The notes below the pieces were generated by a model. That model was not told the origin of the DNA. It made no database searches and was given only the letters and a program-made list of their open reading frames with translations. A stretch of 57,109 nucleotides of DNA from a virus (lineage: Duplodnaviria; Caudoviricetes): IMG/VR virus record IMGVR_UViG_3300034130_000016, positions 1 through 57,109 of that record; one strand, 5' to 3'. Of the stretch, positions 1 to 57,109 are shown piece after piece. A program made the translations under genes and the position numbers. Every line of letters starts with the position of its first letter. The first letter of the stretch is position 1.

Positions 1-27
1 AAGGGCAGCACCCACAAGTCGTCGTCC
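1..27. repeat. 27-bp terminal direct repeat (copy 1), circular assembly overlap
   Basis: aagggcagcacccacaagtcgtcgtcc at 1-27 is identical to 57083-57109, and an ORF reads through the join. Confidence 0.95.
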
Positions 28-135
28 GTCGAGGGCACCCCGATCATCACCGTCGTCTACGCCATCGCCGCGTTCGTCGTCCTGACCATCGGGGGCGTCA
101 CCGCGTTCATGCTGCACGGGTACGGCGTCCTGTGA
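1..135 (+). CDS. 3' part of a small membrane protein spanning the circular junction (starts at 56987)
   Basis: Frame continues KGSTHKSSSVEGTPIITVVYAIAAFVVLTIGGVTAFMLHGYGVL-stop; one TM helix. Confidence 0.75.
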   Translation, partial: KGSTHKSSSVEGTPIITVVYAIAAFVVLTIGGVTAFMLHGYGVL

Positions 136-263
136 GCTGGGTGCTGGTCGTGAAGATCCTGATCCTCATGCTCGCGGCCGGTCTGATCGCGGAGAGCATG
201 GCCGCCGCCCTGATCGACAAGCGCCGGGAGTCCGACATCAAGCGCAAGGAGGCAGGGCTGTGA
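132..263 (+). CDS. small membrane protein (43 aa)
   Basis: GTGA overlap with the upstream stop; MSWVLVVKILILMLAAGLIAESMAAALIDKRR. Confidence 0.6.
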   Translation: MSWVLVVKILILMLAAGLIAESMAAALIDKRRESDIKRKEAGL

Positions 264-351
264 GGGTCATCGACCGCCGCCGTCCGGGATGCGTCCCGGC
301 CCGGATCACCTGGAACTGGTTCTTCAACCGACGCCCGAGGGGACGTAACTG

Positions 352-1005
352 ATGACCGACGTCGAGATCGGCGAATTGCGCGAGCGCCTCGCCGACGCCC
401 TGAACGCCTGCACCGACCTGAGCAAGGACCATGCCGCCCTGATCATCGCCAAGGAGTCCGCCGTCCGGGAGGCCGCCAAGCTGGCCGGGGCGTTCGAGAT
501 CGTCGCCAACAGCCGCAGCATGTGGCGCCAGCGGGCGGTCGATGCGGGCTGGACGAACCGGCCCGCCACCCTGGCCGACGTGAGGCCGCAGCCCGTCCCT
601 GAGCCGGGGTTCGTGCCCGCCCACGCCTGGTGGCCGAATGGCACCGACGGCACCCGCGTCACCCTGGCCGAAGCGGTCGGGCAGGCGCTGGGCACGGCCA
701 GCATGTGCTGGCTTCCGCGTCCCGCCGACCAGGTGTTCGACAGCCCCGAGGCCGTACGGATCCATGAGGGGCTGATGGCGTTCCTCGCCGAGTGGGCCGG
801 GGAACAGCCGCACGAGGCCCGGCGTGGCAGCGACGTGGCCGCCTGGATCAAGCGGATCCGAGACAGGTACGTGAAGCGGCCCGACGACGGCACCGCACAT
901 AAGTCCTGGCACGCCCTGAATGAGCTGCTGCACGACTACCGGGACCACGCCGACACGGGTACCCCGCTGGACCGCGACGTCACCGCCCCGCACGAGGAGT
1001 CCTGA
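352..1005 (+). CDS. hypothetical protein
   Basis: 217 aa, high GC3, TGATG coupling at both ends. Confidence 0.75.
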   Translation: MTDVEIGELRERLADALNACTDLSKDHAALIIAKESAVREAAKLAGAFEIVANSRSMWRQRAVDAGWTNRPATLADVRPQPVPEPGFVPAHAWWPNGTDGTRVTLAEAVGQALGTASMCWLPRPADQVFDSPEAVRIHEGLMAFLAEWAGEQPHEARRGSDVAAWIKRIRDRYVKRPDDGTAHKSWHALNELLHDYRDHADTGTPLDRDVTAPHEES

Positions 1006-1268
1006 TGCTCGCCCGCCGGTTCGATCCACCGTCCGCGCGGGATGAGCCGCCCGTGGTTGCGTACGCCGACCGCGCCTGCAAGGGGAGCAAGGTCCCCTTC
1101 TATCCGGAGCACGCCACCGGCTACGCCGCCGCCATCGCGGTCTGTAAGACGTGCCCGCATATCTTCGAGTGCCTGGCCTGGGCGCTGGAGACCGAGCAGT
1201 CCTTCGGCGTGTGGGGCGGCACGACGCCGGTGGAGCGCAGGGAGATCCTTGCACGGGCCAAGCATTAA
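1005..1268 (+). CDS. whiB: WhiB-family transcription factor
   Basis: Four Cys (C...CxxC-x5-C) and the GVWGG turn. Confidence 0.9.
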   Translation: MLARRFDPPSARDEPPVVAYADRACKGSKVPFYPEHATGYAAAIAVCKTCPHIFECLAWALETEQSFGVWGGTTPVERREILARAKH

Positions 1269-1272
1269 CCAC

Positions 1273-1486
1273 CCGCATCGTTTTCGATCATGATGCGGCG
1301 GACCGGCGGGGGTCGAACCTCGCCGGTCCACTGTCCCGGGCGCCCCGACATCTGTCCCCGGGATGTGTCACCCCCTGCCGTGCGCTGCCCGCAGAGCGCG
1401 GCCCGCCACGGCTCACGGGCACCGGGGCGGAGTCCGAACGCGGACTCCACGGCAGGGGCTCAAACTTCGTCCATCCCGAATGGACG
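1273..1486. ncRNA. candidate structured RNA or multi-hairpin intergenic element
   Basis: Stems 1273-1298, 1300-1329, 1372-1458 (multibranch) and 1468-1486; no credible ORF. Confidence 0.4.
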
Positions 1487-1543
1487 CGCTAGCCCCGACC
1501 GTGTAGTCTGGGAACTGACGGATCACACGATGGAGGAGATCAC

Positions 1544-2257
1544 ATGCAGCTCATGGACGGCGAGACCTGGACCGAATGGGTCGAGGACAACGCCGACAGC
1601 GACGAGGCCACCAAGCTGTCCGCCCTGCGCGAGAGCATCGCCGCGACCGCCCGGACCTGGGTGCGCTCCGGCCAGATCAGCCGCGACTGGGCCAACAAGA
1701 AGCTGGCCAAGCTGGGCGTCACCGACCAGATCCCCGGCGAGAACACCTACGTTCTGGAGGCGCCCGTCTCCGGCACGCTGGCGATCACCGTCCACGCCGA
1801 GACCCGCGCCGAGGCCGAGGAGAAGTTCCGCAACCAGCTCACCAGCAACTCCCGGGCGCACTCGGTGCCCGACGCCACCGTCACCGGGGACGTCTCGTTC
1901 CGCTCCGGCCCGGAGGACCCCGGCACGGCCGCCGCCGACGACGCGCCGACCACGGTCGACGCCACGCTGATGATGCTGCGTGAGGTGATCATGCTGGGCA
2001 ACATCTCCGGCCCCCGCTGGGACTGCGACACGGGCACCAACTCCGTGCTGGCGTCGTACGGCCTGGCGCCGCTCCCGCCGCGCCGGGCGTTCACGGTGGC
2101 CGTCCCCGTGGAGGCGGTCATGAAGACGACCGTGCACGCCTACGACGAGGGGACCGCCGCCCGTATCGCGGGCTGGCGCTGGGACGACGGTAAGCGCGGT
2201 TACGACGTGGACCTGGCCGTCTCGACCGACGTTCCCTCGGTGGCCGAGATCCACTGA
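1544..2257 (+). CDS. hypothetical protein
   Basis: GGAGGAG RBS, 237 aa, typical codon usage. Confidence 0.8.
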   Translation: MQLMDGETWTEWVEDNADSDEATKLSALRESIAATARTWVRSGQISRDWANKKLAKLGVTDQIPGENTYVLEAPVSGTLAITVHAETRAEAEEKFRNQLTSNSRAHSVPDATVTGDVSFRSGPEDPGTAAADDAPTTVDATLMMLREVIMLGNISGPRWDCDTGTNSVLASYGLAPLPPRRAFTVAVPVEAVMKTTVHAYDEGTAARIAGWRWDDGKRGYDVDLAVSTDVPSVAEIH

Positions 2258-2269
2258 TCGTCCGGCGTT

Positions 2270-2304
2270 TACAGCCCCTTGTGCAGCTCGCACAGGGGGC
2301 TGTA
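2270..2304. terminator. hairpin, probable terminator, overlapping the downstream promoter
   Basis: TACAGCCCC...GGGGCTGTA inverted repeat. Confidence 0.5.
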
Positions 2305-2320
2305 TGCTGTCAGCAGACAG
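2300..2320 (+). promoter_or_regulatory. 21-bp palindromic operator/-10 element (copy a)
   Basis: CTGTATGC-TGTCA-GCAGACAG with TATGCT -10, followed by a GAGGAGG RBS. Confidence 0.65.
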
Positions 2321-2335
2321 ATCGAGGAGGACACC

Positions 2336-2461
2336 ATGGAGAAGCTGTTCTGGACCCGCTGGGACTGGGCCATCTGGACCTGGCACCACCCGTGGTTCAT
2401 CGCCGTCAACATCGCCGTCATCGGCGCGGTGTTCCTGCTCACCAAACTGCACGACCGGTAA
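2336..2461 (+). CDS. small Trp-rich membrane protein
   Basis: RBS GAGGAGG; MEKLFWTRWDWAIWTWHHPWFIAVNIAVIGAVFLL. Confidence 0.65.
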   Translation: MEKLFWTRWDWAIWTWHHPWFIAVNIAVIGAVFLLTKLHDR

Positions 2462-2473
2462 GGGGAGGACACC

Positions 2474-2656
2474 ATGGACCGCGACAAGAGCCGCTGCATC
2501 GTCAAGATCGGCACACCCGAGGAGCTGCACGAGTGCGGCCAGCCCTGCGAATTCCTGACCGCTCTGGAAGCCAGCGCCAAGGGGCTGTACTCCGGCTGGC
2601 ACCACGTCGACACCGCCACCCGGGACCACAACGCCGTACCGAGGAGCTGGATCTGA
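2474..2656 (+). CDS. small Cys/His protein
   Basis: RBS GGGGAGG; HECGQPC...WHH. Confidence 0.65.
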   Translation: MDRDKSRCIVKIGTPEELHECGQPCEFLTALEASAKGLYSGWHHVDTATRDHNAVPRSWI

Positions 2657-3345
2657 TGCACACCGAAACCGTCACCTCATACGCCTGGTGGGGCGCCCTG
2701 CTCATCCTCTCCCTGCTGGCCGGGATCTACGTCGGCTGGAAGATCATCGGCTTCGTCCACGAGCGCGGCATCACCGCCCGGATCACCCAGGCCCGCCCCG
2801 TCGGAATGCGCATCGTCCTGCTGGTCGGGGACATCACCACCCAGGAAGTCGATGCCATCGTCAACGCCGCCAAGCCCAGCCTGCTCGGAGGCGGCGGAGT
2901 CGACGGGGCGATTCACCGCGCGGGCGGTCCCGCCATCCTGGCCGAATGCCGCGAGATCCGCGCCACGCTGTACCCGCGCGGCCTGCCCACCGGCCAGGCC
3001 GTCTCCACCACCGGCGGGAACCTGAAGGCCGCACACGTGATCCACACCGTCGGCCCCGTGTACGGCTGGCCCAAGGACGACGCCGAGGACCAGCGGAGCA
3101 CCCTGCGATCCTGCTACACGGAGTCCTTGGCTCAGGCGGATACCCTCGGCGCCCGCACGGTCGCCTTCCCGCTGATCTCCGCTGGCGTGTACGGATGGCC
3201 CAAGGACGACGCCGTCCGGCAGGCCCTGACCGTCCTGACCCGCGCGCAGACCGCCGTGCAGGAGGTCCGCATGGTGTTCTTCGACGACGACACCTACCAG
3301 ATCGCCAAGCGTGTGGCGCTCACCCTCACCACCCAGCAGAGCTAG
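2656..3345 (+). CDS. macrodomain (YmdB/MacroD-like ADP-ribose hydrolase) with N-terminal TM helix
   Basis: GDIT, DAIVNAA, GGGGVDGAIH, HTVGP and AFPLISAGVYG motifs; hydrophobic WWGALLILSLLAGIYVGW before the domain. Confidence 0.92.
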   Translation: MHTETVTSYAWWGALLILSLLAGIYVGWKIIGFVHERGITARITQARPVGMRIVLLVGDITTQEVDAIVNAAKPSLLGGGGVDGAIHRAGGPAILAECREIRATLYPRGLPTGQAVSTTGGNLKAAHVIHTVGPVYGWPKDDAEDQRSTLRSCYTESLAQADTLGARTVAFPLISAGVYGWPKDDAVRQALTVLTRAQTAVQEVRMVFFDDDTYQIAKRVALTLTTQQS

Positions 3346-3357
3346 AAAGGAAACGCC

Positions 3358-3588
3358 ATGAAGCTCATGGTCGTGTTCGAGGTTCCCGACGACAAGGCGG
3401 ACGCCTACGGCGACGTCGCCGCCCGCATGGCCCAGCGTCACGCCTTCGCCGAGCAGCAGGCCATCGCGCACTGGTCGTTCGACCTGGAGATGCGGCCGGT
3501 GGCCGCCGTCCTGATCTCCGACCCTGCCAGCCTGCTGGAGGATATGGCGGGATCGGCCGACACTCTTGCCGCGCTGCTGAACCGCTGA
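3358..3588 (+). CDS. hypothetical protein
   Basis: AAAGGA RBS, 76 aa. Confidence 0.7.
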   Translation: MKLMVVFEVPDDKADAYGDVAARMAQRHAFAEQQAIAHWSFDLEMRPVAAVLISDPASLLEDMAGSADTLAALLNR

Positions 3589-3635
3589 CCAGCCGCCTAC
3601 CAGCCGAGCCGGGCTGACCACCTACGATGGTGGTC

Positions 3636-3935
3636 ATGCCCGGCTCTACTGCTTTCTACGCGGTCTACCTGGCCGCGTTCGCCCGCCTAATCGTGCTGGT
3701 CACGATGGACATGATCACCGCCCGCCCCCGCGATGCCATCGTGACCGCGCTCAAGGAGCGCAGGCACGACATGCTGGCCTACCTCCTGCTGTGCCCCTGG
3801 TGCGTCTCCATCTGGCTCGCCATCCCCGCCGCCCCGATCATCTACGCTTACGGCGATTCGCCGTGGCTGTTCGTGCCCGCCCTCGCGCTGGCCCTGTCCG
3901 CTGCGGCCGGTGCGCTTGCGCGCGTGAAGGGGTGA
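3636..3935 (+). CDS. membrane protein, DUF1360-like
   Basis: TM segments with a CPWC motif, directly before the portal; TACGAT -10 just upstream suggests a leaderless start. Confidence 0.7.
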   Translation: MPGSTAFYAVYLAAFARLIVLVTMDMITARPRDAIVTALKERRHDMLAYLLLCPWCVSIWLAIPAAPIIYAYGDSPWLFVPALALALSAAAGALARVKG

Positions 3936-3939
3936 CCGG

Positions 3940-5877
3940 ATGGGGCTGCTGAACAGGAAGGCGAAGCTGGTACCCGCCGGGGGGCTCGAAGGCCCCGGTA
4001 CCCGGCCCGCCAACGCCCTGATCGGCGCCGCCGTACCGATCAACCTGGGTGACGCCGCCTCCTGGCAGATGTTCAAGCTGGGCGACCACCGCTGGCAGTG
4101 GGAGGCGTGGCGCCACTACGACATCTGCGGAGAGATGCGGTTCGTCGTCAACTGGATGGGCAACTCCATCAGCCGTTGCCGCATGTACGCCGCCCAGGTC
4201 ACCGATGACGGTGTGGTCGGGGACGAGGTGGAGGACGCCAAGGTCAAGCTGATCGCCGAGACCATGTTCGGCTCCCCCGCCGCGAAGGCTCAGGCACAGC
4301 GCCTGATGGGCATCAACATGATGGTGGCCGGTGACTGCTACATCGTCGCCGAGGGCTATCAGAACGCCGAGTCCGACAAGTGGTACGTCTGCTCCTCCTC
4401 CGAGGTGTACCGGCGCGGCGACGACATCATGGTGCGCCGTTCCATTACCCACGGCGGGGGCCAGTACAAGCTGAACCCGCAGACCGACCTGTTGATCCGG
4501 GCCTGGAATCCGCACCCGCGCCGGTACGACGCCGCCGACTCCACCGTGCGGGCCATCCTGCCGGTGCTGCGCGAGCTGGAGCAGTGCACGAAGCGCGTGT
4601 TCGCCGAGCTGGACAGCCGCCTGGCCGGTGCCGGGATCCTGCTGCTGCCCGACAACATCGACTTCCCCCGCCCGCCGCAGGAGACGCCTGGGACGCCGCA
4701 GCGTACGGGCGTCGAGGGCTTCGCCGACCTGCTCCAGCGGACCATGGCCACCTCGATGCAGCAGCGCGATTCGGCCGCCGCCATCGTGCCGATCATCTTG
4801 CAGGCGTCCACCGAAGCCCTCGACAAGATCAAACACTTGACGTTCGACTCGTCCATCTCCGACAAGATCACGGAGATGCGTAAGGCCGCCGTCGAACGCA
4901 TGGCGATGTCCCTGGACATCCCGCCCGAGGTGCTGATCGGCATGGGCGGCTCCAACCACTGGTCGTCGTGGCAGATCGAAGAGTCCTCGATCAAAACCCA
5001 CATCGAGCCGCTGCTGATCCAGCTAGCCGACGCCCTGAACGTCGGCTACTTCCAGCCCGCCCTGAAGGCCGCCGGTGTCGCCGACCCGGAGAAGATGACG
5101 CTCTGGTTCGACATCGCCGCCCTGACGGTGCGCCCGAACCGCTCCGACCAGGCGTTGCAGTTCTCCGACAAGGGGCTAATCTCCGCGAAGGCCGCCCGCG
5201 ACAACGCCGCCTTCACCGACGACGACGCCCCCGAAGCGAAAGAGCTGCTCTACAACCTCACCAAGGCCCTCGTGCTGGCCCAGCCCAACTATGCCGGTGA
5301 CCCCGAGGTGCAGAAGATCCTGGGCCTGCCGAAGATCTCCCTGCCCGCCCCCCCGGCCGCGCCAGCGGCGCCCGGCACCGACCTGATGCCCGGCGACCCC
5401 GGCTACGACACCGCAGGTTCCGACCCGGCCGCGCGTGGCCTGCCGCAGTTCCCGTCCGTGCAGGACGCCGAGCAGGGCAACGTCCCCCCGGCCAAGGGGA
5501 AGCAGAAGCTCGGCCAGTTGGCCGCCTCCGCCTCAGCGGTCGACGCCAGCCTGTTCTACGCCGCCGACAGCGCCGTCCGCCGCGCCCTGGAGCTGGCCGG
5601 TGGCCGCCTAGTGCCCGGCCCGCAGCGTGCCCGCTATGCCGTTCCGAGGCATGAGCTGCACACCCGGATGGTCCCGGACCGCATCCGGGTGCCCTCCCTG
5701 CTGGCCGGTGCGTGGACGCACGTGCGTGAGCAGGCACCGGCCTTGGGTGTCGATCCCGATGCCTTAGAAACGATCCTGGCGGGCTACTGCACGGAGCTGC
5801 TGGTCAGGGGCGTGGCCCATGAGCCGGATTACCTGAAGTCGATGCTGCACGAGACCCGAGGGGACCTCACGCCATGA
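3940..5877 (+). CDS. portal protein
   Basis: WQWEAWRHYDICGEMRF...SISRCRMY and NHWSSWQI motifs recalled from cluster-B-like actinophage portals; position before MuF. Confidence 0.85.
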   Translation: MGLLNRKAKLVPAGGLEGPGTRPANALIGAAVPINLGDAASWQMFKLGDHRWQWEAWRHYDICGEMRFVVNWMGNSISRCRMYAAQVTDDGVVGDEVEDAKVKLIAETMFGSPAAKAQAQRLMGINMMVAGDCYIVAEGYQNAESDKWYVCSSSEVYRRGDDIMVRRSITHGGGQYKLNPQTDLLIRAWNPHPRRYDAADSTVRAILPVLRELEQCTKRVFAELDSRLAGAGILLLPDNIDFPRPPQETPGTPQRTGVEGFADLLQRTMATSMQQRDSAAAIVPIILQASTEALDKIKHLTFDSSISDKITEMRKAAVERMAMSLDIPPEVLIGMGGSNHWSSWQIEESSIKTHIEPLLIQLADALNVGYFQPALKAAGVADPEKMTLWFDIAALTVRPNRSDQALQFSDKGLISAKAARDNAAFTDDDAPEAKELLYNLTKALVLAQPNYAGDPEVQKILGLPKISLPAPPAAPAAPGTDLMPGDPGYDTAGSDPAARGLPQFPSVQDAEQGNVPPAKGKQKLGQLAASASAVDASLFYAADSAVRRALELAGGRLVPGPQRARYAVPRHELHTRMVPDRIRVPSLLAGAWTHVREQAPALGVDPDALETILAGYCTELLVRGVAHEPDYLKSMLHETRGDLTP

Positions 5878-6128
5878 CGTACGTGCCCGGCGTGGGGCTG
5901 GTGCCCTACGTCCCCGGCTATCCGGCACTCAGCGTGACGGAAAATGCCGCAAATGACGTTACTCGCGAGTATGAGTGCCAGATCTCCCGGGCTGACACCC
6001 CGAACCAGTCACTGCGCGTGGCAATCGACTGGGATCGGATGGGCATTCTCGCCGTCCTCGCAGTCGGAGGGCTCGCCGCTATCGCCGACGGGGCGTTCCT
6101 CTGGTTCCTCGCCTGGGTGCTGCGATGA
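5874..6128 (+). CDS. small membrane protein
   Basis: ATGA overlaps at both ends; C-terminal TM helix. Confidence 0.55.
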   Translation: MTYVPGVGLVPYVPGYPALSVTENAANDVTREYECQISRADTPNQSLRVAIDWDRMGILAVLAVGGLAAIADGAFLWFLAWVLR

Positions 6129-7561
6129 CACAGCCGACTCTTCCCAGCGCGACCGCACAGAAGCAGGCCGCCGTTGAGGTCTTCGCCCAGTACGAGCCAC
6201 CCCTGTATGAGGCGTACCTGGAGATGATGCTGGAGTGGCTGGCCGCCGTGAAGACGGCCATGTTCGCCGGTGGTGTCGCCCGCCTCGGCCTGGTGCCCGA
6301 CCCGCTGACCGTGTTCTCTCAGACGCCGAAGTGGGCCGCCCTGTCCGCGAAGTACACCGCTGAGGTGGCGCGGGAGGTGCTGGCCGCCCCGTACCGGGAC
6401 CTGTTCGCCGACGGGACGCTGTTCGAGTCCCGGCCGTTCGTGCGCAACTGGATCGCTCAGCGGGAGAACCGGCTGGCCGCCGTCCCCAAGGAGGTCTTCG
6501 GCGCCGTCTCGCAGGTGATCAACGCGGCCACCCAGAACGGGGCGAGCATTCCGGACGTCACCGACCAGATCGAACAGTTGTTCGACGGCACGGATACGGC
6601 CAAGTGGAAGGCCCGCGCTCGCACCGTTGCACGAACCGAGGTCGTCGGCGCTTACAACGGTGGGCTGCACGACGCCTTCGCCATGATCGTCGAGAACGAC
6701 CCGGGCACCGACTGGGTGAAGAGGTGGCTCGCCACCGAGGACAGCCGTACCCGCCCGGACCATGTGGAGGCCGACGGGCAGACTGTCCCGTTCGCCCAGC
6801 CGTTCATCGTCGGCGGCTTCCAGATGATGCACCCGCACGACCCGGACGGGCCGCCCCACGAGGTGATCAACTGCCGGTGCGTCGAACTGCTGGAGATCAA
6901 AAACGAACCCACGGAGATGGGTAACCGGCAGTACAAGAACGGCTTCACCGCCTCCTACGGCTTCACCGGATCGCAGGGCCTGAGCCTCATGCAGGCCGTT
7001 TGCACCGACGGCCAGTTCTGTATGCAGACCCACAAGCCCGGCCTGTGCAAGGGCCAGAAGCGCGGCCAGACCGAACCCGGCGTACCGGACGAGGCCACCA
7101 AGACGCCCGCCCAGAAGGCCCAGGTCGCCGTCAAGGGGCTCTCCACCGCCATCCAGCAGGCCACCCAGGTTGCCCAGGCGAACATCACCAGCAACCCGAA
7201 GCTGGCAGCCATGGCCCGCCGCGCCGTCGCCGATTACCGCAAGGCGCTCCGCCCGCACCAGCAGACCCTGAAGGACGCCGCCCGCACCAACCAGGCGAAC
7301 CAGCGCACCGGCCAGCAGGACACCCGCCAGCAGGACTCCCTGGACCGGCAGAAGGCCAACGCCGCCCAGCGGGAAGAGCGGCACCGCGAGGCAGTCAAGG
7401 CCCGCGCGGAGAAGATCCTGGAACGTCGCGCCGAACGGGCGAAGGTTGCGAAGATGTCGCCCAAGCAGCGCACCGCCTACCACAAGGCGAAGGCCGCAGC
7501 GGCGAAGAAGCAGCGCGAGAAGGCCGAGAACCAGACCCTCAAGGAGGCGAGCAAGTCATGA
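6125..7561 (+). CDS. MuF-like minor head protein with basic helical C-terminal extension
   Basis: ARTVARTE, KRWLATEDSRTRPDH and EVINCRC MuF motifs. Confidence 0.9.
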   Translation: MTQPTLPSATAQKQAAVEVFAQYEPPLYEAYLEMMLEWLAAVKTAMFAGGVARLGLVPDPLTVFSQTPKWAALSAKYTAEVAREVLAAPYRDLFADGTLFESRPFVRNWIAQRENRLAAVPKEVFGAVSQVINAATQNGASIPDVTDQIEQLFDGTDTAKWKARARTVARTEVVGAYNGGLHDAFAMIVENDPGTDWVKRWLATEDSRTRPDHVEADGQTVPFAQPFIVGGFQMMHPHDPDGPPHEVINCRCVELLEIKNEPTEMGNRQYKNGFTASYGFTGSQGLSLMQAVCTDGQFCMQTHKPGLCKGQKRGQTEPGVPDEATKTPAQKAQVAVKGLSTAIQQATQVAQANITSNPKLAAMARRAVADYRKALRPHQQTLKDAARTNQANQRTGQQDTRQQDSLDRQKANAAQREERHREAVKARAEKILERRAERAKVAKMSPKQRTAYHKAKAAAAKKQREKAENQTLKEASKS

Positions 7562-8133
7562 CCACGCTGGCAGAGGCGGCGGCGCAGGAGTTCGGGTTCA
7601 ACCCGGACCAGGTGCGTGCCCCAGACGGAAAGTGGCTGCACGTCGGCGGCGCCGTCATGCACGCCGTACATGGCAAGGGCACCGTCACGGAGAAGCACGC
7701 CTTCGGCAAGGTCAGCGTCCGGTTCGAGAAGGGCGGCCTAAAGAAGGTCGGCGGTAAGGACCTGGCGCCCAGCGGCCATGACCCTCTCGGTGAGCAGATT
7801 GACGAAGACGTGATCCACGCGCGTCATGTCGCCCAGGACGCCCAGGATCACGCGGACGAAGAGGCCGCGCACCGGCGGAAGCCCACGATCCCGAGGCAGG
7901 GTAGGAACCCTCTGGACCGGGCAGCCGAGAAAGCGGGGGCCAAGCGCATCGAAGAAGGCGACCGCGCGGAACGGAAAGCCTCCGCGCATGAGAAGCGCGT
8001 CCGGGCCAAGATGGTCCGGGCAGCCACGGGCACCAGCCGTCGTGACGCCAGCGGCGAACGGGCCGCCGAGCACGAGAAGAAGTCGCGCCAGAAGCTGATC
8101 GACGCGGCGGAAGCTGCCCGACGCAGGGGATAG
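7558..8133 (+). CDS. basic hypothetical protein, possibly an internal virion protein
   Basis: ATGA overlap with MuF; N-terminal FNPDQVRAPDGKW motif; charged helical C-terminus. Confidence 0.75.
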   Translation: MTTLAEAAAQEFGFNPDQVRAPDGKWLHVGGAVMHAVHGKGTVTEKHAFGKVSVRFEKGGLKKVGGKDLAPSGHDPLGEQIDEDVIHARHVAQDAQDHADEEAAHRRKPTIPRQGRNPLDRAAEKAGAKRIEEGDRAERKASAHEKRVRAKMVRAATGTSRRDASGERAAEHEKKSRQKLIDAAEAARRRG

Positions 8134-8165
8134 GCAAGATCCAAAACGATGGAGGAGACGCACGG

Positions 8166-8849
8166 ATGGACCCCGACCTGCTGGTGATCGTCCCGACCCG
8201 CGCCCGCCCGGCGGCGGCAAAGGAACTGGCCGCCACCTTCCTGGAAACCTGCACCGCCCTCACCCGCCTCGTGTTCGCGGTCGACGCCGACGATCCCGAC
8301 ATCGGCGCCTACGCCCGAGCGGTCTACGGCCTGCCCGGCGACGTGCGCGTCACCCCCACGCCCGGCACGATGGTGAAGGCGCTCAACGCCGCCGCCGCCG
8401 ACCTCGGCCGCACGTTCGCCGTCGGGTTCATGGGTGACGACCACCGGCCCCGCACCGTCGGATGGGACAGCCGATACCTGGAGGCCCTGCACGACCTCGG
8501 CACCGGCATCGTCTACGGCGACGACCTGCTCCAGGGTGAGCGCATCCCCACCCAGGTCGCCATGACCGCCGACATCCCCCGCGCTCTCGGCTACATGGCA
8601 CCGCCGACGCTCACGCACCTGTTCGTGGACAACTTCTGGCGCGACCTCGGCCGGAACGCCGAATGTCTGCGATACCTGCCTGACGTGGTGGTGGAGCACC
8701 TGCACCCGTACGCGGGTAAGGCCGAATGGGATGCCGGGTACCTGCGCGTCAATACCTCCGGGATGTACGCGAAGGACGCCGACGCCTACAACGCCTACTA
8801 CCTGAAGCACTACGCGGACGACGTGGCGAAGGTGAAGGCCCTGCGATGA
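8166..8849 (+). CDS. GT-A fold (GT2-like) glycosyltransferase
   Basis: LLVIVPTRARP, FAVDADD, FMGDD (DxD-like) and VVEHLH motifs. Confidence 0.85.
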   Translation: MDPDLLVIVPTRARPAAAKELAATFLETCTALTRLVFAVDADDPDIGAYARAVYGLPGDVRVTPTPGTMVKALNAAAADLGRTFAVGFMGDDHRPRTVGWDSRYLEALHDLGTGIVYGDDLLQGERIPTQVAMTADIPRALGYMAPPTLTHLFVDNFWRDLGRNAECLRYLPDVVVEHLHPYAGKAEWDAGYLRVNTSGMYAKDADAYNAYYLKHYADDVAKVKALR

Positions 8850-9409
8850 TGCGCACCCGGCTCCGCCCCATGCCCACCCCCGGCGAGCTGAAGAAGCTGT
8901 ACCCGGTCCCCCATGACCACCGGCGCTGGGAAGATCACCTGTACCGGGTTGACGTCACCTCGGCCATGGCCGCCCTCATGCTCGCGCCCCTCGGCACCGT
9001 CGCGGACCTGTCCTGCGGCAACGCGACCATCGCCCGCCGCCTGGAACGATCCCATCGGGCACGGCTGGTCCTCGGCGACTTCGCGCCCGGCTACGAGCAC
9101 ACCGGCCCGATCGAAGAGACCCTCGACCGGATCAGCCCGGTGGACCTGTTCATCCTGTCGGAGACCCTGGAGCACCTGGACAACCCGGATGCCCTGCTCA
9201 CGCGCCTGCGCGCGAAGACGAAGAAGCTGATCTTGTCGACGCCCGACGGGGAGGCCGACAACTCGAACCCGGAACACGTGTGGGGCTGGGACGCCGAAGA
9301 GGTCGACAGGATGCTCCGTGCGGCCGGGTTCACCCCGCAGGTGCACGCCACCGTCGATACCCGCCCGGCCGGGTTCCTCTACTCGTACCAGATCTGGGCG
9401 TGCTCATGA
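8846..9409 (+). CDS. class I SAM-dependent methyltransferase
   Basis: VADLSCGNA motif I, SETLEHLDNP, LILSTP, NPEHVW. Confidence 0.82.
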   Translation: MMRTRLRPMPTPGELKKLYPVPHDHRRWEDHLYRVDVTSAMAALMLAPLGTVADLSCGNATIARRLERSHRARLVLGDFAPGYEHTGPIEETLDRISPVDLFILSETLEHLDNPDALLTRLRAKTKKLILSTPDGEADNSNPEHVWGWDAEEVDRMLRAAGFTPQVHATVDTRPAGFLYSYQIWACS

Positions 9410-10293
9410 CGGCGCGAGCGCTGGTCACCGGATCGTCGGGGTTCGTCGGTCGGCACATGGCCGCCGAGCTGGCCCGGCGCGGCTGGGACGTGGCGGGGGT
9501 CGACATCGCTGAAGGGTTCGACGCCCTGGAGCATTTCCGGTTCGACACCCGCTGGGACCTGGTGGTGCACGCCGCCGCCTCAGCGCCACACAGGGCCGCC
9601 ATCGACACCGAGCCGCAGCACATGGCCAGGAACCTTCAGTTGGACGCCGCCATGTTCGACTGGGCCGTCCGCACCGGTCAGGGCCGCGTGCTGTACCTGT
9701 CCTCCTCGGCCGCCTACCCGATCGAATACCAGCGCGACAACGGTTACGCCGAGCCGCTGTACGAGGACATGACGGACCTGACCGACGCCCAGGAACCCGA
9801 CTCGGTGTACGGGTGGACGAAGCTGACCGGCGAGCGCATGGCCGCCGAGGCGCGTAAGGCTGGCCTGCGCGTCACCGTGGTCCGGCCGTTCTCCGGCTAC
9901 GGGGAGGACCAGAGCGAGGACTTCCCGTTCCGGGCACTGATCGAGCGGGCACGCCGCCGGGAGGATCCGTTCGTGATCTGGGGCAACGGGGATCAGGTGC
10001 GCGACTGGATCCACATCGACGACGTGATCGGTGGCGCGCTCGCCGTCGTGGAGTCCGGATCTGCTGGCCCGGTCAACCTGTGTACGGGGGTCGGCTTCTC
10101 GGTGGCGGAGCTGGCGTATATCGCCTGCGATCAGGTCGGGCACAAGCCGCGCTTCGAGTATTTGGCGGACAAGCCCGCCGGGGTCGCGTACCGGGTGGGC
10201 AATCCGGCCGTGCTGCACAACTTCTACCGGCCACGGATCAGCCTGCCCGAGGGGGTCGCGCGGGCACTGCAAGATCAAAAACAACCGCTATGA
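9406..10293 (+). CDS. NAD-dependent nucleotide-sugar epimerase/dehydratase
   Basis: VTGSSGFVG (GxxGxxG), LSSSAAY, YGWTK (YxxxK), RDWIHIDD. Confidence 0.92.
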   Translation: MTARALVTGSSGFVGRHMAAELARRGWDVAGVDIAEGFDALEHFRFDTRWDLVVHAAASAPHRAAIDTEPQHMARNLQLDAAMFDWAVRTGQGRVLYLSSSAAYPIEYQRDNGYAEPLYEDMTDLTDAQEPDSVYGWTKLTGERMAAEARKAGLRVTVVRPFSGYGEDQSEDFPFRALIERARRREDPFVIWGNGDQVRDWIHIDDVIGGALAVVESGSAGPVNLCTGVGFSVAELAYIACDQVGHKPRFEYLADKPAGVAYRVGNPAVLHNFYRPRISLPEGVARALQDQKQPL

Positions 10294-10297
10294 TCGC
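10284..10297 (+). promoter_or_regulatory. putative late promoter -10 region
   Basis: ACCGCTATGATCGC, identical to 21809-21822; TATGAT lies 6 nt before ATG 10301. Confidence 0.55.
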
Positions 10298-10300
10298 GGC

Positions 10301-13300
10301 ATGACGACGCTCGGGATGCTGCTCACCGGCCGGGCCAACGGCAAGACCGCTGCGCAGCCTCTCGACATCAACCACCTGGCCGCCACCGTCGGCATCGCCC
10401 AGCGAGACCACATGATCGCCTCCGGCCAGCCCGGGGTGAAGCCGCTCGGAGATCTGCGAACCATCGTCGCCGCGCTCGCCGCATGGATCAACCAGGACGA
10501 CGACGCCCACGAGACCTGCTCCCTGACCGCCTGCCGCACCCCGCTGCACCCCGGCCCCTGCAAGGGCTGGAAGCACACCCTGCACAGCGTCTCCCCGCAC
10601 ATCTGGAAGCAGCTCGAAGACGAGCGGGTCAAGAAGGCCAACGAGCGGCGCGTCAAGCGCATCGCCGACCTCCGCTCGCAGAACAAGCCCATCCCCCGGC
10701 GCCTGCTCACCGAGATCAAGCCCAAGCCAGCCCCCACCGGCCAGCACCCGGCCAACAACGTCAAGGCCGTCCCCCTGGGGCAGGTCAACCAGAAAGCCGA
10801 CCTCGCCGGAGGTCAGGCCCACGCCGCCGGGCAGGCCGTCTCCAACGCCGCCCACGTGCAGGTCAAGACCGCCCCGCCCCTGCCCCTCGGCCCGAAGCAG
10901 AAGAAGCCCACCGTCGCCGGACGCGGACCCGCGTTCGTCATCACCCAGCCCAAGGTCACCGACACCTACAAGCTGGGTAAGGCTGACCAGATCACCCCGC
11001 AGCAATGGGCCGGTCTCACCGATGCCGACAAGGCGACCATCCGCAACGAGCTGACCGCCATCAAGGCGCGCGGGTTCGGCCCGCAGCAGAAGAAGGCCGA
11101 TGAGCTGCTGCTGAAGCTGCACTCAGGCAACAACCCCGGCACCGCCCCGGCGCTGACCCCCGGCACCCCGGGCACGGTGACCACCCCCGGCGGGCACACC
11201 TACCAAAAGGTCAGCCTCACCCCGGGAAAGGTCTCCCTCGGCCAGGCCGTCAAGACGCCGCCCTCGACCGCCCAGGCGGTCACCCACGCCCGCAGCCTCG
11301 ACCAGGCGCACGCCGCCCTGCGCATCACCGAGGCGATCTTCGGCAAGCAGAACACGGACGTCACCAAGCTGGCCGACGCCTTCAGCCAGATGAAGGCCAG
11401 CGGGACCGACATCACCCAGGACCCCAAGTTCCGGATCCTGGTGGACCGGCTGGCGAACGCCGCCCTGAAACTGGCCAGCGCCGACAACATGCCCGGCCTC
11501 GGGCATGGGACGAACGACGTCGGGATCACTGAGTTCAACCATGAGATCCGCGACCACCTGGCGGGCGCTAAGCCCGGCCTTCCGCCGCTGATCAAGCGGA
11601 TGCAGGACCACCACGACAATGCCGTGCTTGGTCCCGCCGTCCCGGCCGCACCCAGCCTGCCTCGCGGTACGCCCGACCTGCTCGACAACGTGCGCAAGGC
11701 GCAGGACCCCTCGGCGAAGCTCAGCCTCGCCGCCCGGACCTACGTCTACCGCAAGCTGTCCAAGGCGCAGTTCGACAGCCTCGACGACGGCACGAAGAAG
11801 AAGGTCCTCGACGACCTGGACGAGCAGATCGCCAAGGGCACCGGCCCCGGCAAGCTCGCCCAGGATCTGAAGGACACGTTCAAGCCGGGCGCGTCCGGGA
11901 CGCCCGCCCCCTCCACCCCGGCGGCCCCGGCCTCGTCGCCGGGCACCCCCTCCACCCCGAACGTCCTGTCGCCGGACGCCCAGCAGGCCCGCGCCGTGGC
12001 TGGCCGCGCCGTGCCCAAGGCGCACATGGCGAAGACCCAGACGGACGCCTACGGCAAACTGTCGAAGGCGGACTTCGATCAGCTCGACTCGACGACGCAG
12101 CGCAAGATCCGCGACGACCTGGCCAATGCGAAGGCGAAGTTCCTCGACCCGAAGAAGCAGCAGGCCGCGCAGCATCTCCTGGATCGTTTTGGATCAACTC
12201 ACACGACTCCGGCGCCGAACGCCCCGGCCGCGCCCGCTGTCGGCACGGGCTACAACGACCCGCAGACCCAGGCCGTCAAGGCAGCCTCGTCCGGCCTGAT
12301 CGACAACGACGAGGTGATCAAGACCGTCGCCCGCCTCAGCCCCGGGCAGGTCAAGAGCCTCTCCGAGGAGGACCGCAAGAAGATCATCGGACGCCTCGCG
12401 TTCGTCGCCACCCATCCGAAGGCCGCCCCGGAGCAGAAGGCCAAGGCCGCCGCCTACAAGCGGATCATCGAGGACGGCTCCCCCGCAGCGGGCGGCAAGT
12501 GGGACCACGCCCCGTCGATCGGCGAGCTGCACGCGGAGGAGAAGAAGACCGGCGCCACGGCCGCCATGGACGCCCTGAAGGCCGCCGAGACGAAGTCGGG
12601 CGCTCTCGGGATGAGCCGCGACGACCGGCTCAAGGCCCTGGGCGCCCTCTCGAAGGCGCAGTTCGACGCCCTCACGCCCGAGCAGCAGCGGAAGATCACC
12701 GACGCCCTGAACGAGCTGCACACCTCGAACAAGAACGTCAACGGCAGCACCGTCCTGGATCCCGCCGCCGGGGACGCGCTGACCAAGTACACCGGCCTGC
12801 ACCCCGGCGTCGCCCGGATGCAGCAGGCCGAGGCTGACTTCCGCGCCGGGAAGATCGACGCGAACAAGCTCTGGGAAGAGATGCTGCACGCCCGGCTCCA
12901 GTCGCCCGGCGCGTACGGCAGCCAGACGTCGCCCGCCGCGCTGCTGGCCAAGGAGAGTCAGCGGATCGCCGAGGACAACCCGAAGCTGCCCCTCTGGCTG
13001 CGCGCCACCATGATCGATAACCCGTACGGCGCCCCCGGCGGCCTGTACCACTCGATCAGCGAAGCCTCGAACAAGTACAACTGGGAAGACGCACCCCGGC
13101 TCTCCTCCTCGGACATCTCCGACCTGTTCTCGGCCAACCTGGACCACCTGGCGGGCGCCCACCCGATCCACGCCGAAGCCGTCAAGGCGCTACGCGAGCA
13201 CGTCATCCTCACCGGCCTGCGCGGCCAGCCCGGCGTGCCCTCGGGGAGCCCCTGGTCCTCGGCCACCCGCAACCATGTCGTCGACAACTTGCTGCACATC

Positions 13301-15943
13301 TCCAGCACCGGCGACCATGACGTACCCGCCGAGCGGCTCCGCGAATTCCACACGCTGTCCCCGACCGCCCAGTCCCGGGTGAAGGCGGTTCTCCGGGAAC
13401 GCCTCGCCAACCAGACCAACTCGTACGCGAAGACCGGCACCTACATCACGTTGCGGGACATCGACGGCGACCCGAAGCTTTCCGACGACGCCGAAGCCGC
13501 CCTGCGTGCCGCCGCCGACAGCTACGCCAACCCGAACAACCTGGACATCTACCGCAAGCTGGATCCGGCTGACTACAACAGGTTGCCTGACTACGTGCGC
13601 GGCTCCATCAACACGCACCTGATGCAGCTCCAGAACCGCGCGGAAGCCAGGCCCCCGGTCCCCTGGACGCCGCAGGACAACCCGTTCAAGGTGATGCCCC
13701 TGTCCCTGGTGGCGCACCTGTCCGGTACCCGCAACGCCTACCACGATCGGGCCACCCGCAACGCCGCCGACATCGCCCAGTACGGCACGAAGATCATCGA
13801 CCCGTCCTCGCGAACCGAGGCGTACCGGTCGCTGGGCTCATTCCAGACCTTCTCGACGCTCACGCCGTTCGAGCGGTCCAAGGTCACCGACGACCTGGAC
13901 AAGATCGAAAACGATTCGTCGTTGACGCTCAGCCAGCGCTACGACGCCGCCTTCACCAAGGACTTCGCCATCGGCGAACCCAAGGTGACCGCCTCGAAGT
14001 TCGACGCGAACCAGATGATGGCCATCGGCTCAGTCAGCCCGAGCCGCACCGTGGCCGATCACGTCGCCGCCTCCAACCTCAACAACCTGCCCAAGTCCGA
14101 GTACGACTCGCTGCCCCCGGCATTCCGCGACGCCATCGACGAGCGGATCAAGTCGCTGCCCGGCACCGACCAGCAGGTGCTCAACGCCAAGTTCCACCCG
14201 AACGCACCGCAGACCGCCACCCCGGCCGGAGTCACCCCGACGACCGTGCAGACGGGCGTGCCGCCGCACGTGCAGGCCGCCCTGGACACCATCTACGGCG
14301 TACACCCCAAGTCGCACACCATGGCGCACCAGCTCTCCACCTACGGGGCGCTGCGCGGCGGAGACTTCAACAACCTGAACAGCCAGGAACAGGGCCACCT
14401 CCTCGGCGACCTGTCGTTCATCCAGACCACCGCCAAGGGGCCGTCCGCCGCCAAGGCGAAGCTGCTGATCGACCGGTTCACCCCGCCCGGAACCCCGTCC
14501 GGCCACGTCCCGACCGGCGCGATCATCCCCCCGGCCAACGCGGTTGCCGGTCAGGTCCGCTACGCCACCCCGCTCAAGGGCCTGGCGAAGGCGAAGGACT
14601 CCGGCAAGTCCGGCGACGGCTGGATGTCGCTTCCCGGCGGCGGGCGGGTCTGGGGCCACCACGGCGCGGCTGGTCTGCTGCTCCAGCACACCGACTCCCA
14701 GACCGGCGAGAAGCGCTACCTGATGGTGCAGCGCGGTCCGGCCATCTCCGACCCCGGAAAGTGGACGTTCCCCGGCGGCGCCTCCGACTCGAAGGAGACC
14801 CCGCACGAGGGTGCGACCCGCGAGACGATCGAGGAGCTGGGTCTCAAGGACGACGTGTTCAAGGACGCCCTGGTCCACGGCGACCACACGTTCACGGTGC
14901 CGAACAGCTCGTGGAAGTACACGACGGTGGCCGCGTCCGTCCCGACGATGATCAAGCCGAACCTGACCACCGCCCACGCCCGCGCCGAGACCTCCGACGC
15001 GAAGTGGATGACCCTCGACGAGATCCGGGCACTCGACAAGGCGGGCAGCCTGCACCACCCCATTGCGGGCGGCAAGCTGGAGCAGAACGTCATCAGCCTG
15101 TACCCGACCGGCGGTACCGGCGTCACGTTGGGGCAGGTCGCCCGGCCCGGACCGGTCACCAAGCGGCTGGGGCGCCTGAACATGCCGTCCGGTGGCCGCC
15201 AGGCGCCCGCCAACTTCAACGCCTGGCCGCACCCCCACAAGCAGTCGAAGGGCAAGAACCTGGTGTCGGACAAGACGGCCATCGACTCGATGCGGCAGCA
15301 GGTCAAGCAGGACCGCAAGCTCTACGACGGCAAGACCGCTGACGGTCGCCTGGCTGCCATCGGCGCCATGCAGGGCTTCGACGACACCCCGACCGTGGAG
15401 AGCAAGGCCGAGATCGACCGGCTCCTGGCGACCGGCGACTACATCGAGGCGTGGCGTGGCGTCACCGGCGCCGGTGGCGGCTGGTCGGCACGTAGCCGGG
15501 GCGGCTCCGGCGGCAAGACGGCTGCGGACATCAACGAGGAGATGCGAACCGGCCCCGCCTACTACGGCAAGGGGATCTTCGGGAACGGCTACTACCTGGC
15601 GACCAGCAAGCGGGTTGCCGAGCAGTATTCGGACCACTCCAAGGGTTCGATCGTGCGCGTCCTCATCCCGAAGAGCGCCGTCATGGAGAAGTACGACAAG
15701 GTAGAGCGGGAGGCGCAGGCCAACTCGTCGCGGATCTCGAAGGCCAAGGGCTCCAGCTACGAGGTCAGCACGTTCTGGGATCCGGGCCGCTGGGGGGCGG
15801 CCAGGGGCCTGGACGGTATCGAGATCAACCCGCATCACCGCGCCCACGGCGGCGGCGGCGCGGGGCACGTCGCATCCCACGGAAAGCCCGCCTTCAACTG
15901 GCTGAACCGGTCCGTACTGATCGTCCAAAAGGAGCCCGGATGA
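10301..15943 (+). CDS. giant (1880 aa) repeat protein with Nudix hydrolase and C-terminal ADP-ribosyltransferase-like domain
   Basis: Nudix box GGASDSKETPHEGATRETIEELG with MutT3-like DGW..G.RVWG..GAAGLLL; terminal WRG...GKGIFGNGYYLATSKRVAEQY...LDGI; about 10 helical repeats. Confidence 0.85.
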   Translation: MTTLGMLLTGRANGKTAAQPLDINHLAATVGIAQRDHMIASGQPGVKPLGDLRTIVAALAAWINQDDDAHETCSLTACRTPLHPGPCKGWKHTLHSVSPHIWKQLEDERVKKANERRVKRIADLRSQNKPIPRRLLTEIKPKPAPTGQHPANNVKAVPLGQVNQKADLAGGQAHAAGQAVSNAAHVQVKTAPPLPLGPKQKKPTVAGRGPAFVITQPKVTDTYKLGKADQITPQQWAGLTDADKATIRNELTAIKARGFGPQQKKADELLLKLHSGNNPGTAPALTPGTPGTVTTPGGHTYQKVSLTPGKVSLGQAVKTPPSTAQAVTHARSLDQAHAALRITEAIFGKQNTDVTKLADAFSQMKASGTDITQDPKFRILVDRLANAALKLASADNMPGLGHGTNDVGITEFNHEIRDHLAGAKPGLPPLIKRMQDHHDNAVLGPAVPAAPSLPRGTPDLLDNVRKAQDPSAKLSLAARTYVYRKLSKAQFDSLDDGTKKKVLDDLDEQIAKGTGPGKLAQDLKDTFKPGASGTPAPSTPAAPASSPGTPSTPNVLSPDAQQARAVAGRAVPKAHMAKTQTDAYGKLSKADFDQLDSTTQRKIRDDLANAKAKFLDPKKQQAAQHLLDRFGSTHTTPAPNAPAAPAVGTGYNDPQTQAVKAASSGLIDNDEVIKTVARLSPGQVKSLSEEDRKKIIGRLAFVATHPKAAPEQKAKAAAYKRIIEDGSPAAGGKWDHAPSIGELHAEEKKTGATAAMDALKAAETKSGALGMSRDDRLKALGALSKAQFDALTPEQQRKITDALNELHTSNKNVNGSTVLDPAAGDALTKYTGLHPGVARMQQAEADFRAGKIDANKLWEEMLHARLQSPGAYGSQTSPAALLAKESQRIAEDNPKLPLWLRATMIDNPYGAPGGLYHSISEASNKYNWEDAPRLSSSDISDLFSANLDHLAGAHPIHAEAVKALREHVILTGLRGQPGVPSGSPWSSATRNHVVDNLLHISSTGDHDVPAERLREFHTLSPTAQSRVKAVLRERLANQTNSYAKTGTYITLRDIDGDPKLSDDAEAALRAAADSYANPNNLDIYRKLDPADYNRLPDYVRGSINTHLMQLQNRAEARPPVPWTPQDNPFKVMPLSLVAHLSGTRNAYHDRATRNAADIAQYGTKIIDPSSRTEAYRSLGSFQTFSTLTPFERSKVTDDLDKIENDSSLTLSQRYDAAFTKDFAIGEPKVTASKFDANQMMAIGSVSPSRTVADHVAASNLNNLPKSEYDSLPPAFRDAIDERIKSLPGTDQQVLNAKFHPNAPQTATPAGVTPTTVQTGVPPHVQAALDTIYGVHPKSHTMAHQLSTYGALRGGDFNNLNSQEQGHLLGDLSFIQTTAKGPSAAKAKLLIDRFTPPGTPSGHVPTGAIIPPANAVAGQVRYATPLKGLAKAKDSGKSGDGWMSLPGGGRVWGHHGAAGLLLQHTDSQTGEKRYLMVQRGPAISDPGKWTFPGGASDSKETPHEGATRETIEELGLKDDVFKDALVHGDHTFTVPNSSWKYTTVAASVPTMIKPNLTTAHARAETSDAKWMTLDEIRALDKAGSLHHPIAGGKLEQNVISLYPTGGTGVTLGQVARPGPVTKRLGRLNMPSGGRQAPANFNAWPHPHKQSKGKNLVSDKTAIDSMRQQVKQDRKLYDGKTADGRLAAIGAMQGFDDTPTVESKAEIDRLLATGDYIEAWRGVTGAGGGWSARSRGGSGGKTAADINEEMRTGPAYYGKGIFGNGYYLATSKRVAEQYSDHSKGSIVRVLIPKSAVMEKYDKVEREAQANSSRISKAKGSSYEVSTFWDPGRWGAARGLDGIEINPHHRAHGGGGAGHVASHGKPAFNWLNRSVLIVQKEPG

Positions 15944-16173
15944 GCCAGGTAGGCCAGTTGTTCAACCGCCTCAGCGAGGCTCTGGGGAGCACCGACGTGC
16001 ACCCTGATGAGCGGCGCCAGATCATCGACGCCTGGCAGTCGGCGGGCGGCGAGGAATCCGCGACCTGGGAGAAGCTCCCCCTGGGTGTCCAGCACCTCGT
16101 CGGCGAGATCGAGAAACGGGATCCGCAGTCCTGGGCCGACGCCGCCGACCTGCCTGAACAGCAGGGTGTTTGA
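15940..16173 (+). CDS. small acidic protein coupled to the giant gene (candidate immunity protein or partner)
   Basis: ATGA overlap, AAGGAG RBS, 77 aa. Confidence 0.7.
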   Translation: MSQVGQLFNRLSEALGSTDVHPDERRQIIDAWQSAGGEESATWEKLPLGVQHLVGEIEKRDPQSWADAADLPEQQGV

Positions 16174-16211
16174 CATGAGCTGTAGCGTGTTGGCCGACAA
16201 GGGAGGTCACC

Positions 16212-16328
16212 ATGTTCCGCAAGCTCGCACGCGCCATCGGCCTGGCCGCCGACCTGGCTCCCGGCGCCCTGCTGGTCAGCGCCGGACTGGCGCTGGTCGT
16301 CGGCGGGAGCACCGGAGTGCTCTGGTAG
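16212..16328 (+). CDS. small hydrophobic protein (38 aa)
   Basis: GGGAGG RBS; MFRKLARAIGLAADLAPGALLVSAGLALVVGG. Confidence 0.5.
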   Translation: MFRKLARAIGLAADLAPGALLVSAGLALVVGGSTGVLW

Positions 16329-16378
16329 CGAAAGCGGCCGACGGCCGTAGCATGTTGGCATCGGGAGAGGGGTAACGC

Positions 16379-18391
16379 ATGGGGACCGCCTGGCAGATGC
16401 CAATCGCCGTCATCGGTAAGCCGACCGGCGACGGCCGTCAGTTCGACGCTGGGGCTCTGACGCACCGCACCCTGCCGTTGCCCCTGCGGTACGTCGCCAC
16501 GGACTCCGGCGGGCACAACAATGCCGTGATCGTCGGGCACATCTCGAAGATCGGCAAGGAGAAAGACGGCCTGCTCCCCGCGAAGGGCGAGTTTTACGAC
16601 GACGACTCGTGGCCGGAGGATGTGCGCGACGCCGCCACGGCCGCCCGGATGTTCACCAAGAACAAGGTGATCGGCCCGTCCGTCGACCTCGACCAGATGG
16701 AAGCCGAGCACGTCCCCGAGCCGAAGGCGTACGCCGCCTGGAAGAAGGAGCAGGCCGGGAAGCTGAAGGCCGCGAAGATGGCCCACGCGGGCAAGTCCGG
16801 CAGTGACTGCGGCTGCGGCGGCCCGGTCATGGCGGAGGAGGCGTTCGACGGTCCCCGCCTGCGGATGATCCGCTCCGGGCGTCTCGCCTCGGCCACGCTG
16901 GTGCATATCCCCGCGTTCGCCGAGCTGGCCGGGCACGCGAAGCTGACCCCGATCGACTCGTCCGACCCGAACGTGGACGGCACCACCTCCAGCGCGATGG
17001 TCGCGGGCGCCCTCATCGAGTTCGACTGGGCCGATGTGGAATGGCCCTCCATGATCGAAAACGATGGCGAGATGGCCTCGGGCAGCAGCGACGAGATGGA
17101 CGAGACCGTCATCCCCCGCCGCAAGACCAAGAAGCGGCCGAACGTGGACGGCTCCCAGGACACGCAGGAGATGGCCGACTCCGGGATCTGGCTCACCGAC
17201 GAGGAGTTCGAGGAATTCGCGCGCAAGAAGCTCCCGCGCCCCTCGAAGCAGAAGGCAGGCGATCCGGACTACCCCGGCGGCGACGCCGAGCAGGCGGGCG
17301 GCGCAGGCTGGGCGCTGGACCGCTCCAAGATCGACGCTGAGGACTTCGTGGACCCGAAGGGCCGCCGCTTCCCGATCACCGACTGCGCGAGCATCGGCGA
17401 TGCGGTCTCCTCGTACGGCCGCGCCGACCCGAAGATCCCGTACGCGCAGTTCAAGCAGCGGGTTACCGCTATCGCCAAGCGCAAGGGCTGCGAAGCCAGC
17501 CTGCCCGACAACTGGAAGGCCGGACAGAAGATGGCCGCGCTCATGGCCGGAGCCGCCCCGGTCGCCCCGCCGAAGGAATGGTTCGACAACCCGCAGCTCA
17601 GCGGCCCCACCCCGCTGCACATCGGCGACGACGGCCGCGTGTACGGCCACGTCGCCGCCTGGGGCACCTGCCACGTGGGTATCGGCGACTCGTGCACCAT
17701 CGCCCCGAAGACCCAGACCGGCTACGCCTACTTCCACACCGGCGAGGTGGTCACCGCCGACGGTAGTCGTGTGCCCGTAGGTCGTTTGACGTACGGCGGC
17801 GGCCACGCGGCGCCGAACCTCGGCTTCCGGGCTGCCGCCGAGCATTACGACCGGACCTCGAACATGGGTGCCTTCGTGCGCGCGGGCGAGGACGGGCACG
17901 GCATCTGGGTTGCGGGCGCCCTCGTCCCCGAGGCGGACGACGCGGCCGTCCGGACCATGCGGGCGACGCCGCTGTCCGGCGACTGGCGCCGGATCGGCGG
18001 CAACCTGGAGATGGTGGCCGCCCTGCACGTCAACACGGCAGGCTTCCCGATCCCGCGCATGATGGCTGCCTCCCTCGATGGCGGGGTGCTCGACGCGGCC
18101 GAAGAGGAGCAGGAGATCTTCAGCCTCGTCGCTGCTGGCGCTCTGCCCCGCGTCATCGACGACGAGGAGACGGAAACGGCCAGCGCGCCCGCCCTGGTGG
18201 CCGCTCTGGGCACCGAGGAGCTGGGCCGTGCCATCGCCCGGGGAATGCTCGCCGAGCAGCAGGAGGCGAAGGAGAAGGCCGCACGGGCGGACCGGTGGCG
18301 CGAGCTGCTGGCGGCGGCTACCGCCCCTGACCGGATCTCCGATTACGATGAGGTCATGAGCGGCCTCGCGGTCGCGCTCGCACAGGAGTGA
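16379..18391 (+). CDS. capsid maturation protease / head morphogenesis protein
   Basis: TGDGRQF...LPLPL...GH...VG and GRVYGHVAAWGTCH...LSGDWR blocks typical of this actinophage lineage; lies upstream of the capsid genes. Confidence 0.75.
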   Translation: MGTAWQMPIAVIGKPTGDGRQFDAGALTHRTLPLPLRYVATDSGGHNNAVIVGHISKIGKEKDGLLPAKGEFYDDDSWPEDVRDAATAARMFTKNKVIGPSVDLDQMEAEHVPEPKAYAAWKKEQAGKLKAAKMAHAGKSGSDCGCGGPVMAEEAFDGPRLRMIRSGRLASATLVHIPAFAELAGHAKLTPIDSSDPNVDGTTSSAMVAGALIEFDWADVEWPSMIENDGEMASGSSDEMDETVIPRRKTKKRPNVDGSQDTQEMADSGIWLTDEEFEEFARKKLPRPSKQKAGDPDYPGGDAEQAGGAGWALDRSKIDAEDFVDPKGRRFPITDCASIGDAVSSYGRADPKIPYAQFKQRVTAIAKRKGCEASLPDNWKAGQKMAALMAGAAPVAPPKEWFDNPQLSGPTPLHIGDDGRVYGHVAAWGTCHVGIGDSCTIAPKTQTGYAYFHTGEVVTADGSRVPVGRLTYGGGHAAPNLGFRAAAEHYDRTSNMGAFVRAGEDGHGIWVAGALVPEADDAAVRTMRATPLSGDWRRIGGNLEMVAALHVNTAGFPIPRMMAASLDGGVLDAAEEEQEIFSLVAAGALPRVIDDEETETASAPALVAALGTEELGRAIARGMLAEQQEAKEKAARADRWRELLAAATAPDRISDYDEVMSGLAVALAQE

Positions 18392-18408
18392 TGTAGGAGG
18401 AGGTCCAT

Positions 18409-18567
18409 ATGGGCTGCAACTGTGGTGGAGGCGGATCGGGCCTCGGTAACTACGTGGTCAAGGATGCCAACGGCAACGTGCTCAAGCAGTTCACGGCCGT
18501 CCGGGAGACCGAGGCTAAGGTGTTCGCGGCGAAGACGCCCGGCGCCACCTGGAACAAGACGTCCTGA
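18409..18567 (+). CDS. small MGCNCG protein (52 aa)
   Basis: AGGAGGAGG RBS; MGCxC-starting genes typically follow the protease in such phages. Confidence 0.75.
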   Translation: MGCNCGGGGSGLGNYVVKDANGNVLKQFTAVRETEAKVFAAKTPGATWNKTS

Positions 18568-18570
18568 GCA

Positions 18571-18620
18571 CACAGAGACGCCCCGCCCCCCTTCTTCCCC
18601 GGGGGCGGGGCGTCTCTGTG
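18571..18620. terminator. bidirectional terminator hairpin
   Basis: CACAGAGACGCCCCGCCCCC/GGGGGCGGGGCGTCTCTGTG between convergent genes. Confidence 0.8.
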
Positions 18621-18624
18621 TCGG

Positions 18625-18843
18625 TCAGCGGATGCTGCGCACGGTGACCACGTTGCCGTGCTCGTGCTTGCGGGGGTCGCAGATCCGGACGTGCAGGGCG
18701 GCGTATCCGTAGTCGGAGATCCGCTCGATTCTGCCCTTGCCGAACGCTGTCTTCACCTGGTCGCCGACCGAGACTGTGACGCGCTTGTTGCTGGCGTCGT
18801 AGGCGCGGGCGCTGGGCTTGCGGGTGACGGTGGCGGTCTGCAT
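18625..18843 (-). CDS. hypothetical protein (small beta-rich)
   Basis: AAGGAGG RBS, own promoter/operator. Confidence 0.7.
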   Translation of the reverse strand: MQTATVTRKPSARAYDASNKRVTVSVGDQVKTAFGKGRIERISDYGYAALHVRICDPRKHEHGNVVTVRSIR

Positions 18844-18863
18844 GGTGTCCTCCTTGGTTGGCG

Positions 18864-18884
18864 CTGTATGCCATCAGCATACAG
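18864..18884 (-). promoter_or_regulatory. 21-bp palindromic operator/-10 element (copy b, perfect arms)
   Basis: CTGTATGC-CATCA-GCATACAG within a longer inverted repeat. Confidence 0.7.
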
Positions 18885-18902
18885 CGCCAACCGGCCCCCC
18901 GT

Positions 18903-19088
18903 CTACCCGACGACGCTGAACTTCTCGACGATCGCCCAGAAGCGGTGTGCGGGCACATCGTCGATGGGGACGGTGCCGTTCTCCTGCCTGAGCTGATCGA
19001 CGATCGCAACGACGTCGTAGTCCACACACTCGCCTGCGAGCGCCGTGGTGACCTGGCGCCGCATGTCGGCGTCGGTGAACGTTGCCAT
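18903..19088 (-). CDS. hypothetical protein
   Basis: 61 aa, GGGAGG RBS. Confidence 0.65.
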   Translation of the reverse strand: MATFTDADMRRQVTTALAGECVDYDVVAIVDQLRQENGTVPIDDVPAHRFWAIVEKFSVVG

Positions 19089-19102
19089 TTCCTGGGCCTC
19101 CC

Positions 19103-19312
19103 CTACGCCAGCCGTGCCGCGATCAGCCGGACTGACATCACCGCGTACCGGCGGGCCAGACGGAACTTACCCCGCTTGACGGACTGCACCGCCGCCGCCA
19201 TCGGGCACTGGCATCCGCCGCTCTTGCCGTGCGAGGTCTTCCCGCGCGGCACGTTGGTCTGGATCTTCCGGCGGCGCCCGCCCGGACCACCCGGGTTCGC
19301 ATCCTTGGGCAT
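19103..19312 (-). CDS. small basic protein
   Basis: 69 aa, AAGGAGG RBS. Confidence 0.65.
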   Translation of the reverse strand: MPKDANPGGPGGRRRKIQTNVPRGKTSHGKSGGCQCPMAAAVQSVKRGKFRLARRYAVMSVRLIAARLA

Positions 19313-19325
19313 GTTTCCTCCTTGG

Positions 19326-20036
19326 TTATCCCTCGTCGTAGTAGACGGAGTCTGCGTGTGATTCCCAGCCCGCGTCGCGGGACCGCTCCCCGTCGGCGAT
19401 CCAGGCTTCCGTGATGCGCCGGGTGATGGCCGCGTTGAGGTTGAACCCCTTCAGGAAGGACTCGATCTGGGTGCGCGTCCAGGGGGTCGCGTACTCCTCG
19501 GGCATCCGCTGCCCGGCCTCCTGCACGGAGCGGCGCGCGGCGGCGATCTGCTTCTCCCAGTGGTGTCCCACTTCTACCCTCCCCATCGCGGTCGGTGCCG
19601 GTGGCACGTACGTGCCGTTGAGAACGTCCAGGGTGCGCTGGTCCGGCCCCCCGTAGAACTTGGTCAGTACGGCGTTCGGGATGCTCGGATCCTTGACCAC
19701 CTGGGCGAACAGCGTCATGCACGCCTGGAGCTTGCGCCGGTCGATGTCGCTGAACATCAGTCGCCGATGCTGGAGGACGGCCATGGAGCACTCAGCCAGC
19801 CTCAACCGCAGGACCGGATTGTCCAGGTAGGCCAGCGCCTCGTCGCGGTCGGCGAGCCCGTAGTATCGGGCGGTCTCGCTCTTCGCCAACGCCCTGAGCT
19901 GCGGAAACACGTACCACATCCAGTGGGTGCGCTTCACGCCCTGGCGGATCTCCCGCAGGATCTGGGGGTACTTGCCCTGCTGGGCGAAGGTGAACCGGCT
20001 CACCCCCGTAGGGGTTCGGGTGATGGCGTAGGTCAC
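19326..20036 (-). CDS. DUF1810 (Rv1873-like) protein with C-terminal extension
   Basis: EIRQGVKRTHWMWYVFPQL, EALAYLDNPVL.RL.EC and D..KLQACMTLF motifs; GTG start with GAGGAGG RBS. Confidence 0.82.
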   Translation of the reverse strand: MTYAITRTPTGVSRFTFAQQGKYPQILREIRQGVKRTHWMWYVFPQLRALAKSETARYYGLADRDEALAYLDNPVLRLRLAECSMAVLQHRRLMFSDIDRRKLQACMTLFAQVVKDPSIPNAVLTKFYGGPDQRTLDVLNGTYVPPAPTAMGRVEVGHHWEKQIAAARRSVQEAGQRMPEEYATPWTRTQIESFLKGFNLNAAITRRITEAWIADGERSRDAGWESHADSVYYDEG

Positions 20037-20052
20037 GGCTGCCTCCTCGTAT

Positions 20053-20119
20053 CTGTCGGCCCTAAGCATACACGTCTCTTCCTGCCCGGCACAAGGAGGT
20101 GTACCCTGAAGGCAGACAG
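20053..20119. promoter_or_regulatory. divergent promoter pair, each with an operator copy (c 20053-20073, d 20099-20119)
   Basis: CTGTCGGC-CCTAA-GCATACAC and GTGTACCC-TGAAG-GCAGACAG, each next to an RBS. Confidence 0.6.
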
Positions 20120-20134
20120 ACAAGGAGACACGAC

Positions 20135-20287
20135 ATGAGGACCCACCCCCACCCCATCGGGATGTTCCTGGCATTCCTGCTCCTCGGCCCGTTCATCCTC
20201 GCCGTCGCCCTGGTGGTCCTGACGGTTTACGGCGTGGTGCTGGTCGCCAGCGTCGTGGCCGCCGCCCTCAAGATCGCCTTCGAGTAG
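20135..20287 (+). CDS. small membrane protein
   Basis: AAGGAG RBS; very hydrophobic 50 aa. Confidence 0.65.
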   Translation: MRTHPHPIGMFLAFLLLGPFILAVALVVLTVYGVVLVASVVAAALKIAFE

Positions 20288-20293
20288 GCCGCC

Positions 20294-20494
20294 GTGACCG
20301 AACCCCTGTTCGATGTGGCCGAGCCCGACCCGGGCCGTGAGCACCAGGCGTGCGACACCTGCCTCATCGGCGCCTGGGCGTCCGACGACGCACTCCGGGT
20401 GCGCGGCTGGCAGGTCTACGACGGGGTATCCATGACCGATCGTCGTCTGCGCGTCCGGATCTGTCCGGCGTGCCAACGGAAGGCAGCGAAATGA
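20294..20494 (+). CDS. zinc-ribbon protein
   Basis: CDTC...CPAC. Confidence 0.65.
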   Translation: MTEPLFDVAEPDPGREHQACDTCLIGAWASDDALRVRGWQVYDGVSMTDRRLRVRICPACQRKAAK

Positions 20495-20715
20495 GCCTGG
20501 ATCCTGGACTGGTCGCCACGGTCGCCCGGCAGGAGGCGGCCGACGCCGCACCTGTCGACTGGGACGCCTACCGCAAGTGCTCGCAGGTGTGCCGGGCGGA
20601 GACCGGCGAGGCGTGCTACTCCCTGAGCGGCACCGTCGCCGGAGGTCGGCCGGACAGCGTGCGGACCCCGCTGACCCACGCCCACGTCTCCCGCAAGCTG
20701 CGCAAGCTCCGATAG
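20491..20715 (+). CDS. small Cys/His (zinc-finger-like) protein
   Basis: CSQVC..GEAC...HVSR; ATGA overlap. Confidence 0.65.
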   Translation: MSLDPGLVATVARQEAADAAPVDWDAYRKCSQVCRAETGEACYSLSGTVAGGRPDSVRTPLTHAHVSRKLRKLR

Positions 20716-20725
20716 TGCCGGAGCG

Positions 20726-20760
20726 AAGCGGCCCGCCCCCGAACCGGGTGCGGGCCGCTT
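20726..20760. terminator. terminator hairpin
   Basis: AAGCGGCCCGC.../GCGGGCCGCTT followed by a T-rich tract, between convergent genes. Confidence 0.65.
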
Positions 20761-20830
20761 CTGTCTCTTCGCCCCCCGAGGAGACGCCAGCACTATCTCA
20801 CGCGACGTTTTCGATCATGGCCGTTCGGGG

Positions 20831-21778
20831 TCAGCCACGCATCGGCGAGTTGCGCTCCGCATCCTTGACCGCGTTCGCGTTGACCGACAGCACCGGCCAG
20901 TCCTCCGGGGGAAGGGGGACCACACCCGTGTACGGCGCCACCGGCTTCATCCGGTAGTCCTTCTCCCCGTACCAGATCGTCTTCTGGTGGGTGGTGATGA
21001 CACCCGTGTGAACCATGACCGGCAGGCCGAGCTGGTGCGCCCGCAGACAGAACGACACGTCCTCGCCGCAGCGCTCCCCGTCCGGACCGGCGATCCGCTC
21101 AAACCAGATGTTCGGCGGGGCGCCCTGGTTCGAGAGCCAGACGCTGATCTTTTCGTACACCGACCGGTGGGTGAGCAGGAACCCGGTCCCGGTCGCGCCG
21201 ACCCGGGTCACATCACCGGGCACCCAGTCGGCCCGGGGGATCATCTTGTACGTGCCGGGATGCCCGTCCACGCCGGGAATCCACGCCCAGTCGTACAGCG
21301 TGGGCGACAGTGCCGAGCGCAGGCCGCCCCGGAAGTCGTGCGTGTATTCGCCCTCGATGAAGCACAGGCCGCCCACGATCGGCGCGGTCACCGGGTCGGC
21401 GACCTCCAGCAGCTTCTCCAGCGCGTCCTGCTCCGCGCCGATGTCGGAGTCCCACCAGAGCAGCCATTCGGACTCGCCGGATAGGAACGCGGCGGCGCCC
21501 GTGTTGCGGGCGTGGGACAGCTCCACCGACCGGCCCCACACCGGCACCAGCGCGCCGTTGTTGAGCAGACCCGTGTTGTGCATCAGGTGGTTTCCGTGCG
21601 CCTTGTCGTAGGCGACCATCCGGAATGCCGACTCGACGAAGTTGGCGCCGAACGTGTCCAGGTGCGGGTATCCGATGGTGACCTTCTCACCCGCTCGGGG
21701 GTTGATCGCCTTCTCCAGTTCCATGCGCGCCTCGTATGCGCCTGGTGTGCCGATCAGCACGCCGTCTTGCAGGTCCAT
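20831..21778 (-). CDS. GT-A fold glycosyltransferase
   Basis: ARN, WLLWWDSDI (DxD), ATGTGFLLTHR and GEDVSFC motifs; GGAGGAGG RBS. Confidence 0.85.
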   Translation of the reverse strand: MDLQDGVLIGTPGAYEARMELEKAINPRAGEKVTIGYPHLDTFGANFVESAFRMVAYDKAHGNHLMHNTGLLNNGALVPVWGRSVELSHARNTGAAAFLSGESEWLLWWDSDIGAEQDALEKLLEVADPVTAPIVGGLCFIEGEYTHDFRGGLRSALSPTLYDWAWIPGVDGHPGTYKMIPRADWVPGDVTRVGATGTGFLLTHRSVYEKISVWLSNQGAPPNIWFERIAGPDGERCGEDVSFCLRAHQLGLPVMVHTGVITTHQKTIWYGEKDYRMKPVAPYTGVVPLPPEDWPVLSVNANAVKDAERNSPMRG

Positions 21779-21808
21779 ACGGCCTCCTCCTCCAGGAATC
21801 CGCAGACT

Positions 21809-21822
21809 ACCGCTATGATCGC
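21809..21822 (+). promoter_or_regulatory. putative capsid operon promoter -10 region
   Basis: ACCGCTATGATCGC, identical to 10284-10297. Confidence 0.55.
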
Positions 21823-21884
21823 CCGCAGGTGTATCCGTGCTGCCACGGTCCGGCGGAGCGCTCGAAGTGCGAAGAGAGACAGCA

Positions 21885-23723
21885 GTGAACCTCCCCTTCG
21901 AGGTCCCGACTGACGAGCACGGCGGTTACGCCTTCTCGGGCATGTCGACGGAAGACCTCACTTCGGTCCGCTCGCAGGCGCGTGACGCCGCAGCGGCGTA
22001 CGCGGAGATGGATGTATCGGACGTCTCGTCCGACGACATCGACACCATGAAGGAACTTACCAAGATCGTCCAGGGTGTCGACCAGGAGCGCACCCGCCGG
22101 ACCGGCGCGGCTGGCGCCTTCGCCGCCCTCTCCGAATCGCTCGGCGAGGATGACGACACCGAGGACGCCGCCGCCGATGGCGCGGGCACTGAGGCTGTCA
22201 CTCCGGCGGCTCCCGCCACGACCACGGCGGCGGCCAAGCCGACCGCCCCTGGTGTCGCGGCCGTAGCCGCCCAGGCCACCCCTGCCGTCCCGGCCGAGAC
22301 CGGCGTGCAGCGGTCCCCGGCCGTCATCCTCGCCGGGGCCAACTCCGATTACCCGATGGGTGAGGAGCTGGACTGGACCAAGGTCGGCAAGGCCATCGAG
22401 AAGCGGTTCCTCCAGTACAGCGCGGGCGGCGGTAGCGGCGGTCGTCAGCAGCACTCGGTTGCGCAGTTCAGGCTGGACTACCCGAACGAGCTGACCGCGT
22501 CGGGCGGCCTCATGGAGGACGCGACGGCGGTCATCGACTACGCGGCCTCCGAGAAGCGCCTTCCCGGCGGTTCGCTGCTGGCGTCGGTGCAGATGGCCCG
22601 CAAGAAGATCGAGGCGTCCGGCGGCGCGATGTCGCTGACGGCGGCCGGTGCGGGCTGGTGTGCCCCGTCCGAGGTCATCTACGACCTGTGCGAGCTGGAG
22701 TCGTCCGACGGTCTGCTGGACATTCCGGAGATCAACGTCTCGCGTGGTGGCATCAAGTACACGACCGGCCCGGACTTCTCGTCCATCTACTCGGGCGCCG
22801 GGTACTTCCACTACACCGAGGCGCAGATCATCACCGGCGTGACCAAGCCGGTCATGTCCGTGCCGTGCCCGTCGTTCACGGACACCCGGCTGGAGGCGGA
22901 CGGTCTGGCGATCCAGGCGGACCTGCTCCAGTTGCGGGGTTACCCGGAGCTGATCGCCCGGTTCGTGCGGGGCGCGATGATCGCCCACACGCACAAGATC
23001 AACCAGTTCATGATCAACGCGCTGGTCACCGGCTCGACCGCCCTGGCCCTGCCCTCCAACGTCACCGCCCACACCCCCGCCGCCACCGGCACCTGGGGCA
23101 CAGACCACTCGGTCCTGGCCACCCTGCTGGCCGCCATCGACATGGCGATTCAGGACTACAAGTACCGCCAGCGCATGTCGCTGGGCTCGACCCTCGAAGT
23201 GGTCCTGCCCGCCTGGGTGCAGTCCTGGATCCGCGCGGACCTCACCCGCCGCCAGTTCGTGGACGGCGACGGCTCCGGCGACCAGTTCGCGGCCACCATG
23301 AGCAAGATGGCCGAGTGGCTGGCCGTCCGTGGCGCCCGCGTCCAGTGGGTCTACGACTGGCAGGACGCCTTCTACTGGGCGGCGTACCCGACCGGCGCCC
23401 CGTCGGTCTTCCAGCAGTTCGGCACCACGCCGCTGACCACGGACTTCCTCCAGGACTGGCCGCACACCATGCAGTTCCTGCTGTACGCGGCCGGAACCTG
23501 GGTGCGCGGCAACGCCGACATCATCACCCTGGACACCGTGTACGACTCGACGCTGCTGGCCCAGAACAAGACCACCCAGCTCTTCACGGAGCAGGGCGTC
23601 CTGGCCGCGAAGACCTGCTTCGACTCCCGCGTCTACACCATCGGCAACATCACCGGTGGCCTGGTGCCGGACGGCCAGCCGTCCTACGCGCCGACCACGC
23701 AGCCCGCCTGGACCAACCCGTAA
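21885..23723 (+). CDS. major capsid protein (hexamer type, with N-terminal scaffold-like region)
   Basis: SLTAAGAGWCAPSEVIYDLC, KP..VPCPSF, LQLRGYPE and LFTEQG motifs; acidic Ala-rich N-terminus. Confidence 0.88.
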   Translation: MNLPFEVPTDEHGGYAFSGMSTEDLTSVRSQARDAAAAYAEMDVSDVSSDDIDTMKELTKIVQGVDQERTRRTGAAGAFAALSESLGEDDDTEDAAADGAGTEAVTPAAPATTTAAAKPTAPGVAAVAAQATPAVPAETGVQRSPAVILAGANSDYPMGEELDWTKVGKAIEKRFLQYSAGGGSGGRQQHSVAQFRLDYPNELTASGGLMEDATAVIDYAASEKRLPGGSLLASVQMARKKIEASGGAMSLTAAGAGWCAPSEVIYDLCELESSDGLLDIPEINVSRGGIKYTTGPDFSSIYSGAGYFHYTEAQIITGVTKPVMSVPCPSFTDTRLEADGLAIQADLLQLRGYPELIARFVRGAMIAHTHKINQFMINALVTGSTALALPSNVTAHTPAATGTWGTDHSVLATLLAAIDMAIQDYKYRQRMSLGSTLEVVLPAWVQSWIRADLTRRQFVDGDGSGDQFAATMSKMAEWLAVRGARVQWVYDWQDAFYWAAYPTGAPSVFQQFGTTPLTTDFLQDWPHTMQFLLYAAGTWVRGNADIITLDTVYDSTLLAQNKTTQLFTEQGVLAAKTCFDSRVYTIGNITGGLVPDGQPSYAPTTQPAWTNP

Positions 23724-23735
23724 CCAACCCCGTGA

Positions 23736-23768
23736 CCGTCCGGCCAGCTCCCGCGCTGGCCGGACGGC
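23736..23768 (+). terminator. hairpin between the two capsid genes
   Basis: CCGTCCGGCCAGC/GCTGGCCGGACGG. Confidence 0.6.
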
Positions 23769-23792
23769 TTCGAGGCGAAAGGAGACGGGAAC

Positions 23793-24725
23793 ATGGCGAC
23801 GCTCACGCCGATGACCGGCCCGGTCTACGTCGACCAGCCTGCCGTCGGAAACATCCGGTACGGCCTCTTCGCGGCGGCCAACGGTCCCTTCCCGATGCCC
23901 GCCCACGTCGCCGTGGGCGGGGTTCAGTACCTGGAAGAGCATTGCGGATCCGCCCACCTGTGGGCGGCTGCGTCCTGCTCCTCCCCCACGGTCAACGGCG
24001 GAGTCCTGCCGATCGACGCCTGTGACGGGGCGGCCATCGGCTTGCCGTTCCAGGCCGTTTCGAGCATCAAGCTGGGCGCGTTCCCGTGGTCCTCCGACGA
24101 GGTCATGCGCCGGGCACGGGTGCGGCTCAACGACAACTCGCAGTACGTCGCCGAGCAGGCATTCTGGGGCGGTACGGCCGACGTGCAGGCCGCCCTGGTC
24201 CGCCCGGAACTGAACAACGGCTCCGGCATCCTCGACGTCACGCCGACACCGGGCACCGCCGTCACCCTCGAATACGGTGTCGGCCTGCTCGAAGACGCCC
24301 TGGCCCAGTACAGCTATCCGGGCATTCTGCACTGCCGCCCGTACGTGGTGCCGTACCTGGCCGAACGCAAGTTGGCGCCGACCCCGGTCCGGGCCAACGG
24401 CACCATGGGTGCCGCCCTGACGCCGATGGGCAACATGTGGTCGTGGGGTCGCGGCTACACCGGCAACAAGCCGAACGCCGACACCACCGTCCCGGCGGCC
24501 GGTTCCGCGTACATCGTGGCGACGGGGGCTGTGACGATATGGCGCGACGACAAGGTGTTCGTCAACCCACCGGAGCAGGGGTTCGACCGGTCGGGCAACG
24601 CGTGGCAGACGACGGCTCAGCAGGCGTACGCCATCACGGTGGACTGCGTAGCCTTCTTCGTACTGGTCAATCTCAGCGCGCTCACCGCCAGCACCGGTGC
24701 GGCTGTCGCTGGAGCCCTGTTCTAA
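23793..24725 (+). CDS. second capsid protein (pentamer-type candidate)
   Basis: YGLF, E.AFW, GILH, TPMGN and ATGAVTIWR blocks; directly follows the major capsid gene. Confidence 0.7.
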   Translation: MATLTPMTGPVYVDQPAVGNIRYGLFAAANGPFPMPAHVAVGGVQYLEEHCGSAHLWAAASCSSPTVNGGVLPIDACDGAAIGLPFQAVSSIKLGAFPWSSDEVMRRARVRLNDNSQYVAEQAFWGGTADVQAALVRPELNNGSGILDVTPTPGTAVTLEYGVGLLEDALAQYSYPGILHCRPYVVPYLAERKLAPTPVRANGTMGAALTPMGNMWSWGRGYTGNKPNADTTVPAAGSAYIVATGAVTIWRDDKVFVNPPEQGFDRSGNAWQTTAQQAYAITVDCVAFFVLVNLSALTASTGAAVAGALF

Positions 24726-24737
24726 GGAGAGCGAACG

Positions 24738-25106
24738 ATGCCTACTGGCGATGACTACACCGTCGCGGTCGTCCTGATCAACCGGCATGAGCCGGAGGGT
24801 GAGACGACCGGACGGCTGATCGAGCTGGCCGAGGAGAAGGGCTACGACTCCCGGGTTGTGGAAGCGCAGCGCGGCGAACATGACGTCGCCCTGTCCTGGC
24901 GCGTCCCGGAGGACGTGGCCGAGGCGTTCAACGCCGAGCGGGCCGACCGCTGGCCGGAGGACGCCGAGAAGCCGGACGCCGCAGCGGTCAACGAGGACGC
25001 CTACGCGGCCGACGGTAACCGGGAGGCTGTGGCCGACCCCGCCGCCCACGAGGAAGACACCACCCATCCGGCCCGCCGTGCGCGGCCGGGCAAGGCCAGG
25101 GAGTAG
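24738..25106 (+). CDS. hypothetical virion-region protein
   Basis: AAGGAG RBS, 122 aa, acidic. Confidence 0.7.
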   Translation: MPTGDDYTVAVVLINRHEPEGETTGRLIELAEEKGYDSRVVEAQRGEHDVALSWRVPEDVAEAFNAERADRWPEDAEKPDAAAVNEDAYAADGNREAVADPAAHEEDTTHPARRARPGKARE

Positions 25107-25109
25107 CGA

Positions 25110-25802
25110 ATGACGGCCGTATGTCAGGCCCCCATCCAGGGCACCACCATGCGGGTCCAGACAGTCAACTCGTGCGGTACGCCCCTGGTGGGCTCCTGCG
25201 TGTCGGCCGTCTCGACCGGCTTCGTCTCGGTGGAGATGCAGGATCAGGTCGAAGCGGGTCAGGAGATCGTCGTCCTGAACGCGGCTGGCGTGATGTGCGT
25301 CAACGAGAAGTCGCCGAAGCAGCTCAAGTGGATCGAAGTCACGATCACCTTCTGCAACGTCGACCCGGAACTGTTCGGCCTGATCACGGGTTCGACGCTG
25401 GTCCTGAACAACGCCGCCACCCCGGCGGCGGTCGGCTTCCAGACCCGCACGAGCAACTACGCGGCCGGTGCGTTCGCTCTGGAGGTTTGGACGAACATGT
25501 CCAACGCCCAGTGCGTCACGATCGGCACGTTCTCGCTGGTGCCGTACGGGTACTTCCTGCTGCCGAACATCGTTGAGGGCACCGTCGGTGACCTCAAGAT
25601 CGAAAACAGCAACGTCTCGTTCACGGTGTCGGGCCGTACCAAGCAGGGCACCAACTGGGGCGTCGGCCCGAAGACCGTGCTCGCCAACATGACGAACGGT
25701 ACGGCCTCCAGCCTGCTGGTCGCCCTGCCGAACGACACGCACCGGCACCTCCAGTGGACGTACCTGGCTCCGCCCGCCGCGTCCTGCGGCTGCGCGAGCT
25801 GA
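25110..25802 (+). CDS. major tail protein
   Basis: G..MRV...CG.P, NAAG..CV, FCNVDPEL, FALEVWT and YGYFLLP motifs; followed by a hairpin. Confidence 0.82.
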   Translation: MTAVCQAPIQGTTMRVQTVNSCGTPLVGSCVSAVSTGFVSVEMQDQVEAGQEIVVLNAAGVMCVNEKSPKQLKWIEVTITFCNVDPELFGLITGSTLVLNNAATPAAVGFQTRTSNYAAGAFALEVWTNMSNAQCVTIGTFSLVPYGYFLLPNIVEGTVGDLKIENSNVSFTVSGRTKQGTNWGVGPKTVLANMTNGTASSLLVALPNDTHRHLQWTYLAPPAASCGCAS

Positions 25803-25862
25803 TCGAATGGTCCGGGCGGGCCACCGTCCCGTCCGGCCCGTTCGCCCCCTGGAGGAGGACCG

Positions 25863-26669
25863 ATGACCAGCGCGGTACCCGACGGCTGGACCGTCACGAA
25901 TTTCGCGGGCTGCCAATCCGTGTGGAACGGGCTGTCCGCCCCTCAGCAGGCCCTCGCTCTGCGGCTGGCGACGTTCACCCTCTACTCGCTTACCGGGCGC
26001 CAGTTCGGGACCGTCACGCTCACGCTCAGGCCCTGCAACGCCCCCATGCTGCCGCCGCTCTACCAGGTCTACCCGGTGAACCTGATCAACCCGTGGGGCA
26101 CCGACGAGGGGAACAGCTACTACCCGCTCTACATCCAGAACGGCGTCTGGCACAACGCGGGATGCGCGGGGATCAACTGCTGCGGCGCGACCTGCGAGAT
26201 CCAGCTCCCCCGGACCGTGTCGATCACCTCCGTGAACGTGGACGGCGCCACCGTCACCCCGACCGCCTACCGCATCGACAACGGATCGCTGCTGGTCCGC
26301 ACCGACGGCGCCTGCTGGCCGCAGTGCCAGAACCTCGACGTCAACACCGGCACGGGCGTCTTCACCGTCACCGGAGTGTTCGGCCGGGCCGTCCCCGACG
26401 AGGTTATGGACGGCGCCAGCCTGCTGGCCTGCGAGATCGGTAAGGCCATCGCCGGGCAGCCATGCCGCCTGCCGCAGCGGATGCAGTCCCTGACCCGCTC
26501 CGGGGTGTCCGTACAGTTCCCGGCTGTGAACACCTACCTGGACCGGGGGCTGACCGGTCTCAACGAGGTGGACCAGTTGGTCGTGCAGTTCAACCCGAAC
26601 CGGCTCACGCAGGCCCCGCAGGTGCTCTCCATGGACCAGTCGCCCAACCGCGTCACCACCTGGCCATGA
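25863..26669 (+). CDS. head-to-tail adaptor
   Basis: LTGRQFG...RPC, CWPQCQ, LACE..KA, CRLP.R..S..R.GVS. Confidence 0.75.
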   Translation: MTSAVPDGWTVTNFAGCQSVWNGLSAPQQALALRLATFTLYSLTGRQFGTVTLTLRPCNAPMLPPLYQVYPVNLINPWGTDEGNSYYPLYIQNGVWHNAGCAGINCCGATCEIQLPRTVSITSVNVDGATVTPTAYRIDNGSLLVRTDGACWPQCQNLDVNTGTGVFTVTGVFGRAVPDEVMDGASLLACEIGKAIAGQPCRLPQRMQSLTRSGVSVQFPAVNTYLDRGLTGLNEVDQLVVQFNPNRLTQAPQVLSMDQSPNRVTTWP

Positions 26670-27202
26670 CCGTCGTCGACCCGATCGGCATGCCGGTCGC
26701 CCAGGAACTGCTGACCTGCTTCACGACGCAGCTCGGCCAGCTCGCCAGCCCGCCCAAGTACATTCAGTTGCGCCTGGGCCAGGAGACCGGCCCGCTGATC
26801 GGCGCCAACGTGGACGAGTGCTGCGCGGGCCTGGCGTGGGTGCGGATCTCCAACATCTACCCGTCGTGGGACAACTTCCCGGCCGCCGACAACTCGTGGT
26901 TGCCGTGCGGCCCGCTCGGCTACGCCGTGGTGCTGGAGATGGGTGTCGCGTTCTGTATGCCCTGGTCGGACTCGTCCGACAGCTTCGAGAACGCCGATCC
27001 GCCGTCGACCGCCGACTGGGCCACGGCCGCCGCCACGCAGATGGTCCACCAGACGCTGATGCGGCGCACCGCCGCCTGCTGCTGGCGGCCGACGCAGCGC
27101 CGCGCCGTCGGAGAATGGACGCCGCTTCCGGTGGAAGGCGGCTGCACTGGCGGTAAAATGCTGGTCACCGTCTCCGTGCTTCCCCCGTGTGCGGACTGCT
27201 GA
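26666..27202 (+). CDS. head-tail connector / tail terminator candidate
   Basis: Cys-rich CC.GLAWVR...W.P...EGGC.GG; synteny. Confidence 0.65.
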   Translation: MTVVDPIGMPVAQELLTCFTTQLGQLASPPKYIQLRLGQETGPLIGANVDECCAGLAWVRISNIYPSWDNFPAADNSWLPCGPLGYAVVLEMGVAFCMPWSDSSDSFENADPPSTADWATAAATQMVHQTLMRRTAACCWRPTQRRAVGEWTPLPVEGGCTGGKMLVTVSVLPPCADC

Positions 27203-27214
27203 CAGGAGAAGACC

Positions 27215-27418
27215 ATGACCGAAGCGAAGAAGAAGGCCGCTGAGCGCCGCTTCGAGGTGATGGTGAGCTTCGACGGGCTGAACAAGGGCGACGTCTTCAC
27301 CAGCGCTCTGGACACCTGGACGCAGCAGCACCTGGAAAGCGGCTATCTTCGTGATGTCACGCAGGAGCCGACGACGGAGGAGACGCACAATGTCCGGGGT
27401 GAAGTCGGTCAGGGTTGA
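27215..27418 (+). CDS. hypothetical protein
   Basis: AGGAG RBS, 67 aa. Confidence 0.6.
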   Translation: MTEAKKKAAERRFEVMVSFDGLNKGDVFTSALDTWTQQHLESGYLRDVTQEPTTEETHNVRGEVGQG

Positions 27419-27836
27419 CCTGTACCAGGACGTCATCAAGAGCATCCTCCAGGACGACGTCGGTCGCGAGGTCATCCGTACGACGGTGAAGGTGCTGAAC
27501 CGGGGGAGGGTGCTGACGCCCGTCGACACTGGCAACCTGCGCGCCAGCCACCAGATGAAGATCAAACATGGTGATCGGCGGATCATCGGCGAGGTCTTCA
27601 CCAAGGTCAAGTACGCCCTGCCCGTGCACGAGGGCCGACGCGCCCTCGTGATCCACCCGAAGAGTAAGCAGGCCCTCGCGTTCCGCTGGCACGGCCAGCA
27701 GTTCGTGCGCAAGTGGGTCTCCCAGCCTGCCCGGCACGGACGCCCGTGGCTGAGGGACGCACTGCGCGAAGTCGCGGCCAGCGAGGGCTACAAGATGCAA
27801 TCCGCCGCCGCAGCAGACAGCGGCGGGGACCTGTAG
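27390..27836 (+). CDS. HK97 gp10-like neck protein
   Basis: TPVDTGNLRAS, YALPVHEG, PWLRDAL. Confidence 0.8.
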   Translation: MSGVKSVRVDLYQDVIKSILQDDVGREVIRTTVKVLNRGRVLTPVDTGNLRASHQMKIKHGDRRIIGEVFTKVKYALPVHEGRRALVIHPKSKQALAFRWHGQQFVRKWVSQPARHGRPWLRDALREVAASEGYKMQSAAAADSGGDL

Positions 27837-27847
27837 GAGGAGGAACC

Positions 27848-28756
27848 ATGTCCGTACGCAGCATTTTCGTGGAGCGGTTGCCGATGCATCCGCTCCTGGG
27901 CCGCAACGTCTACCTGGACAGCATGTCCAAGATGTTCGCGGTCCAGCCGACCAGCACGCCCGTCGCGTCCATCCGGCACGCCGCCTTCATCGGCATCCTC
28001 GACCAGGGGCAGGTCGGCTCCTGCACCGGTAACGCCTCATGCTCGTGCGCCTATCACGCGCCGTTCTTCTCGGCCCAGGCCCTGATCCAGCCGTGGGAGA
28101 ACCAGTACACGCCGGACGAGACGGGCGCACAGTCGTGGTACCACGACAACACCGCGAACGACTCTTACGCGGGCACCTGGGAGCCCGACGACACCGGCTC
28201 GGACGGCCTCACCTCCTCCAAGATGGCGGTCAAGGCAGGCGTCGCCTCCGGCTATCAGGCGGCCCTCGACCTGGACTCGTCGCTCCAGCAGCTCATGAAG
28301 GTGCCCGGCATCACCGGCATCCCCTACTACAACTCGATGTTCGACGCACCCTCGTCGGGCCTGCTCACGGTCACCCCGTCGTCGGGGCTCGCGGGCGGTC
28401 ATGAGCTGTGCGTGGACGAGATCGTCGCGGCCGACGCACCGGGCAACGGCACCGGCAAGCTCCTGGTGGGCGGCCCGAACAGTTGGGGCTCCTCATGGGG
28501 CGCACAGGGCCGCTGGTACCTGACCGGCGCCGACTGGTGGGAGCTGCGCAAGAACAACGGCGACGTCTACTACTGGGTTCCGTCGACCTCCCCGGCGCCG
28601 ACCCCCACCCCCGTCCCGGAGCCGTCGACTGCCGCCGACGCCGACCTGTGGGACGCGACCGGGCCGTTCCGAGCCGATCACCACGTGGTGCCGCACATCG
28701 TCGCGGCCGTGCACGGGCTGAACGCCTGGGGCTCGAAGAAGGGCTTCCAGGCATGA
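27848..28756 (+). CDS. papain-like (C1) cysteine peptidase
   Basis: DQGQVGSCTGNA, GGHELC and NSWGSSWG give the Q/C-H-N catalytic set. Confidence 0.88.
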   Translation: MSVRSIFVERLPMHPLLGRNVYLDSMSKMFAVQPTSTPVASIRHAAFIGILDQGQVGSCTGNASCSCAYHAPFFSAQALIQPWENQYTPDETGAQSWYHDNTANDSYAGTWEPDDTGSDGLTSSKMAVKAGVASGYQAALDLDSSLQQLMKVPGITGIPYYNSMFDAPSSGLLTVTPSSGLAGGHELCVDEIVAADAPGNGTGKLLVGGPNSWGSSWGAQGRWYLTGADWWELRKNNGDVYYWVPSTSPAPTPTPVPEPSTAADADLWDATGPFRADHHVVPHIVAAVHGLNAWGSKKGFQA

Positions 28757-29112
28757 GCGAGCTGACCGCTCTGGTGGAGCTGGGCGGGCGTCAGATCGAG
28801 ATGCGCAAGCCGACCGACGGCGCGCTAGTCGTCCTGGCCCGTACGTTCCGGGGACTTCCCGACAAGATCGAAAACGATACCGAGTTGAGCGATGAGCAGC
28901 GTGACCGGCTCATCCGCAACCTCGGCACGCTCGGCAAGGTCGTTGAGGGCATGATCGTCAAGGATGCCGACAAGGACTGGCTGGATGACGCGATGATCGA
29001 CGGCGACGTGTCGGCAGAGGACGTCTTCGGCGCCATCAAGGTGGCGGGCGAGAAGATCAACGGCGCAGGCGGCCCGGTCAAGGCGGCGGCTTCGGTCCGG
29101 CGACACCGATGA
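28753..29112 (+). CDS. tail assembly chaperone candidate
   Basis: 119 aa, VELGGRQIEMRKPTDG; upstream of the tape measure gene. Confidence 0.55.
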   Translation: MSELTALVELGGRQIEMRKPTDGALVVLARTFRGLPDKIENDTELSDEQRDRLIRNLGTLGKVVEGMIVKDADKDWLDDAMIDGDVSAEDVFGAIKVAGEKINGAGGPVKAAASVRRHR

Positions 29113-29375
29113 GCGGGATCATCCACATCGCCGGAGTGCACGTGCGGGTCGGCAACCTGCTGCGTCAGCGGTGCGCCTGGTGCGGTGCCCTCATGATCGA
29201 TTACGACCTGGCCCGGATTGCGGTGCCGATCGGCCAGGACCCGATGCCCGCCACCTGGCCGCCCGGCGGCCTCGTACTGGTTGACGGCGGCATGTCGGCG
29301 TCGATCGAGCACGGGGACGGCGACATCCTGCCGGACGGGGCGTGCGCGAAGCTGGACCCCGGGGTGACCCGGTGA
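29109..29375 (+). CDS. hypothetical Cys/His protein
   Basis: ATGA overlap; H...CAWC...C. Confidence 0.65.
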   Translation: MSGIIHIAGVHVRVGNLLRQRCAWCGALMIDYDLARIAVPIGQDPMPATWPPGGLVLVDGGMSASIEHGDGDILPDGACAKLDPGVTR

Positions 29376-29884
29376 GCGGGCTCAAGCTGAAGCGGCTGAT
29401 CTGGACGGTCATCTTCCTCGGGATCACCCTGACGGCGATCGTCATGGAGGTTGTGGCGGGGATCTTCCACCCGACCGGCTGGACCATTCCCTGGACGGAG
29501 TACCTGGCCCGGTACGTGCCATGGCCTGTCCAGTTGCTGGCCTACGTGGCGCTGGTGGTGTGGTTGCCGTTCCACTTCTGGCGCCACGATCACATGCGCA
29601 AGGTCGCATATAACCGGGGGGTGGCCGCCTCGAACCGGCCGATGCTTACCGCTCGGGCGTTGCAGCAGGCCACGACCGATCAGCTCCTGGACGAGCTGAA
29701 CACGCGAGGAGTCCGGCGCTTCAGCACGGCCGCCAGTCAGTCGGTACTGATGCCGGGCGAAGATGTCAGCCTCGGACCGTGGCCGGACCCGGCCCCCGAC
29801 GAGGCGCGGTTGGCGCAGCTCGCCGCGCTCGATGATCGAGACTTCATCGAGCGGGAGCGCGCCCGCCGCCAGGATCTGGGCTGA
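29372..29884 (+). CDS. membrane protein
   Basis: Two N-terminal TM helices; GTGA overlap. Confidence 0.65.
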   Translation: MSGLKLKRLIWTVIFLGITLTAIVMEVVAGIFHPTGWTIPWTEYLARYVPWPVQLLAYVALVVWLPFHFWRHDHMRKVAYNRGVAASNRPMLTARALQQATTDQLLDELNTRGVRRFSTAASQSVLMPGEDVSLGPWPDPAPDEARLAQLAALDDRDFIERERARRQDLG

Positions 29885-29887
29885 CCT

Positions 29888-30457
29888 GTGCCCGCTGACG
29901 CCCTCGCCGCGCTACGGATCTGGGCACTCGACGTTGAGCTGGGCGGGGAGGTCTTCACGGTGCCTGCCCGCCCAGCGGCGGACTGGTTCGTGGCGATCCT
30001 CGACGACGACGTTCCCCTGCCGCTGATCCCGGGCCTGATGGACTCCGACGCGGAGGACCGGATCTCCGACATGCTGCTGGACGGTGAGATCGCCGCCGAG
30101 GACATCGCCGTGCGGTCCCGGGAGCTGCTGACCGCCGCTGCTGGGCGGCCGTGGTGGGAGGCGGACCGGCTGATCCGGTCATCCGGCGAGTCGTGGCACA
30201 TCATCGGCGGGGAGCTGACCCGGCTCGGGGTGGACCTGGGCACGGTACCCCTGGCGGCGGCCCTGAACGCCATCTACGTGGTGTGCGTGCGCACCATGGA
30301 CGAGAAGGAGCGCAACAAGTTCGACATCGACCTGCGGATGCCCCCGATCGGCGTGGAGGGCGTGACGACGGAGGAGATGTACGACGTGAAGGCGGCCGAG
30401 TCGGCGTTCATGGCCCTGATGGGCGGGGCACAACCTCCCGCACCCGTAGGATCCTGA
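29888..30457 (+). CDS. tail assembly chaperone candidate (pre-tape-measure)
   Basis: VELGGEVFTVPARPAADW, AGRPWWEA; directly before the tape measure gene. Confidence 0.6.
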   Translation: MPADALAALRIWALDVELGGEVFTVPARPAADWFVAILDDDVPLPLIPGLMDSDAEDRISDMLLDGEIAAEDIAVRSRELLTAAAGRPWWEADRLIRSSGESWHIIGGELTRLGVDLGTVPLAAALNAIYVVCVRTMDEKERNKFDIDLRMPPIGVEGVTTEEMYDVKAAESAFMALMGGAQPPAPVGS

Positions 30458-30460
30458 GTC

Positions 30461-32860
30461 ATGGCCGGGGTTCTGGGACGCGCGTTCGTGCAGGTGTTCG
30501 CCGACCTGTCCAAGTTTTCGCCCGGCCTGAAGCAGAAGATCAAGGAGTCCCTGGACGAGCAGACCAAGGGCATCAAGATGGAGGAGCTGGACAAGTCGGC
30601 CGAGAAGGCTGGCGAGTCCGCCGCCGAGAACATCGGCAAGGGTGTCGACTCCAAAATCGACAAGGAGATGGACAAGGAAGGGCGCAAGGGCGGCTCCAGC
30701 TTCGGCAAGGGGATGAAGGCGGCCATGGGCGGCATCATGGCCAGCTTCCTGCCGGTCCTGATCGCCCTGGGCGTGGAGGCGGTCGCCGCGCTCGCACCGG
30801 CCGCCGCCGCCCTGAGTGCCACCTTCGTTCCGGCGATCTTCTCGCTGGTCGGCCTCATGGCCACCCTGAAGATGGCCACCCAGGGAGTCGGCGCGGCCCT
30901 GAAGACCGCCTTCGACCCGTCCAAGGCGGACCAGTTCAACGCAGCCATGAAGAAGCTCGCGCCTGCCGCGCGGTCCTTCGTCATGGAGATCAAAAACTTG
31001 CACCCTGCGTTCCATCAGTTGCAGCAGGACGTGCAGCAGACCTTCTTCGTGCAGCTCCAGGGCGTGCTCACCCGGACGGCGACTACCCTGCTCCCGACGC
31101 TGCGGCGCGGCCTGCACCAGCTCTCCGCCGACCTGGGGCAGATGGGCCGGAGCCTGCTGACCGCCTTCGGCAACGGCAAGGAGGATCTGGCCTCGATCTT
31201 CATCGCCGCCCACGAGGCGCTCAAGCCGTTCATCCCGGTGGTGGGTCAGCTCGCCACGGCGTTCCTGGCCATCGGGGCGGTTGCCGGTCCGCTGTTCGCC
31301 ACCCTCTCGGGTGGGTTCGCCAAGCTGCTGTCCAACTTCTCGACGTTCATCGACAAGGCGGCCAGCGACGGTTCGCTGGCGCAGTTCTTCGACGATGCGC
31401 TGGTGGTGTTGAGGCAGCTCGGCGGCCTTCTCCACAACGTTTTTGATCTTGTGGGGTCGCTGATCTCGGCCCTCCAGACCGACGGCGCCCAGGCCCTCGG
31501 GTTCGTGTCGACGCTGATCGGCGACCTGGCCGCGTTCTTCAAGACGGCCGAGGGCAAGCAGATGCTGGCCAACGTCTTCCTGCTGCTGAATACCGCCCTC
31601 TCCTCGATGCAGCAGATCCTGACCCCGCTGCTCCCGGCCATCGGTCAGCTCGTGTCGGTGTTCGCCGGGGGGCTGGCCACTGCGCTGGAGAAGATCACCC
31701 CGCTGATCGTCTCCGTCGCGACCTGGCTCGGTAAGCACCCGGCTCTACTTCAGGCCGCCGCAGCGGCGTATGGAGTCTTCCGGCTGGCCCTGCTGGGGGT
31801 AGCGGCGGCTGAAGCCATCATGGACGCCCTGGACCCGCTCACGTGGGTCGTCCTGGCCGTCGCCGCCATCGCCGCCGGGGCGTACCTGATCTACAAGAAC
31901 TGGGGCGCCCTCACGGCCGCCCTGAAGTCCGTCTGGGGCGCCATCTCCAACTTCTTCACCGGCATCTGGCAGTGGATCGTCTCCGTCGGCAAGGACATCG
32001 GGAACTGGTTCTCGGTCACCCTGCCCGGCTTCTTCGCGAGCATCCCCGGGCACATCGCCGCCGCCCTGATGGCCCTGCCGGGCCTGCTCGGCAACCTGTT
32101 CCTGGCCGCCCTGCACGCCGCCGGTATGGCCATCGGCATCGGCATCGGCCTGATCCTCGCCTTCTGGATCAAGCTGCCCGGCCTGGTGTACGACGCCATC
32201 AAGAGCCTGGGCCACCTCATCGCGGACGTGTGGCGGCTGGGCCTGAACAACGCCGAGTCGGCCATCCACACGGGGGTCAACGCCGCCATCTGGATCTTCA
32301 CCCAGCTTCCCGGCAAGATCGCCGGGTTCGTGAACCGGCTCCCCGGCATCATCGGCGGGGCGTTCCGCAACGCCTGGGACTGGGCCAGGCGGGAGGTGCG
32401 CGAGGGTGGGGACGCCGTGGTCGCCTTCGTGCGGAACCTGCCCGGCCGGATCTCCGGGTTCATGCGCAACGTCGGGCACGACATCCTGAGCGGCCTGAAG
32501 GCGGGTATCAACTCGGTGATCTCCGGGTTCAACTCGGGCATCAACCGGGTCGGCAGCATGATTCACATCGGCCTGCCGAACATCCCGCTGCTGGCCTCCG
32601 GCGGCCTGGTCAACTCCCCCACCCTGGCTGTGGTCGGCGAGGCGGGGCCGGAAGCAGTCGTGCCGATGAGCGACCCGACGAAGGCGGCCAAGGTCGCGAA
32701 GAGCAGCGGCCTGCTCGACATGATCGGTAGCAAGATCAGCTCGGGGGCCACGAACGTGCGGGTGTTCCTGGGCACGCGGGAGATCACCGATATCCTCGAC
32801 GTGCGGATTGACAAGAAGATGAACGACCAGGCCAACGAGCTTGCCTACGGGACGAGGTGA
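30461..32860 (+). CDS. tape measure protein
   Basis: 799 aa Ala/Gly-rich with periodic W/F; starts GRAFVQV and ends with IP.LASGG...VGEAGPEAVVP. Confidence 0.92.
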   Translation: MAGVLGRAFVQVFADLSKFSPGLKQKIKESLDEQTKGIKMEELDKSAEKAGESAAENIGKGVDSKIDKEMDKEGRKGGSSFGKGMKAAMGGIMASFLPVLIALGVEAVAALAPAAAALSATFVPAIFSLVGLMATLKMATQGVGAALKTAFDPSKADQFNAAMKKLAPAARSFVMEIKNLHPAFHQLQQDVQQTFFVQLQGVLTRTATTLLPTLRRGLHQLSADLGQMGRSLLTAFGNGKEDLASIFIAAHEALKPFIPVVGQLATAFLAIGAVAGPLFATLSGGFAKLLSNFSTFIDKAASDGSLAQFFDDALVVLRQLGGLLHNVFDLVGSLISALQTDGAQALGFVSTLIGDLAAFFKTAEGKQMLANVFLLLNTALSSMQQILTPLLPAIGQLVSVFAGGLATALEKITPLIVSVATWLGKHPALLQAAAAAYGVFRLALLGVAAAEAIMDALDPLTWVVLAVAAIAAGAYLIYKNWGALTAALKSVWGAISNFFTGIWQWIVSVGKDIGNWFSVTLPGFFASIPGHIAAALMALPGLLGNLFLAALHAAGMAIGIGIGLILAFWIKLPGLVYDAIKSLGHLIADVWRLGLNNAESAIHTGVNAAIWIFTQLPGKIAGFVNRLPGIIGGAFRNAWDWARREVREGGDAVVAFVRNLPGRISGFMRNVGHDILSGLKAGINSVISGFNSGINRVGSMIHIGLPNIPLLASGGLVNSPTLAVVGEAGPEAVVPMSDPTKAAKVAKSSGLLDMIGSKISSGATNVRVFLGTREITDILDVRIDKKMNDQANELAYGTR

Positions 32861-32863
32861 CGG

Positions 32864-34159
32864 GTGCCCACGATCGTCGCCACCGCCGACGAGGCTAAGT
32901 CGCAGGTCCGGCTGGATCTCGACTTCAGTGACATCGACGCCCCCTACGCCCTCGTCAACCGTGTCGACCCGACCACGGGGGCGACCACTGCGGTGCGCGG
33001 CCACGGGTCGTCGGTGACCGCGCTGGGTATCGCGTACGTACCGATGCAGGCGGGGTACAAGGCGGTCCTGTACGACACTGAGGTGCCGCTGGACGCTGCG
33101 GTCTACTACACGGCCTCGGCCCCGTCGGCGACGCTGAACGTCAACCCGACGTTCGCCGGTGGGTTCTCTGAGCCGTACGTGGGGCTCGCCTCGACGTCGA
33201 CCGTAAAGATCACCACCTCGCGGGCCGGGGTGAACTTCCTGACCTTGCAGACCGACGGCACCGTGGCCAACCCGTCCGTCAAGGCCGAGGAGATCCCGGC
33301 CACGCCCGGCGCCATCATCACCCTGACCGTCGTGGTGTCCGCCAACGTGTCGACCAGCATCACGGCCGCCCTGCCCGGCCTCGACGCCACCGGCACCGTC
33401 ACGGGCACCTCAGTGGCCACCAACGCCACCGTGACGGGTGCGGTCACCCTGACGACCAGCACGACCCTGGCCGCCAACACGGTCAGCGTGCAGCCGTCCA
33501 TCCGGGTCAACGGCACCCCTGCCGCGACGACCATCGTGTCCTTCTCCTCGATCATCGTGACCAACGCGGCGGGGTCGGCCGTCTCCGGCGGCGTGACCGT
33601 GCGATCGCTGGGCGCCTGCCGCCTGAAGGACCCGCTGCGGCCCGGCAACAGCGTGCGCATCGACTTCCTGATCGACCCGAACCCGCTGTGCGTTCCCAGC
33701 GAGGGGATCTTCTGGCAGTCCCTGGACACCGAGGAGCGGGGCGCCAACGCGGCCACGTTCAACGTCAACAACCAGGTCAACCCGATCGTCGTCTCGAAGG
33801 TGCGCAGCTCCCCGTCGTCGACCCTGACGCTGGTGTCGCGGACCTTCCAGGACCGGGACCGCATGGACGTCCTGCTGGCCCCCGGGTCGCCGCTGCTCTT
33901 CCAAGCCCCCGACGAATACGGCCTCCCGGACCGCTACATCTCGGTGGGCACCGAGCAGACCGGCCGGGTTCTGCCCGACCACCGGTTCCCGATCCGGGTG
34001 TTCTCGCTGCCCCACGTGGTGACCAGCGCGCCCGGCGGCCCGATGCAGGGCACCGTCGGGGCGCGCTGGTCCGACATGTGCAACCGGTACGCCAACTGGG
34101 GTCTGGTCAACGCGGCCGGACTGACGTGGACTCAGGTGCTGGACGGGGCGGCGGGCTGA
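32864..34159 (+). CDS. minor tail protein (distal-tail-like, with beta-rich insert)
   Basis: Follows the tape measure gene; YDTEVP and LKDPLRP motifs; Thr/Val-rich insert. Confidence 0.7.
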   Translation: MPTIVATADEAKSQVRLDLDFSDIDAPYALVNRVDPTTGATTAVRGHGSSVTALGIAYVPMQAGYKAVLYDTEVPLDAAVYYTASAPSATLNVNPTFAGGFSEPYVGLASTSTVKITTSRAGVNFLTLQTDGTVANPSVKAEEIPATPGAIITLTVVVSANVSTSITAALPGLDATGTVTGTSVATNATVTGAVTLTTSTTLAANTVSVQPSIRVNGTPAATTIVSFSSIIVTNAAGSAVSGGVTVRSLGACRLKDPLRPGNSVRIDFLIDPNPLCVPSEGIFWQSLDTEERGANAATFNVNNQVNPIVVSKVRSSPSSTLTLVSRTFQDRDRMDVLLAPGSPLLFQAPDEYGLPDRYISVGTEQTGRVLPDHRFPIRVFSLPHVVTSAPGGPMQGTVGARWSDMCNRYANWGLVNAAGLTWTQVLDGAAG

Positions 34160-35301
34160 TGGTGTGGGCCGGTGGTCTCGACGCGCAGTACCGCAACGCC
34201 CTCGCGCGCCCGCACACGGCGTACAACCGGGTGGACGTCCTCGACCGGCAGGGAAACGTGCTCAAGTCCGGACTGCCGTTCATCGACGGCAGTGTGCGCG
34301 CCACCCTCAACAGCCGCGTGGCGCGCGTTCTGACCCTGTCGGTAGACCGGTCCTGGTTCCCGCTGCTGCCCAACGGAGCGATCGACACAGGCGGCCTGCT
34401 GACCCCGTTCGGCAACCGGATCCGCGCCTACCGGGGAATCACGTACGGGGACGGCTCCGTCGTGCAGTTCCCCGTGTTCTTCGGCCGTATCGAGCAGGTC
34501 CAGATGGCCCGCAACGGCACGGTCAGCGTCGCCGCCAACGATCTGGCCGCCGACGTGGTCGACGCACAGTTCGAGGTGGCACAGTCGTCGGTCACCACCA
34601 ACTCGATCAGCACCGAGTTCCGGCGCCTCGTGCGCGGCGCCCTCTCGGACGCCACGTTCGGCACCTGTGACCTGACCGGCGTGCTCATCCCCCCGCTGAC
34701 GTGGCAGTCCGACCGGGCGCAGGCCCTCGACGACATGAGCGCCACCGTGGCGATGCAGTGGTACCCGCTGGCGGACGGCTCGTTCGTGCAGCGGTTCGTG
34801 CAGTGGACCAAGGCTGGTCTGGTCGCGCAGGTCAATCTGTCGGACGGCACCGGCGCCGCGCCGGGGGTTAACAACACGATCGCCGACTGGACGATCACGG
34901 TGTCCCGGACGGCCGTCTACAACTCGGTGGTCTTCGCCTCGGAACGCCAGGACGGCACGGCGCCCGTGTATGCGATCGTGCGAGACCTGGGGGTGGGCAG
35001 CCCCACCAACTACCTGGGCAACTTCGGCCGCAAGCCGCTGCTGGTCCAGAACCAGTCGGCGCTGTCGCAGTCGCAGTGCCTCCAGGCGGCCCGCAGCGCG
35101 CTTCAGGCCGCCATCGCCGTCACCCAGGTCTGGGATCCCGTGTCGATCGTGCCCGACGCCTCCCTGGAGCTGGGCGACCTGGTCACCATGCGGGCGGAAG
35201 GCGCGGCCAGTACCCAGGTGATCGTCGGCTTCACCCTGCCACTGAGGGAGACTGGCGACATGTCGTTGAGCCTGCGCGCGTACGCCCCGGTGACCTCGTG
35301 A
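34159..35301 (+). CDS. minor tail protein (hub, DUF5047-like)
   Basis: GSV...SRVAR.L, L.PFGN.I..YRG, YN.VV, PDASLELGD. Confidence 0.75.
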   Translation: MVWAGGLDAQYRNALARPHTAYNRVDVLDRQGNVLKSGLPFIDGSVRATLNSRVARVLTLSVDRSWFPLLPNGAIDTGGLLTPFGNRIRAYRGITYGDGSVVQFPVFFGRIEQVQMARNGTVSVAANDLAADVVDAQFEVAQSSVTTNSISTEFRRLVRGALSDATFGTCDLTGVLIPPLTWQSDRAQALDDMSATVAMQWYPLADGSFVQRFVQWTKAGLVAQVNLSDGTGAAPGVNNTIADWTITVSRTAVYNSVVFASERQDGTAPVYAIVRDLGVGSPTNYLGNFGRKPLLVQNQSALSQSQCLQAARSALQAAIAVTQVWDPVSIVPDASLELGDLVTMRAEGAASTQVIVGFTLPLRETGDMSLSLRAYAPVTS

Positions 35302-35858
35302 CGACGAAGCTGGCCCACCAGACGCAGAAGGCCGCCGGGATCCCCAACGGGATGCGCACGGCCACCGTCACCGCCGTCTCCGGCAGTGCGATCACGATCT
35401 CCGTCTCCGGCGGCTCGTTCTCGTCCGGCGTCGGGGTGGTCACCTCGTACGCGCCGCGCGTGGGGGACACCGTCGCCGTGTTCCGGCAGGACTCGTCCTG
35501 GCTGATCCTCGGCCCCATATCAACCGTGAACGGCTGGCAGCGGATGTCCCCGCTCGGCTACCAGAACGGATGGTCGGACCGGGGGACCGGCTTCCCCGCC
35601 GGGCAGTACCGGGTGACCGCCTCTGAGGTCCAGGTCGTCGGCCAGCTCACCAACGCGGCCAGCCAGGCGGCGGGGTCGGCCATCGTCGCCGGGTTGCCCG
35701 CGCCCTCCGGCGAGGTGTCGGGCATGTTCGCCATGCAGGGCGCGACCTTCCCCTGCCTGCGGATCGGCGCGGACGGTATCTTGCGTATCAACGCCACGTC
35801 CGGCACGGGCATCATGCAGTTCTCCGTCTCCTACCCGCTCGATCCCCTACTAGCGTGA
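35298..35858 (+). CDS. minor tail protein
   Basis: SYAPRVGDTV..W.ILG N-terminus; W...GYQNGW C-terminal domain. Confidence 0.7.
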   Translation: MTTKLAHQTQKAAGIPNGMRTATVTAVSGSAITISVSGGSFSSGVGVVTSYAPRVGDTVAVFRQDSSWLILGPISTVNGWQRMSPLGYQNGWSDRGTGFPAGQYRVTASEVQVVGQLTNAASQAAGSAIVAGLPAPSGEVSGMFAMQGATFPCLRIGADGILRINATSGTGIMQFSVSYPLDPLLA

Positions 35859-35874
35859 CCGAGAGGAGCGGAGC

Positions 35875-37092
35875 ATGGCGACCACCGGATACAGCGACAC
35901 GTTCAACCGCACCGTAGCCAGCGGCCTCGGGTCGGCTACCTCGGGGCAGGCGTACACGTTGTTCGGGGTGGCGTCGCAATTCAGTGTGGCGCCCAGTACG
36001 GCCAGCATCGCCATTTCGTCCGCCGGGGACAAGATGGGTTACATCGACCTTCAGACGCAGAGCCTCGACATCACCGGGCAGGTCGCGCTGGGAGCCATTC
36101 CGGCCACCAACCTGGCAACGGTGGGATTCGTCTCGAAGCTGTCGACCACGGCGAACTACTACAACGCCACCATGATGGTCGCCACCGGCGGCGCCATCTC
36201 GCTGCGGTTCTCCAAGGTGGTGTCCGGCGGGCTGGTCACCATTGCAACCGTCGCGACGGGGCTCACGTATGTGGCGAACACGTTCTACAACCTGCGGTAT
36301 CAGATCTACTGGAGCAACGCCCTCCAGACGAACGTCATGTCGTCGATGCTGTGGGTGGTCGGTTCGACGCCGCCGACCGGCTGGATGGCGACCGCCCAGG
36401 ACAACGCGCTGACCAACTTCACCTCGGGTACGCAGGTCGGCATCATGTCCCGCGACGAATCGACGGTGCTCGGCACCATCACCAGCAAGCACCAGGCGGT
36501 CGTCGCACGCTCGTACAACCTGCCGATGCCTGCCACGACGGACCCGATGTGTTACGACCCGGCGTTCCCGTACCCGATGCAGACCGCCCTGGAATCCCTC
36601 GCGGATGCGACCGACGCCGTGATGGCGACCATCGACCCGCTGACCTCCCTGGCCGGACTGTTCCCGCGCGTACGGGTGAGCGGCAGCATGACCCAGGTGA
36701 ATCAGACCGCCTTCGCGGCCTCGTTCAGCGCCACCGAATTCAATGTGGGCACGCCGACCAATCTGGCCTACAACCCGCTGTCGATCTATCTGCCGGTGGG
36801 AATCTGGCTGGTCACGTTCGAGGTGCGTCTTACCTCGCCGTCGGCCAACTCGTTGTCGCTTCAGATATTCGGTATCACCAACGGGTTGACCACGTATATG
36901 CGGCCGTGGCCGACGCAGACAAATGACTTGGGCGTGAATGGCACCGGGCATGTTTCCACGCTGACCTATTCGACCGATCCGACGACGCCCGCCCAGGTCA
37001 GCGTGGAGATCTTCCCCACGAATACGGCGACGACTGAGACGATCTCCTATATGGCCCTTTCCGCTATCAAGATTTCGGACTATTTCGCATGA
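35875..37092 (+). CDS. minor tail / receptor-binding protein candidate
   Basis: DTFNRTVASG start; beta-rich 405 aa. Confidence 0.65.
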   Translation: MATTGYSDTFNRTVASGLGSATSGQAYTLFGVASQFSVAPSTASIAISSAGDKMGYIDLQTQSLDITGQVALGAIPATNLATVGFVSKLSTTANYYNATMMVATGGAISLRFSKVVSGGLVTIATVATGLTYVANTFYNLRYQIYWSNALQTNVMSSMLWVVGSTPPTGWMATAQDNALTNFTSGTQVGIMSRDESTVLGTITSKHQAVVARSYNLPMPATTDPMCYDPAFPYPMQTALESLADATDAVMATIDPLTSLAGLFPRVRVSGSMTQVNQTAFAASFSATEFNVGTPTNLAYNPLSIYLPVGIWLVTFEVRLTSPSANSLSLQIFGITNGLTTYMRPWPTQTNDLGVNGTGHVSTLTYSTDPTTPAQVSVEIFPTNTATTETISYMALSAIKISDYFA

Positions 37093-37682
37093 GCGCTAAT
37101 ACTGCGATCGAGGGGTACCCGTACCCGCTCACGTCCGATTTCGCGGACGTGCAGGACGTGTACCGGCTCGCTACGGCGATCGACACGGACCTGCGCAGTG
37201 AGCAGGCACCCTTCCGGGCGTTCCTGGCCCGGCCCTCGTTCATCGCCCGCCAGGCGGCCAACTCCAGCACGTTCCTCAGCGGTTCCCAGACCCTGTCGAT
37301 GACGGCGATCGAGTGGGACAACACGGGCGGCGCGATAGCGGGTAACTCGTTCTGGACGCAGCCGTTCAGCCAGCCCCCCTCGTGGTGGCTGTTCGGGTCC
37401 ACCATCATGCTGAACAACGCGGCTACCGGGGTGGTCGCGGACCTGGTGATGGCGCAGCTCGCCATCACCACCGCCGACCAGGTGACGGGCGTGCAGACGA
37501 CGTCGCAGTTCTTCCAGCGCAACGACGAGACCAGCACCGGCGGGGAGTGGCTCAACGTGTTCGCGATGGCGCCGATCTACCAGGGCAGCGCGGGAGCGTT
37601 GATCAACATCAACGGCACGTCCCTGAAGGGGATCGGGGCGGGCTCGCGCCTCTGGGGCATGTACCTGGGACCGGTGACCTGA
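37089..37682 (+). CDS. minor tail protein
   Basis: T...GYPYP N-terminus typical of tail fibre-like proteins. Confidence 0.65.
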   Translation: MSANTAIEGYPYPLTSDFADVQDVYRLATAIDTDLRSEQAPFRAFLARPSFIARQAANSSTFLSGSQTLSMTAIEWDNTGGAIAGNSFWTQPFSQPPSWWLFGSTIMLNNAATGVVADLVMAQLAITTADQVTGVQTTSQFFQRNDETSTGGEWLNVFAMAPIYQGSAGALININGTSLKGIGAGSRLWGMYLGPVT

Positions 37683-38308
37683 TGACGATGCGCAAGACGC
37701 CGTACGCGCGGATCCGCTACCCGTGGACCGCCGACGTGGTCAGCGCGGCCGACGTGCAGACCACGGCCTCCGACATCGACGCCGCCCTGGTGCAGACCGC
37801 GACGATGGCCTCCACCTTCTCGACGCTGTCCTCCGTGTCGGTGAAGCGGGCCGCCGTGCAGAGCATCACCAAGGGCACGCTGACCGCTGTCACCTTCGAT
37901 ACGGTGGTGTCGGACAACGGGAAGAACAGCCCGTTGGCGAACGGGGCGTGGTTCGCGGCCGGTAGTCCGACCCGGCTGACCGCGCCGTCCCCGTGCATCG
38001 TGCTGGCCACTGCCGTGGTGGGGATGAACTTCACGGCCGTGCTGGGCACCTCGGGTGTGCTTCAGTGCACGATCGCCCTGAACGGCGCCACGGGCCAGCC
38101 GAATGTGCAGGGCAACAAGTGGGCGCCGATCTCCTCGGCGACTGGTCAGCAGTGGACGTCGGCGCTGGCGATGTGGAAGCTCGCGGCGGGCGATTTCCTG
38201 GAGCTGAAGGTGTTCTGGACGGGTACCCCGGCGGGGCCGCTCAATACGGACAATGTGATCCCGCCGCAGCTCAGCCTGATGATGGTCGGCCTGCCGTCCG
38301 TTCCCTGA
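37682..38308 (+). CDS. minor tail protein (C1q-like beta domain candidate)
   Basis: TP..IRYP N-terminus; VTFDTV, LAAGDFLEL. Confidence 0.65.
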   Translation: MTMRKTPYARIRYPWTADVVSAADVQTTASDIDAALVQTATMASTFSTLSSVSVKRAAVQSITKGTLTAVTFDTVVSDNGKNSPLANGAWFAAGSPTRLTAPSPCIVLATAVVGMNFTAVLGTSGVLQCTIALNGATGQPNVQGNKWAPISSATGQQWTSALAMWKLAAGDFLELKVFWTGTPAGPLNTDNVIPPQLSLMMVGLPSVP

Positions 38309-38366
38309 TATGTCGGACCATTATGGAAGGATGGTCCGGCTAGCTGATCAGGAAGAACGGGGCGAA

Positions 38367-38681
38367 ATGAACTTGGTAAACGCGCAGACTTTGCCCTGGT
38401 ATTTGATCACCATCCTGGTGGGCGCCCTTTCCGCCGTGTTCTACTCCCTGCTTCGGGGCCGCGTCCTGTCCGCCCGGGTCGCTGAACTGCTACGGGAAAG
38501 TGCCGAAAAGCGGGCCGAGATCGCCGAAGCCGGAGTGGCCGCTAATACTAAGAGCGTCGAATCCCTCGTAGCCTCGGTGGGTAAACTGATGGTATTAGCG
38601 GAGAATCAGGACAAGGTTCTCAATGCTCTCCATCAGCGTGCCGCCCGGGGAGACGGTAAGAACCGAGGTGGTACCTCGTGA
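38367..38681 (+). CDS. membrane protein of the lysis cassette
   Basis: One TM helix plus coiled coil; visibly lower GC; in-frame TTA codon. Confidence 0.65.
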   Translation: MNLVNAQTLPWYLITILVGALSAVFYSLLRGRVLSARVAELLRESAEKRAEIAEAGVAANTKSVESLVASVGKLMVLAENQDKVLNALHQRAARGDGKNRGGTS

Positions 38682-38887
38682 CGCGGTTGCCGTGGCGCAA
38701 GCGGCTGGAGCAGTCCCAGGACGCCGTACGTGAGGCGGAGCGGCTGCGCGACCAGGCCGAGGAGCAGCAGCGCCAGGTAGAGCGGATCGTGCCGCGCGTG
38801 GACGCTGTGACCGCCTCTCTGCAAAGGTTGCGTACAGAAAACCATCTAGGACCCATGATCGAAGCGATACTGCGAGGCACTGAGTGA
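38678..38887 (+). CDS. small lysis-cassette protein
   Basis: LPW...coiled coil...ENHLGP; GTGA overlaps. Confidence 0.65.
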   Translation: MTRLPWRKRLEQSQDAVREAERLRDQAEEQQRQVERIVPRVDAVTASLQRLRTENHLGPMIEAILRGTE

Positions 38888-39231
38888 CCCCCCAGACCCT
38901 GGGCACGTTCGGCGTGTACGTCTCGGCAATTCTCTCCACCGTCGGCTTCGTCAGCTTCGTCACGCTGGCCCGCTTCTGGCAGTCCGGCCGGGGCGGCTGG
39001 CTCGTCTTCTGGGACCTGCTCATGGTCGCGTGGATCCTGGATCTCAGCTCGATCTCCCACCTCTTCGACCCGCCGTGGTTCGCGTGGTTCCGGGTGGCGA
39101 CGTTCGCCGTCGGGTTCCCGGCGCTGCTGGTGTGGCGTCTCCAGATCATTTTCGATCTTCAGCTCCGGGACCGGTGGCGCCGCAGGGCGTACCGTGGGGC
39201 AGACAGCCAACAAGGGGAGGCGCAGGGGTGA
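38884..39231 (+). CDS. holin-like membrane protein
   Basis: Three TM helices directly before the endolysin. Confidence 0.6.
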   Translation: MTPQTLGTFGVYVSAILSTVGFVSFVTLARFWQSGRGGWLVFWDLLMVAWILDLSSISHLFDPPWFAWFRVATFAVGFPALLVWRLQIIFDLQLRDRWRRRAYRGADSQQGEAQG

Positions 39232-40184
39232 CGACGATCTTCGGTCTCGACTTCAGCCACTACGACGCGCTGCCCGCCGGTGCCCGCGTGGTTGCCGAGG
39301 GTTTCAGCTTCTTCACCCACAAGGCGGGCGGGGATGCCAACGACCCGGAGCTGGGCGCCTGGTGGCAGGCAATGAAGCCGCACCGCGATGAAGTGGAGCT
39401 GGGCGCCTACTGGGTTCTCCGGCGCGTGGACGGCAAGTCGGCAGCCGACGCCTTCCTAGCCCGGCTCGATGCGCAGTGCCCCGGCTGGAGGGATGGCCCG
39501 TTCATCCTGCAACTGGACTGCGAATCGTGGAACAGCGGGAACACTCCAGCTCCGACGAAGGCGCAGATCAAGGCGTGCGCCGACCGGCTGCGCGAGAAGA
39601 TGCCGAAGCTCATGCCGTTCGTCTACGCCCCGAAGTGGGTGTACGGGTCCAGCCTGACCGGCCTGGGATACCCGCTCTGGGCGTCCTCGTACGTCTCAGG
39701 TAGCGGTTCGGCCACCAGGCTCTACCCGGGGGACAACTCGTCCCACTGGAGCGCGTACAGCGGGCAGACGCCCGCCATCCTGCAATTCAGCAGCTCGGCG
39801 ACCGCGCTGGGCCAGACCACGTGCGACGTCAACGCCTACCGGGGCACATTGACGGAGCTTCTCGCCCTCACCGCCCCGGGATGGGAGATCGACATGACGA
39901 CCGTAGACCTCACGCCCGCAGCGGTTACCGCCGTGGCCGCCGCCTTGAAGAAGGCGCTCACCGAACCGGCCGCGTTTACGGACGCCGCCGGGGGCAACCA
40001 CACCGCCCTCTCGGATGCGCTGCTGAACGTGGCGCAGATCCCCGGCGCCGACGGGAAGCGCGCCTCGGTGTGGCGGGCGCTGGCCGCCGCCGCGCAGCAG
40101 CAGGCCGCGCCGGTCATTCCGCAGGAGCAGCTTGACCTGGCCGTCCTCAACGCCCTCAAGACCCTCGCCGGGGGGAAGGCGTGA
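39228..40184 (+). CDS. endolysin, GH25 muramidase
   Basis: GLDFSHY, KA, LDCE (DxE), ILQFSS, CDVNAY. Confidence 0.85.
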   Translation: MTTIFGLDFSHYDALPAGARVVAEGFSFFTHKAGGDANDPELGAWWQAMKPHRDEVELGAYWVLRRVDGKSAADAFLARLDAQCPGWRDGPFILQLDCESWNSGNTPAPTKAQIKACADRLREKMPKLMPFVYAPKWVYGSSLTGLGYPLWASSYVSGSGSATRLYPGDNSSHWSAYSGQTPAILQFSSSATALGQTTCDVNAYRGTLTELLALTAPGWEIDMTTVDLTPAAVTAVAAALKKALTEPAAFTDAAGGNHTALSDALLNVAQIPGADGKRASVWRALAAAAQQQAAPVIPQEQLDLAVLNALKTLAGGKA

Positions 40185-40444
40185 GCAACCCGTTTCGCAG
40201 GTTCCCGCTGACGACCCTGATCGCGTGGGGTACCACGGTGTTGGCTGTCCTCGTCGTCCTTCAGTCGTCGGGCCTGCTTACCGGCACGGTGGCGCACTGG
40301 GTGGACGTGGCGGCGGGCGCGCTCCAGGTCGTGCTGACCGCGTACGCCAAGGGCCACACGACGCCCGTAGCGCGCCCTCGGGACGCTTACGGGCGTCGCC
40401 TGGTACCGGCATCGGGGGAAAGCATCACGTCGCCTCGGAGGTAG
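40181..40444 (+). CDS. holin candidate
   Basis: Two TM helices, TTPVARP tail, follows the endolysin. Confidence 0.65.
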   Translation: MSNPFRRFPLTTLIAWGTTVLAVLVVLQSSGLLTGTVAHWVDVAAGALQVVLTAYAKGHTTPVARPRDAYGRRLVPASGESITSPRR

Positions 40445-40445
40445 C

Positions 40446-40613
40446 TCAGGGCTGGCGGGGGTTGCGGTTCCACGGGGCCGCAATCCCCAGGTTCCATCCG
40501 GTGGCGAAGTAGAGGGCCAGGAACGCCAGCCCGAGCATGAGCAGGTTGATCGAGCCGACATGCACGCCGAAGGCGGCCAGGAACCAGATGATCGCTGCAA
40601 TCAGGGCAAACAT
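40446..40613 (-). CDS. small membrane protein (55 aa)
   Basis: MFALIAAIIWFLAAFGVHVGSINLLMLGLAFLALYF; TACCAT -10 lies 6 nt upstream (leaderless). Confidence 0.65.
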   Translation of the reverse strand: MFALIAAIIWFLAAFGVHVGSINLLMLGLAFLALYFATGWNLGIAAPWNRNPRQP

Positions 40614-40657
40614 GCCAGGATGGTACCCATCGCAGGGACCGATCGAAACGAGGAACG

Positions 40658-41008
40658 ATGGCAGGCCGTACGCCCTTGGGTGTCGTCAGCATGAACCGCT
40701 TCAACCTGCTGACGTTCTCGGTCTCCACGGCCGCTGACGTGGCGAACGGCAACGTCACCCCGAACGACGGCTTCACGTTCTTCGCCGTCTTCAACGCCGA
40801 TGCGGCCGTGGTGCACAACCTGACCGTGACGGTGGTCAACGGGATCGACGGGCTGACGGCCGGGCCTCGCCCGTATCCGATCCCCGTGTCGGCGTCCGGT
40901 ACCCAGTTCACCGGGCCGTGGCCGATCCAGTACTACGGCACCCAGTTGCTGTGGAACGCGGACAACGTGAACATCAAGGTTCAGCCGGTCTCACTGCTGG
41001 GTCCGTAG
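40658..41008 (+). CDS. hypothetical beta-rich protein, possibly a virion decoration protein
   Basis: GAGG RBS; DVANGN..PNDG, GPWP..YG. Confidence 0.65.
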   Translation: MAGRTPLGVVSMNRFNLLTFSVSTAADVANGNVTPNDGFTFFAVFNADAAVVHNLTVTVVNGIDGLTAGPRPYPIPVSASGTQFTGPWPIQYYGTQLLWNADNVNIKVQPVSLLGP

Positions 41009-41009
41009 C

Positions 41010-41492
41010 TCACCCTTTGGCGGACAGCCATAGCGAGGCGATGCCGAATACCAGCACGAGCAGCACGCTGATCCCGCCGAGGACTGCCCCGATGTTCAAC
41101 CGGGACTCCCCGACCTGGGCGCGCTGCCCGGCCTGCTCGTACTGCACCCGGCGCAGGTCGGCGATGTCCTTCTGGATCGGTTCCAGGGATGCCGCCAACG
41201 AGATCCGGAACGCCTCCGCCGAGGTGGCGACCTGGGCGGCCAGCGTGGTGGCCTGCTGTGCGGACACTTCGGCGGCCCGCTGGATCTGCCCTTGGTCTAC
41301 GGCGCGGATGGCGTCAAGCCGGGCGGTCTCGATCAGCCGTAGCTCGTTGGCGTGGGCGGCTCGTACTTCGGCGAGTAGGTCGCTGGCCTTACGTAGGTCG
41401 TCCTGGCGTAGTACGGCGGCTGTGACCAGGTCCAGGACGTTCTTGGTCGGGTCCACGGCTGGCCTGCCGTCGGTGGCCTCGCCGGGCGTCAT
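41010..41492 (-). CDS. coiled-coil protein with C-terminal TM anchor
   Basis: 160 aa; TAGGAT -10 upstream. Confidence 0.7.
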   Translation of the reverse strand: MTPGEATDGRPAVDPTKNVLDLVTAAVLRQDDLRKASDLLAEVRAAHANELRLIETARLDAIRAVDQGQIQRAAEVSAQQATTLAAQVATSAEAFRISLAASLEPIQKDIADLRRVQYEQAGQRAQVGESRLNIGAVLGGISVLLVLVFGIASLWLSAKG

Positions 41493-41637
41493 GGTCGGCT
41501 ATCCTATCCGTCGTTTTTGATCTTGCGCTTCTTGTGTTTGGGCCGGTAGGAGAGCTGGAGGGCCAGCAGTTCCCGGCGCCGGGCGGCGGCCTCCCGGCGC
41601 TCCTGCGCCCGACGCTGAGTCCGCCGCCCCCGGCTGT

Positions 41638-42006
41638 TCACTCCGCAGTGCCCCATCGCTCCTTCTGCACGTCCATCGCGGTCGGGAAGGTCGGCAGGGC
41701 CACCGCCTCGGTGGGACGCGGTACCGGGCCGGGCTTGCCCTGGTCGGAGCGGATGCCTGCGCGGACCATCCAGTCCTTCGCCTCGACCAGCCGGTTGAGG
41801 GCCGTGGTCAGCTCGGCCGAGTCGTTGGGGATACGCTCGATCAGCTCGGCGGCGGCCGTGTAGATGGGCATGGCGAATCGCTGGAGCTTCGGGGGCAGGT
41901 GCGAGTACGCCAGCCAGGCCATCGCGGTCTGCACGCCGGGGTGGCTGCCCTTGGTGATGGCCGCCGCGTGCTCGGCCGTGCCGTAGACGGGGTCGTAGAC
42001 CTTCAT
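41638..42006 (-). CDS. helical hairpin protein, Acb2/Tad1-like candidate
   Basis: AYSHLPPKLQ...SAELTTALNRLVEAKDWMVRA; AAGGAGG RBS. Confidence 0.5.
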   Translation of the reverse strand: MKVYDPVYGTAEHAAAITKGSHPGVQTAMAWLAYSHLPPKLQRFAMPIYTAAAELIERIPNDSAELTTALNRLVEAKDWMVRAGIRSDQGKPGPVPRPTEAVALPTFPTAMDVQKERWGTAE

Positions 42007-42425
42007 TCGGTCTCCTCCTTCAAGGTTGAAGCTTCGATCGTGAGGTCGAGACCGGCCACGGTCTCGACCAGGTTGAGGTTGTCGGCCCACTCGTAGCCGC
42101 CGTTCTCCAGCAGATACCACCAGCCGTGACCGTTCACCGTGTGGATCTTCGCGGGGACGCTGTACGGGTCCACGCCCGAGCGACGCTCGATGACCCAGCC
42201 GATGGCAATGCAGGCCGCCGCGTCAGCCAGCGTCCGGTCATGGCATACCCGGCAGAGCATCAGCAGGTTCCGGGGGTCGTTCGACGCCACGCTGGCCGCC
42301 CCGTGTACGCCCCCTGAGCCGCGCGTCATCCGGTGGTGCGGGTCCAGGTGCCCAGGAATGCCGCAGCCCTCACACAGGCCGTATGAGCGGGCCTGCGCAA
42401 GGGCTTTAGCCTTCTCGAAGTCCAT
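42003..42425 (-). CDS. HNH endonuclease
   Basis: CEGC...HHR...N...NLLMLCRVCH. Confidence 0.82.
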   Translation of the reverse strand: MDFEKAKALAQARSYGLCEGCGIPGHLDPHHRMTRGSGGVHGAASVASNDPRNLLMLCRVCHDRTLADAAACIAIGWVIERRSGVDPYSVPAKIHTVNGHGWWYLLENGGYEWADNLNLVETVAGLDLTIEASTLKEETE

Positions 42426-42426
42426 G

Positions 42427-42639
42427 TCAGAAGGGCAGCTCGTCGTCGGGGCCGGGTGCGTGGCGGGCGTCGACAACCTCGCGGTAGCCCTGGAGGCGGG
42501 GCGGGTAGCCCATGCCGTCGTCCTTGTAGACGATCGCATACGGGTCGCGTCCGGCCTTCTTGACGATGCGGCGCCGCTGGCGGGCGGTCGGGCGCTTGCC
42601 GTAGACGTTCGTGCGGGTCAGGGTGTCCATCCTGCTCAT
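42427..42639 (-). CDS. small basic protein
   Basis: GAGGAG RBS; ends DDELPF. Confidence 0.6.
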   Translation of the reverse strand: MSRMDTLTRTNVYGKRPTARQRRRIVKKAGRDPYAIVYKDDGMGYPPRLQGYREVVDARHAPGPDDELPF

Positions 42640-42645
42640 CTCCTC

Positions 42646-42666
42646 GTGTCTGCCCCAAGCATACAG
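42646..42666 (-). promoter_or_regulatory. 21-bp palindromic operator/-10 element (copy e)
   Basis: Minus strand CTGTATGC-TTGGG-GCAGACAC, then RBS. Confidence 0.65.
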
Positions 42667-42756
42667 CATGAGAGCCAGAGACGCCCCCAGCGGGTTGTGC
42701 ACACCCACTGGGGGCGTTGCCCGAATCGAACGAGCACGGGGCCGGTCCGCTCGCAT

Positions 42757-43047
42757 CTAGCAGGGGCAGTGGTGCGTCTTGGAGTGCTCCGGGTTCGGCC
42801 AGTGACCCGTCGCCCGCTTCTCCAGGTTCGCACAGTGCCCGGCAAGCTGGCCGGGCTTCACGTACTTGCCCAGGTGGGTCTTGCAGCGGCAGAACGCGCA
42901 CGGCTCCGCCCAGCGGATCTTCGCCGCGCCCTCACCGGAGGTCCAGTAAGCGTCTAGCCGCTCCTCGCCGCCGACACCCTTGGGCGTGACGGCGAAGGAG
43001 CGGCTGACGGCATACCCGATGTCCCGGGCGAACTGCGCGAGCTTCAT
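42757..43047 (-). CDS. small Cys-rich protein with YW..GEGAAKIRW motif
   Basis: YWTSGEGAAKIRWAEP...RC...L.KY...G.CANL....G.WP; TAGCCT -10 upstream. Confidence 0.7.
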   Translation of the reverse strand: MKLAQFARDIGYAVSRSFAVTPKGVGGEERLDAYWTSGEGAAKIRWAEPCAFCRCKTHLGKYVKPGQLAGHCANLEKRATGHWPNPEHSKTHHCPC

Positions 43048-43056
43048 GCGCTCAGG

Positions 43057-43329
43057 CTACTTGCACCGGGGATCGTTGGGGACCACGGCGATGCTGGGCG
43101 GCAGGGTGTCATCGGCCCCGGCGGAGCCGCTGTAGACCATGTTCGGGCCGTCGCACTTGTAGGCGACGTTCCGGAAGCCGTACGGGAACTGGACGATGCT
43201 GGCCGGGCCGGTGGGCTGCACGACGCTGGCGTTGTCGCTGGCGTGGTTGCCGCCCCAGCAGCCCGCCAGCCCGCCCAGGGCCAGCGTGCCGACACAGATC
43301 AGGGCGGCCGTGCGCGTCTTGCCCCGCAT
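43057..43329 (-). CDS. lipoprotein
   Basis: Signal peptide with LAGC lipobox. Confidence 0.7.
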   Translation of the reverse strand: MRGKTRTAALICVGTLALGGLAGCWGGNHASDNASVVQPTGPASIVQFPYGFRNVAYKCDGPNMVYSGSAGADDTLPPSIAVVPNDPRCK

Positions 43330-43835
43330 CAGAGACCAGCCGCCTTGACGCCGTGGCGGGCCTGGGCGGCGCTGAAGCCTTCGTACTCCAACTGGCTGAT
43401 CAGGCCGCTCCGGGAGAACGACTGCCCGCTCAGGTAGTCCTTCGCCTTCACCTCGGCCTGCTTGTACCAGTCGACGCGCAGGGAGTCGACGGCGGCCGTG
43501 GAGACCTTGGCCGGGTAGCCCTCGAAGTTGAGCTGCTCGATCAGGCTCTTGCGGGAGAAGCCGGTGGCGCCGTCCAGGTAGTCCTGAGCCTTCTCGGTGG
43601 CGTTCTGCTGCTCGGCGCTGACCGCCTTGGTGGTGGGCGCCGGGGTCGGCTCGGCCGTGGTCGGCCTGACGGTCGGCGCGGGGGTGGTCGGCCGGGTGGT
43701 GTGGGCCGCCGTCGTGGCCGGGGTGTGCGGGGCGAACGTGCCCGGGTCGGACGGGGCGCCCGCGCCGCAGGCGGCGCCCGCCGCGATGGACAGAGCTGCC
43801 ACGCCGAGCATGACAGCCGTACGGATCTTGCTCAT
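43329..43835 (-). CDS. Ltp-family surface lipoprotein (superinfection exclusion candidate)
   Basis: Lipobox, Pro/Thr linker, two A..KA.DYL....FSR..LI.QL.[FY]EG repeats. Confidence 0.82.
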   Translation of the reverse strand: MSKIRTAVMLGVAALSIAAGAACGAGAPSDPGTFAPHTPATTAAHTTRPTTPAPTVRPTTAEPTPAPTTKAVSAEQQNATEKAQDYLDGATGFSRKSLIEQLNFEGYPAKVSTAAVDSLRVDWYKQAEVKAKDYLSGQSFSRSGLISQLEYEGFSAAQARHGVKAAGL

Positions 43836-43905
43836 ATCTCCTCCTCCTGGGTGGCCCGACCGGGCTGGCCGGGCCATCTCCATGATCAAAAACGATGCGT
43901 CCGAG

Positions 43906-44247
43906 TTACGGACGCCATCCCGCCAGGGTCAGCGCGGCGGCCACCACATCAGGGCTGACGTGCGCGAGCAGAGTCTCCGAGCAGTGGTCGCAGCCGAGGT
44001 AGAAGATCGTCTCAACGTCGTTGAGGGTCAACCGGCCATCGACCACGCCCGACTTGTTGTGGGGCACCACGCCCCAGCTCAGCTCCTTCTCGCCGCACGC
44101 CGGGCAGACGCCCCGGGCGATCATCGCCGACCGGCAGTCCTTACAGGTGCGCAGCTCCAGGGCGCCGGTCAGCTCGCGCGGCAGGGCCGAGGTAAGCCCG
44201 CACCAGGTCAGCGCGTATCCCCCGGTGACCAGGTGCTTCACTGCCAT
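43906..44247 (-). CDS. multi-CxxC zinc-binding protein
   Basis: CKDC, CPAC, CDHC. Confidence 0.7.
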   Translation of the reverse strand: MAVKHLVTGGYALTWCGLTSALPRELTGALELRTCKDCRSAMIARGVCPACGEKELSWGVVPHNKSGVVDGRLTLNDVETIFYLGCDHCSETLLAHVSPDVVAAALTLAGWRP

Positions 44248-44426
44248 CCTCCGTTCGCCGGGGGGTCGCAGATCCGGACGGTGCTACCGCCCTTCTTGGT
44301 GGTGACGACGTGGCCGCCCCGGGCCTGGCAGTCCCGGGTGAACTTGTCGCCCTTAGTGGTGCCGCCGCAGGCGATGGCGCCCAGCACAGCCAGTAGCGCG
44401 ATGATCCAGGCGATTCGGGTCTTCAC
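44238..44426 (-). CDS. small lipoprotein
   Basis: GAGGAGG RBS; hydrophobic leader ending AIAC. Confidence 0.6.
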   Translation of the reverse strand: MKTRIAWIIALLAVLGAIACGGTTKGDKFTRDCQARGGHVVTTKKGGSTVRICDPPANGGWQ

Positions 44427-44980
44427 TTGTCCTCCTCGGGGCTCTCCGGAGCGGGGAATTCGGAGATGCCCAGCTCGCGGGCCGCGTCGTTGACGATGCG
44501 GCGGATGTCGTCGGGGGCGTACTGGCGCCAGCACTCCTCGCCCCGGTTCTCGTGCCGGTGACCCGACGCCTCGTGGTTGCTCTTACCGCCCTCGATCCAG
44601 CCGTCCAGGGCGGACAGGAGGGTGGCGAGAGCCTGGCGCTGAGCGACCTTACGAAGGCTGGACGACTGGATAGCCTTGCTGTCGATCACCTCCGTCCTCT
44701 TCTTCTCCCGGTGCGCCTGGTCGGCGTCGGCCGCCGCGTCGATCAGGTTGTCGGCGCTCACGTTGAACATCAGCGTGTGCAGCGAGTGGATGACGGCTCC
44801 GGCCGCGCGGGCGTAGGTCGAAAACTCGTGGGTCTCCTGCGCCGCCATCTCGATGTTGCGCTTGGCCTCGCACTCGATGTCGTCGGCCGTGGCGCGGATG
44901 CGGGCAACGGTACTGTCGACGTTGCGCTGGAGCCGGGCCGCCGCTACGGCTTCCCACTGCCGGTCGTTCGGCCCGCTCAT
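44423..44980 (-). CDS. hypothetical protein
   Basis: 185 aa, coupled overlaps. Confidence 0.7.
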   Translation of the reverse strand: MSGPNDRQWEAVAAARLQRNVDSTVARIRATADDIECEAKRNIEMAAQETHEFSTYARAAGAVIHSLHTLMFNVSADNLIDAAADADQAHREKKRTEVIDSKAIQSSSLRKVAQRQALATLLSALDGWIEGGKSNHEASGHRHENRGEECWRQYAPDDIRRIVNDAARELGISEFPAPESPEEDK

Positions 44981-45555
44981 GACCCGTACGCCCCGTTCTC
45001 CAGCCGGTCCGCGAACGCGGGGTCGTACTGGACCGCAGGGGACGGCTCCAGGGTGCGGGCAAAGCCGTTCGCCAGGGCCGCCATGCGGGCGACACCCTCA
45101 GAGGTGGTGGTGACGGTCACATACGGGGAGCCCTGCACGACCTCGATGAAGTCCAGCGCCTCACCGTCGCGCGGGTCCACGCCGCCTTCGCCGATCTCAC
45201 CGACCAGCTTGGCGTAATCCGTGAGCGCCTTCAGGAACGCCGGGTTGATCGCCTTGACGATCTCGTCGGGATACTTGGCCAGGCACCACCTGAGTGCCGC
45301 CGCCTGGTCGACGACCTTGGCGGCCTTCCGGCCACCGGAGTAGCCGACCGCCGCGAGCTTCATCCCGTCGAGGTAGGCGCCGACGCGCTCCACGCGCCGC
45401 ACGCCCATGTCCTCGGTGACCCTGGCCCGCAGGGCGTCCGCTACGGGCTTGAGCGCCTTCAGGTAGGTCTCGACGGCGGCCAGCTTCTCCGCGTCGGTCA
45501 GCCCGTCTCCGGGGCCGTCGTGGACGACGACGGCCCCGGGGGTGGTGTCGGTCAT
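44977..45555 (-). CDS. hypothetical protein in the recombination operon
   Basis: AAGGAG RBS; lies downstream of ERF. Confidence 0.7.
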   Translation of the reverse strand: MTDTTPGAVVVHDGPGDGLTDAEKLAAVETYLKALKPVADALRARVTEDMGVRRVERVGAYLDGMKLAAVGYSGGRKAAKVVDQAAALRWCLAKYPDEIVKAINPAFLKALTDYAKLVGEIGEGGVDPRDGEALDFIEVVQGSPYVTVTTTSEGVARMAALANGFARTLEPSPAVQYDPAFADRLENGAYGS

Positions 45556-45767
45556 GAGCACTCCTTCATCGGTTGCGTGCTACATGCACGCAATGTGCGG
45601 GCGAGCAGGGATTCACAGTTGTCGGTGGACCGGCCCTTGCCGGGCGTGCAGGGGGTGGTGACCTGAGCGTGCCCGCAGGGGCACCGCCATATGGCGTGGT
45701 TCGTGCAGCGGACCAGGATGAACCCGGCCCGCTCGAACCTCCGGAAGAGATCCGAGCGGGCGCGCAT
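45552..45767 (-). CDS. HicA-like small protein
   Basis: GF.L.R..NH..W.CP.G...VT.P.TP pattern, 71 aa. Confidence 0.5.
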   Translation of the reverse strand: MRARSDLFRRFERAGFILVRCTNHAIWRCPCGHAQVTTPCTPGKGRSTDNCESLLARTLRACSTQPMKECS

Positions 45768-46684
45768 CAGTCGCCCTGCTCTTCGGCGAGGCTGGCGCTG
45801 ATCTCCGCCGTGTCTGCCGCGTGTGCCGCCAGCTCGTGGGCTTCGTGCAGCACCTGCTCCAGGGTCTCCGTCGCCGACACCTTGACGTTCATCAGCCCGC
45901 GCCCCTCGGCAACGGTCTTGATGTCGCCCAGCTCCAGGAGGGTCGCCTCCGGGGTGAGCGCCTGGTCGGCCAGCCGCAGGGCCAGGACCAGGGTTGCGGT
46001 CTTGCCGGACGGGCCGAGCGGACGGGTGTGCAGGTCGTGGCTCGCCATCCAGTCGTAGCCCTTGGCGGTCAGCTCCAGGCTCACGGACGGGTCGGCCAGC
46101 TTCATGGTATAGGCGGCCACTTCCTCATCGGTCCAGGAGGTCTTCGGCGCCGGTGCGGCCTTCGCGGGCGCCGCCTGCGGCTCCTCGCCTGCCTGGGCCT
46201 GCCGGTCCTCAACCGGGCGCCGGGCGGGCTGGGCGGTCTCCCACGAGTCGCGGGCTGCCTGCTGGGCCTGCTTGCCGTCGTCGTCGATCCCGCCGGGGAA
46301 GGTGCCGGTCAGGCCCCAGCCGACGTAGCGGCGCCCGTAGGTCATCGCGGAGCCGATGTCCTGCGGCCCGACGCCCCGGACGGACGGGTCGGGCAGCGGC
46401 CAGTAGCCGTTGCGCTCGTCCCCGCCCTCGTGCAGCAGGGTGACGACCAGGACGAACCGGCCGTCTTCCCAGCAGGGCGCCGAGGTGACGGACAGGCCGT
46501 GCTTGCCGAGGACGGGTTCGACGATCTCGACGAACTGGTCCAGGCCCGCATAGCCGTAGGTGTACTTGACGGGTGCGCCGGTCTCGCCGTTCTTGCCGGT
46601 GACCTTGGCCGTCTCGTCCTTGGACATCTTCGGCACCTCGGCCTGGAATGCCGCCAGCGCCGCCGCAAGTGTCTCGTGCTCCAT
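45767..46684 (-). CDS. ERF-family single-strand annealing protein
   Basis: Y.YA.L, P.L.KHGL, PQDIGSAMTYGRRY. Confidence 0.9.
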   Translation of the reverse strand: MEHETLAAALAAFQAEVPKMSKDETAKVTGKNGETGAPVKYTYGYAGLDQFVEIVEPVLGKHGLSVTSAPCWEDGRFVLVVTLLHEGGDERNGYWPLPDPSVRGVGPQDIGSAMTYGRRYVGWGLTGTFPGGIDDDGKQAQQAARDSWETAQPARRPVEDRQAQAGEEPQAAPAKAAPAPKTSWTDEEVAAYTMKLADPSVSLELTAKGYDWMASHDLHTRPLGPSGKTATLVLALRLADQALTPEATLLELGDIKTVAEGRGLMNVKVSATETLEQVLHEAHELAAHAADTAEISASLAEEQGD

Positions 46685-46703
46685 TGCGTACCTCCTTGAT
46701 TGA

Positions 46704-46743
46704 CTGTCTGCGCCCAGCATACACCAAGGGGGCAAGCCGTCAA
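46704..46743 (-). promoter_or_regulatory. sigma70-type promoter with operator copy f (46704-46724)
   Basis: Minus strand TTGACG-N16-TATGCT overlapping GTGTATGC-TGGGC-GCAGACAG; AAGGAGG RBS. Confidence 0.7.
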
Positions 46744-46745
46744 GC

Positions 46746-47339
46746 TCAGACGCAGGAGCCGTCCGGATAGTCGGCCACGTGCTGCGCGAGGTCACCCGAG
46801 TCCGCCCCGCAGAGGTCGCACCGGCCCGCCCGGGGGCCGTCAACGTAGCGCCCATCGGCTCCCCCCGGCCGGTAGAGCGGGTTCGGCTGGGCGTCCCGCG
46901 TCCGCACGTACGCGGCGTGCTGCTCCTCCCAGGCCACCCGGCGCGGCATCAGCGCCTCCCTGGAGCCCTCGGGGAGCATCGCCCGCACCGACTCCAGCAA
47001 CGCCCGGATCTCGGGCTTCAGATCACCCGGCAGCGGGAAGGGGCCGGGCAGCTCCGGCAGCGCCTCGGCGCGGGGCACTCCGGCCTGCCCTGGCGCCCAG
47101 CCGGTATCCCGGGCGGCCATCTCCCGCTGGGTCGCCATGTCCCGGACAGCGCGCCGGACGTGCGCGGGCATCATCCACTCGGTCTGCTCCGCGTAGTGCT
47201 GCTTGACCGCCTCCAGACAGTCATCGAAGGGCGCATCGGAAAGGACGGCCTGCCAGGCGATGACGTCACCGTCGCCGACGGTGCGCCGGTCGAAGGAAGC
47301 CATCGCGCCCAGAAGGCGTGCAGTCTCGGAAAGGTTCAC
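46746..47339 (-). CDS. helicase loader/inhibitor-like replication protein
   Basis: FDRRT...AW..L....DDC.EAV..HY....W.MPAHV; coupled to the initiator gene. Confidence 0.6.
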   Translation of the reverse strand: MNLSETARLLGAMASFDRRTVGDGDVIAWQAVLSDAPFDDCLEAVKQHYAEQTEWMMPAHVRRAVRDMATQREMAARDTGWAPGQAGVPRAEALPELPGPFPLPGDLKPEIRALLESVRAMLPEGSREALMPRRVAWEEQHAAYVRTRDAQPNPLYRPGGADGRYVDGPRAGRCDLCGADSGDLAQHVADYPDGSCV

Positions 47340-48139
47340 AGTCCCTGCTCCTCGTACTTGCGGGCGATATCGAGCGCCTGCCCGATCCGCTGGTCGGTGG
47401 TGCTCGGGCGGTACGGCGCACCCATCGGGTCCATGGCGTTCGGGCGGCCAGACGGCGGCAGTGCAACGGCGCGTCCCGGACCCCGCCCGGCCCTCTCGGC
47501 AGCCGTGCGCATCCATCGGCGCCAGCACGCAGCCCAGTCCAGCTTCCTGGCCCTCGTGCCCGCCTCGGCCCGCCAGTAGTCGCAGAACTGGTCGTGCTCC
47601 ATCCGACCGTCGATGATCTGGCCCAGCTTCTCGGCGGCGAACCAGGCCCGCATCTTCTCGTCGGGCTGGAAATCTTCGGGGAGTCGAGTTGCCGTGCGCC
47701 GCCTAGACGACGTAGTCGTCTTAGTCTTCTTCTCGTTTTCTGGAGAGGAAGGAGGGGCGGCGAATCCGTCGTCCGTCTGACCTGCGGAAAGGGCCTGTTC
47801 GCCCTGGTCAGCGAGGGTGTCGGGTTCGCCGTCCTCCGCGTCGTCGCCCGGGTCGCAAAGGACGTAGTCGACGGCGGACCCTCCACCGGGCAGATATTCG
47901 CGGTCACGCCGGAGGTAACCGGCCGTCTCCAGGTCGCTGATCATCTTCCGGACGCCGTCCCGGCCGAGCGGCCCGGCCTGGGTGATGGCCGCCTCGGTGA
48001 TCTCGAATCCGGCCTTGTGGCTGGCGAGCCAGGCGAGCAACCCTCGGGCGGCCCACGGCAGCTCTTCGTCCCGAATCCAGTCGTTGGAGAGGATCGTGAA
48101 GTTGTCGGTCGGCAGGGTGCGACGGGTCATCTTGGTCAT
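47336..48139 (-). CDS. replication initiator protein (N-terminal wHTH)
   Basis: NFTILSN..IRD..L...ARGLL.WL.SH, LE.AGYL; C-terminal F.DYW...K.DW. Confidence 0.8.
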   Translation of the reverse strand: MTKMTRRTLPTDNFTILSNDWIRDEELPWAARGLLAWLASHKAGFEITEAAITQAGPLGRDGVRKMISDLETAGYLRRDREYLPGGGSAVDYVLCDPGDDAEDGEPDTLADQGEQALSAGQTDDGFAAPPSSPENEKKTKTTTSSRRRTATRLPEDFQPDEKMRAWFAAEKLGQIIDGRMEHDQFCDYWRAEAGTRARKLDWAACWRRWMRTAAERAGRGPGRAVALPPSGRPNAMDPMGAPYRPSTTDQRIGQALDIARKYEEQGL

Positions 48140-48207
48140 TCGGTGCCACTTTCAGATAGGGCACCCTCGCGAGGTTGTCCGAGGCGTAGGCCGTCGGTAG
48201 ACTCGTG

Positions 48208-48231
48208 GGTGCTTCGGTGCTTCGGTGCTTC
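48208..48231. repeat. 3 x GGTGCTTC tandem repeat upstream of the initiator gene
   Basis: Read directly. Confidence 0.8.
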
Positions 48232-48305
48232 GCGAAAAGTCAAGATCGGTAGTGCTTTCAACGCCCTGGGGTGGTCGCCCCGGGGCGTTGCCTATTCTGC
48301 ACCCG

Positions 48306-48656
48306 TCAGGCGGCGGGCGACAGCTCCTCGCCCTCGGGGTGGTCGTACCACACCCGGTGCGTCCGGTCCGCGAAGTGGGTCCGGATCGTCGAGGCGTACC
48401 AGAGCGGTTCCTTGATCTCGGGGAAGTCCACCTCGGGCAGGTGCCCGCGCTGCTTCCACTGCTGCGGCGTGAACCTCTCGACGCGCATGTGCCGGGCGAT
48501 GCCCGCCAGGTCCACGATCTGCCGGATGCGCTCCAGCTCGTTCAGGGTGTCGTCAGGGCTGGCCGCGAGGAGGTCCCTCAGCCGCTGGATCTCCGCCTTC
48601 AGCCGCTCGACCTCCTGCGCCGCCTCCTGCCAGAGCGTCTTGTAACTGGTTGCCAT
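48306..48656 (-). CDS. HTH DNA-binding protein (MerR/AlpA-like)
   Basis: VDLAGIARHMRVERFTPQQW..RG.LP......PLW. Confidence 0.7.
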   Translation of the reverse strand: MATSYKTLWQEAAQEVERLKAEIQRLRDLLAASPDDTLNELERIRQIVDLAGIARHMRVERFTPQQWKQRGHLPEVDFPEIKEPLWYASTIRTHFADRTHRVWYDHPEGEELSPAA

Positions 48657-48827
48657 ATCTGTCCTCTTGTCGGCCGGGGGAACGCGTCAGCCACGAGCAT
48701 ACAAGAGTCCGGCCCCGGAAGCGACGGGCAGCCGATCTCCTGAGCTGCACTGTCCGGCCCGAATTGACAAGGTAGATCAGACTCGTGCATGATGGTGCCG
48801 ATCGAGACACCCGAGGAGGCACCGCAG

Positions 48828-49184
48828 ATGTTCAACCCGGTAGCACCACCCTGGTACGTGGCCCTGTCCCTCATCGCCGCCCTGGCCGCCGTCGCCTGGT
48901 TCTTCGCCCGCTGGCCGGAGTCCACCGACCCCTGGGCCAAGCCCGCCGGGCGCACCCACCGGCACCGCACCGGCGACATCGCCACGCCGTACCGGCTGCG
49001 TACGTGGGACGAGCTGATCGCCGAAAACGAGGCGGCAATCATGCCGGTCATCTCGGCCCCCCCGGCGCCCGCCCCCGTGTTCGACCCGCTCAACCACGAC
49101 ACCACCACCCTGGCCGAGGTGGAGAAGTTCCTGGCCACGCTGGTCATCACCGAGAACACCCGCGAACTGGCGACGGTCCGGTGA
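48828..49184 (+). CDS. membrane protein
   Basis: GAGGAGG RBS; N-terminal TM helix. Confidence 0.65.
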   Translation: MFNPVAPPWYVALSLIAALAAVAWFFARWPESTDPWAKPAGRTHRHRTGDIATPYRLRTWDELIAENEAAIMPVISAPPAPAPVFDPLNHDTTTLAEVEKFLATLVITENTRELATVR

Positions 49185-50098
49185 GCACGTCCCCCGAGCG
49201 AGACATCCTGATCGAATCCGTCCGGACCTACCCCGTGCGCAAGTCCATGGGTCCGCTGAGCGGGCTCGGCGGAAGCATCAAGGCCGAGGGCCTGCGCCAG
49301 CCCCTCACCCTCTGGACCGACGGAACCCTCATCTCCGGCGCCCGTCGCCTGCGCGCCCACTTCCTGATGGCCGGTGCACTCGACGGCAGCCAGTACCGCC
49401 GGATCAAGGCCGTCTTCGTCGATACCATCGAGGACGCCGCCAAGCGCCTCACCGCCGACATGCAAGACGACGTTGACGACTCGGCCCGGCCGATGAAGTG
49501 GTCCGAGGTGTGCCGCCTCTGGGAGCTGCTGCGTCGCCTGGACGAACCGGCCGCCATCAAGCGCGCCCAGGCCGCCCGCCGCCGTGGCGTCGAACTGCGC
49601 CGCAAGACCTACACGGGGGAGCGCCCCCCGGGCCGGTCGCCGCATCACAGCGACGACTACGCGCTGAGCGTGCTCTGTGAGCCGTTCGACATCTCGGGGT
49701 CCACCGCCCGGCGCCTCTGGTCCGTCTACTCGATGGCGACCGGTCTTCGGCGCGTCTCCGAGGAGAGGCAGGCGGCGGCCGTCGCCGCCCTGGCCGCCAT
49801 CGACTCGAAGGAAAGCACCATCTCCGCCAACTATCAGCGGTTGATGCGCGGCTCCATCACCCCCGTACCGGCCCCCCCGGCGGCGGTCGTGGCGTCCGCC
49901 GCCGCCGCCAAGCAGCTCACCGCATGGGAACGGTCCCTCCCGCAGTTGGAGGGGCTGACGACCGGCCTGAGCGCCCTGGGTGCCCCCAACTCCGAACTGG
50001 CCTGGGAGCAGGTCGGTCCGGCGCACGCCCGGCTGATGAAGGTCCGCCGGGACCTCGACAAGATCATCAGGCAGATGAAGGAGACCAACAAGTCATGA
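49181..50098 (+). CDS. ParB N-terminal domain protein
   Basis: SIKAEGLRQPL, LISGARRLRA (GxxRxxA). Confidence 0.8.
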   Translation: MSTSPERDILIESVRTYPVRKSMGPLSGLGGSIKAEGLRQPLTLWTDGTLISGARRLRAHFLMAGALDGSQYRRIKAVFVDTIEDAAKRLTADMQDDVDDSARPMKWSEVCRLWELLRRLDEPAAIKRAQAARRRGVELRRKTYTGERPPGRSPHHSDDYALSVLCEPFDISGSTARRLWSVYSMATGLRRVSEERQAAAVAALAAIDSKESTISANYQRLMRGSITPVPAPPAAVVASAAAAKQLTAWERSLPQLEGLTTGLSALGAPNSELAWEQVGPAHARLMKVRRDLDKIIRQMKETNKS

Positions 50099-50895
50099 GC
50101 AACCCGAAGACCGGCTTCGAGATGGTCCAGCGCAAGGTCGGCGACCTCTACGTTGACTCGAACGTCCAGCGCTCCCTGCGTGACTCCCGGGTCAAGCAGC
50201 TCGCCGCGAGCTTCCGGCCCGACGCCCTCGGTGTGCTCACCACGTCGTACCGATCGGCCAAGCGGATCCACGTCATCGACGGCCAGCACCGTTACTGCGC
50301 CGCCGAACTGGCCGAGTACTCCGGCCCCATCATGACGATGCAGTACTACGGGCTGAGCATCCCGCAGGAAGCCGCCCTCTTCCGGCTGCTCAACGACACC
50401 GACAAGGTGTCCAAGGTCGATGCCTTCCTGGTCTCCTGCGTCGAAAAGAACCCGGACTCGCTGCGGCTGGCCGAATCCATGACCCGTCACGGCTGGCACG
50501 TCGGCGCGGGCGGTACCGCCGCCTCCCGGATCACTGCCATCGGTAGCCTGGAGCGCGTCTACGCCAAGTCCCCCGACGCCGCAGAGGCCACCCTGGCGGT
50601 CCTCGCGGCGGCGTTCGGTCACCGCTCGGCCGCCGTGCAGGGGCCGATGATCCTGGGCCTGGGTCTGGTGCTCGCCCGGCACACCGACCCGGCCCCCGAG
50701 GACGGACCGAAGATCGACGTGAACGAGCTGATCAAGCGCCTGTCCAACGTTCCCGGCGGCCCGGACGGGATCGTCGGCAACGCGCGGGGCCTGAAGATCA
50801 CCTACACCGGTGACCTGTCCAAGCAGGTCGCCCGGGTCATCGTGGACCTCTACAACCTGCGGAAGCGCACCAACGCGCTTCCGCAGTGGGTGTGA
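50095..50895 (+). CDS. ParB/Srx-superfamily DGQHR protein (DUF6551-like)
   Basis: VDSNVQR.L, VIDGQHR, EAALF..LN. Confidence 0.8.
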   Translation: MSNPKTGFEMVQRKVGDLYVDSNVQRSLRDSRVKQLAASFRPDALGVLTTSYRSAKRIHVIDGQHRYCAAELAEYSGPIMTMQYYGLSIPQEAALFRLLNDTDKVSKVDAFLVSCVEKNPDSLRLAESMTRHGWHVGAGGTAASRITAIGSLERVYAKSPDAAEATLAVLAAAFGHRSAAVQGPMILGLGLVLARHTDPAPEDGPKIDVNELIKRLSNVPGGPDGIVGNARGLKITYTGDLSKQVARVIVDLYNLRKRTNALPQWV

Positions 50896-51275
50896 CCGCC
50901 CGCGACCGGGCACGCCACGAGCAGAACCTGAAGCGCCAGAGCCCGGCCCTCCCCTCAGAGGGCCGGGCTCCGGCCGGTTCCAGGACGGACACGTGGCTGG
51001 CCCGCAACCTGCCCGCCAAGCAACCCGGCGTCGTGTGGCTGGTGCGCCCCATGCCCGACGGCCAGTGGCCGACCGACCAGCGACTCCCGCGCGATGATTC
51101 GTTCTCGTGGTGGGTCCGCTCGGCGTGCGGGCACCAGGGCGGGGTGAAGCAGTGGGCGTTCTACCGGCAGGCCGACGCCGTCGCCTACGAGTGGATCTTC
51201 CGGGCCGACCCGTGTCACTACACCCGATGCCCCGACCGCATCATGATCGAAAACGACCCGAAGAGGAGCCGGTGA
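50892..51275 (+). CDS. hypothetical protein
   Basis: GTGA overlap; Trp/Cys-rich C-terminal half. Confidence 0.55.
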   Translation: MTARDRARHEQNLKRQSPALPSEGRAPAGSRTDTWLARNLPAKQPGVVWLVRPMPDGQWPTDQRLPRDDSFSWWVRSACGHQGGVKQWAFYRQADAVAYEWIFRADPCHYTRCPDRIMIENDPKRSR

Positions 51276-51679
51276 TGGCTAACTGGGCCTGGCCGCACAC
51301 CCCCGCCAGCAACTGCGCCCGCCTCGTCCTGGCCGGTGGCCCGTTCGACGGTGAAGAGGTCGCCTTCCTGCCCCCCGACCTCGCCGCCCCCGTGCAGATC
51401 GTCTGGTCCGGCTGGTTCCCGTGGGGTTTCAGCGCCTACCTGTACGAGTGGCACGGCGAGACGACCATGGACCGTGGCCGCACCGACGCCCTGATCTACC
51501 GCCCGCCCATCACCCAGGCCGCCGACCTGCGCGTCCACCGTGGCCGCCGCGTGGACCCCGACGAGATCCCCCCGCAGGTCGCCGAGGACGTCGAGGTATG
51601 GGCCGGTGCCCCTGCGGTGTGGGCCAGCGCGATGGAGTCCCTGGGCGTCCCGAAGGAGCTGCTATGGCCCGGCCTGTGA
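51275..51679 (+). CDS. hypothetical protein
   Basis: GAGGAG RBS; L.GGPFDG motif. Confidence 0.7.
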   Translation: MANWAWPHTPASNCARLVLAGGPFDGEEVAFLPPDLAAPVQIVWSGWFPWGFSAYLYEWHGETTMDRGRTDALIYRPPITQAADLRVHRGRRVDPDEIPPQVAEDVEVWAGAPAVWASAMESLGVPKELLWPGL

Positions 51680-51879
51680 AGGTCTGGCTGCTGTGGTCGT
51701 CGCGCGTCGACCCGTACAGCGCGTGGGATCTCATTGACGTGTTCGCCGACGAGAAGGTTGCGGAACAGGTCAAGGCCGGGCTGATCGGTAAGCCCAGGCA
51801 CCGTGACCGGCTGTTCGGCGTCTGGGATGACGATGAGGACTTCCCGGACCTGGTCGTCCGGCCGCACCGTCTGCACTGA
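51676..51879 (+). CDS. hypothetical protein
   Basis: VKVWLLW...LIDVFADE..AE. Confidence 0.6.
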   Translation: MKVWLLWSSRVDPYSAWDLIDVFADEKVAEQVKAGLIGKPRHRDRLFGVWDDDEDFPDLVVRPHRLH

Positions 51880-51909
51880 CCGGTAGGCTGGCTCCCGTAG
51901 GAGGAGCCC

Positions 51910-52644
51910 ATGACACGCCGACCGAAGCGCAAGGGAAACGACCACTCTCGCGCCCCCGAAGTACTCAACGCCCTGGAGCGCAAAGAGCTGGAGTACGACC
52001 CGGCGATAGACCCGTGGCTGAAGCAGCCCGCCGAGTCGCCCCGCAACCACGGCATGTTCCTGATGTACCGCGACCTGGGCCGGATCCGCACCGTCGCCCA
52101 GGTCGCGGAGATGTCCTCGCTCACGTACGGCGCCGTGACCCGCATCGCCCGGTTCGGCAAGTGGGTGGAGCGGGCCGGACGCTGGGATGCCGAACTGGAC
52201 CGCATCGCCGGTATCCGCCTCCAGGACGCCCGCGAGGAGATGGCCCGCCGCCACGCGACCGCCGCCGGGAAACTGATGAAGAAGGCGCTGGAGCGCCTGG
52301 AGACCCTGGACATCTCCGCCATCAGCCCGCACGCCCTCGTGCTCATGCTCGACACGGCCGCCCGCATCGAGCGGGCCGCCCTGGGCCTGGAGACGCTCAA
52401 CAAGGGCGCCACCACCGGCCAGCAGACGTCCGTTACCGTGGCCGCCAGCACCGACGCCGCCGGGAAGCCCGCCGTCCGCGTCGAGGTCGGTGTGCAGCAC
52501 GACCGGATCATGGCGACGCTGGACGAGATGGTGAAGCGCATGAGCCCCGACCAGATCGCCGCCGGGTACGAGGAGCTGACCGCGAGCGCGAAGGAGGCGC
52601 TGCGCGGCCTTGACGCCGCCCTTCCTGCACCTCCTCCGCAGTGA
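51910..52644 (+). CDS. terminase small subunit candidate (HTH)
   Basis: ES......F..YRDLG..RT, WVERA..WD; upstream of TerL. Confidence 0.65.
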   Translation: MTRRPKRKGNDHSRAPEVLNALERKELEYDPAIDPWLKQPAESPRNHGMFLMYRDLGRIRTVAQVAEMSSLTYGAVTRIARFGKWVERAGRWDAELDRIAGIRLQDAREEMARRHATAAGKLMKKALERLETLDISAISPHALVLMLDTAARIERAALGLETLNKGATTGQQTSVTVAASTDAAGKPAVRVEVGVQHDRIMATLDEMVKRMSPDQIAAGYEELTASAKEALRGLDAALPAPPPQ

Positions 52645-52880
52645 GGGCAGGCGCGGCCGGGGGTCGTCCTGCCGGGCGAATGGACGACCCCCGGGCACCG
52701 CGCCCATGCGAACGGATCGGCCTGCACAACTGCGCGCCGCTCGGCCGCTGGGCGAACCACGACGCCAGCCACGACCCGTGCATGAGCTGCGGATACGACC
52801 GCCTGGATCCGGCACCCGGGCAGTGCCTCCAGCCGAAAGGCCACTGGTCAGCGCCATCCCCGGATAGTTTTCGATCATGA
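52641..52880 (+). CDS. small Cys/His ORF
   Basis: GTGA/ATGA overlaps bridge TerS and TerL. Confidence 0.4.
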   Translation: MRAGAAGGRPAGRMDDPRAPRPCERIGLHNCAPLGRWANHDASHDPCMSCGYDRLDPAPGQCLQPKGHWSAPSPDSFRS

Positions 52881-54331
52881 GCCTGTCCGCCGCCCAGAAG
52901 CTCGCCCTGCTCCCTCCGCCCCTGCGCCGCATGTGGCTGAGCAAGCAGACCCGCGAGACTCTGGAAGACATCCAGAAGGGCGCCTGGTGGTGGCTCGGAC
53001 GCCCAGAACAGTTCCGTCCGCCCGGCGACTGGCTGGTCTGGCTGATCCGCTCCGGCCGAGGGTGGGGCAAGACCCGCACCGGCGCCGAAGACCTCCTGGA
53101 CCGCGTGTTCGAGCACCCGGTAGACGCCTTCGGCCAGCGCACCGAGTGGCTCGTGATCGCCGAGACGCTCAACGACTGCCGTACCGCCTGCATCGAGGGC
53201 AACTCGGGCCTGCTGTCGATCCTGCACCGCATGGGCCTGGAGAAGGGCAAGGACTTCTGGTACCGCAAGTCCCCCAAGCTGATGATCGAATTCGCCACCG
53301 GCCAGATCATCTACTTCGAGGGTGCCGACAACGCCGACGTCGGCCGTGGCTTCAACGCCGCCGGTGCCTGGCTGGACGAGCTGGCGAAGTGGCGCTACAC
53401 CTACGACGCCTGGTACGAGGGCCTGCTTCCGTCGCTGCGCGCCCCGCTGATCGGCGACCATCCGCGCGCCGTGGTCACCACCACCCCGAAGCCGATCAAG
53501 CTGCTGATCGAGTGGCAGCACGAGACGGACGGCACGGTCGTCATCACCACCGGCTCGATCTTCGACAACATCATGAACCTGAGCCGGAAGGTCATCGACG
53601 CCCTCAAGAAGAAGTACGAGGGCACCCGGGCCGGACTCCAGGAGCTGTACGGCTACCTCCTCGAAGAGATCGAGGGCGCGCTGTGGAACCGGCCCATGAT
53701 CGAAAACAATCGCATCAAGGCCGCTGACCTGCCCGAACTGAAGCAGGTCGTCATATCCATGGACCCCGGCGCCACCGGGGCAGGCGACGAAACCGGGCTG
53801 ATCGCCGCAGGCCGCGACTACCACGACCGCGACTACGTGCTGGCCGACTGGACCAAGAAGATCGTCGGGCACGCCGCCGCCCGCCGCGCCTGGCAGATGT
53901 TCATCCAGTACGACGCCACCTGGATGGTCATCGAGACCAACATGGGCAAGAAGTGGCTCATGCAGGTCATCACCGACGCCTACGCGGAGATGCAGAAGGA
54001 GCACGCCCCCGGGTGCGACGACGAGGACTGCAAGGGATGCCTCTTCCCGCCCGGCCCGCCCCCGGTCAAGGAGGTCACCTCTCTGGCCGGGAAGAAGCTG
54101 CGCGCCCAGCCCGTCGCCTCCCGCTACGAACAGAACCGCTGGCACCACGTCGGCACGTTCATCGAACTGGAGGACCAGATGTGCACGTGGGTGCCCGAGG
54201 ACTCGGCCAGCCCCGACCGCATCGACGCCCTCGTGCAGGCCGGACTGTTCCTCATGGGCCGGGAGCACACGCTGGTCCGCATCGCCGCCCCCGCCGACAC
54301 GCTCATGCCCGCCAGCTCCGCCTACGGGTAG
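52877..54331 (+). CDS. terL: terminase large subunit
   Basis: Walker A SGRGWGKT, Walker B WLDE, TTTP, nuclease DP...SPDRIDA. Confidence 0.95.
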   Translation: MSLSAAQKLALLPPPLRRMWLSKQTRETLEDIQKGAWWWLGRPEQFRPPGDWLVWLIRSGRGWGKTRTGAEDLLDRVFEHPVDAFGQRTEWLVIAETLNDCRTACIEGNSGLLSILHRMGLEKGKDFWYRKSPKLMIEFATGQIIYFEGADNADVGRGFNAAGAWLDELAKWRYTYDAWYEGLLPSLRAPLIGDHPRAVVTTTPKPIKLLIEWQHETDGTVVITTGSIFDNIMNLSRKVIDALKKKYEGTRAGLQELYGYLLEEIEGALWNRPMIENNRIKAADLPELKQVVISMDPGATGAGDETGLIAAGRDYHDRDYVLADWTKKIVGHAAARRAWQMFIQYDATWMVIETNMGKKWLMQVITDAYAEMQKEHAPGCDDEDCKGCLFPPGPPPVKEVTSLAGKKLRAQPVASRYEQNRWHHVGTFIELEDQMCTWVPEDSASPDRIDALVQAGLFLMGREHTLVRIAAPADTLMPASSAYG

Positions 54332-54414
54332 GCTGGCCGCCGGACGATCCCAGAGCGTGAGCCCTGGGGCGGCCGGGAACCCGGGATCAATCGCGGCAGT
54401 GCTGCGACACTCAA

Positions 54415-54515
54415 AACGCCCCGACTACCCCCGCGAGGCGAATGCCAGGGGGCTCGGGGCGTTCCCGTGTCCGGATACAGCAAGGCCCGGTCCCACGGGG
54501 GAGGACCGGGCCTTG
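54415..54515. terminator. tandem hairpins between convergent genes
   Basis: AACGCCCCGA/TCGGGGCGTT and GCAAGGCCCGGTCC/GGACCGGGCCTTGC. Confidence 0.6.
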
Positions 54516-54542
54516 CTGCGCCTTCTCAGGAGCCCCTCGATG

Positions 54543-54803
54543 CTACCGCCGCGTCCGCCGGGGCCGCCGCAGCCGCGCCAGCCGCGCAGCCCGCACACCC
54601 TTCAGGCGCTCGATCAGTTCCGACATGTCCTGGCCGTCCAGGGCGGCGAAGGTGTTGACGGTGGCGATCCGCTCGGCATAGGCCAGCTCGGTGCGGCAGA
54701 GGTCGGTGGCGAAGCGGACCTGCTCCTGCGACGGGCGGTACCGCCGCCGCCAGGGGTTGATCACTGGGGGCTCGAATACGTCCTTCTCCAGTACCTGCGC
54801 CAT
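54543..54803 (-). CDS. hypothetical protein
   Basis: GGAGG RBS; PSQEQV.F..DL motif. Confidence 0.6.
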   Translation of the reverse strand: MAQVLEKDVFEPPVINPWRRRYRPSQEQVRFATDLCRTELAYAERIATVNTFAALDGQDMSELIERLKGVRAARLARLRRPRRTRR

Positions 54804-54976
54804 CGCGCCCACCGCCTCCATCGGGGTGTTCCAGGGTGTTCCGTCCTGTTTCAAGCGTGACGGAAGATCCCGAGATGTCAAGCCTGAATCGACGGCACCT
54901 GTCCACTCGGCATTGACAGCGGCCACCAGGACGACTAGCGTGGAACCCGACAGACCACCCGAGGAGGAACGCCCCC

Positions 54977-55291
54977 ATGGACGTAGGAATCGCCGACACG
55001 ATCAACCGGATCTTCGCCCAGAAGCTCGCCGGGGGTCTCGACACGCTCTACCCCCGGTGGCATGAGCACCGGTCCCCCGTTGCCGCAACCCTGATGGGTG
55101 ACAGCTCGGACCGGGCATGGCTCGTCGGCTTCCTCGTCCAGCCGATCCCCGACCTGGAGATCGATTCCGTCCCGGCGGACGCCGATTGGGACAACCTTTT
55201 CTCCAACATCCGGGCCGAGATCCTGGCCCGCCGTGACCCGGAAACCCCACCCACCGAGACGCCCGCGACTCGTCCCGGCGACGTGGTGTAG
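54977..55291 (+). CDS. hypothetical protein
   Basis: GAGGAGG RBS; TTGACA (54913) promoter-like element upstream. Confidence 0.7.
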   Translation: MDVGIADTINRIFAQKLAGGLDTLYPRWHEHRSPVAATLMGDSSDRAWLVGFLVQPIPDLEIDSVPADADWDNLFSNIRAEILARRDPETPPTETPATRPGDVV

Positions 55292-55303
55292 GGTCACGAC
55301 TGA

Positions 55304-55396
55304 CGGTGGGTGCCGGTGAGGCCAACGCCTCCTTGGTCTGTCAACCCGAGCGACAAGCCGTTTTGCTCGGGAGGTCGGCCGAACCGGTACCCACCG
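55304..55396 (+). ncRNA. candidate structured RNA
   Basis: 14-bp closing stem CGGTGGGTGCCGGT/ACCGGTACCCACCG with nested helices. Confidence 0.45.
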
Positions 55397-55401
55397 CCCC
55401 C

Positions 55402-55471
55402 GGGGGTGTAGCTCAGTGGTAGAGCCAAGGTGTTGAAGCCGACGACGCAGGTTCGATTCCTGCCCCACCCA
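55402..55471 (+). tRNA. degenerate tRNA-like element 1 (no valid anticodon arm)
   Basis: TAGCTCAGTGGTAGAGC D-arm and GCAGG-TTCGATT-CCTGC T-arm; 2 acceptor mismatches. Confidence 0.6.
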
Positions 55472-55503
55472 CGTATCGCACCCGCACCCAGGAGGACGTC
55501 GCA

Positions 55504-55686
55504 ATGCCCAAGCTCAAGCTTTACAAGGTCGGCACCAACGGCCGGATCGCCCTCGGTGGCTACGCGACCGAGGAGTTCTACACCGTCGAGAAGGAAGACG
55601 ACGGCACGATCGTCCTGTCCCCGGTCGAGGTGACCACGACCGGCACCAAGCGCGAGGTGGAGGACGACGACCCGTTCACCGCCTGA
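55504..55686 (+). CDS. AbrB-like small DNA-binding protein candidate
   Basis: AGGAGG RBS; KV..NGRIAL...EDDGTIVLSP. Confidence 0.6.
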   Translation: MPKLKLYKVGTNGRIALGGYATEEFYTVEKEDDGTIVLSPVEVTTTGTKREVEDDDPFTA

Positions 55687-55703
55687 AATCCGCAGGAGGA
55701 GAC

Positions 55704-55910
55704 ATGACCAAGAAGACCCGGCACCTCGGCAACGAGTCCGGCAAGTCGTCCAACAAGTGGTTCGGCCGCAGGGGTCACCCGAAGGGGTACGGCGCTAGCG
55801 CGGGGGACGGCAGGACCACCGACAGCTCAGTGGCCGGAAAGATCGTCCCCGTGTTCAAGAAGGCCAAGGCCACGCCCAAGACGAAGCCGAAGTGGCCCTG
55901 GTACAAGTGA
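55704..55910 (+). CDS. small basic protein
   Basis: AGGAGG RBS; Lys-rich 68 aa. Confidence 0.6.
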   Translation: MTKKTRHLGNESGKSSNKWFGRRGHPKGYGASAGDGRTTDSSVAGKIVPVFKKAKATPKTKPKWPWYK

Positions 55911-55950
55911 CAGACCCACGGCACCCGGCCGCCATCGGGTGCCGTGCCCA

Positions 55951-56098
55951 GGAGAGGTTCCCGAAGCGGCCCACGGGTGAGGGTAGGTATTTCGTTCCAC
56001 GGTAGGCGGACTCGCGGCCCGCTGGATGGATCGAGCCCTATCCCAAGACGGCCAGGTTGCGCTGGCCGCCGTCAGTTCGAATCTGACCCTCTCCACCA
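55951..56098 (+). ncRNA. tRNA-like element 2 (148 nt) with extended anticodon arm and encoded CCA
   Basis: GGAGAGG/CCTCTCC-A-CCA acceptor; CCCG/CGGG D-stem; GTCAG-TTCGAAT-CTGAC T-arm; long variable arm; 49-nt insert. Confidence 0.75.
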
Positions 56099-56222
56099 GG
56101 AACCCGACGGGGCACCGGTCGGCGGACTGAGGTACACCACAGGTGCCAAGCGCCGGGGATGCCCCCACGCCTCGGGGGAGGAGGCCACGAACGGCGCGAG
56201 ACACCCCGGAGAGACGGGGGGA

Positions 56223-56287
56223 GGATCGGGCAGCGTCCCGCAAGGGGTACGGCCGTACGGCTGCTGGCTTCGATGCCAGCCGATCCA
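56223..56287 (+). ncRNA. tRNA-like element 3 (acceptor stem and T-like arm only)
   Basis: GGATCGG/CCGATCC-A and CTGGC-TTCGAT-GCCAG. Confidence 0.5.
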
Positions 56288-56295
56288 CGGAGGCA

Positions 56296-56346
56296 GCCAT
56301 GCCTAGCTGACATACCCGACGGGGTTCAGCCCAAGCGAAAAATGGC
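56296..56346 (+). ncRNA. repeated structured motif, copy 1
   Basis: GCCAT..CCTAGCTG-[stem]-GCCCAAGCGAAAA-ATGGC. Confidence 0.55.
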
Positions 56347-56403
56347 ACCACCCGGCCGTGGAGGCGACGGCCCCACGGTCGGGTGGGCACCACAACCGAA
56401 CAC

Positions 56404-56527
56404 GGGGACGTAGCTCAGTGGAGGAGCGTGCTCGGTCGTGCAGCCTGTGCGCACAGGTGAATCGGTCCACGGCCTGATCAGCCGAGGCGAAGAGCGAGGT
56501 ATGGAGGTTCGAGTCCTCCCGTCCCCA
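56404..56527 (+). ncRNA. tRNA-like element 4 (124 nt) with a 58-nt insert in place of the anticodon loop
   Basis: GGGGACG/CGTCCCC-A; GCTC/GAGC D-stem; TGCTC/GAGCG anticodon stem; GGAGG-TTCGAGT-CCTCC. Confidence 0.75.
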
Positions 56528-56543
56528 CGGAGGGAAAATGGGA

Positions 56544-56599
56544 CCTGGTTGACCTAGCTGTCCGGGGAGTAGCTACCCCGGCCCAAGCGAAAATCCAGG
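56544..56599 (+). ncRNA. repeated structured motif, copy 2
   Basis: CCTGG..CCTAGCTG-[stem]-GCCCAAGCGAAAA-T-CCAGG. Confidence 0.55.
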
Positions 56600-56717
56600 C
56601 ATCCGGCCGCGACGGGCCTTACCGCTGGTAACAGGAACGGCCAGGAAGGACCCACCGCCCGGACACGGGACACACGGTGAGCTGCGGATGCGCAGAGACC
56701 CGGACTGGTCAAGTACC

Positions 56718-56781
56718 GCCGTGGTCCAGCGTAGAGACCTTCTACGTGGGGGGTAACCCGGGTTCAAGTCCCGGCACGGCA
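56718..56781 (+). tRNA. degenerate short tRNA-like element 5 (possible ACG loop remnant)
   Basis: GCCGTG/CACGGC-A; CCGGG-TTCAAGT-CCCGG; shrunken D-arm. Confidence 0.5.
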
Positions 56782-56986
56782 CGGATGCACTGGTGGCATG
56801 AGTTCCCCCGGCTTGCCGGGCTCAACACGAGACCAGTGCTGTCGACCAGCAATGAGCGCAGACGCCTAGCGTCAGGGCCGAGCGGGTCGGCGGGTCGCCA
56901 GGGCGTACCGAGGGAAGCCCCCGTGGCCACGGCGTGGCTTCACGCCCTGGCGACCTACCACATGTCGACACCTTGGAGGAGGAGCA

Positions 56987-57109
56987 ATGGCGAAGTCACG
57001 GCCCGCAGGAGGCCGACCGCCCCGCAGGCGCGGACGCGGAGGCGTCGGCCCCGGCCCCGGCTACCGCACCAGCGGAACCGGCAAGGGCAGCACCCACAAG
57101 TCGTCGTCC
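56987..57109 (+). CDS. 5' part of the junction-spanning small membrane protein (continues to 135)
   Basis: GGAGGAGGAG RBS, ATG at 56987, open through the overlap. Confidence 0.75.
   Translation, partial: MAKSRPAGGRPPRRRGRGGVGPGPGYRTSGTGKGSTHKSSS
57083..57109. repeat. 27-bp terminal direct repeat (copy 2)
   Basis: Identical to 1-27. Confidence 0.95.

Follow-up and report, generated by a model that had tools for sequence, protein, structure and literature searches.

The genome of this phage carries a dispersed, AT-rich, A-tract-centred word within 68% GC DNA, and the evidence supports its being under selection as a DNA-level signal, as would be expected of sites that a protein binds. The word is probably a protein-binding DNA site, and its reader is rather likely to be phage-encoded. 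That the copies are dispersed putative binding sites through which such a protein regulates or organises the genome is our best explanation, held at about even chances.

Enrichment and inventory of the copies

The window, that is, the whole stretch of DNA analysed, is a complete phage genome of 57,109 bp. The exact 13-mer WGATCVAAAACGA occurred 10 times, compared with 0 occurrences in 100 dinucleotide-preserving shuffles, and the 12-mer GATCVAAAACGA with at most one mismatch occurred 17 times (shuffles: mean 0.25, maximum 3); the motif was the sole strongly over-represented word in the genome. The enrichment persisted under codon-aware as well as dinucleotide nulls. Shuffling codon order within genes left 5.42 (≤1 mismatch) and 3.00 (exact) copies versus the real 17 and 10, residues that are essentially the copies lying beyond the called genes (5 and 3), which the shuffle leaves untouched, and shuffling synonymous codons with the amino acids kept left 11.4 and 4.04. 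Genes were called with a home-made GC3 caller, and individual start codons may be off.

An earlier note on this DNA had listed 18 positions, all of which were recovered: 10 were exact to the 12-mer, 6 had one mismatch and 2 (25598 and 30988) had two. One further, marginal 12-mer match at 12298 (GATCGACAACGA) was absent from that list. When a weight matrix trained on relatives' sites alone was applied to the window, 17 of the 18 copies scored 21.7–37.9 bits, the next best positions reached 16.3 (12298) and 12.8, and the top score of a reversed-sequence control was 10.3. Site 30988 scored 8.0, under the control maximum, and probably does not function in this genome; the 18 copies comprise 17 strong matches and this weak one. 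The description of the copies as lying mostly inside genes and in both orientations was borne out, with 12 of 18 within called genes and copies on both strands. The copies (16-bp cores, matrix scores in bits) are as follows.

1277..1292, minus strand: intergenic, exact 12-mer, score 29.1; follows a WhiB-like gene, next to a tRNA-like stretch; aligned copy in 3/3 aligning relatives
6892..6907, plus strand: in the MuF-like head gene (E-I-K-N-E), score 22.1; 10/12 aligned genomes
8135..8150, plus strand: intergenic, score 30.1; 16 nt ahead of the start of gene 8166 (glycosyltransferase-like) and immediately 5' of its GGAGGAG; relatives do not align here
10270..10285, plus strand: before the 1,880-aa gene, overlapping its promoter (about −31 to −17)
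12183..12198, minus strand: antisense in the 1,880-aa gene, score 22.1; 5/7 aligned genomes
13900..13915, plus strand: in the 1,880-aa gene (K-I-E-N-D), score 32.0; lineage-specific, 2/6
17050..17065, plus strand: in gene 16379–18391 (M-I-E-N-D), score 37.9, the best; 9/10 aligned genomes
20804..20819, minus strand: between convergent genes 20491–20715 (plus) and 20831–21778 (minus), score 27.9; 3/5
25595..25610, plus strand: in the gene for the major tail protein (K-I-E-N-S), score 21.7 with two mismatches against the 12-mer; relatives retain GATCGAAAACGG, 8/13 at ≤1 mismatch
28863..28878, plus strand: in gene 28753–29112 (K-I-E-N-D), score 35.8; 13/13 genomes
30985..31000, plus strand: weak, doubtful copy in the tape-measure gene, two mismatches, score 8.0
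31436..31451, minus strand: antisense in the tape-measure gene (coding strand N-V-F-D-L), score 36.1; 10/13 genomes
39145..39160, minus strand: antisense in a holin-like gene (I-I-F-D-L), score 27.8; 11/12 genomes
41510..41525, minus strand: upstream of gene 41010–41492 (minus), score 34.3
43881..43896, plus strand: intergenic in a leftward gene block, score 31.2; in reverse complement it forms the T-tract of a terminator-like hairpin (43897–43915, minus)
51242..51257, plus strand: 3' end of gene 50892–51275, immediately 5' of the gene 51272 ribosome-binding site and GTG, score 33.7; 9/10 genomes
52864..52879, minus strand: abutting terL; 10/12 genomes carry the site
53695..53710, plus strand: inside terL (M-I-E-N-N), score 31.6; 12/13 genomes

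Architecture and conservation in the clade

The full site reads C-A-W-GATC-V-AAAAC-G-A-T, followed by 3–4 bases and a purine-rich, C-poor GAGAWG, making an asymmetric word of 16 to 25 bases that occurs about once per 3 kb. The downstream element is common to the sense, antisense and intergenic classes, with a C fraction of 0.05–0.12 versus a background of 0.34 and the purine word in 54/79 site clusters versus 13% in background. Gaps between copies were evener than random in 12/13 genomes (CV 0.51–0.74 versus 0.92), although these genomes share ancestry and the tests are not independent. The stretch 43884–51245 holds no copy.

The motif was found in 26/26 clade relatives searched (21/21 and 5/5 records; reversed-pattern control 0), with 14–21 copies in each near-complete clade genome. 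Outgroups G022, G023 and G025 had 0 copies; the motif is missing from the closest outgroup genome and from two relatives in culture. About ten sites hold their position at 72–76% nucleotide identity, a rare A-ending codon included: the third-position A of the VAA codon, which runs against codon bias, was kept in 71/85 aligned cases versus 2,699/10,885 for other A/T third positions. The proposal that the copies are binding sites is partly supported: the motif is a selected DNA signal that is clade-wide, fixed in place and maintained despite codon bias. The accompanying idea that the GATC core makes binding methylation-sensitive found no support: GATC alone is common (432 copies in the genome) and no Dam-type enzyme was recognised. 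Gene 8166–8849 has a PHROG 'DNA methyltransferase' match, also a glycosyltransferase match, and is present in 5/12 relatives.

An A-tract-centred AT-rich word in such GC-rich DNA might also be expected of a nucleation or exclusion site for an Lsr2-like nucleoid protein or another host regulator. We regard this as distinctly improbable: conservation of the GATC and CGA flanks is strict, unlike that in the sites of loose AT-rich binders, and the related phage G022 lacks the word. Nor did it behave as a chromosomal word: among 401 genomes sampled from the phylum of a Solirubrobacteraceae MAG, 13 had a single copy versus 6 in the reversed control and none had more than one exact copy, although the true host may lie outside this sample.

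Orientation and codon phase

Across 13 genomes, 47 of 79 site clusters were intragenic, and 12 of these 47 were antisense. A masked, codon-phase-specific Markov model of the coding DNA predicted 0.08 in-frame exact copies where 57 were observed, and 0.014 antisense copies where 11 were observed. The 32 intergenic clusters comprised 14 directed toward a downstream start and 6 reversed before a start, 2 being counted in both. The earlier suggestion that orientation is independent of the direction of transcription holds.

Same-strand coding copies lay in one codon phase in 119/123 cases, as might be expected of an mRNA element or a selected I-E-N-D peptide. Under the masked codon model, however, the next same-strand phase costs about 70 times more than the preferred one and the order of observed phases tracks coding cost, which accounts for both the single phase and the sense bias. 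In addition, the rare codons GAA and AAA persist at positions where GAG and AAG would give the same peptide, and no hairpin associated with the copies was found. Copies also occur antisense, and between genes in both orientations, which points to a signal at the DNA level; an RNA- or peptide-level signal is disfavoured and extremely improbable.

Promoter overlaps and alignment breakpoints

Most copies are far from any promoter, but three overlap leaderless-type promoters: one at terL, one at the 1,880-aa gene and one at gene 41010. Exactly 4 nt separate the copies at 10273 and 41511 from a downstream TATGAT and TAGGAT, respectively, as had been claimed. In the former, the copy at 10270..10285 is followed by 4 nt, TATGAT (10289–10294), 6 nt and the ATG (10301) of the 1,880-aa gene; in the latter, the copy at 41510..41525 is followed by 4 nt, TAGGAT (41506–41501), 8 nt and an ATG at 41492. 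The 52865 copy does abut the terL ATG: its plus strand reads TAGTTT-TCGATC-ATG(52877), where a TANNNT hexamer, 6 nt ahead of the start codon, arises from a variant base, and this CTA variant occurs in 9/10 relatives with an ungapped alignment there.

These arrangements could mean that RNA polymerase, together with an activator or sigma-like factor of the phage, reads the word in place of a −35 region, for which the MotA box of T4 offers a comparison. In each of two promoters unrelated to one another, precisely 4 nt separate the end of the word from a TANNNT that lies 6–8 nt before the start codon, and the layout at the 1,880-aa gene (motif, N4–5, TAGGAT/TATGAT/TATGCT, N6–7, ATG) is shared by 11 genomes; related Microbacterium phages are described as having asymmetric intergenic repeats together with a sigma factor gene (PMC7302621). 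Against this, TANNNT at the right distance is rare (T at +16 in 19/226 sites), most copies are intragenic with 12 coding clusters antisense, the terL word is reversed and lies over the −10 hexamer and start, other sigma-A-like promoters of the genome lack the word, and Pfam and PHROGs recognised neither a sigma factor gene nor an RNA polymerase gene in this genome. We therefore consider a promoter element improbable.

Comparably low probability attaches to a role in DNA cutting or exchange, in which the sites would be nicked by an HNH or ParB-like nuclease-fold protein or serve as short homology linkers for Erf module swaps. The phage encodes HNH and Erf proteins, several intergenic copies flank accessory genes, and 43/560 alignment breakpoints fall within 30 bp of a site versus 10.7 at random. 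The excess at gene junctions was nevertheless not significant (5.1 versus 3.4 relatives per junction, p = 0.08), the best-conserved copies are inside conserved genes, and copies lie on both strands, unlike the nicks of T5-type phages, which are on one strand.

Candidate readers

Two adjacent genes encode orphan ParB-like proteins, which fits the earlier idea of DNA organisation or segregation.

49181..50098, plus strand: 305-aa orphan ParB/Noc/KorB-like protein, from fold and conservation
50095..50895, plus strand: 266-aa DUF6551 ParB-like protein (Pfam DUF6551, 1.4e-7)

The AF2 model of the 305-aa protein (pLDDT 89.1) contains a nucleotide-binding N-domain, a helical DNA-binding-type domain and C-terminal helices. 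Its Foldseek matches were pNOB8 ParB, Noc, ParB-CDP and KorB (E 1e-5 to 3e-3); residues 5–97 gave Z 11.2 to ParB with CDP/CTPgammaS, and residues 104–234 gave Z 5.3 to Noc-DNA and 5.0 to Spo0J-parS. The family has an invariant S-G-x-R-R, PF02195 is found on some homologues, and 24/24 IMG/VR loci found are in clade genomes. For the 266-aa protein (AF2 pLDDT 82.7), the top Foldseek matches were Noc, ParB and KorB. Both proteins are present in 12/12 relatives and missing from motif-less G022, a distribution shared by many other genes. On fold and co-occurrence they are the most likely candidates for the predicted reader, although we regard the assignment to one or both as doubtful: ParB, Noc and KorB sites are dimer-bound palindromes and the motif is asymmetric, and neither gene has a copy inside or alongside. 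WhiB was also considered and was ruled out as the reader because it is present in only 1/12 relatives.

Comparison with known systems

Noc/NBS, ParB/parS and N15 SopB/IR1–4 resemble the present system in having ParB-family readers and several specific sites per genome, NBS sites and N15 IR1–4 being scattered over their genomes, but those sites are palindromes and occur at a much lower density per kb. Plasmid RK2 carries 12 OB sites. As described, its KorB has a ParB fold, plays no classical centromere role and acts from dispersed promoter and distant operators on a replicon of similar size, repressing by loading and sliding (PMC11790492). OB is, however, a dimer-bound palindrome and KorB partners KorA (PMC11790492), whereas here the predicted site is asymmetric and no KorA-like partner is known. 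N15 is a described phage example of a ParB-family reader system; it possesses a ParA partner and follows a plasmid-prophage life style (PMC7205306), and neither feature was seen here.

In the published account of Cluster A mycobacteriophages (L5 gp71, the TipsytheTRex repressor), each genome has over 15 copies of a short asymmetric word, some in promoters and others distant, and the repressor is a monomer with two DNA-binding domains (PMC9283540). Such a monomer readily suggests how an asymmetric 25-bp site could be bound. The asymmetric word, its roughly 17–20 genome-wide copies and the promoter overlaps fit that description, and would be explained if the copies were stoperator-type sites, that is, operators and elongation blocks for a temperate-phage immunity repressor. 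Here, by contrast, orientation is unlinked to transcription, whereas a reversed L5 site is reported to lose repression (PMC9283540); most copies are intragenic at rare-codon cost (47/79 clusters) rather than in short intergenic gaps, and the sequences are unrelated. Pfam and PHROGs gave no integrase, recombinase or recognisable repressor in this genome, and no clade member was found integrated in 185,579 species genomes (best TerL match 41%). We judge the stoperator explanation unlikely.

The nearest cultured relatives by capsid protein are Microbacterium phages of Clusters EC, EI and EG (37–40% identity). Motifs are described in these three clusters, alongside the Cluster K start-associated sequences and Cluster O 17-bp repeats; the Microbacterium repeats are likewise clade-specific, asymmetric and of unknown function, and lie just upstream of ribosome-binding sites (PMC7302621). 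As described there, such motifs have 5–12 copies, all intergenic and in one orientation, versus 17–21 copies here, about 60% intragenic and in both orientations. EI phages likewise have two adjacent ParB-like genes, as does Microbacterium phage MementoMori (PMC7302621). The MementoMori genome contained 0 copies of the motif and no high-copy dispersed word (top words 5–6 copies); a ParB-like gene pair without the motif is a further point against ParB-like readers.

Proposed model

Returning to dispersed binding sites of a phage-encoded protein, we infer protein binding, reader identity and the outcome of repression as follows. A clade-specific, sequence-specific protein would bind double-stranded DNA at each copy, recognising an asymmetric site of about 25 bp composed of CAWGATCVAAAACGAT, 3–4 unspecified bases and the purine-rich GAGAWG. 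Selection maintains some 17–20 sites per 57-kb genome, roughly one per 3 kb, in whichever orientation the local protein sequence tolerates; the intragenic form is nearly always xxG-ATC-VAA-AAC-GAx, encoding K/M-I-E/K-N-D, with hydrophobic segments accommodating the site on the opposite strand. Protein bound at the three promoter copies, which cover −31 to −17 (1,880-aa gene and gene 41010) or the −10 hexamer to +3 (terL), may occlude RNA polymerase, and the other copies may serve as extra loading or roadblock sites across the genome. The ParB-like proteins could in this respect mimic the RK2 KorB clamp, loading at dispersed operators and repressing promoters. Whether the main effect is on transcription is somewhat questionable, at rather less than even chances. 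The motif is a variant of the dispersed asymmetric motifs already known from actinophages, selectively maintained, mostly within genes, in a clade of uncultured high-GC phages.

Over-representation and clade-wide conservation of the word

The earlier note had listed 18 copies of an AT-rich word in the window, and a match does exist at every one of these positions; scored against a weight matrix from which the window's own sites had been left out, 17 copies stood out at 21.7-37.9 bits, whereas the copy at 30988 scored 8.0 and fell within the noise (next best matches 16.3 and 12.8; reversed-sequence control at most 10.3). The 13-mer occurs 10 times in the window and never in 100 shuffles, 17 copies of the 12-mer are found at ≤1 mismatch where shuffles average 0.25, and the strongest over-represented 10-mers of the window are all fragments of the word. 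The enrichment survived both forms of the codon-aware shuffle for which the earlier note had asked. With codon order shuffled within genes, the counts fell to 5.42 at ≤1 mismatch and to 3.00 for exact copies, approximately the untouched intergenic copies, and with synonymous codons alone shuffled the exact copies dropped from 10 to 4.04. Both shuffles lose copies, and therefore neither the peptide encoded at the sites nor their choice of codons is random.

A TerL search of IMG/VR returned 21 full-length relatives (76-87% amino-acid identity) in a clade of uncultured phages. The word was present in all 21, with 14-21 copies in near-complete genomes and 0 matches for the reversed-pattern control, and five more clade genomes, found via the ParB-like protein, carried 11-21 copies. 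By contrast, 0 copies were found in the more distant records G022, G023, and G025. G022 (TerL 51-52% identical, structural proteins 31-53% identical) had no comparable repeated word of its own in a scan for over-represented words. In G023, an unrelated IMG/VR phage contig (loci L118-L119) whose TerL is 36-37% identical, a separate repeat family built on CTAGGACAG and GGGGAAACTGTCC is strongly over-represented (5-8 copies, observed/expected >100). Among cultured relatives, phage MementoMori contained 0 copies and phiAsp2 one 1-mismatch match, and the matches listed in a collection-wide 16-mer scan were mainly single chance hits. No description of the word was found in the literature, a kind of search that cannot prove absence.

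The anatomy of the site was derived from 226 sites at ≤1 mismatch in the window and 12 fully fetched relatives. As these 13 genomes are related, the sites are not independent, and we therefore prefer counts of 79 clusters formed by flank similarity. The cluster-weighted logo contains a 16-bp core, C-A-W-G-A-T-C-V-A-A-A-A-C-G-A-T (positions -3 to +12), and a weaker second element, G-A-G-A-W-G, at +16 to +21. At the second element, a purine word is present in 54 of the 79 clusters against 13% of random positions, and C makes up a fraction of 0.12 in sense clusters, 0.08 in antisense clusters, and 0.05 in intergenic ones, the background being 0.34. The element is thus purine-rich and C-poor in every class, and it therefore forms part of the DNA signal and does not merely reflect codons or ribosome-binding sites. 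As a whole the site is asymmetric, its ATCG..CGAT arms being partly symmetric without co-conservation and the strongly conserved CAW having no mirror in the logo. A copy whose A-tract has three bases rather than four, GATCGAAACGA, lies in 40614-40675 between the divergent genes 40446-40613(-) and 40676-41008(+), and could be either a variant form of the site or one that has decayed.

Each of the 12 fetched relatives aligns to 56-82% of the window, at 72-76% identity, and the following sites are kept at their exact place.

Window sites and the genomes in which the exact place is kept
28866: 13 of 13 genomes
53698: 12 of 13 genomes
39146: 11 of 12 genomes
6895: 10 of 12 genomes
31437: 10 of 13 genomes
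52865: 10 of 12 genomes
17053: 9 of 10 genomes
51245: 9 of 10 genomes

Turnover was seen as well: many sites are confined to 1-3 genomes, equivalents of 30655 and 5876 are common in relatives and absent from the window, and 67 sites of the relatives lie in DNA that is not alignable to the window. Despite this turnover, the total holds at 14-21 copies per genome. Alignment breakpoints are enriched near the sites, as expected if these were nick or recombination sites, but the excess is not significant when the comparison is made among gene junctions; we consider this function improbable, and a role as recombination linkers was rejected at the same junction level. Conservation was also evident at the codon level, where the earlier note had proposed to look for it. 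Codon bias disfavors an A at the third position of the VAA codon (GAA 19.5%, AAA 6.5% usage), and this A was kept in 71 of 85 aligned cases, against 2,699 of 10,885 for other A/T third positions.

Codon phase, strand, and spacing

Most copies are intragenic, as the first reading of the sequence had indicated (12 of 18 window copies inside called genes; 47 of 79 clusters). One phase is common to 119 of 123 same-strand coding copies, and 9 of 10 same-strand copies in the window take it, reading K/M/E-I-E/K-N-x. A Markov model specific to codon phase, from whose training every site was masked, makes this phase ~70x likelier than the next same-strand phase and 7-23x likelier than the two usable antisense phases. 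The observed phase counts rank as the model costs do, yet exceed expectation by two to three orders of magnitude (exact copies in phase, 57 observed vs 0.08 expected; antisense, 11 vs 0.014). Antisense copies make up 12 of the 47 coding clusters and lie where the encoded protein is hydrophobic, examples being N-V-F-D-L (tape measure protein) and I-I-F-D-L (holin-like protein), and intergenic DNA, free of coding cost, contains the word in both orientations. A peptide or RNA signal was rejected in view of the kept rare codons, the cost-explained phase, and the antisense and both-orientation intergenic copies. The simplest reading is that the site is needed at many places in the DNA, in whichever orientation the local protein tolerates. 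For annotation in general, a perfect codon-phase bias can come from coding cost alone, without a peptide or RNA signal. In 12 of 13 genomes the sites are spaced more regularly than expected by chance (gap CV 0.51-0.74 vs 0.92), which is only suggestive because the genomes share ancestry.

These strand counts agree with the proposal that the word, unlike the stoperators of mycobacteriophage L5, is not tied to the direction of transcription, and they bear on its reading as a stoperator-type immunity system of a temperate phage. The two have an asymmetric, many-copy design in common, Cluster A stoperators being a word of ~13 bp in >20 copies and the present site a 16-bp core plus second element in 14-21 copies. 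However, every Cluster A site is oriented with transcription and lies in a promoter or a short intergenic gap, in contrast to the two orientations and largely intragenic location found here. There was also no sign of lysogeny, with no integrase or repressor family match among window proteins, of which many small ones have no family assignment, and no integrated relatives in 185,579 species genomes. An immunity system of this type is thus improbable.

Genome context and promoter-proximal copies

The window is a viral record of 57,109 bp (GC ~68%) that is complete, being classed by IMG/VR as of the direct terminal repeats type, and its two ends have 27 bp in common. Our own, approximate GC3-based gene call gave 82 genes covering 91% of its length. 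Pfam and PHROGs searches recognized a siphovirus-type structural block (portal, MuF-like protein, 612-aa capsid protein, tail tube, and tape measure), terS, terL, Erf, an HNH protein, a replication-initiator-like protein, a WhiB-like protein, a macro-domain protein, and a sugar-modification cluster, and no integrase, ParA, sigma factor, or polymerase among the window proteins. By capsid protein, the closest cultured phages are Actinoplanes phage phiAsp2 (41%) and Microbacterium phages (37-40%), and the host is therefore a high-GC actinobacterium.

Features of the window discussed below
8166-10293: accessory cluster within the head-gene block (glycosyltransferase-like gene, SAM methyltransferase, nucleotide-sugar epimerase)
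10301-15943: 1,880-aa ORF midway through the structural block; sole recognized domain NUDIX, residues 1467-1580
48657-48788: divergent 132-bp gap between genes 48306-48656(-) and 48789-49184(+)
49181-50098(+): 305-aa ParB-like protein
50095-50895(+): 266-aa DUF6551 protein
55402-55471(+): tRNA match
56404-56527(+): tRNA match, 124 nt

The accessory cluster is found in just 2-5 of 12 relatives and is flanked by the motif copies 8138 and 10273. Both tRNA matches scored above the Rfam gathering score and neither was reported by ARAGORN, the second exceeding the length of a plain tRNA. A tRNA-like T-arm, GGTTCGACCCC on the minus strand, was seen by eye at ~1290-1370(-), adjoining motif copy 1278, and tRNA genes adjoin several motif copies in the clade relatives G004 (7605), G002 (169), and G017 (44879; oriented coordinates). 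The divergent gap at 48657-48788, which is motif-free and contains a promoter-like TTGACA-18-CATGAT match, is probably an early control region.

Intergenic or gene-end clusters number 32 of 79, an approximately twofold enrichment over the non-coding fraction; 14 of them are sense and 7-27 nt upstream of a start, 6 are reversed before a start, and 2 fall in both groups. At the 1,880-aa gene the order is word, 4-5 nt, the hexamer TAGGAT/TATGAT/TATGCT, 6-7 nt, and ATG, a leaderless-type arrangement kept in 11 genomes. We take this layout to be the geometry of a leaderless actinobacterial promoter (TANNNT rule), with the word covering about -31 to -17. More than 40% of the length of the 1,880-aa ORF was found in only 6 of 12 relatives, and its product may be a packaged multi-domain protein. 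The unrelated gene 41010-41492(-) has the same arrangement of word, hexamer, and ATG; both -10 hexamers that had been described 4 nt beyond the word, at 10273 and 41511, are present, and clear hexamers occur nowhere else. The copy said to overlap the terL start was likewise found, lying on the opposite strand, reversed against the start codon and directly abutting it. It has a G-to-T variant, present in 9 of 10 relatives with ungapped alignment there, by which the + strand reads TAGTTT-TCGATC-ATG, a TANNNT hexamer six bases before ATG. A putative protein bound at any of these three promoter copies would overlap RNA polymerase.

As a promoter element, the word would suit two promoters, those of the 1,880-aa gene and 41511, but it suits neither the 47 intragenic clusters nor terL. 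Sigma-70-type promoters have a -10 hexamer at a fixed distance in most copies; here T occurs at +16 in 19 and at +17 in 49 of the 226 sites, a TANNNT hexamer at fixed distance is not general, and other sigma-A-like promoters in the window have no copy of the word. Start-associated and EC-type motifs are all intergenic, in one orientation and at a fixed start distance, in contrast to the minority of clusters that are intergenic or at a gene boundary here. We give a promoter element very little credence. Many other intergenic copies lie directly upstream of a ribosome-binding site in either orientation, a proximity that may be unavoidable in gaps of 10-40 nt. Terminators were rejected, a hairpin with a T-rich strand being found only at 43884 and weakly at 51245, and no general association with hairpins was seen over the 79 clusters (flank mean -8.8 vs -9.6 kcal/mol for random DNA).

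Candidate readers of the word

A host factor recognizing the word is unlikely, given the strict flanks, the lack of the word in G022, and the outcome of the proposed search of host chromosomes, which gave ≤1 copy per genome in 401 sampled genomes, a sample that may not include the host. A Solirubrobacteraceae MAG gave six near-matches, which are unrelated and come from the K-I/L-K-N-E repeats of one 1,996-aa repeat protein. In this protein (G032 C8, 189222-195212; locus L267, 3222-9212), K-I/L-K-N-E-A-V-T repeats mimic the motif core in their DNA and so give rise to false positives in motif scans.

Among phage genes, those found in 12 of 12 relatives and undetected in G022 include the genes for Erf, the initiator-like protein, TerS, several small proteins, and the adjacent 305-aa and 266-aa proteins. 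The 305-aa protein has >120 homologues at 50-59% identity, some with PF02195, and its structural model (pLDDT 89.1) gave pNOB8 ParB, Noc, CDP- and CTPgammaS-bound ParB, Spo0J, and KorB as best Foldseek matches. Residues 5-97 of the model align to the nucleotide-binding domain of Myxococcus ParB (Z 11.2, rmsd 2.6 Å, 86 residues, 27% identity), residues 104-234 align modestly to the DNA-complexed DNA-binding domains of Noc and Spo0J (Z 5.3 and 5.0), and KorB and pNOB8 ParB align to both domains (Z 8.6 and 9.2). The GxRR arginine-rich box that belongs to the nucleotide pocket in the ParB/Noc/KorB family is present, with S52, G53, R55, and R56 of its S-G-x-R-R invariant in 40 sequences (consensus ISGxRRLRA). 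The 266-aa protein likewise has a ParB/Noc/KorB-like model with an invariant DGQHR, so both candidates are predicted to share the family's nucleotide-binding fold followed by a helical DNA-binding domain. Sequence searches of the PDB with the two proteins gave no match, the 127-aa neighbor protein had no usable Protein Atlas match, and no ParB-type Pfam match was found in 60 of the 84 called G022 ORFs (non-structural regions and terL end).

On fold and co-occurrence, which are circumstantial, this ParB-like pair would be the best candidate reader of the word. The co-occurrence also holds for a dozen other genes, and all 24 of the 24 retrieved IMG/VR loci of the 305-aa family are in clade genomes carrying the same word, so that reader/site covariation is without power. 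The WhiB-like protein was rejected as reader or cofactor, its gene occurring in just 1 of 12 relatives, as was the suggested link to methylation, GATC being common (432 copies in the window) with no Dam-type enzyme recognized. ParABS systems have a ParA-type ATPase partner, whereas no ParA, CbiA, or AAA_31 match was found among the 81 window proteins scanned. Known ParB-family sites are palindromes, of 13-16 bp for ParB/Noc/KorB, and the site here is asymmetric, which two different subunits could explain. A recent survey describes orphan ParB-fold proteins as frequent in phages and DUF6551 fusions as binding CTP or ATP in vitro, and proposes roles such as anti-defence or phage-host interaction only as possibilities (PMC12704722). 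A similar ParB-like gene pair is described in MementoMori (PMC7302621), which has no such dispersed word despite the pair.

Relation to known dispersed words and implications

Outside the Cluster A repressor system, we know of almost no dispersed actinobacteriophage word that has a known reader. Clade-specific words of this kind recur in actinobacteriophage genomes but are poorly understood; published examples include the Cluster A stoperators (PMC9283540) and the EC/EI/EG intergenic repeats, Cluster K start-associated sequences, and Cluster O repeats (PMC7302621). The present word differs from these published words in being ~60% intragenic, in having both orientations, and in occurring in a phage with no recognized lysogeny genes and an orphan ParB-fold pair. 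Because defining features of the stoperator and ParB-parS families were tested for and not found, we place the word in neither. It is unusually clean, with a 25-bp logo, ~80 independent site contexts, and strong selection against codon bias.

A speculative reading, to which we attach limited confidence, is that the diverged orphan ParB-fold pair forms a heteromeric nucleotide-gated clamp whose asymmetry would match that of the 25-bp site. Such a clamp would load at ~18 coding-embedded sites of a lytic phage and might silence late promoters or set their timing, those of terL and of the large injected-protein gene, or it might organize the replicating genome. The three promoter overlaps predict a phenotype, and the clade provides a concrete protein pair together with a concrete candidate site. 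If the clamp reading is true, the word would represent the first cognate site set and function for widespread orphan ParB-like phage proteins, and the virus would be buying its loading sites with rare codons in structural genes.

Follow-up and report, generated by a model that had tools for sequence, protein, structure and literature searches.

At positions 55951–56098 of the window (the whole stretch of DNA analyzed here, 57,109 bp), a sequence with the outline of a class II tRNA carries 49 nucleotides where an anticodon loop would be expected. This locus raises the question of whether such a gene is an interrupted tRNA, a relic of one, or an RNA that uses the tRNA shape for some purpose other than decoding.

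Genome Context and Coding Potential of the Region

The window is a complete phage genome with 68% GC, assembled as a circle and classed as 100% complete with direct terminal repeats. Its first and last 27 bases are identical (1–27 = 57083–57109), which indicates a circular assembly or a terminal repeat. An ORF that starts at 56987 and crosses the genome junction codes for a small protein, basic at its N-terminus and containing a hydrophobic segment. The host is likely actinobacterial, because the portal protein (approximately 3940–5877) shows 39% identity to the portal of Actinoplanes phage phiAsp2 and the genome encodes a WhiB protein; the 57-kb soil/peat phage family with the element probably infects actinobacteria. 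A TerL search of genome contigs retrieved only distant prophage-like relatives (31–41% identity), with no host identified among them.

In total, 63 ORFs were called, with 43 compared to Pfam and 10 to PHROGs (overlapping sets), and the remaining 20 belonging mostly to the structural module; no tRNA-related enzyme is seen among the ORFs scanned (Pfam 43, PHROGs 10). Pfam confirms WhiB, Macro, NUDIX, and DUF1810 domains (ORFs 1005–1268, 2656–3345, 10031–15943, and 19326–20174). The NUDIX domain occupies residues 1557–1670 of a giant 1970-aa protein, in which Pfam reports no ADP-ribosyltransferase domain at E ≤ 0.001.

In the stretch from TerL to the portal gene, coding signal (GC3 0.93) is confined to two small ORFs at 55504–55686 and 55704–55910. 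Both have coding-type GC3 (0.93) and lie inside the array of tRNA look-alikes described below; one product is of 60 aa, the other is a very basic protein of 68 aa, and neither matches Pfam or PHROGs. The long ORFs overlapping the element have GC of 0.69/0.69/0.69 at the three codon positions, vs. GC3 of 0.93 in real genes, and on this flat profile a coding role was rejected.

Anatomy of the Element

The terminase genes and the parts of the element are located as follows.

51910–52644: TerS
52877–54331: TerL
55951–55957, + strand: acceptor stem, 5' strand GGAGAGG, 7/7 Watson–Crick pairs with 56088–56094
55960–55963 with 55974–55977, + strand: D arm in the MFE fold, CCCG, a 10-nt loop with GG, CGGG
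55981–55987, + strand: anticodon-position stem, 5' strand GGGTAGG, pairs with 56037–56043
55988–56036, + strand: insert of 49 nt, conserved base and variable tip (fold and homologs)
56037–56043, + strand: anticodon-position stem, 3' strand CCTATCC (fold and covariation)
56049–56055 with 56062–56068, + strand: variable arm, 7 bp, loop GTTGCG at 56056–56061
56071–56075 with 56083–56087, + strand: T arm, GTCAG, TTCGAAT, CTGAC
56088–56094, + strand: acceptor stem, 3' strand, followed by A at 56095 (discriminator) and CCA at 56096–56098

The original prediction had described a scaffold of this plan, with a perfect acceptor stem, D and T arms, a variable arm, and an insert enclosed by a stem at the anticodon position. 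Every listed part is found in its place, and the MFE fold yields the entire class II cloverleaf, plus a TCCA/TGGA helix within the insert. The anticodon-position stem has seven pairs, one of them G–U. The fold energy of the element is −67.2 kcal/mol (z = −2.13), a value equaled by 7 of 200 shuffles. When the 57-kb genome is scanned on both strands for a TTCRA T-loop whose 5-bp stem directly adjoins a 7/7 acceptor, only two sites are found, 55951–56098 and 56404–56527.

The acceptor, D, and T arms, the conserved T-loop, and the GG-containing D-loop of a canonical tRNA are all present in the element; what is absent is the stem of 5 bp (6 bp if the 26:44 pair is counted) that closes a 7-nt loop having U33 and, at position 37, a purine. 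Default ARAGORN finds 0 tRNAs, and Rfam gives no tRNA match at it, either at the gathering score or at E ≤ 10. ARAGORN in intron mode does find the element, as a class II "tRNA-Gly" with a mismatched anticodon stem, i.e., with a poor model; relaxed settings of the same mode produce 39 "tRNA" calls genome-wide, which we regard as noise.

Directly 3' of the CCA end, a hairpin is seen at 56104–56122 (CCGAC, loop GGGGCACCG, GTCGG). It is kept in one homolog (L011) with two compensatory pair changes and an identical loop. About 100 nt 3' of the element travel with it, and in another relative (L001) they stand behind a different tRNA-like unit.

Homologs and Selection on the Fold

Searching IMG/VR with TerL yielded 63 loci, of which 23 belong to close relatives (77–87% TerL identity, genomes mostly of 51–59 kb). 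BLAST with the element matches L011 and a part of L007; motif patterns added L016, and a single metagenome scan added L079, L101, and L093, the last of which matches L007 over the element. The other metagenome pattern matches (44/47) are unrelated, most coming from one protein-coding gene. A covariance model, R1, was built from six sequences (window, L011, L007, L016, L079, and L101) and run on 70 sources, where these six score 121–143 bits. The next-best matches are more distant class II-like paralogs, L004 11408–11521 (53.7 bits) and L015 8714–8855 (47.2 bits). The former is an uninterrupted paralog of the family, in which a stem of 8 bp at the anticodon position carries the 7-nt loop UUGAUCC, the variable arm has 13 bp, and ACCA is encoded; in a BLAST search of phage records only its T arms were matched, giving no isotype assignment.

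Further searches were largely negative. R1 finds no further strong copies in the whole records of five relatives; a D-arm pattern yielded 120 stretches, almost all due to chance, with R1 recognizing 2 of 80 fetched loci, one being the known L004 contig. An exact 21-mer of the element has 0 matches in viral contigs, the region 54500–57109 has no DNA similarity match among 50,697 phage records, and the element has none in E. coli genomes.

The element lies just after TerL in the window, L011, and L016, and approximately 5 kb downstream in L007. The family is, judging by this distribution, small and dispensable in most relatives, since the element is present at only 3 of the 23 close loci. CCA is encoded in 2/6 sequences, the window and L011, and is not encoded in L007, L016, L079, or L101.

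Alignment A1 (MAFFT) of the six sequences shows a consistent pairing pattern. In the acceptor, anticodon-position, variable, and T helices, 92.9% of cells are standard pairs, compared to 39–52% with the 3' partner slid by 1–3 columns, and 11/26 pairs are changed on both sides. The observed pairing and covariation values are reached by 0 of 500 shuffles, although this count is not a probability and shared ancestry inflates the statistic. The same four helices are independently predicted by RNAalifold. Three of seven pairs covary in the acceptor stem; four of seven are changed on both sides in the variable arm, and three of five in the T arm, where 100% of cells are paired. MAFFT misaligns the D arm and the L016 anticodon-position stem; direct reading of the sequences shows a D stem CCCG/CGGG in five of them and, with a compensatory change, CCCA/TGGG in L016, while the anticodon-position stem is kept in 5/6 and is replaced in L016 by CCTACG/CGTAGG, different in sequence and still complementary. 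The claim of a real tRNA-shaped class II body is thus borne out by covariation in four helices.

Several unpaired positions do not change at all. Invariant in 6/6 are the variable loop GTTGCG together with the pair that closes it (GGUUGCGC), the U that opens the insert (T38), and the GAGC that precedes the second strand of the anticodon-position stem (invariant stretch G83–C87). Purifying selection evidently acts on the L-shaped core made up of the acceptor, D, variable, and T arms, and also on the base of the over-long anticodon-position arm; by this pattern, the element is a genuine RNA gene of tRNA shape, with a class II body maintained by selection. Invariant loops amid changing stems argue for specific contacts made by the RNA itself; a specific partner is favored because the loop sequences stay the same while the stems change.

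These data bear on the possibility that the element is a decaying tRNA pseudogene, or an attP integration relic, with no function at the RNA level. The element is indeed missing from most relatives, the acceptor stem of L101 is weakened, and the array is a mosaic; however, compensatory changes in all four helices indicate selection on the RNA fold, which leaves this explanation scarcely credible. An attP relic in particular is unlikely, because no integrase or resolvase is encoded: neither a tyrosine nor a serine recombinase was found in the complete genome.

Decoding and Splicing

The arm at the anticodon position has nine pairs and a bulge before the first internal loop, followed by the insert. 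Class II tRNAs of a Solirubrobacteraceae metagenome-assembled genome (MAG) reached via a distant TerL relative (n = 5) have a 7-nt loop on an anticodon arm of 6 pairs, which follows the D stem directly, so that the arm of the element is approximately 3 bp longer than in real class II tRNAs. After any excision, the putative anticodon would stand approximately 3 bp farther from the elbow than it should, and its loop would have G37 and C38. In the modeled fold, the element has no anticodon loop and none can be created by excision; it is predicted to be non-decoding, because the arm is over-long and no excision gives a canonical loop. The original prediction that the RNA would be unable to decode holds in this respect, as does its exclusion of a group I intron: the insert is of 49 nt (26–66 nt in the family), group I introns have a minimum size of roughly 200 nt, and no Rfam intron model matches.

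One may still ask whether the locus is an interrupted tRNA-Ser, with a protein-spliced intron 5' of the anticodon whose removal leaves a U-U-(C/U)GA-G-C loop with anticodon CGA or UGA. The junctions suit this reading, as [C/U][C/U]GAGC stands before the 3' strand and U directly after the 5' strand in 6/6, and YGA is a serine anticodon on a serine-type body. In the window, the 3-nt bulge, the 4-bp helix pairing the putative anticodon, and the mismatch loosely recall a bulge–helix–bulge, and the L004 paralog at 11408–11521 has its uninterrupted 7-nt loop UUGAUCC on a similarly long stem. However, excision would leave a stem of 7–9 bp, where real class II tRNAs have 6 bp, and a loop with G at position 37 and C at position 38; ARAGORN intron mode provides no good model, and the insert is far below group I size. 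The window shows one 3-nt bulge, a 4-bp helix, and a 1 × 1 mismatch in place of a true bulge–helix–bulge, and even this geometry is lost in L011 and L016. Domains of the splicing endonuclease (PF01974), RtcB (PF01139), and RNA ligase (PF09414) are absent from the complete phage genome, the controls being positive in control genomes; no tRNA splicing endonuclease is known from bacteria. We consider an interrupted tRNA-Ser very unlikely.

As a separate candidate, tmRNA was rejected: the ARAGORN tmRNA search is negative, and pair 3:70 is A–U, not G3:U70.

Variability of the Insert

The insert is of 49 nt in the window, 34 in L011, 61 in L007, 41 in L016, 66 in L079, and 26 in L101. Its base follows a common plan in 5/6 sequences, i.e., a few unpaired 5' bases, a short UCG/YGA helix, and then a 4-bp helix; four of these five have a pyrimidine–pyrimidine mismatch (U–U, or C–U in L007). 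The tip varies in length and sequence and is the least conserved part, with only U…GAGC at the base invariant. Tip types are shared across body subtypes, the window having the same type as L007, and L011 the same as L101.

Since the tip varies, and seems free to do so, the insert is probably not a conserved cargo. This goes against the proposal of an aptamer or guide-like cargo, as does the search for complementarity: the best antisense match between the insert and the phage genome is of 14 nt, a length reached by 12 of 200 shuffles, so that guide-like cargo was rejected. Self-complementary 6-mers and a GGAC shared by the tips are expected by chance at this GC content (hand estimate) and were likewise set aside.

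Class II Origin and Aminoacylation

Run on the same Solirubrobacteraceae MAG, R1 ranks class II tRNAs first: tRNA-Tyr(GTA) with 42.4 bits, tRNA-Ser(GGA) with 39.9, and tRNA-Ser(GCU) with 39.6, then tRNA-Leu(CAA) with 30.0, tRNA-Ser(UGA) with 29.2, and tmRNA with 28.4, class I tRNAs scoring below. The window and L016 have exactly the acceptor stem of both MAG tRNA-Ser genes (GGA and GCU), GGAGAGG/CCTCTCC, and the L004 paralog has the acceptor stem of the actinobacterial tRNA-Tyr from this MAG. On these similarities, the body of the element derives from a class II tRNA, being most like tRNA-Ser or tRNA-Tyr. The 3' junction, reading [C/U][C/U]GAGC with U directly after the 5' stem strand, leads to a similar suggestion: its YGA could be a relic of a serine anticodon, CGA or UGA.

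The element shares with tRNA-Ser and tRNA-Tyr the D arm, the long variable arm, and the T arm, and with MAG tRNA-Ser the acceptor stem. It differs from tRNA-Ser and tRNA-Tyr in lacking the 7-nt anticodon loop, in having an arm longer by approximately 3 bp, and in carrying the 49-nt insert, and from MAG tRNA-Ser in having discriminator A instead of G and a 5-nt spacer before the variable arm.

Recognition of tRNA by SerRS does not involve the anticodon, and the original prediction had suggested that the RNA may be aminoacylated on this ground. In such a reading, the RNA would be charged by SerRS or another class II enzyme and, being non-decoding, would serve as an amino-acid sink or donor, or as a scaffold for an aptamer or guide in the insert. 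The acceptor identity with MAG tRNA-Ser in the window and L016, the long variable arm, and the encoded CCA speak for charging. Other features speak against it. The discriminator is A, A, A, U, and U among the homologs, with C or G in the weakly paired end of L101, vs. G in MAG tRNA-Ser; acceptor pairs 2 and 3 differ in L011, L007, and L079. The spacing before the variable arm sets the arm orientation read by SerRS, and the element has five unpaired nucleotides here vs. 0–1 in real tRNA-Ser. The reading is further opposed by the insert tip being the least conserved part, by its 14-nt antisense match being equaled in 12 of 200 shuffles, and by the absence of tRNA-dependent transferase domains from the 43 ORFs compared to Pfam. 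Hence the SerRS idea is partly supported, with the acceptor stem in its favor and the discriminator, acceptor pairs 2/3, and spacer against it; charging does not look conserved, and a charged RNA of this kind seems quite unlikely to be the explanation.

An Array of tRNA Look-Alikes Between Terminase and Portal

Comparison of the relatives' loci shows the element as a single unit within a hypervariable array, which lies between terminase and portal and is made up of tRNA look-alikes. ARAGORN makes 66 calls in the loci of the 23 close relatives (L001–L020, L025, L026, and L055; 1–5 kb downstream of TerL), and 30 of these calls have 2- or 4-base "anticodons"; several other calls lack U33, e.g., those with loops CCCAAAG and CGCCAAG. 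A crude scanner finds 101 tRNA-shaped elements in 24 arrays, of which only 2 combine a 5-bp stem with a 7-nt loop carrying U33 and R37; these counts are approximate, since some D arms are parsed wrongly. Array content differs between phages of approximately 80% TerL identity, and modules are common piecemeal to different relatives, with breakpoints at tRNA ends.

Two other families of the array are conserved as well. A tRNA-like family of 71–75 nt, present in approximately ten relatives (e.g., L002 10147–10221, L012 9060–9132, and L017 9698–9770), has a perfect body, a 6-bp anticodon stem with the tetraloop UCAC, and compensatory acceptor changes; the middle of its copy in the window (55402–55472) is different and poorly paired. 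The second scaffold of the window, 56404–56527, also belongs to a conserved family, whose versions in the relatives are of 194–203 nt (L003 9724–9926, L007 9299–9492, L012 9318–9511, and L017 10376–10570). A GTGCGCAC hairpin is common to the relatives' versions, most copies also have a CTGATCAG-like loop, and the insert ends with UGCGAA (GCUCA in L003), resembling the 3' part of an anticodon loop.

At approximately 1296–1331, where relatives carry a second tRNA-like gene cluster, the window has a 9-bp hairpin with a T-loop-like loop GGTCGAACC followed by an unpaired A, which resembles a bare acceptor/T-arm minihelix.

The element could act in cis, its fold being only a processing or punctuation signal, i.e., an RNase P/RNase Z cleavage site, and perhaps a stabilizer, by which a long late transcript is divided into short RNAs, small mRNAs among them. 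tRNAs punctuate mitochondrial transcripts in this way, and mascRNA does likewise in MALAT1. Several features of the array are consistent with such a role: tRNA-like folds alternate with hairpin modules and with the two small ORFs of GC3 0.93, relatives have exchanged modules at tRNA ends, the anticodon end is not conserved across the array, and a bare minihelix is seen at approximately 1296–1331. In addition, no sigma-70-like promoter is found inside 54300–57109, although the scan covers this one promoter type. On the other hand, cleavage needs only the acceptor stem, T arm, and elbow, whereas the element also keeps an invariant GUUGCG loop, an invariant U…GAGC at the insert base, and a 7-bp variable arm preserved by compensatory changes. 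As the explanation of the element, a pure processing signal seems to us unlikely, if less so than charging.

Comparison With Known tRNA-Like RNAs

By analogy, the closest known relatives in kind are RNAC and RNAD of phage T4, annotated in NC_000866 as species 1 RNA (70908–71046) and species 2 RNA (71053–71171) in the tRNA cluster. For decades, they have been proof that phages make such RNAs. In the RNAC fold, which is closed by paired 5' and 3' ends, the T arm (GGGUUCGAAUCCC) is accompanied by a long extra arm, and another long arm takes the place of the anticodon arm. Like the element, both T4 RNAs lie within a cluster of phage tRNA or tRNA-like genes, have tRNA-like ends, and lack an anticodon arm. 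Unlike them, the element has encoded CCA, an acceptor stem of the serine type, and a class II cloverleaf that is complete, D arm included. No homology is detectable, as R1 run on L119 matches neither rnaC nor rnaD and finds only the T4 tRNA-Ser, with 21.1 bits. The T4 RNAs have been experimentally seen as small stable RNAs, while the element is a prediction from sequence. The element would be a distinct form within an old class of phage tRNA-like stable RNAs.

Other non-decoding, tRNA-shaped RNAs that undergo RNase P/Z processing are mascRNA (from MALAT1) and the tRNA-like RNAs of murid gammaherpesvirus 68, and engineered tRNA scaffolds stabilize an RNA placed at the anticodon position. Unlike the element, all of these are eukaryotic or synthetic. 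Rfam families of mascRNA-type or tRNA-like processing give no match at the element, and the part of the element at the anticodon position is not conserved.

A 2022 omics paper describes RNAC and RNAD as late RNAs "of yet unknown functions" (PMC9697503). The abstracts and passages searched, among them passages of PMC10690425, PMC9693318, and PMC9697503, contain no description of anticodon-less class II mimics in actinophages.

Possible Function

We tentatively suggest, at somewhat less than an even chance, that the element is a non-decoding tRNA mimic that arose from a class II tRNA, with most resemblance to tRNA-Ser, is processed as a tRNA, and acts in trans via its tRNA body, possibly as a decoy. 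The RNA would be transcribed late, together with the terminase-to-portal region. Host RNase P and 3'-end enzymes would release it by cutting at the tRNA-like ends, and it would accumulate as a stable, CCA-ended RNA of approximately 145 nt. It would then act in trans, with a host factor being bound and titrated through the tRNA body. Such a factor would read the acceptor end, the elbow, and the long variable arm, and not the anticodon, as might be the case for, e.g., a tRNA-directed defense toxin or a tRNA enzyme; the RNA would carry no specific cargo and would not decode. The trans-acting decoy step is a point that we purely infer.

We favor a trans-acting mimic or decoy over a pure processing signal, because the invariant loops argue for a specific partner. 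Some observations nevertheless weigh against the mimic. Acceptor pairs 2/3 and the discriminator vary between homologs, contrary to what a single isotype-specific partner would suggest; CCA is encoded in only 2/6 sequences, the element is present at only 3/23 close loci, and the covariation comes from only six related sequences. A processing role in cis would likewise keep the acceptor stem, T arm, and elbow.

In a narrower form, the RNA could be an anti-defense decoy, i.e., a tRNA-Ser-shaped sponge, with its long variable arm and CCA end, for a host abortive-infection toxin that selects tRNA-Ser by the variable arm and modifies the acceptor end; we regard this specific role as distinctly improbable. 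A toxin of this kind is the DUF1814 nucleotidyltransferase MenT3 of M. tuberculosis, which recognizes tRNA-Ser through the long variable loop and adds nucleotides to the CCA end (PMC11162799). By analogy, tRNA-directed toxins that ignore the anticodon, e.g., MenT3-like ones, form a candidate class of partners for the trans-acting mimic.

Codon supply and the replacement of cleaved host tRNAs are the usual explanations for tRNA genes in phages. The phage family studied here keeps tRNA shapes under selection while the anticodon is discarded, and therefore the role of these RNAs would run via the tRNA body, i.e., via processing enzymes, synthetases, or tRNA-directed toxins. Standard annotation with ARAGORN and Rfam overlooks such genes entirely. 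The serine-type origin, the conserved base of the arm, and the natural variants of the tip provide a defined set of constructs for tests of processing, charging, and decoy activity. If the decoy reading is true, the terminase–portal arrays of this phage family would be libraries of isotype-specific RNA decoys.
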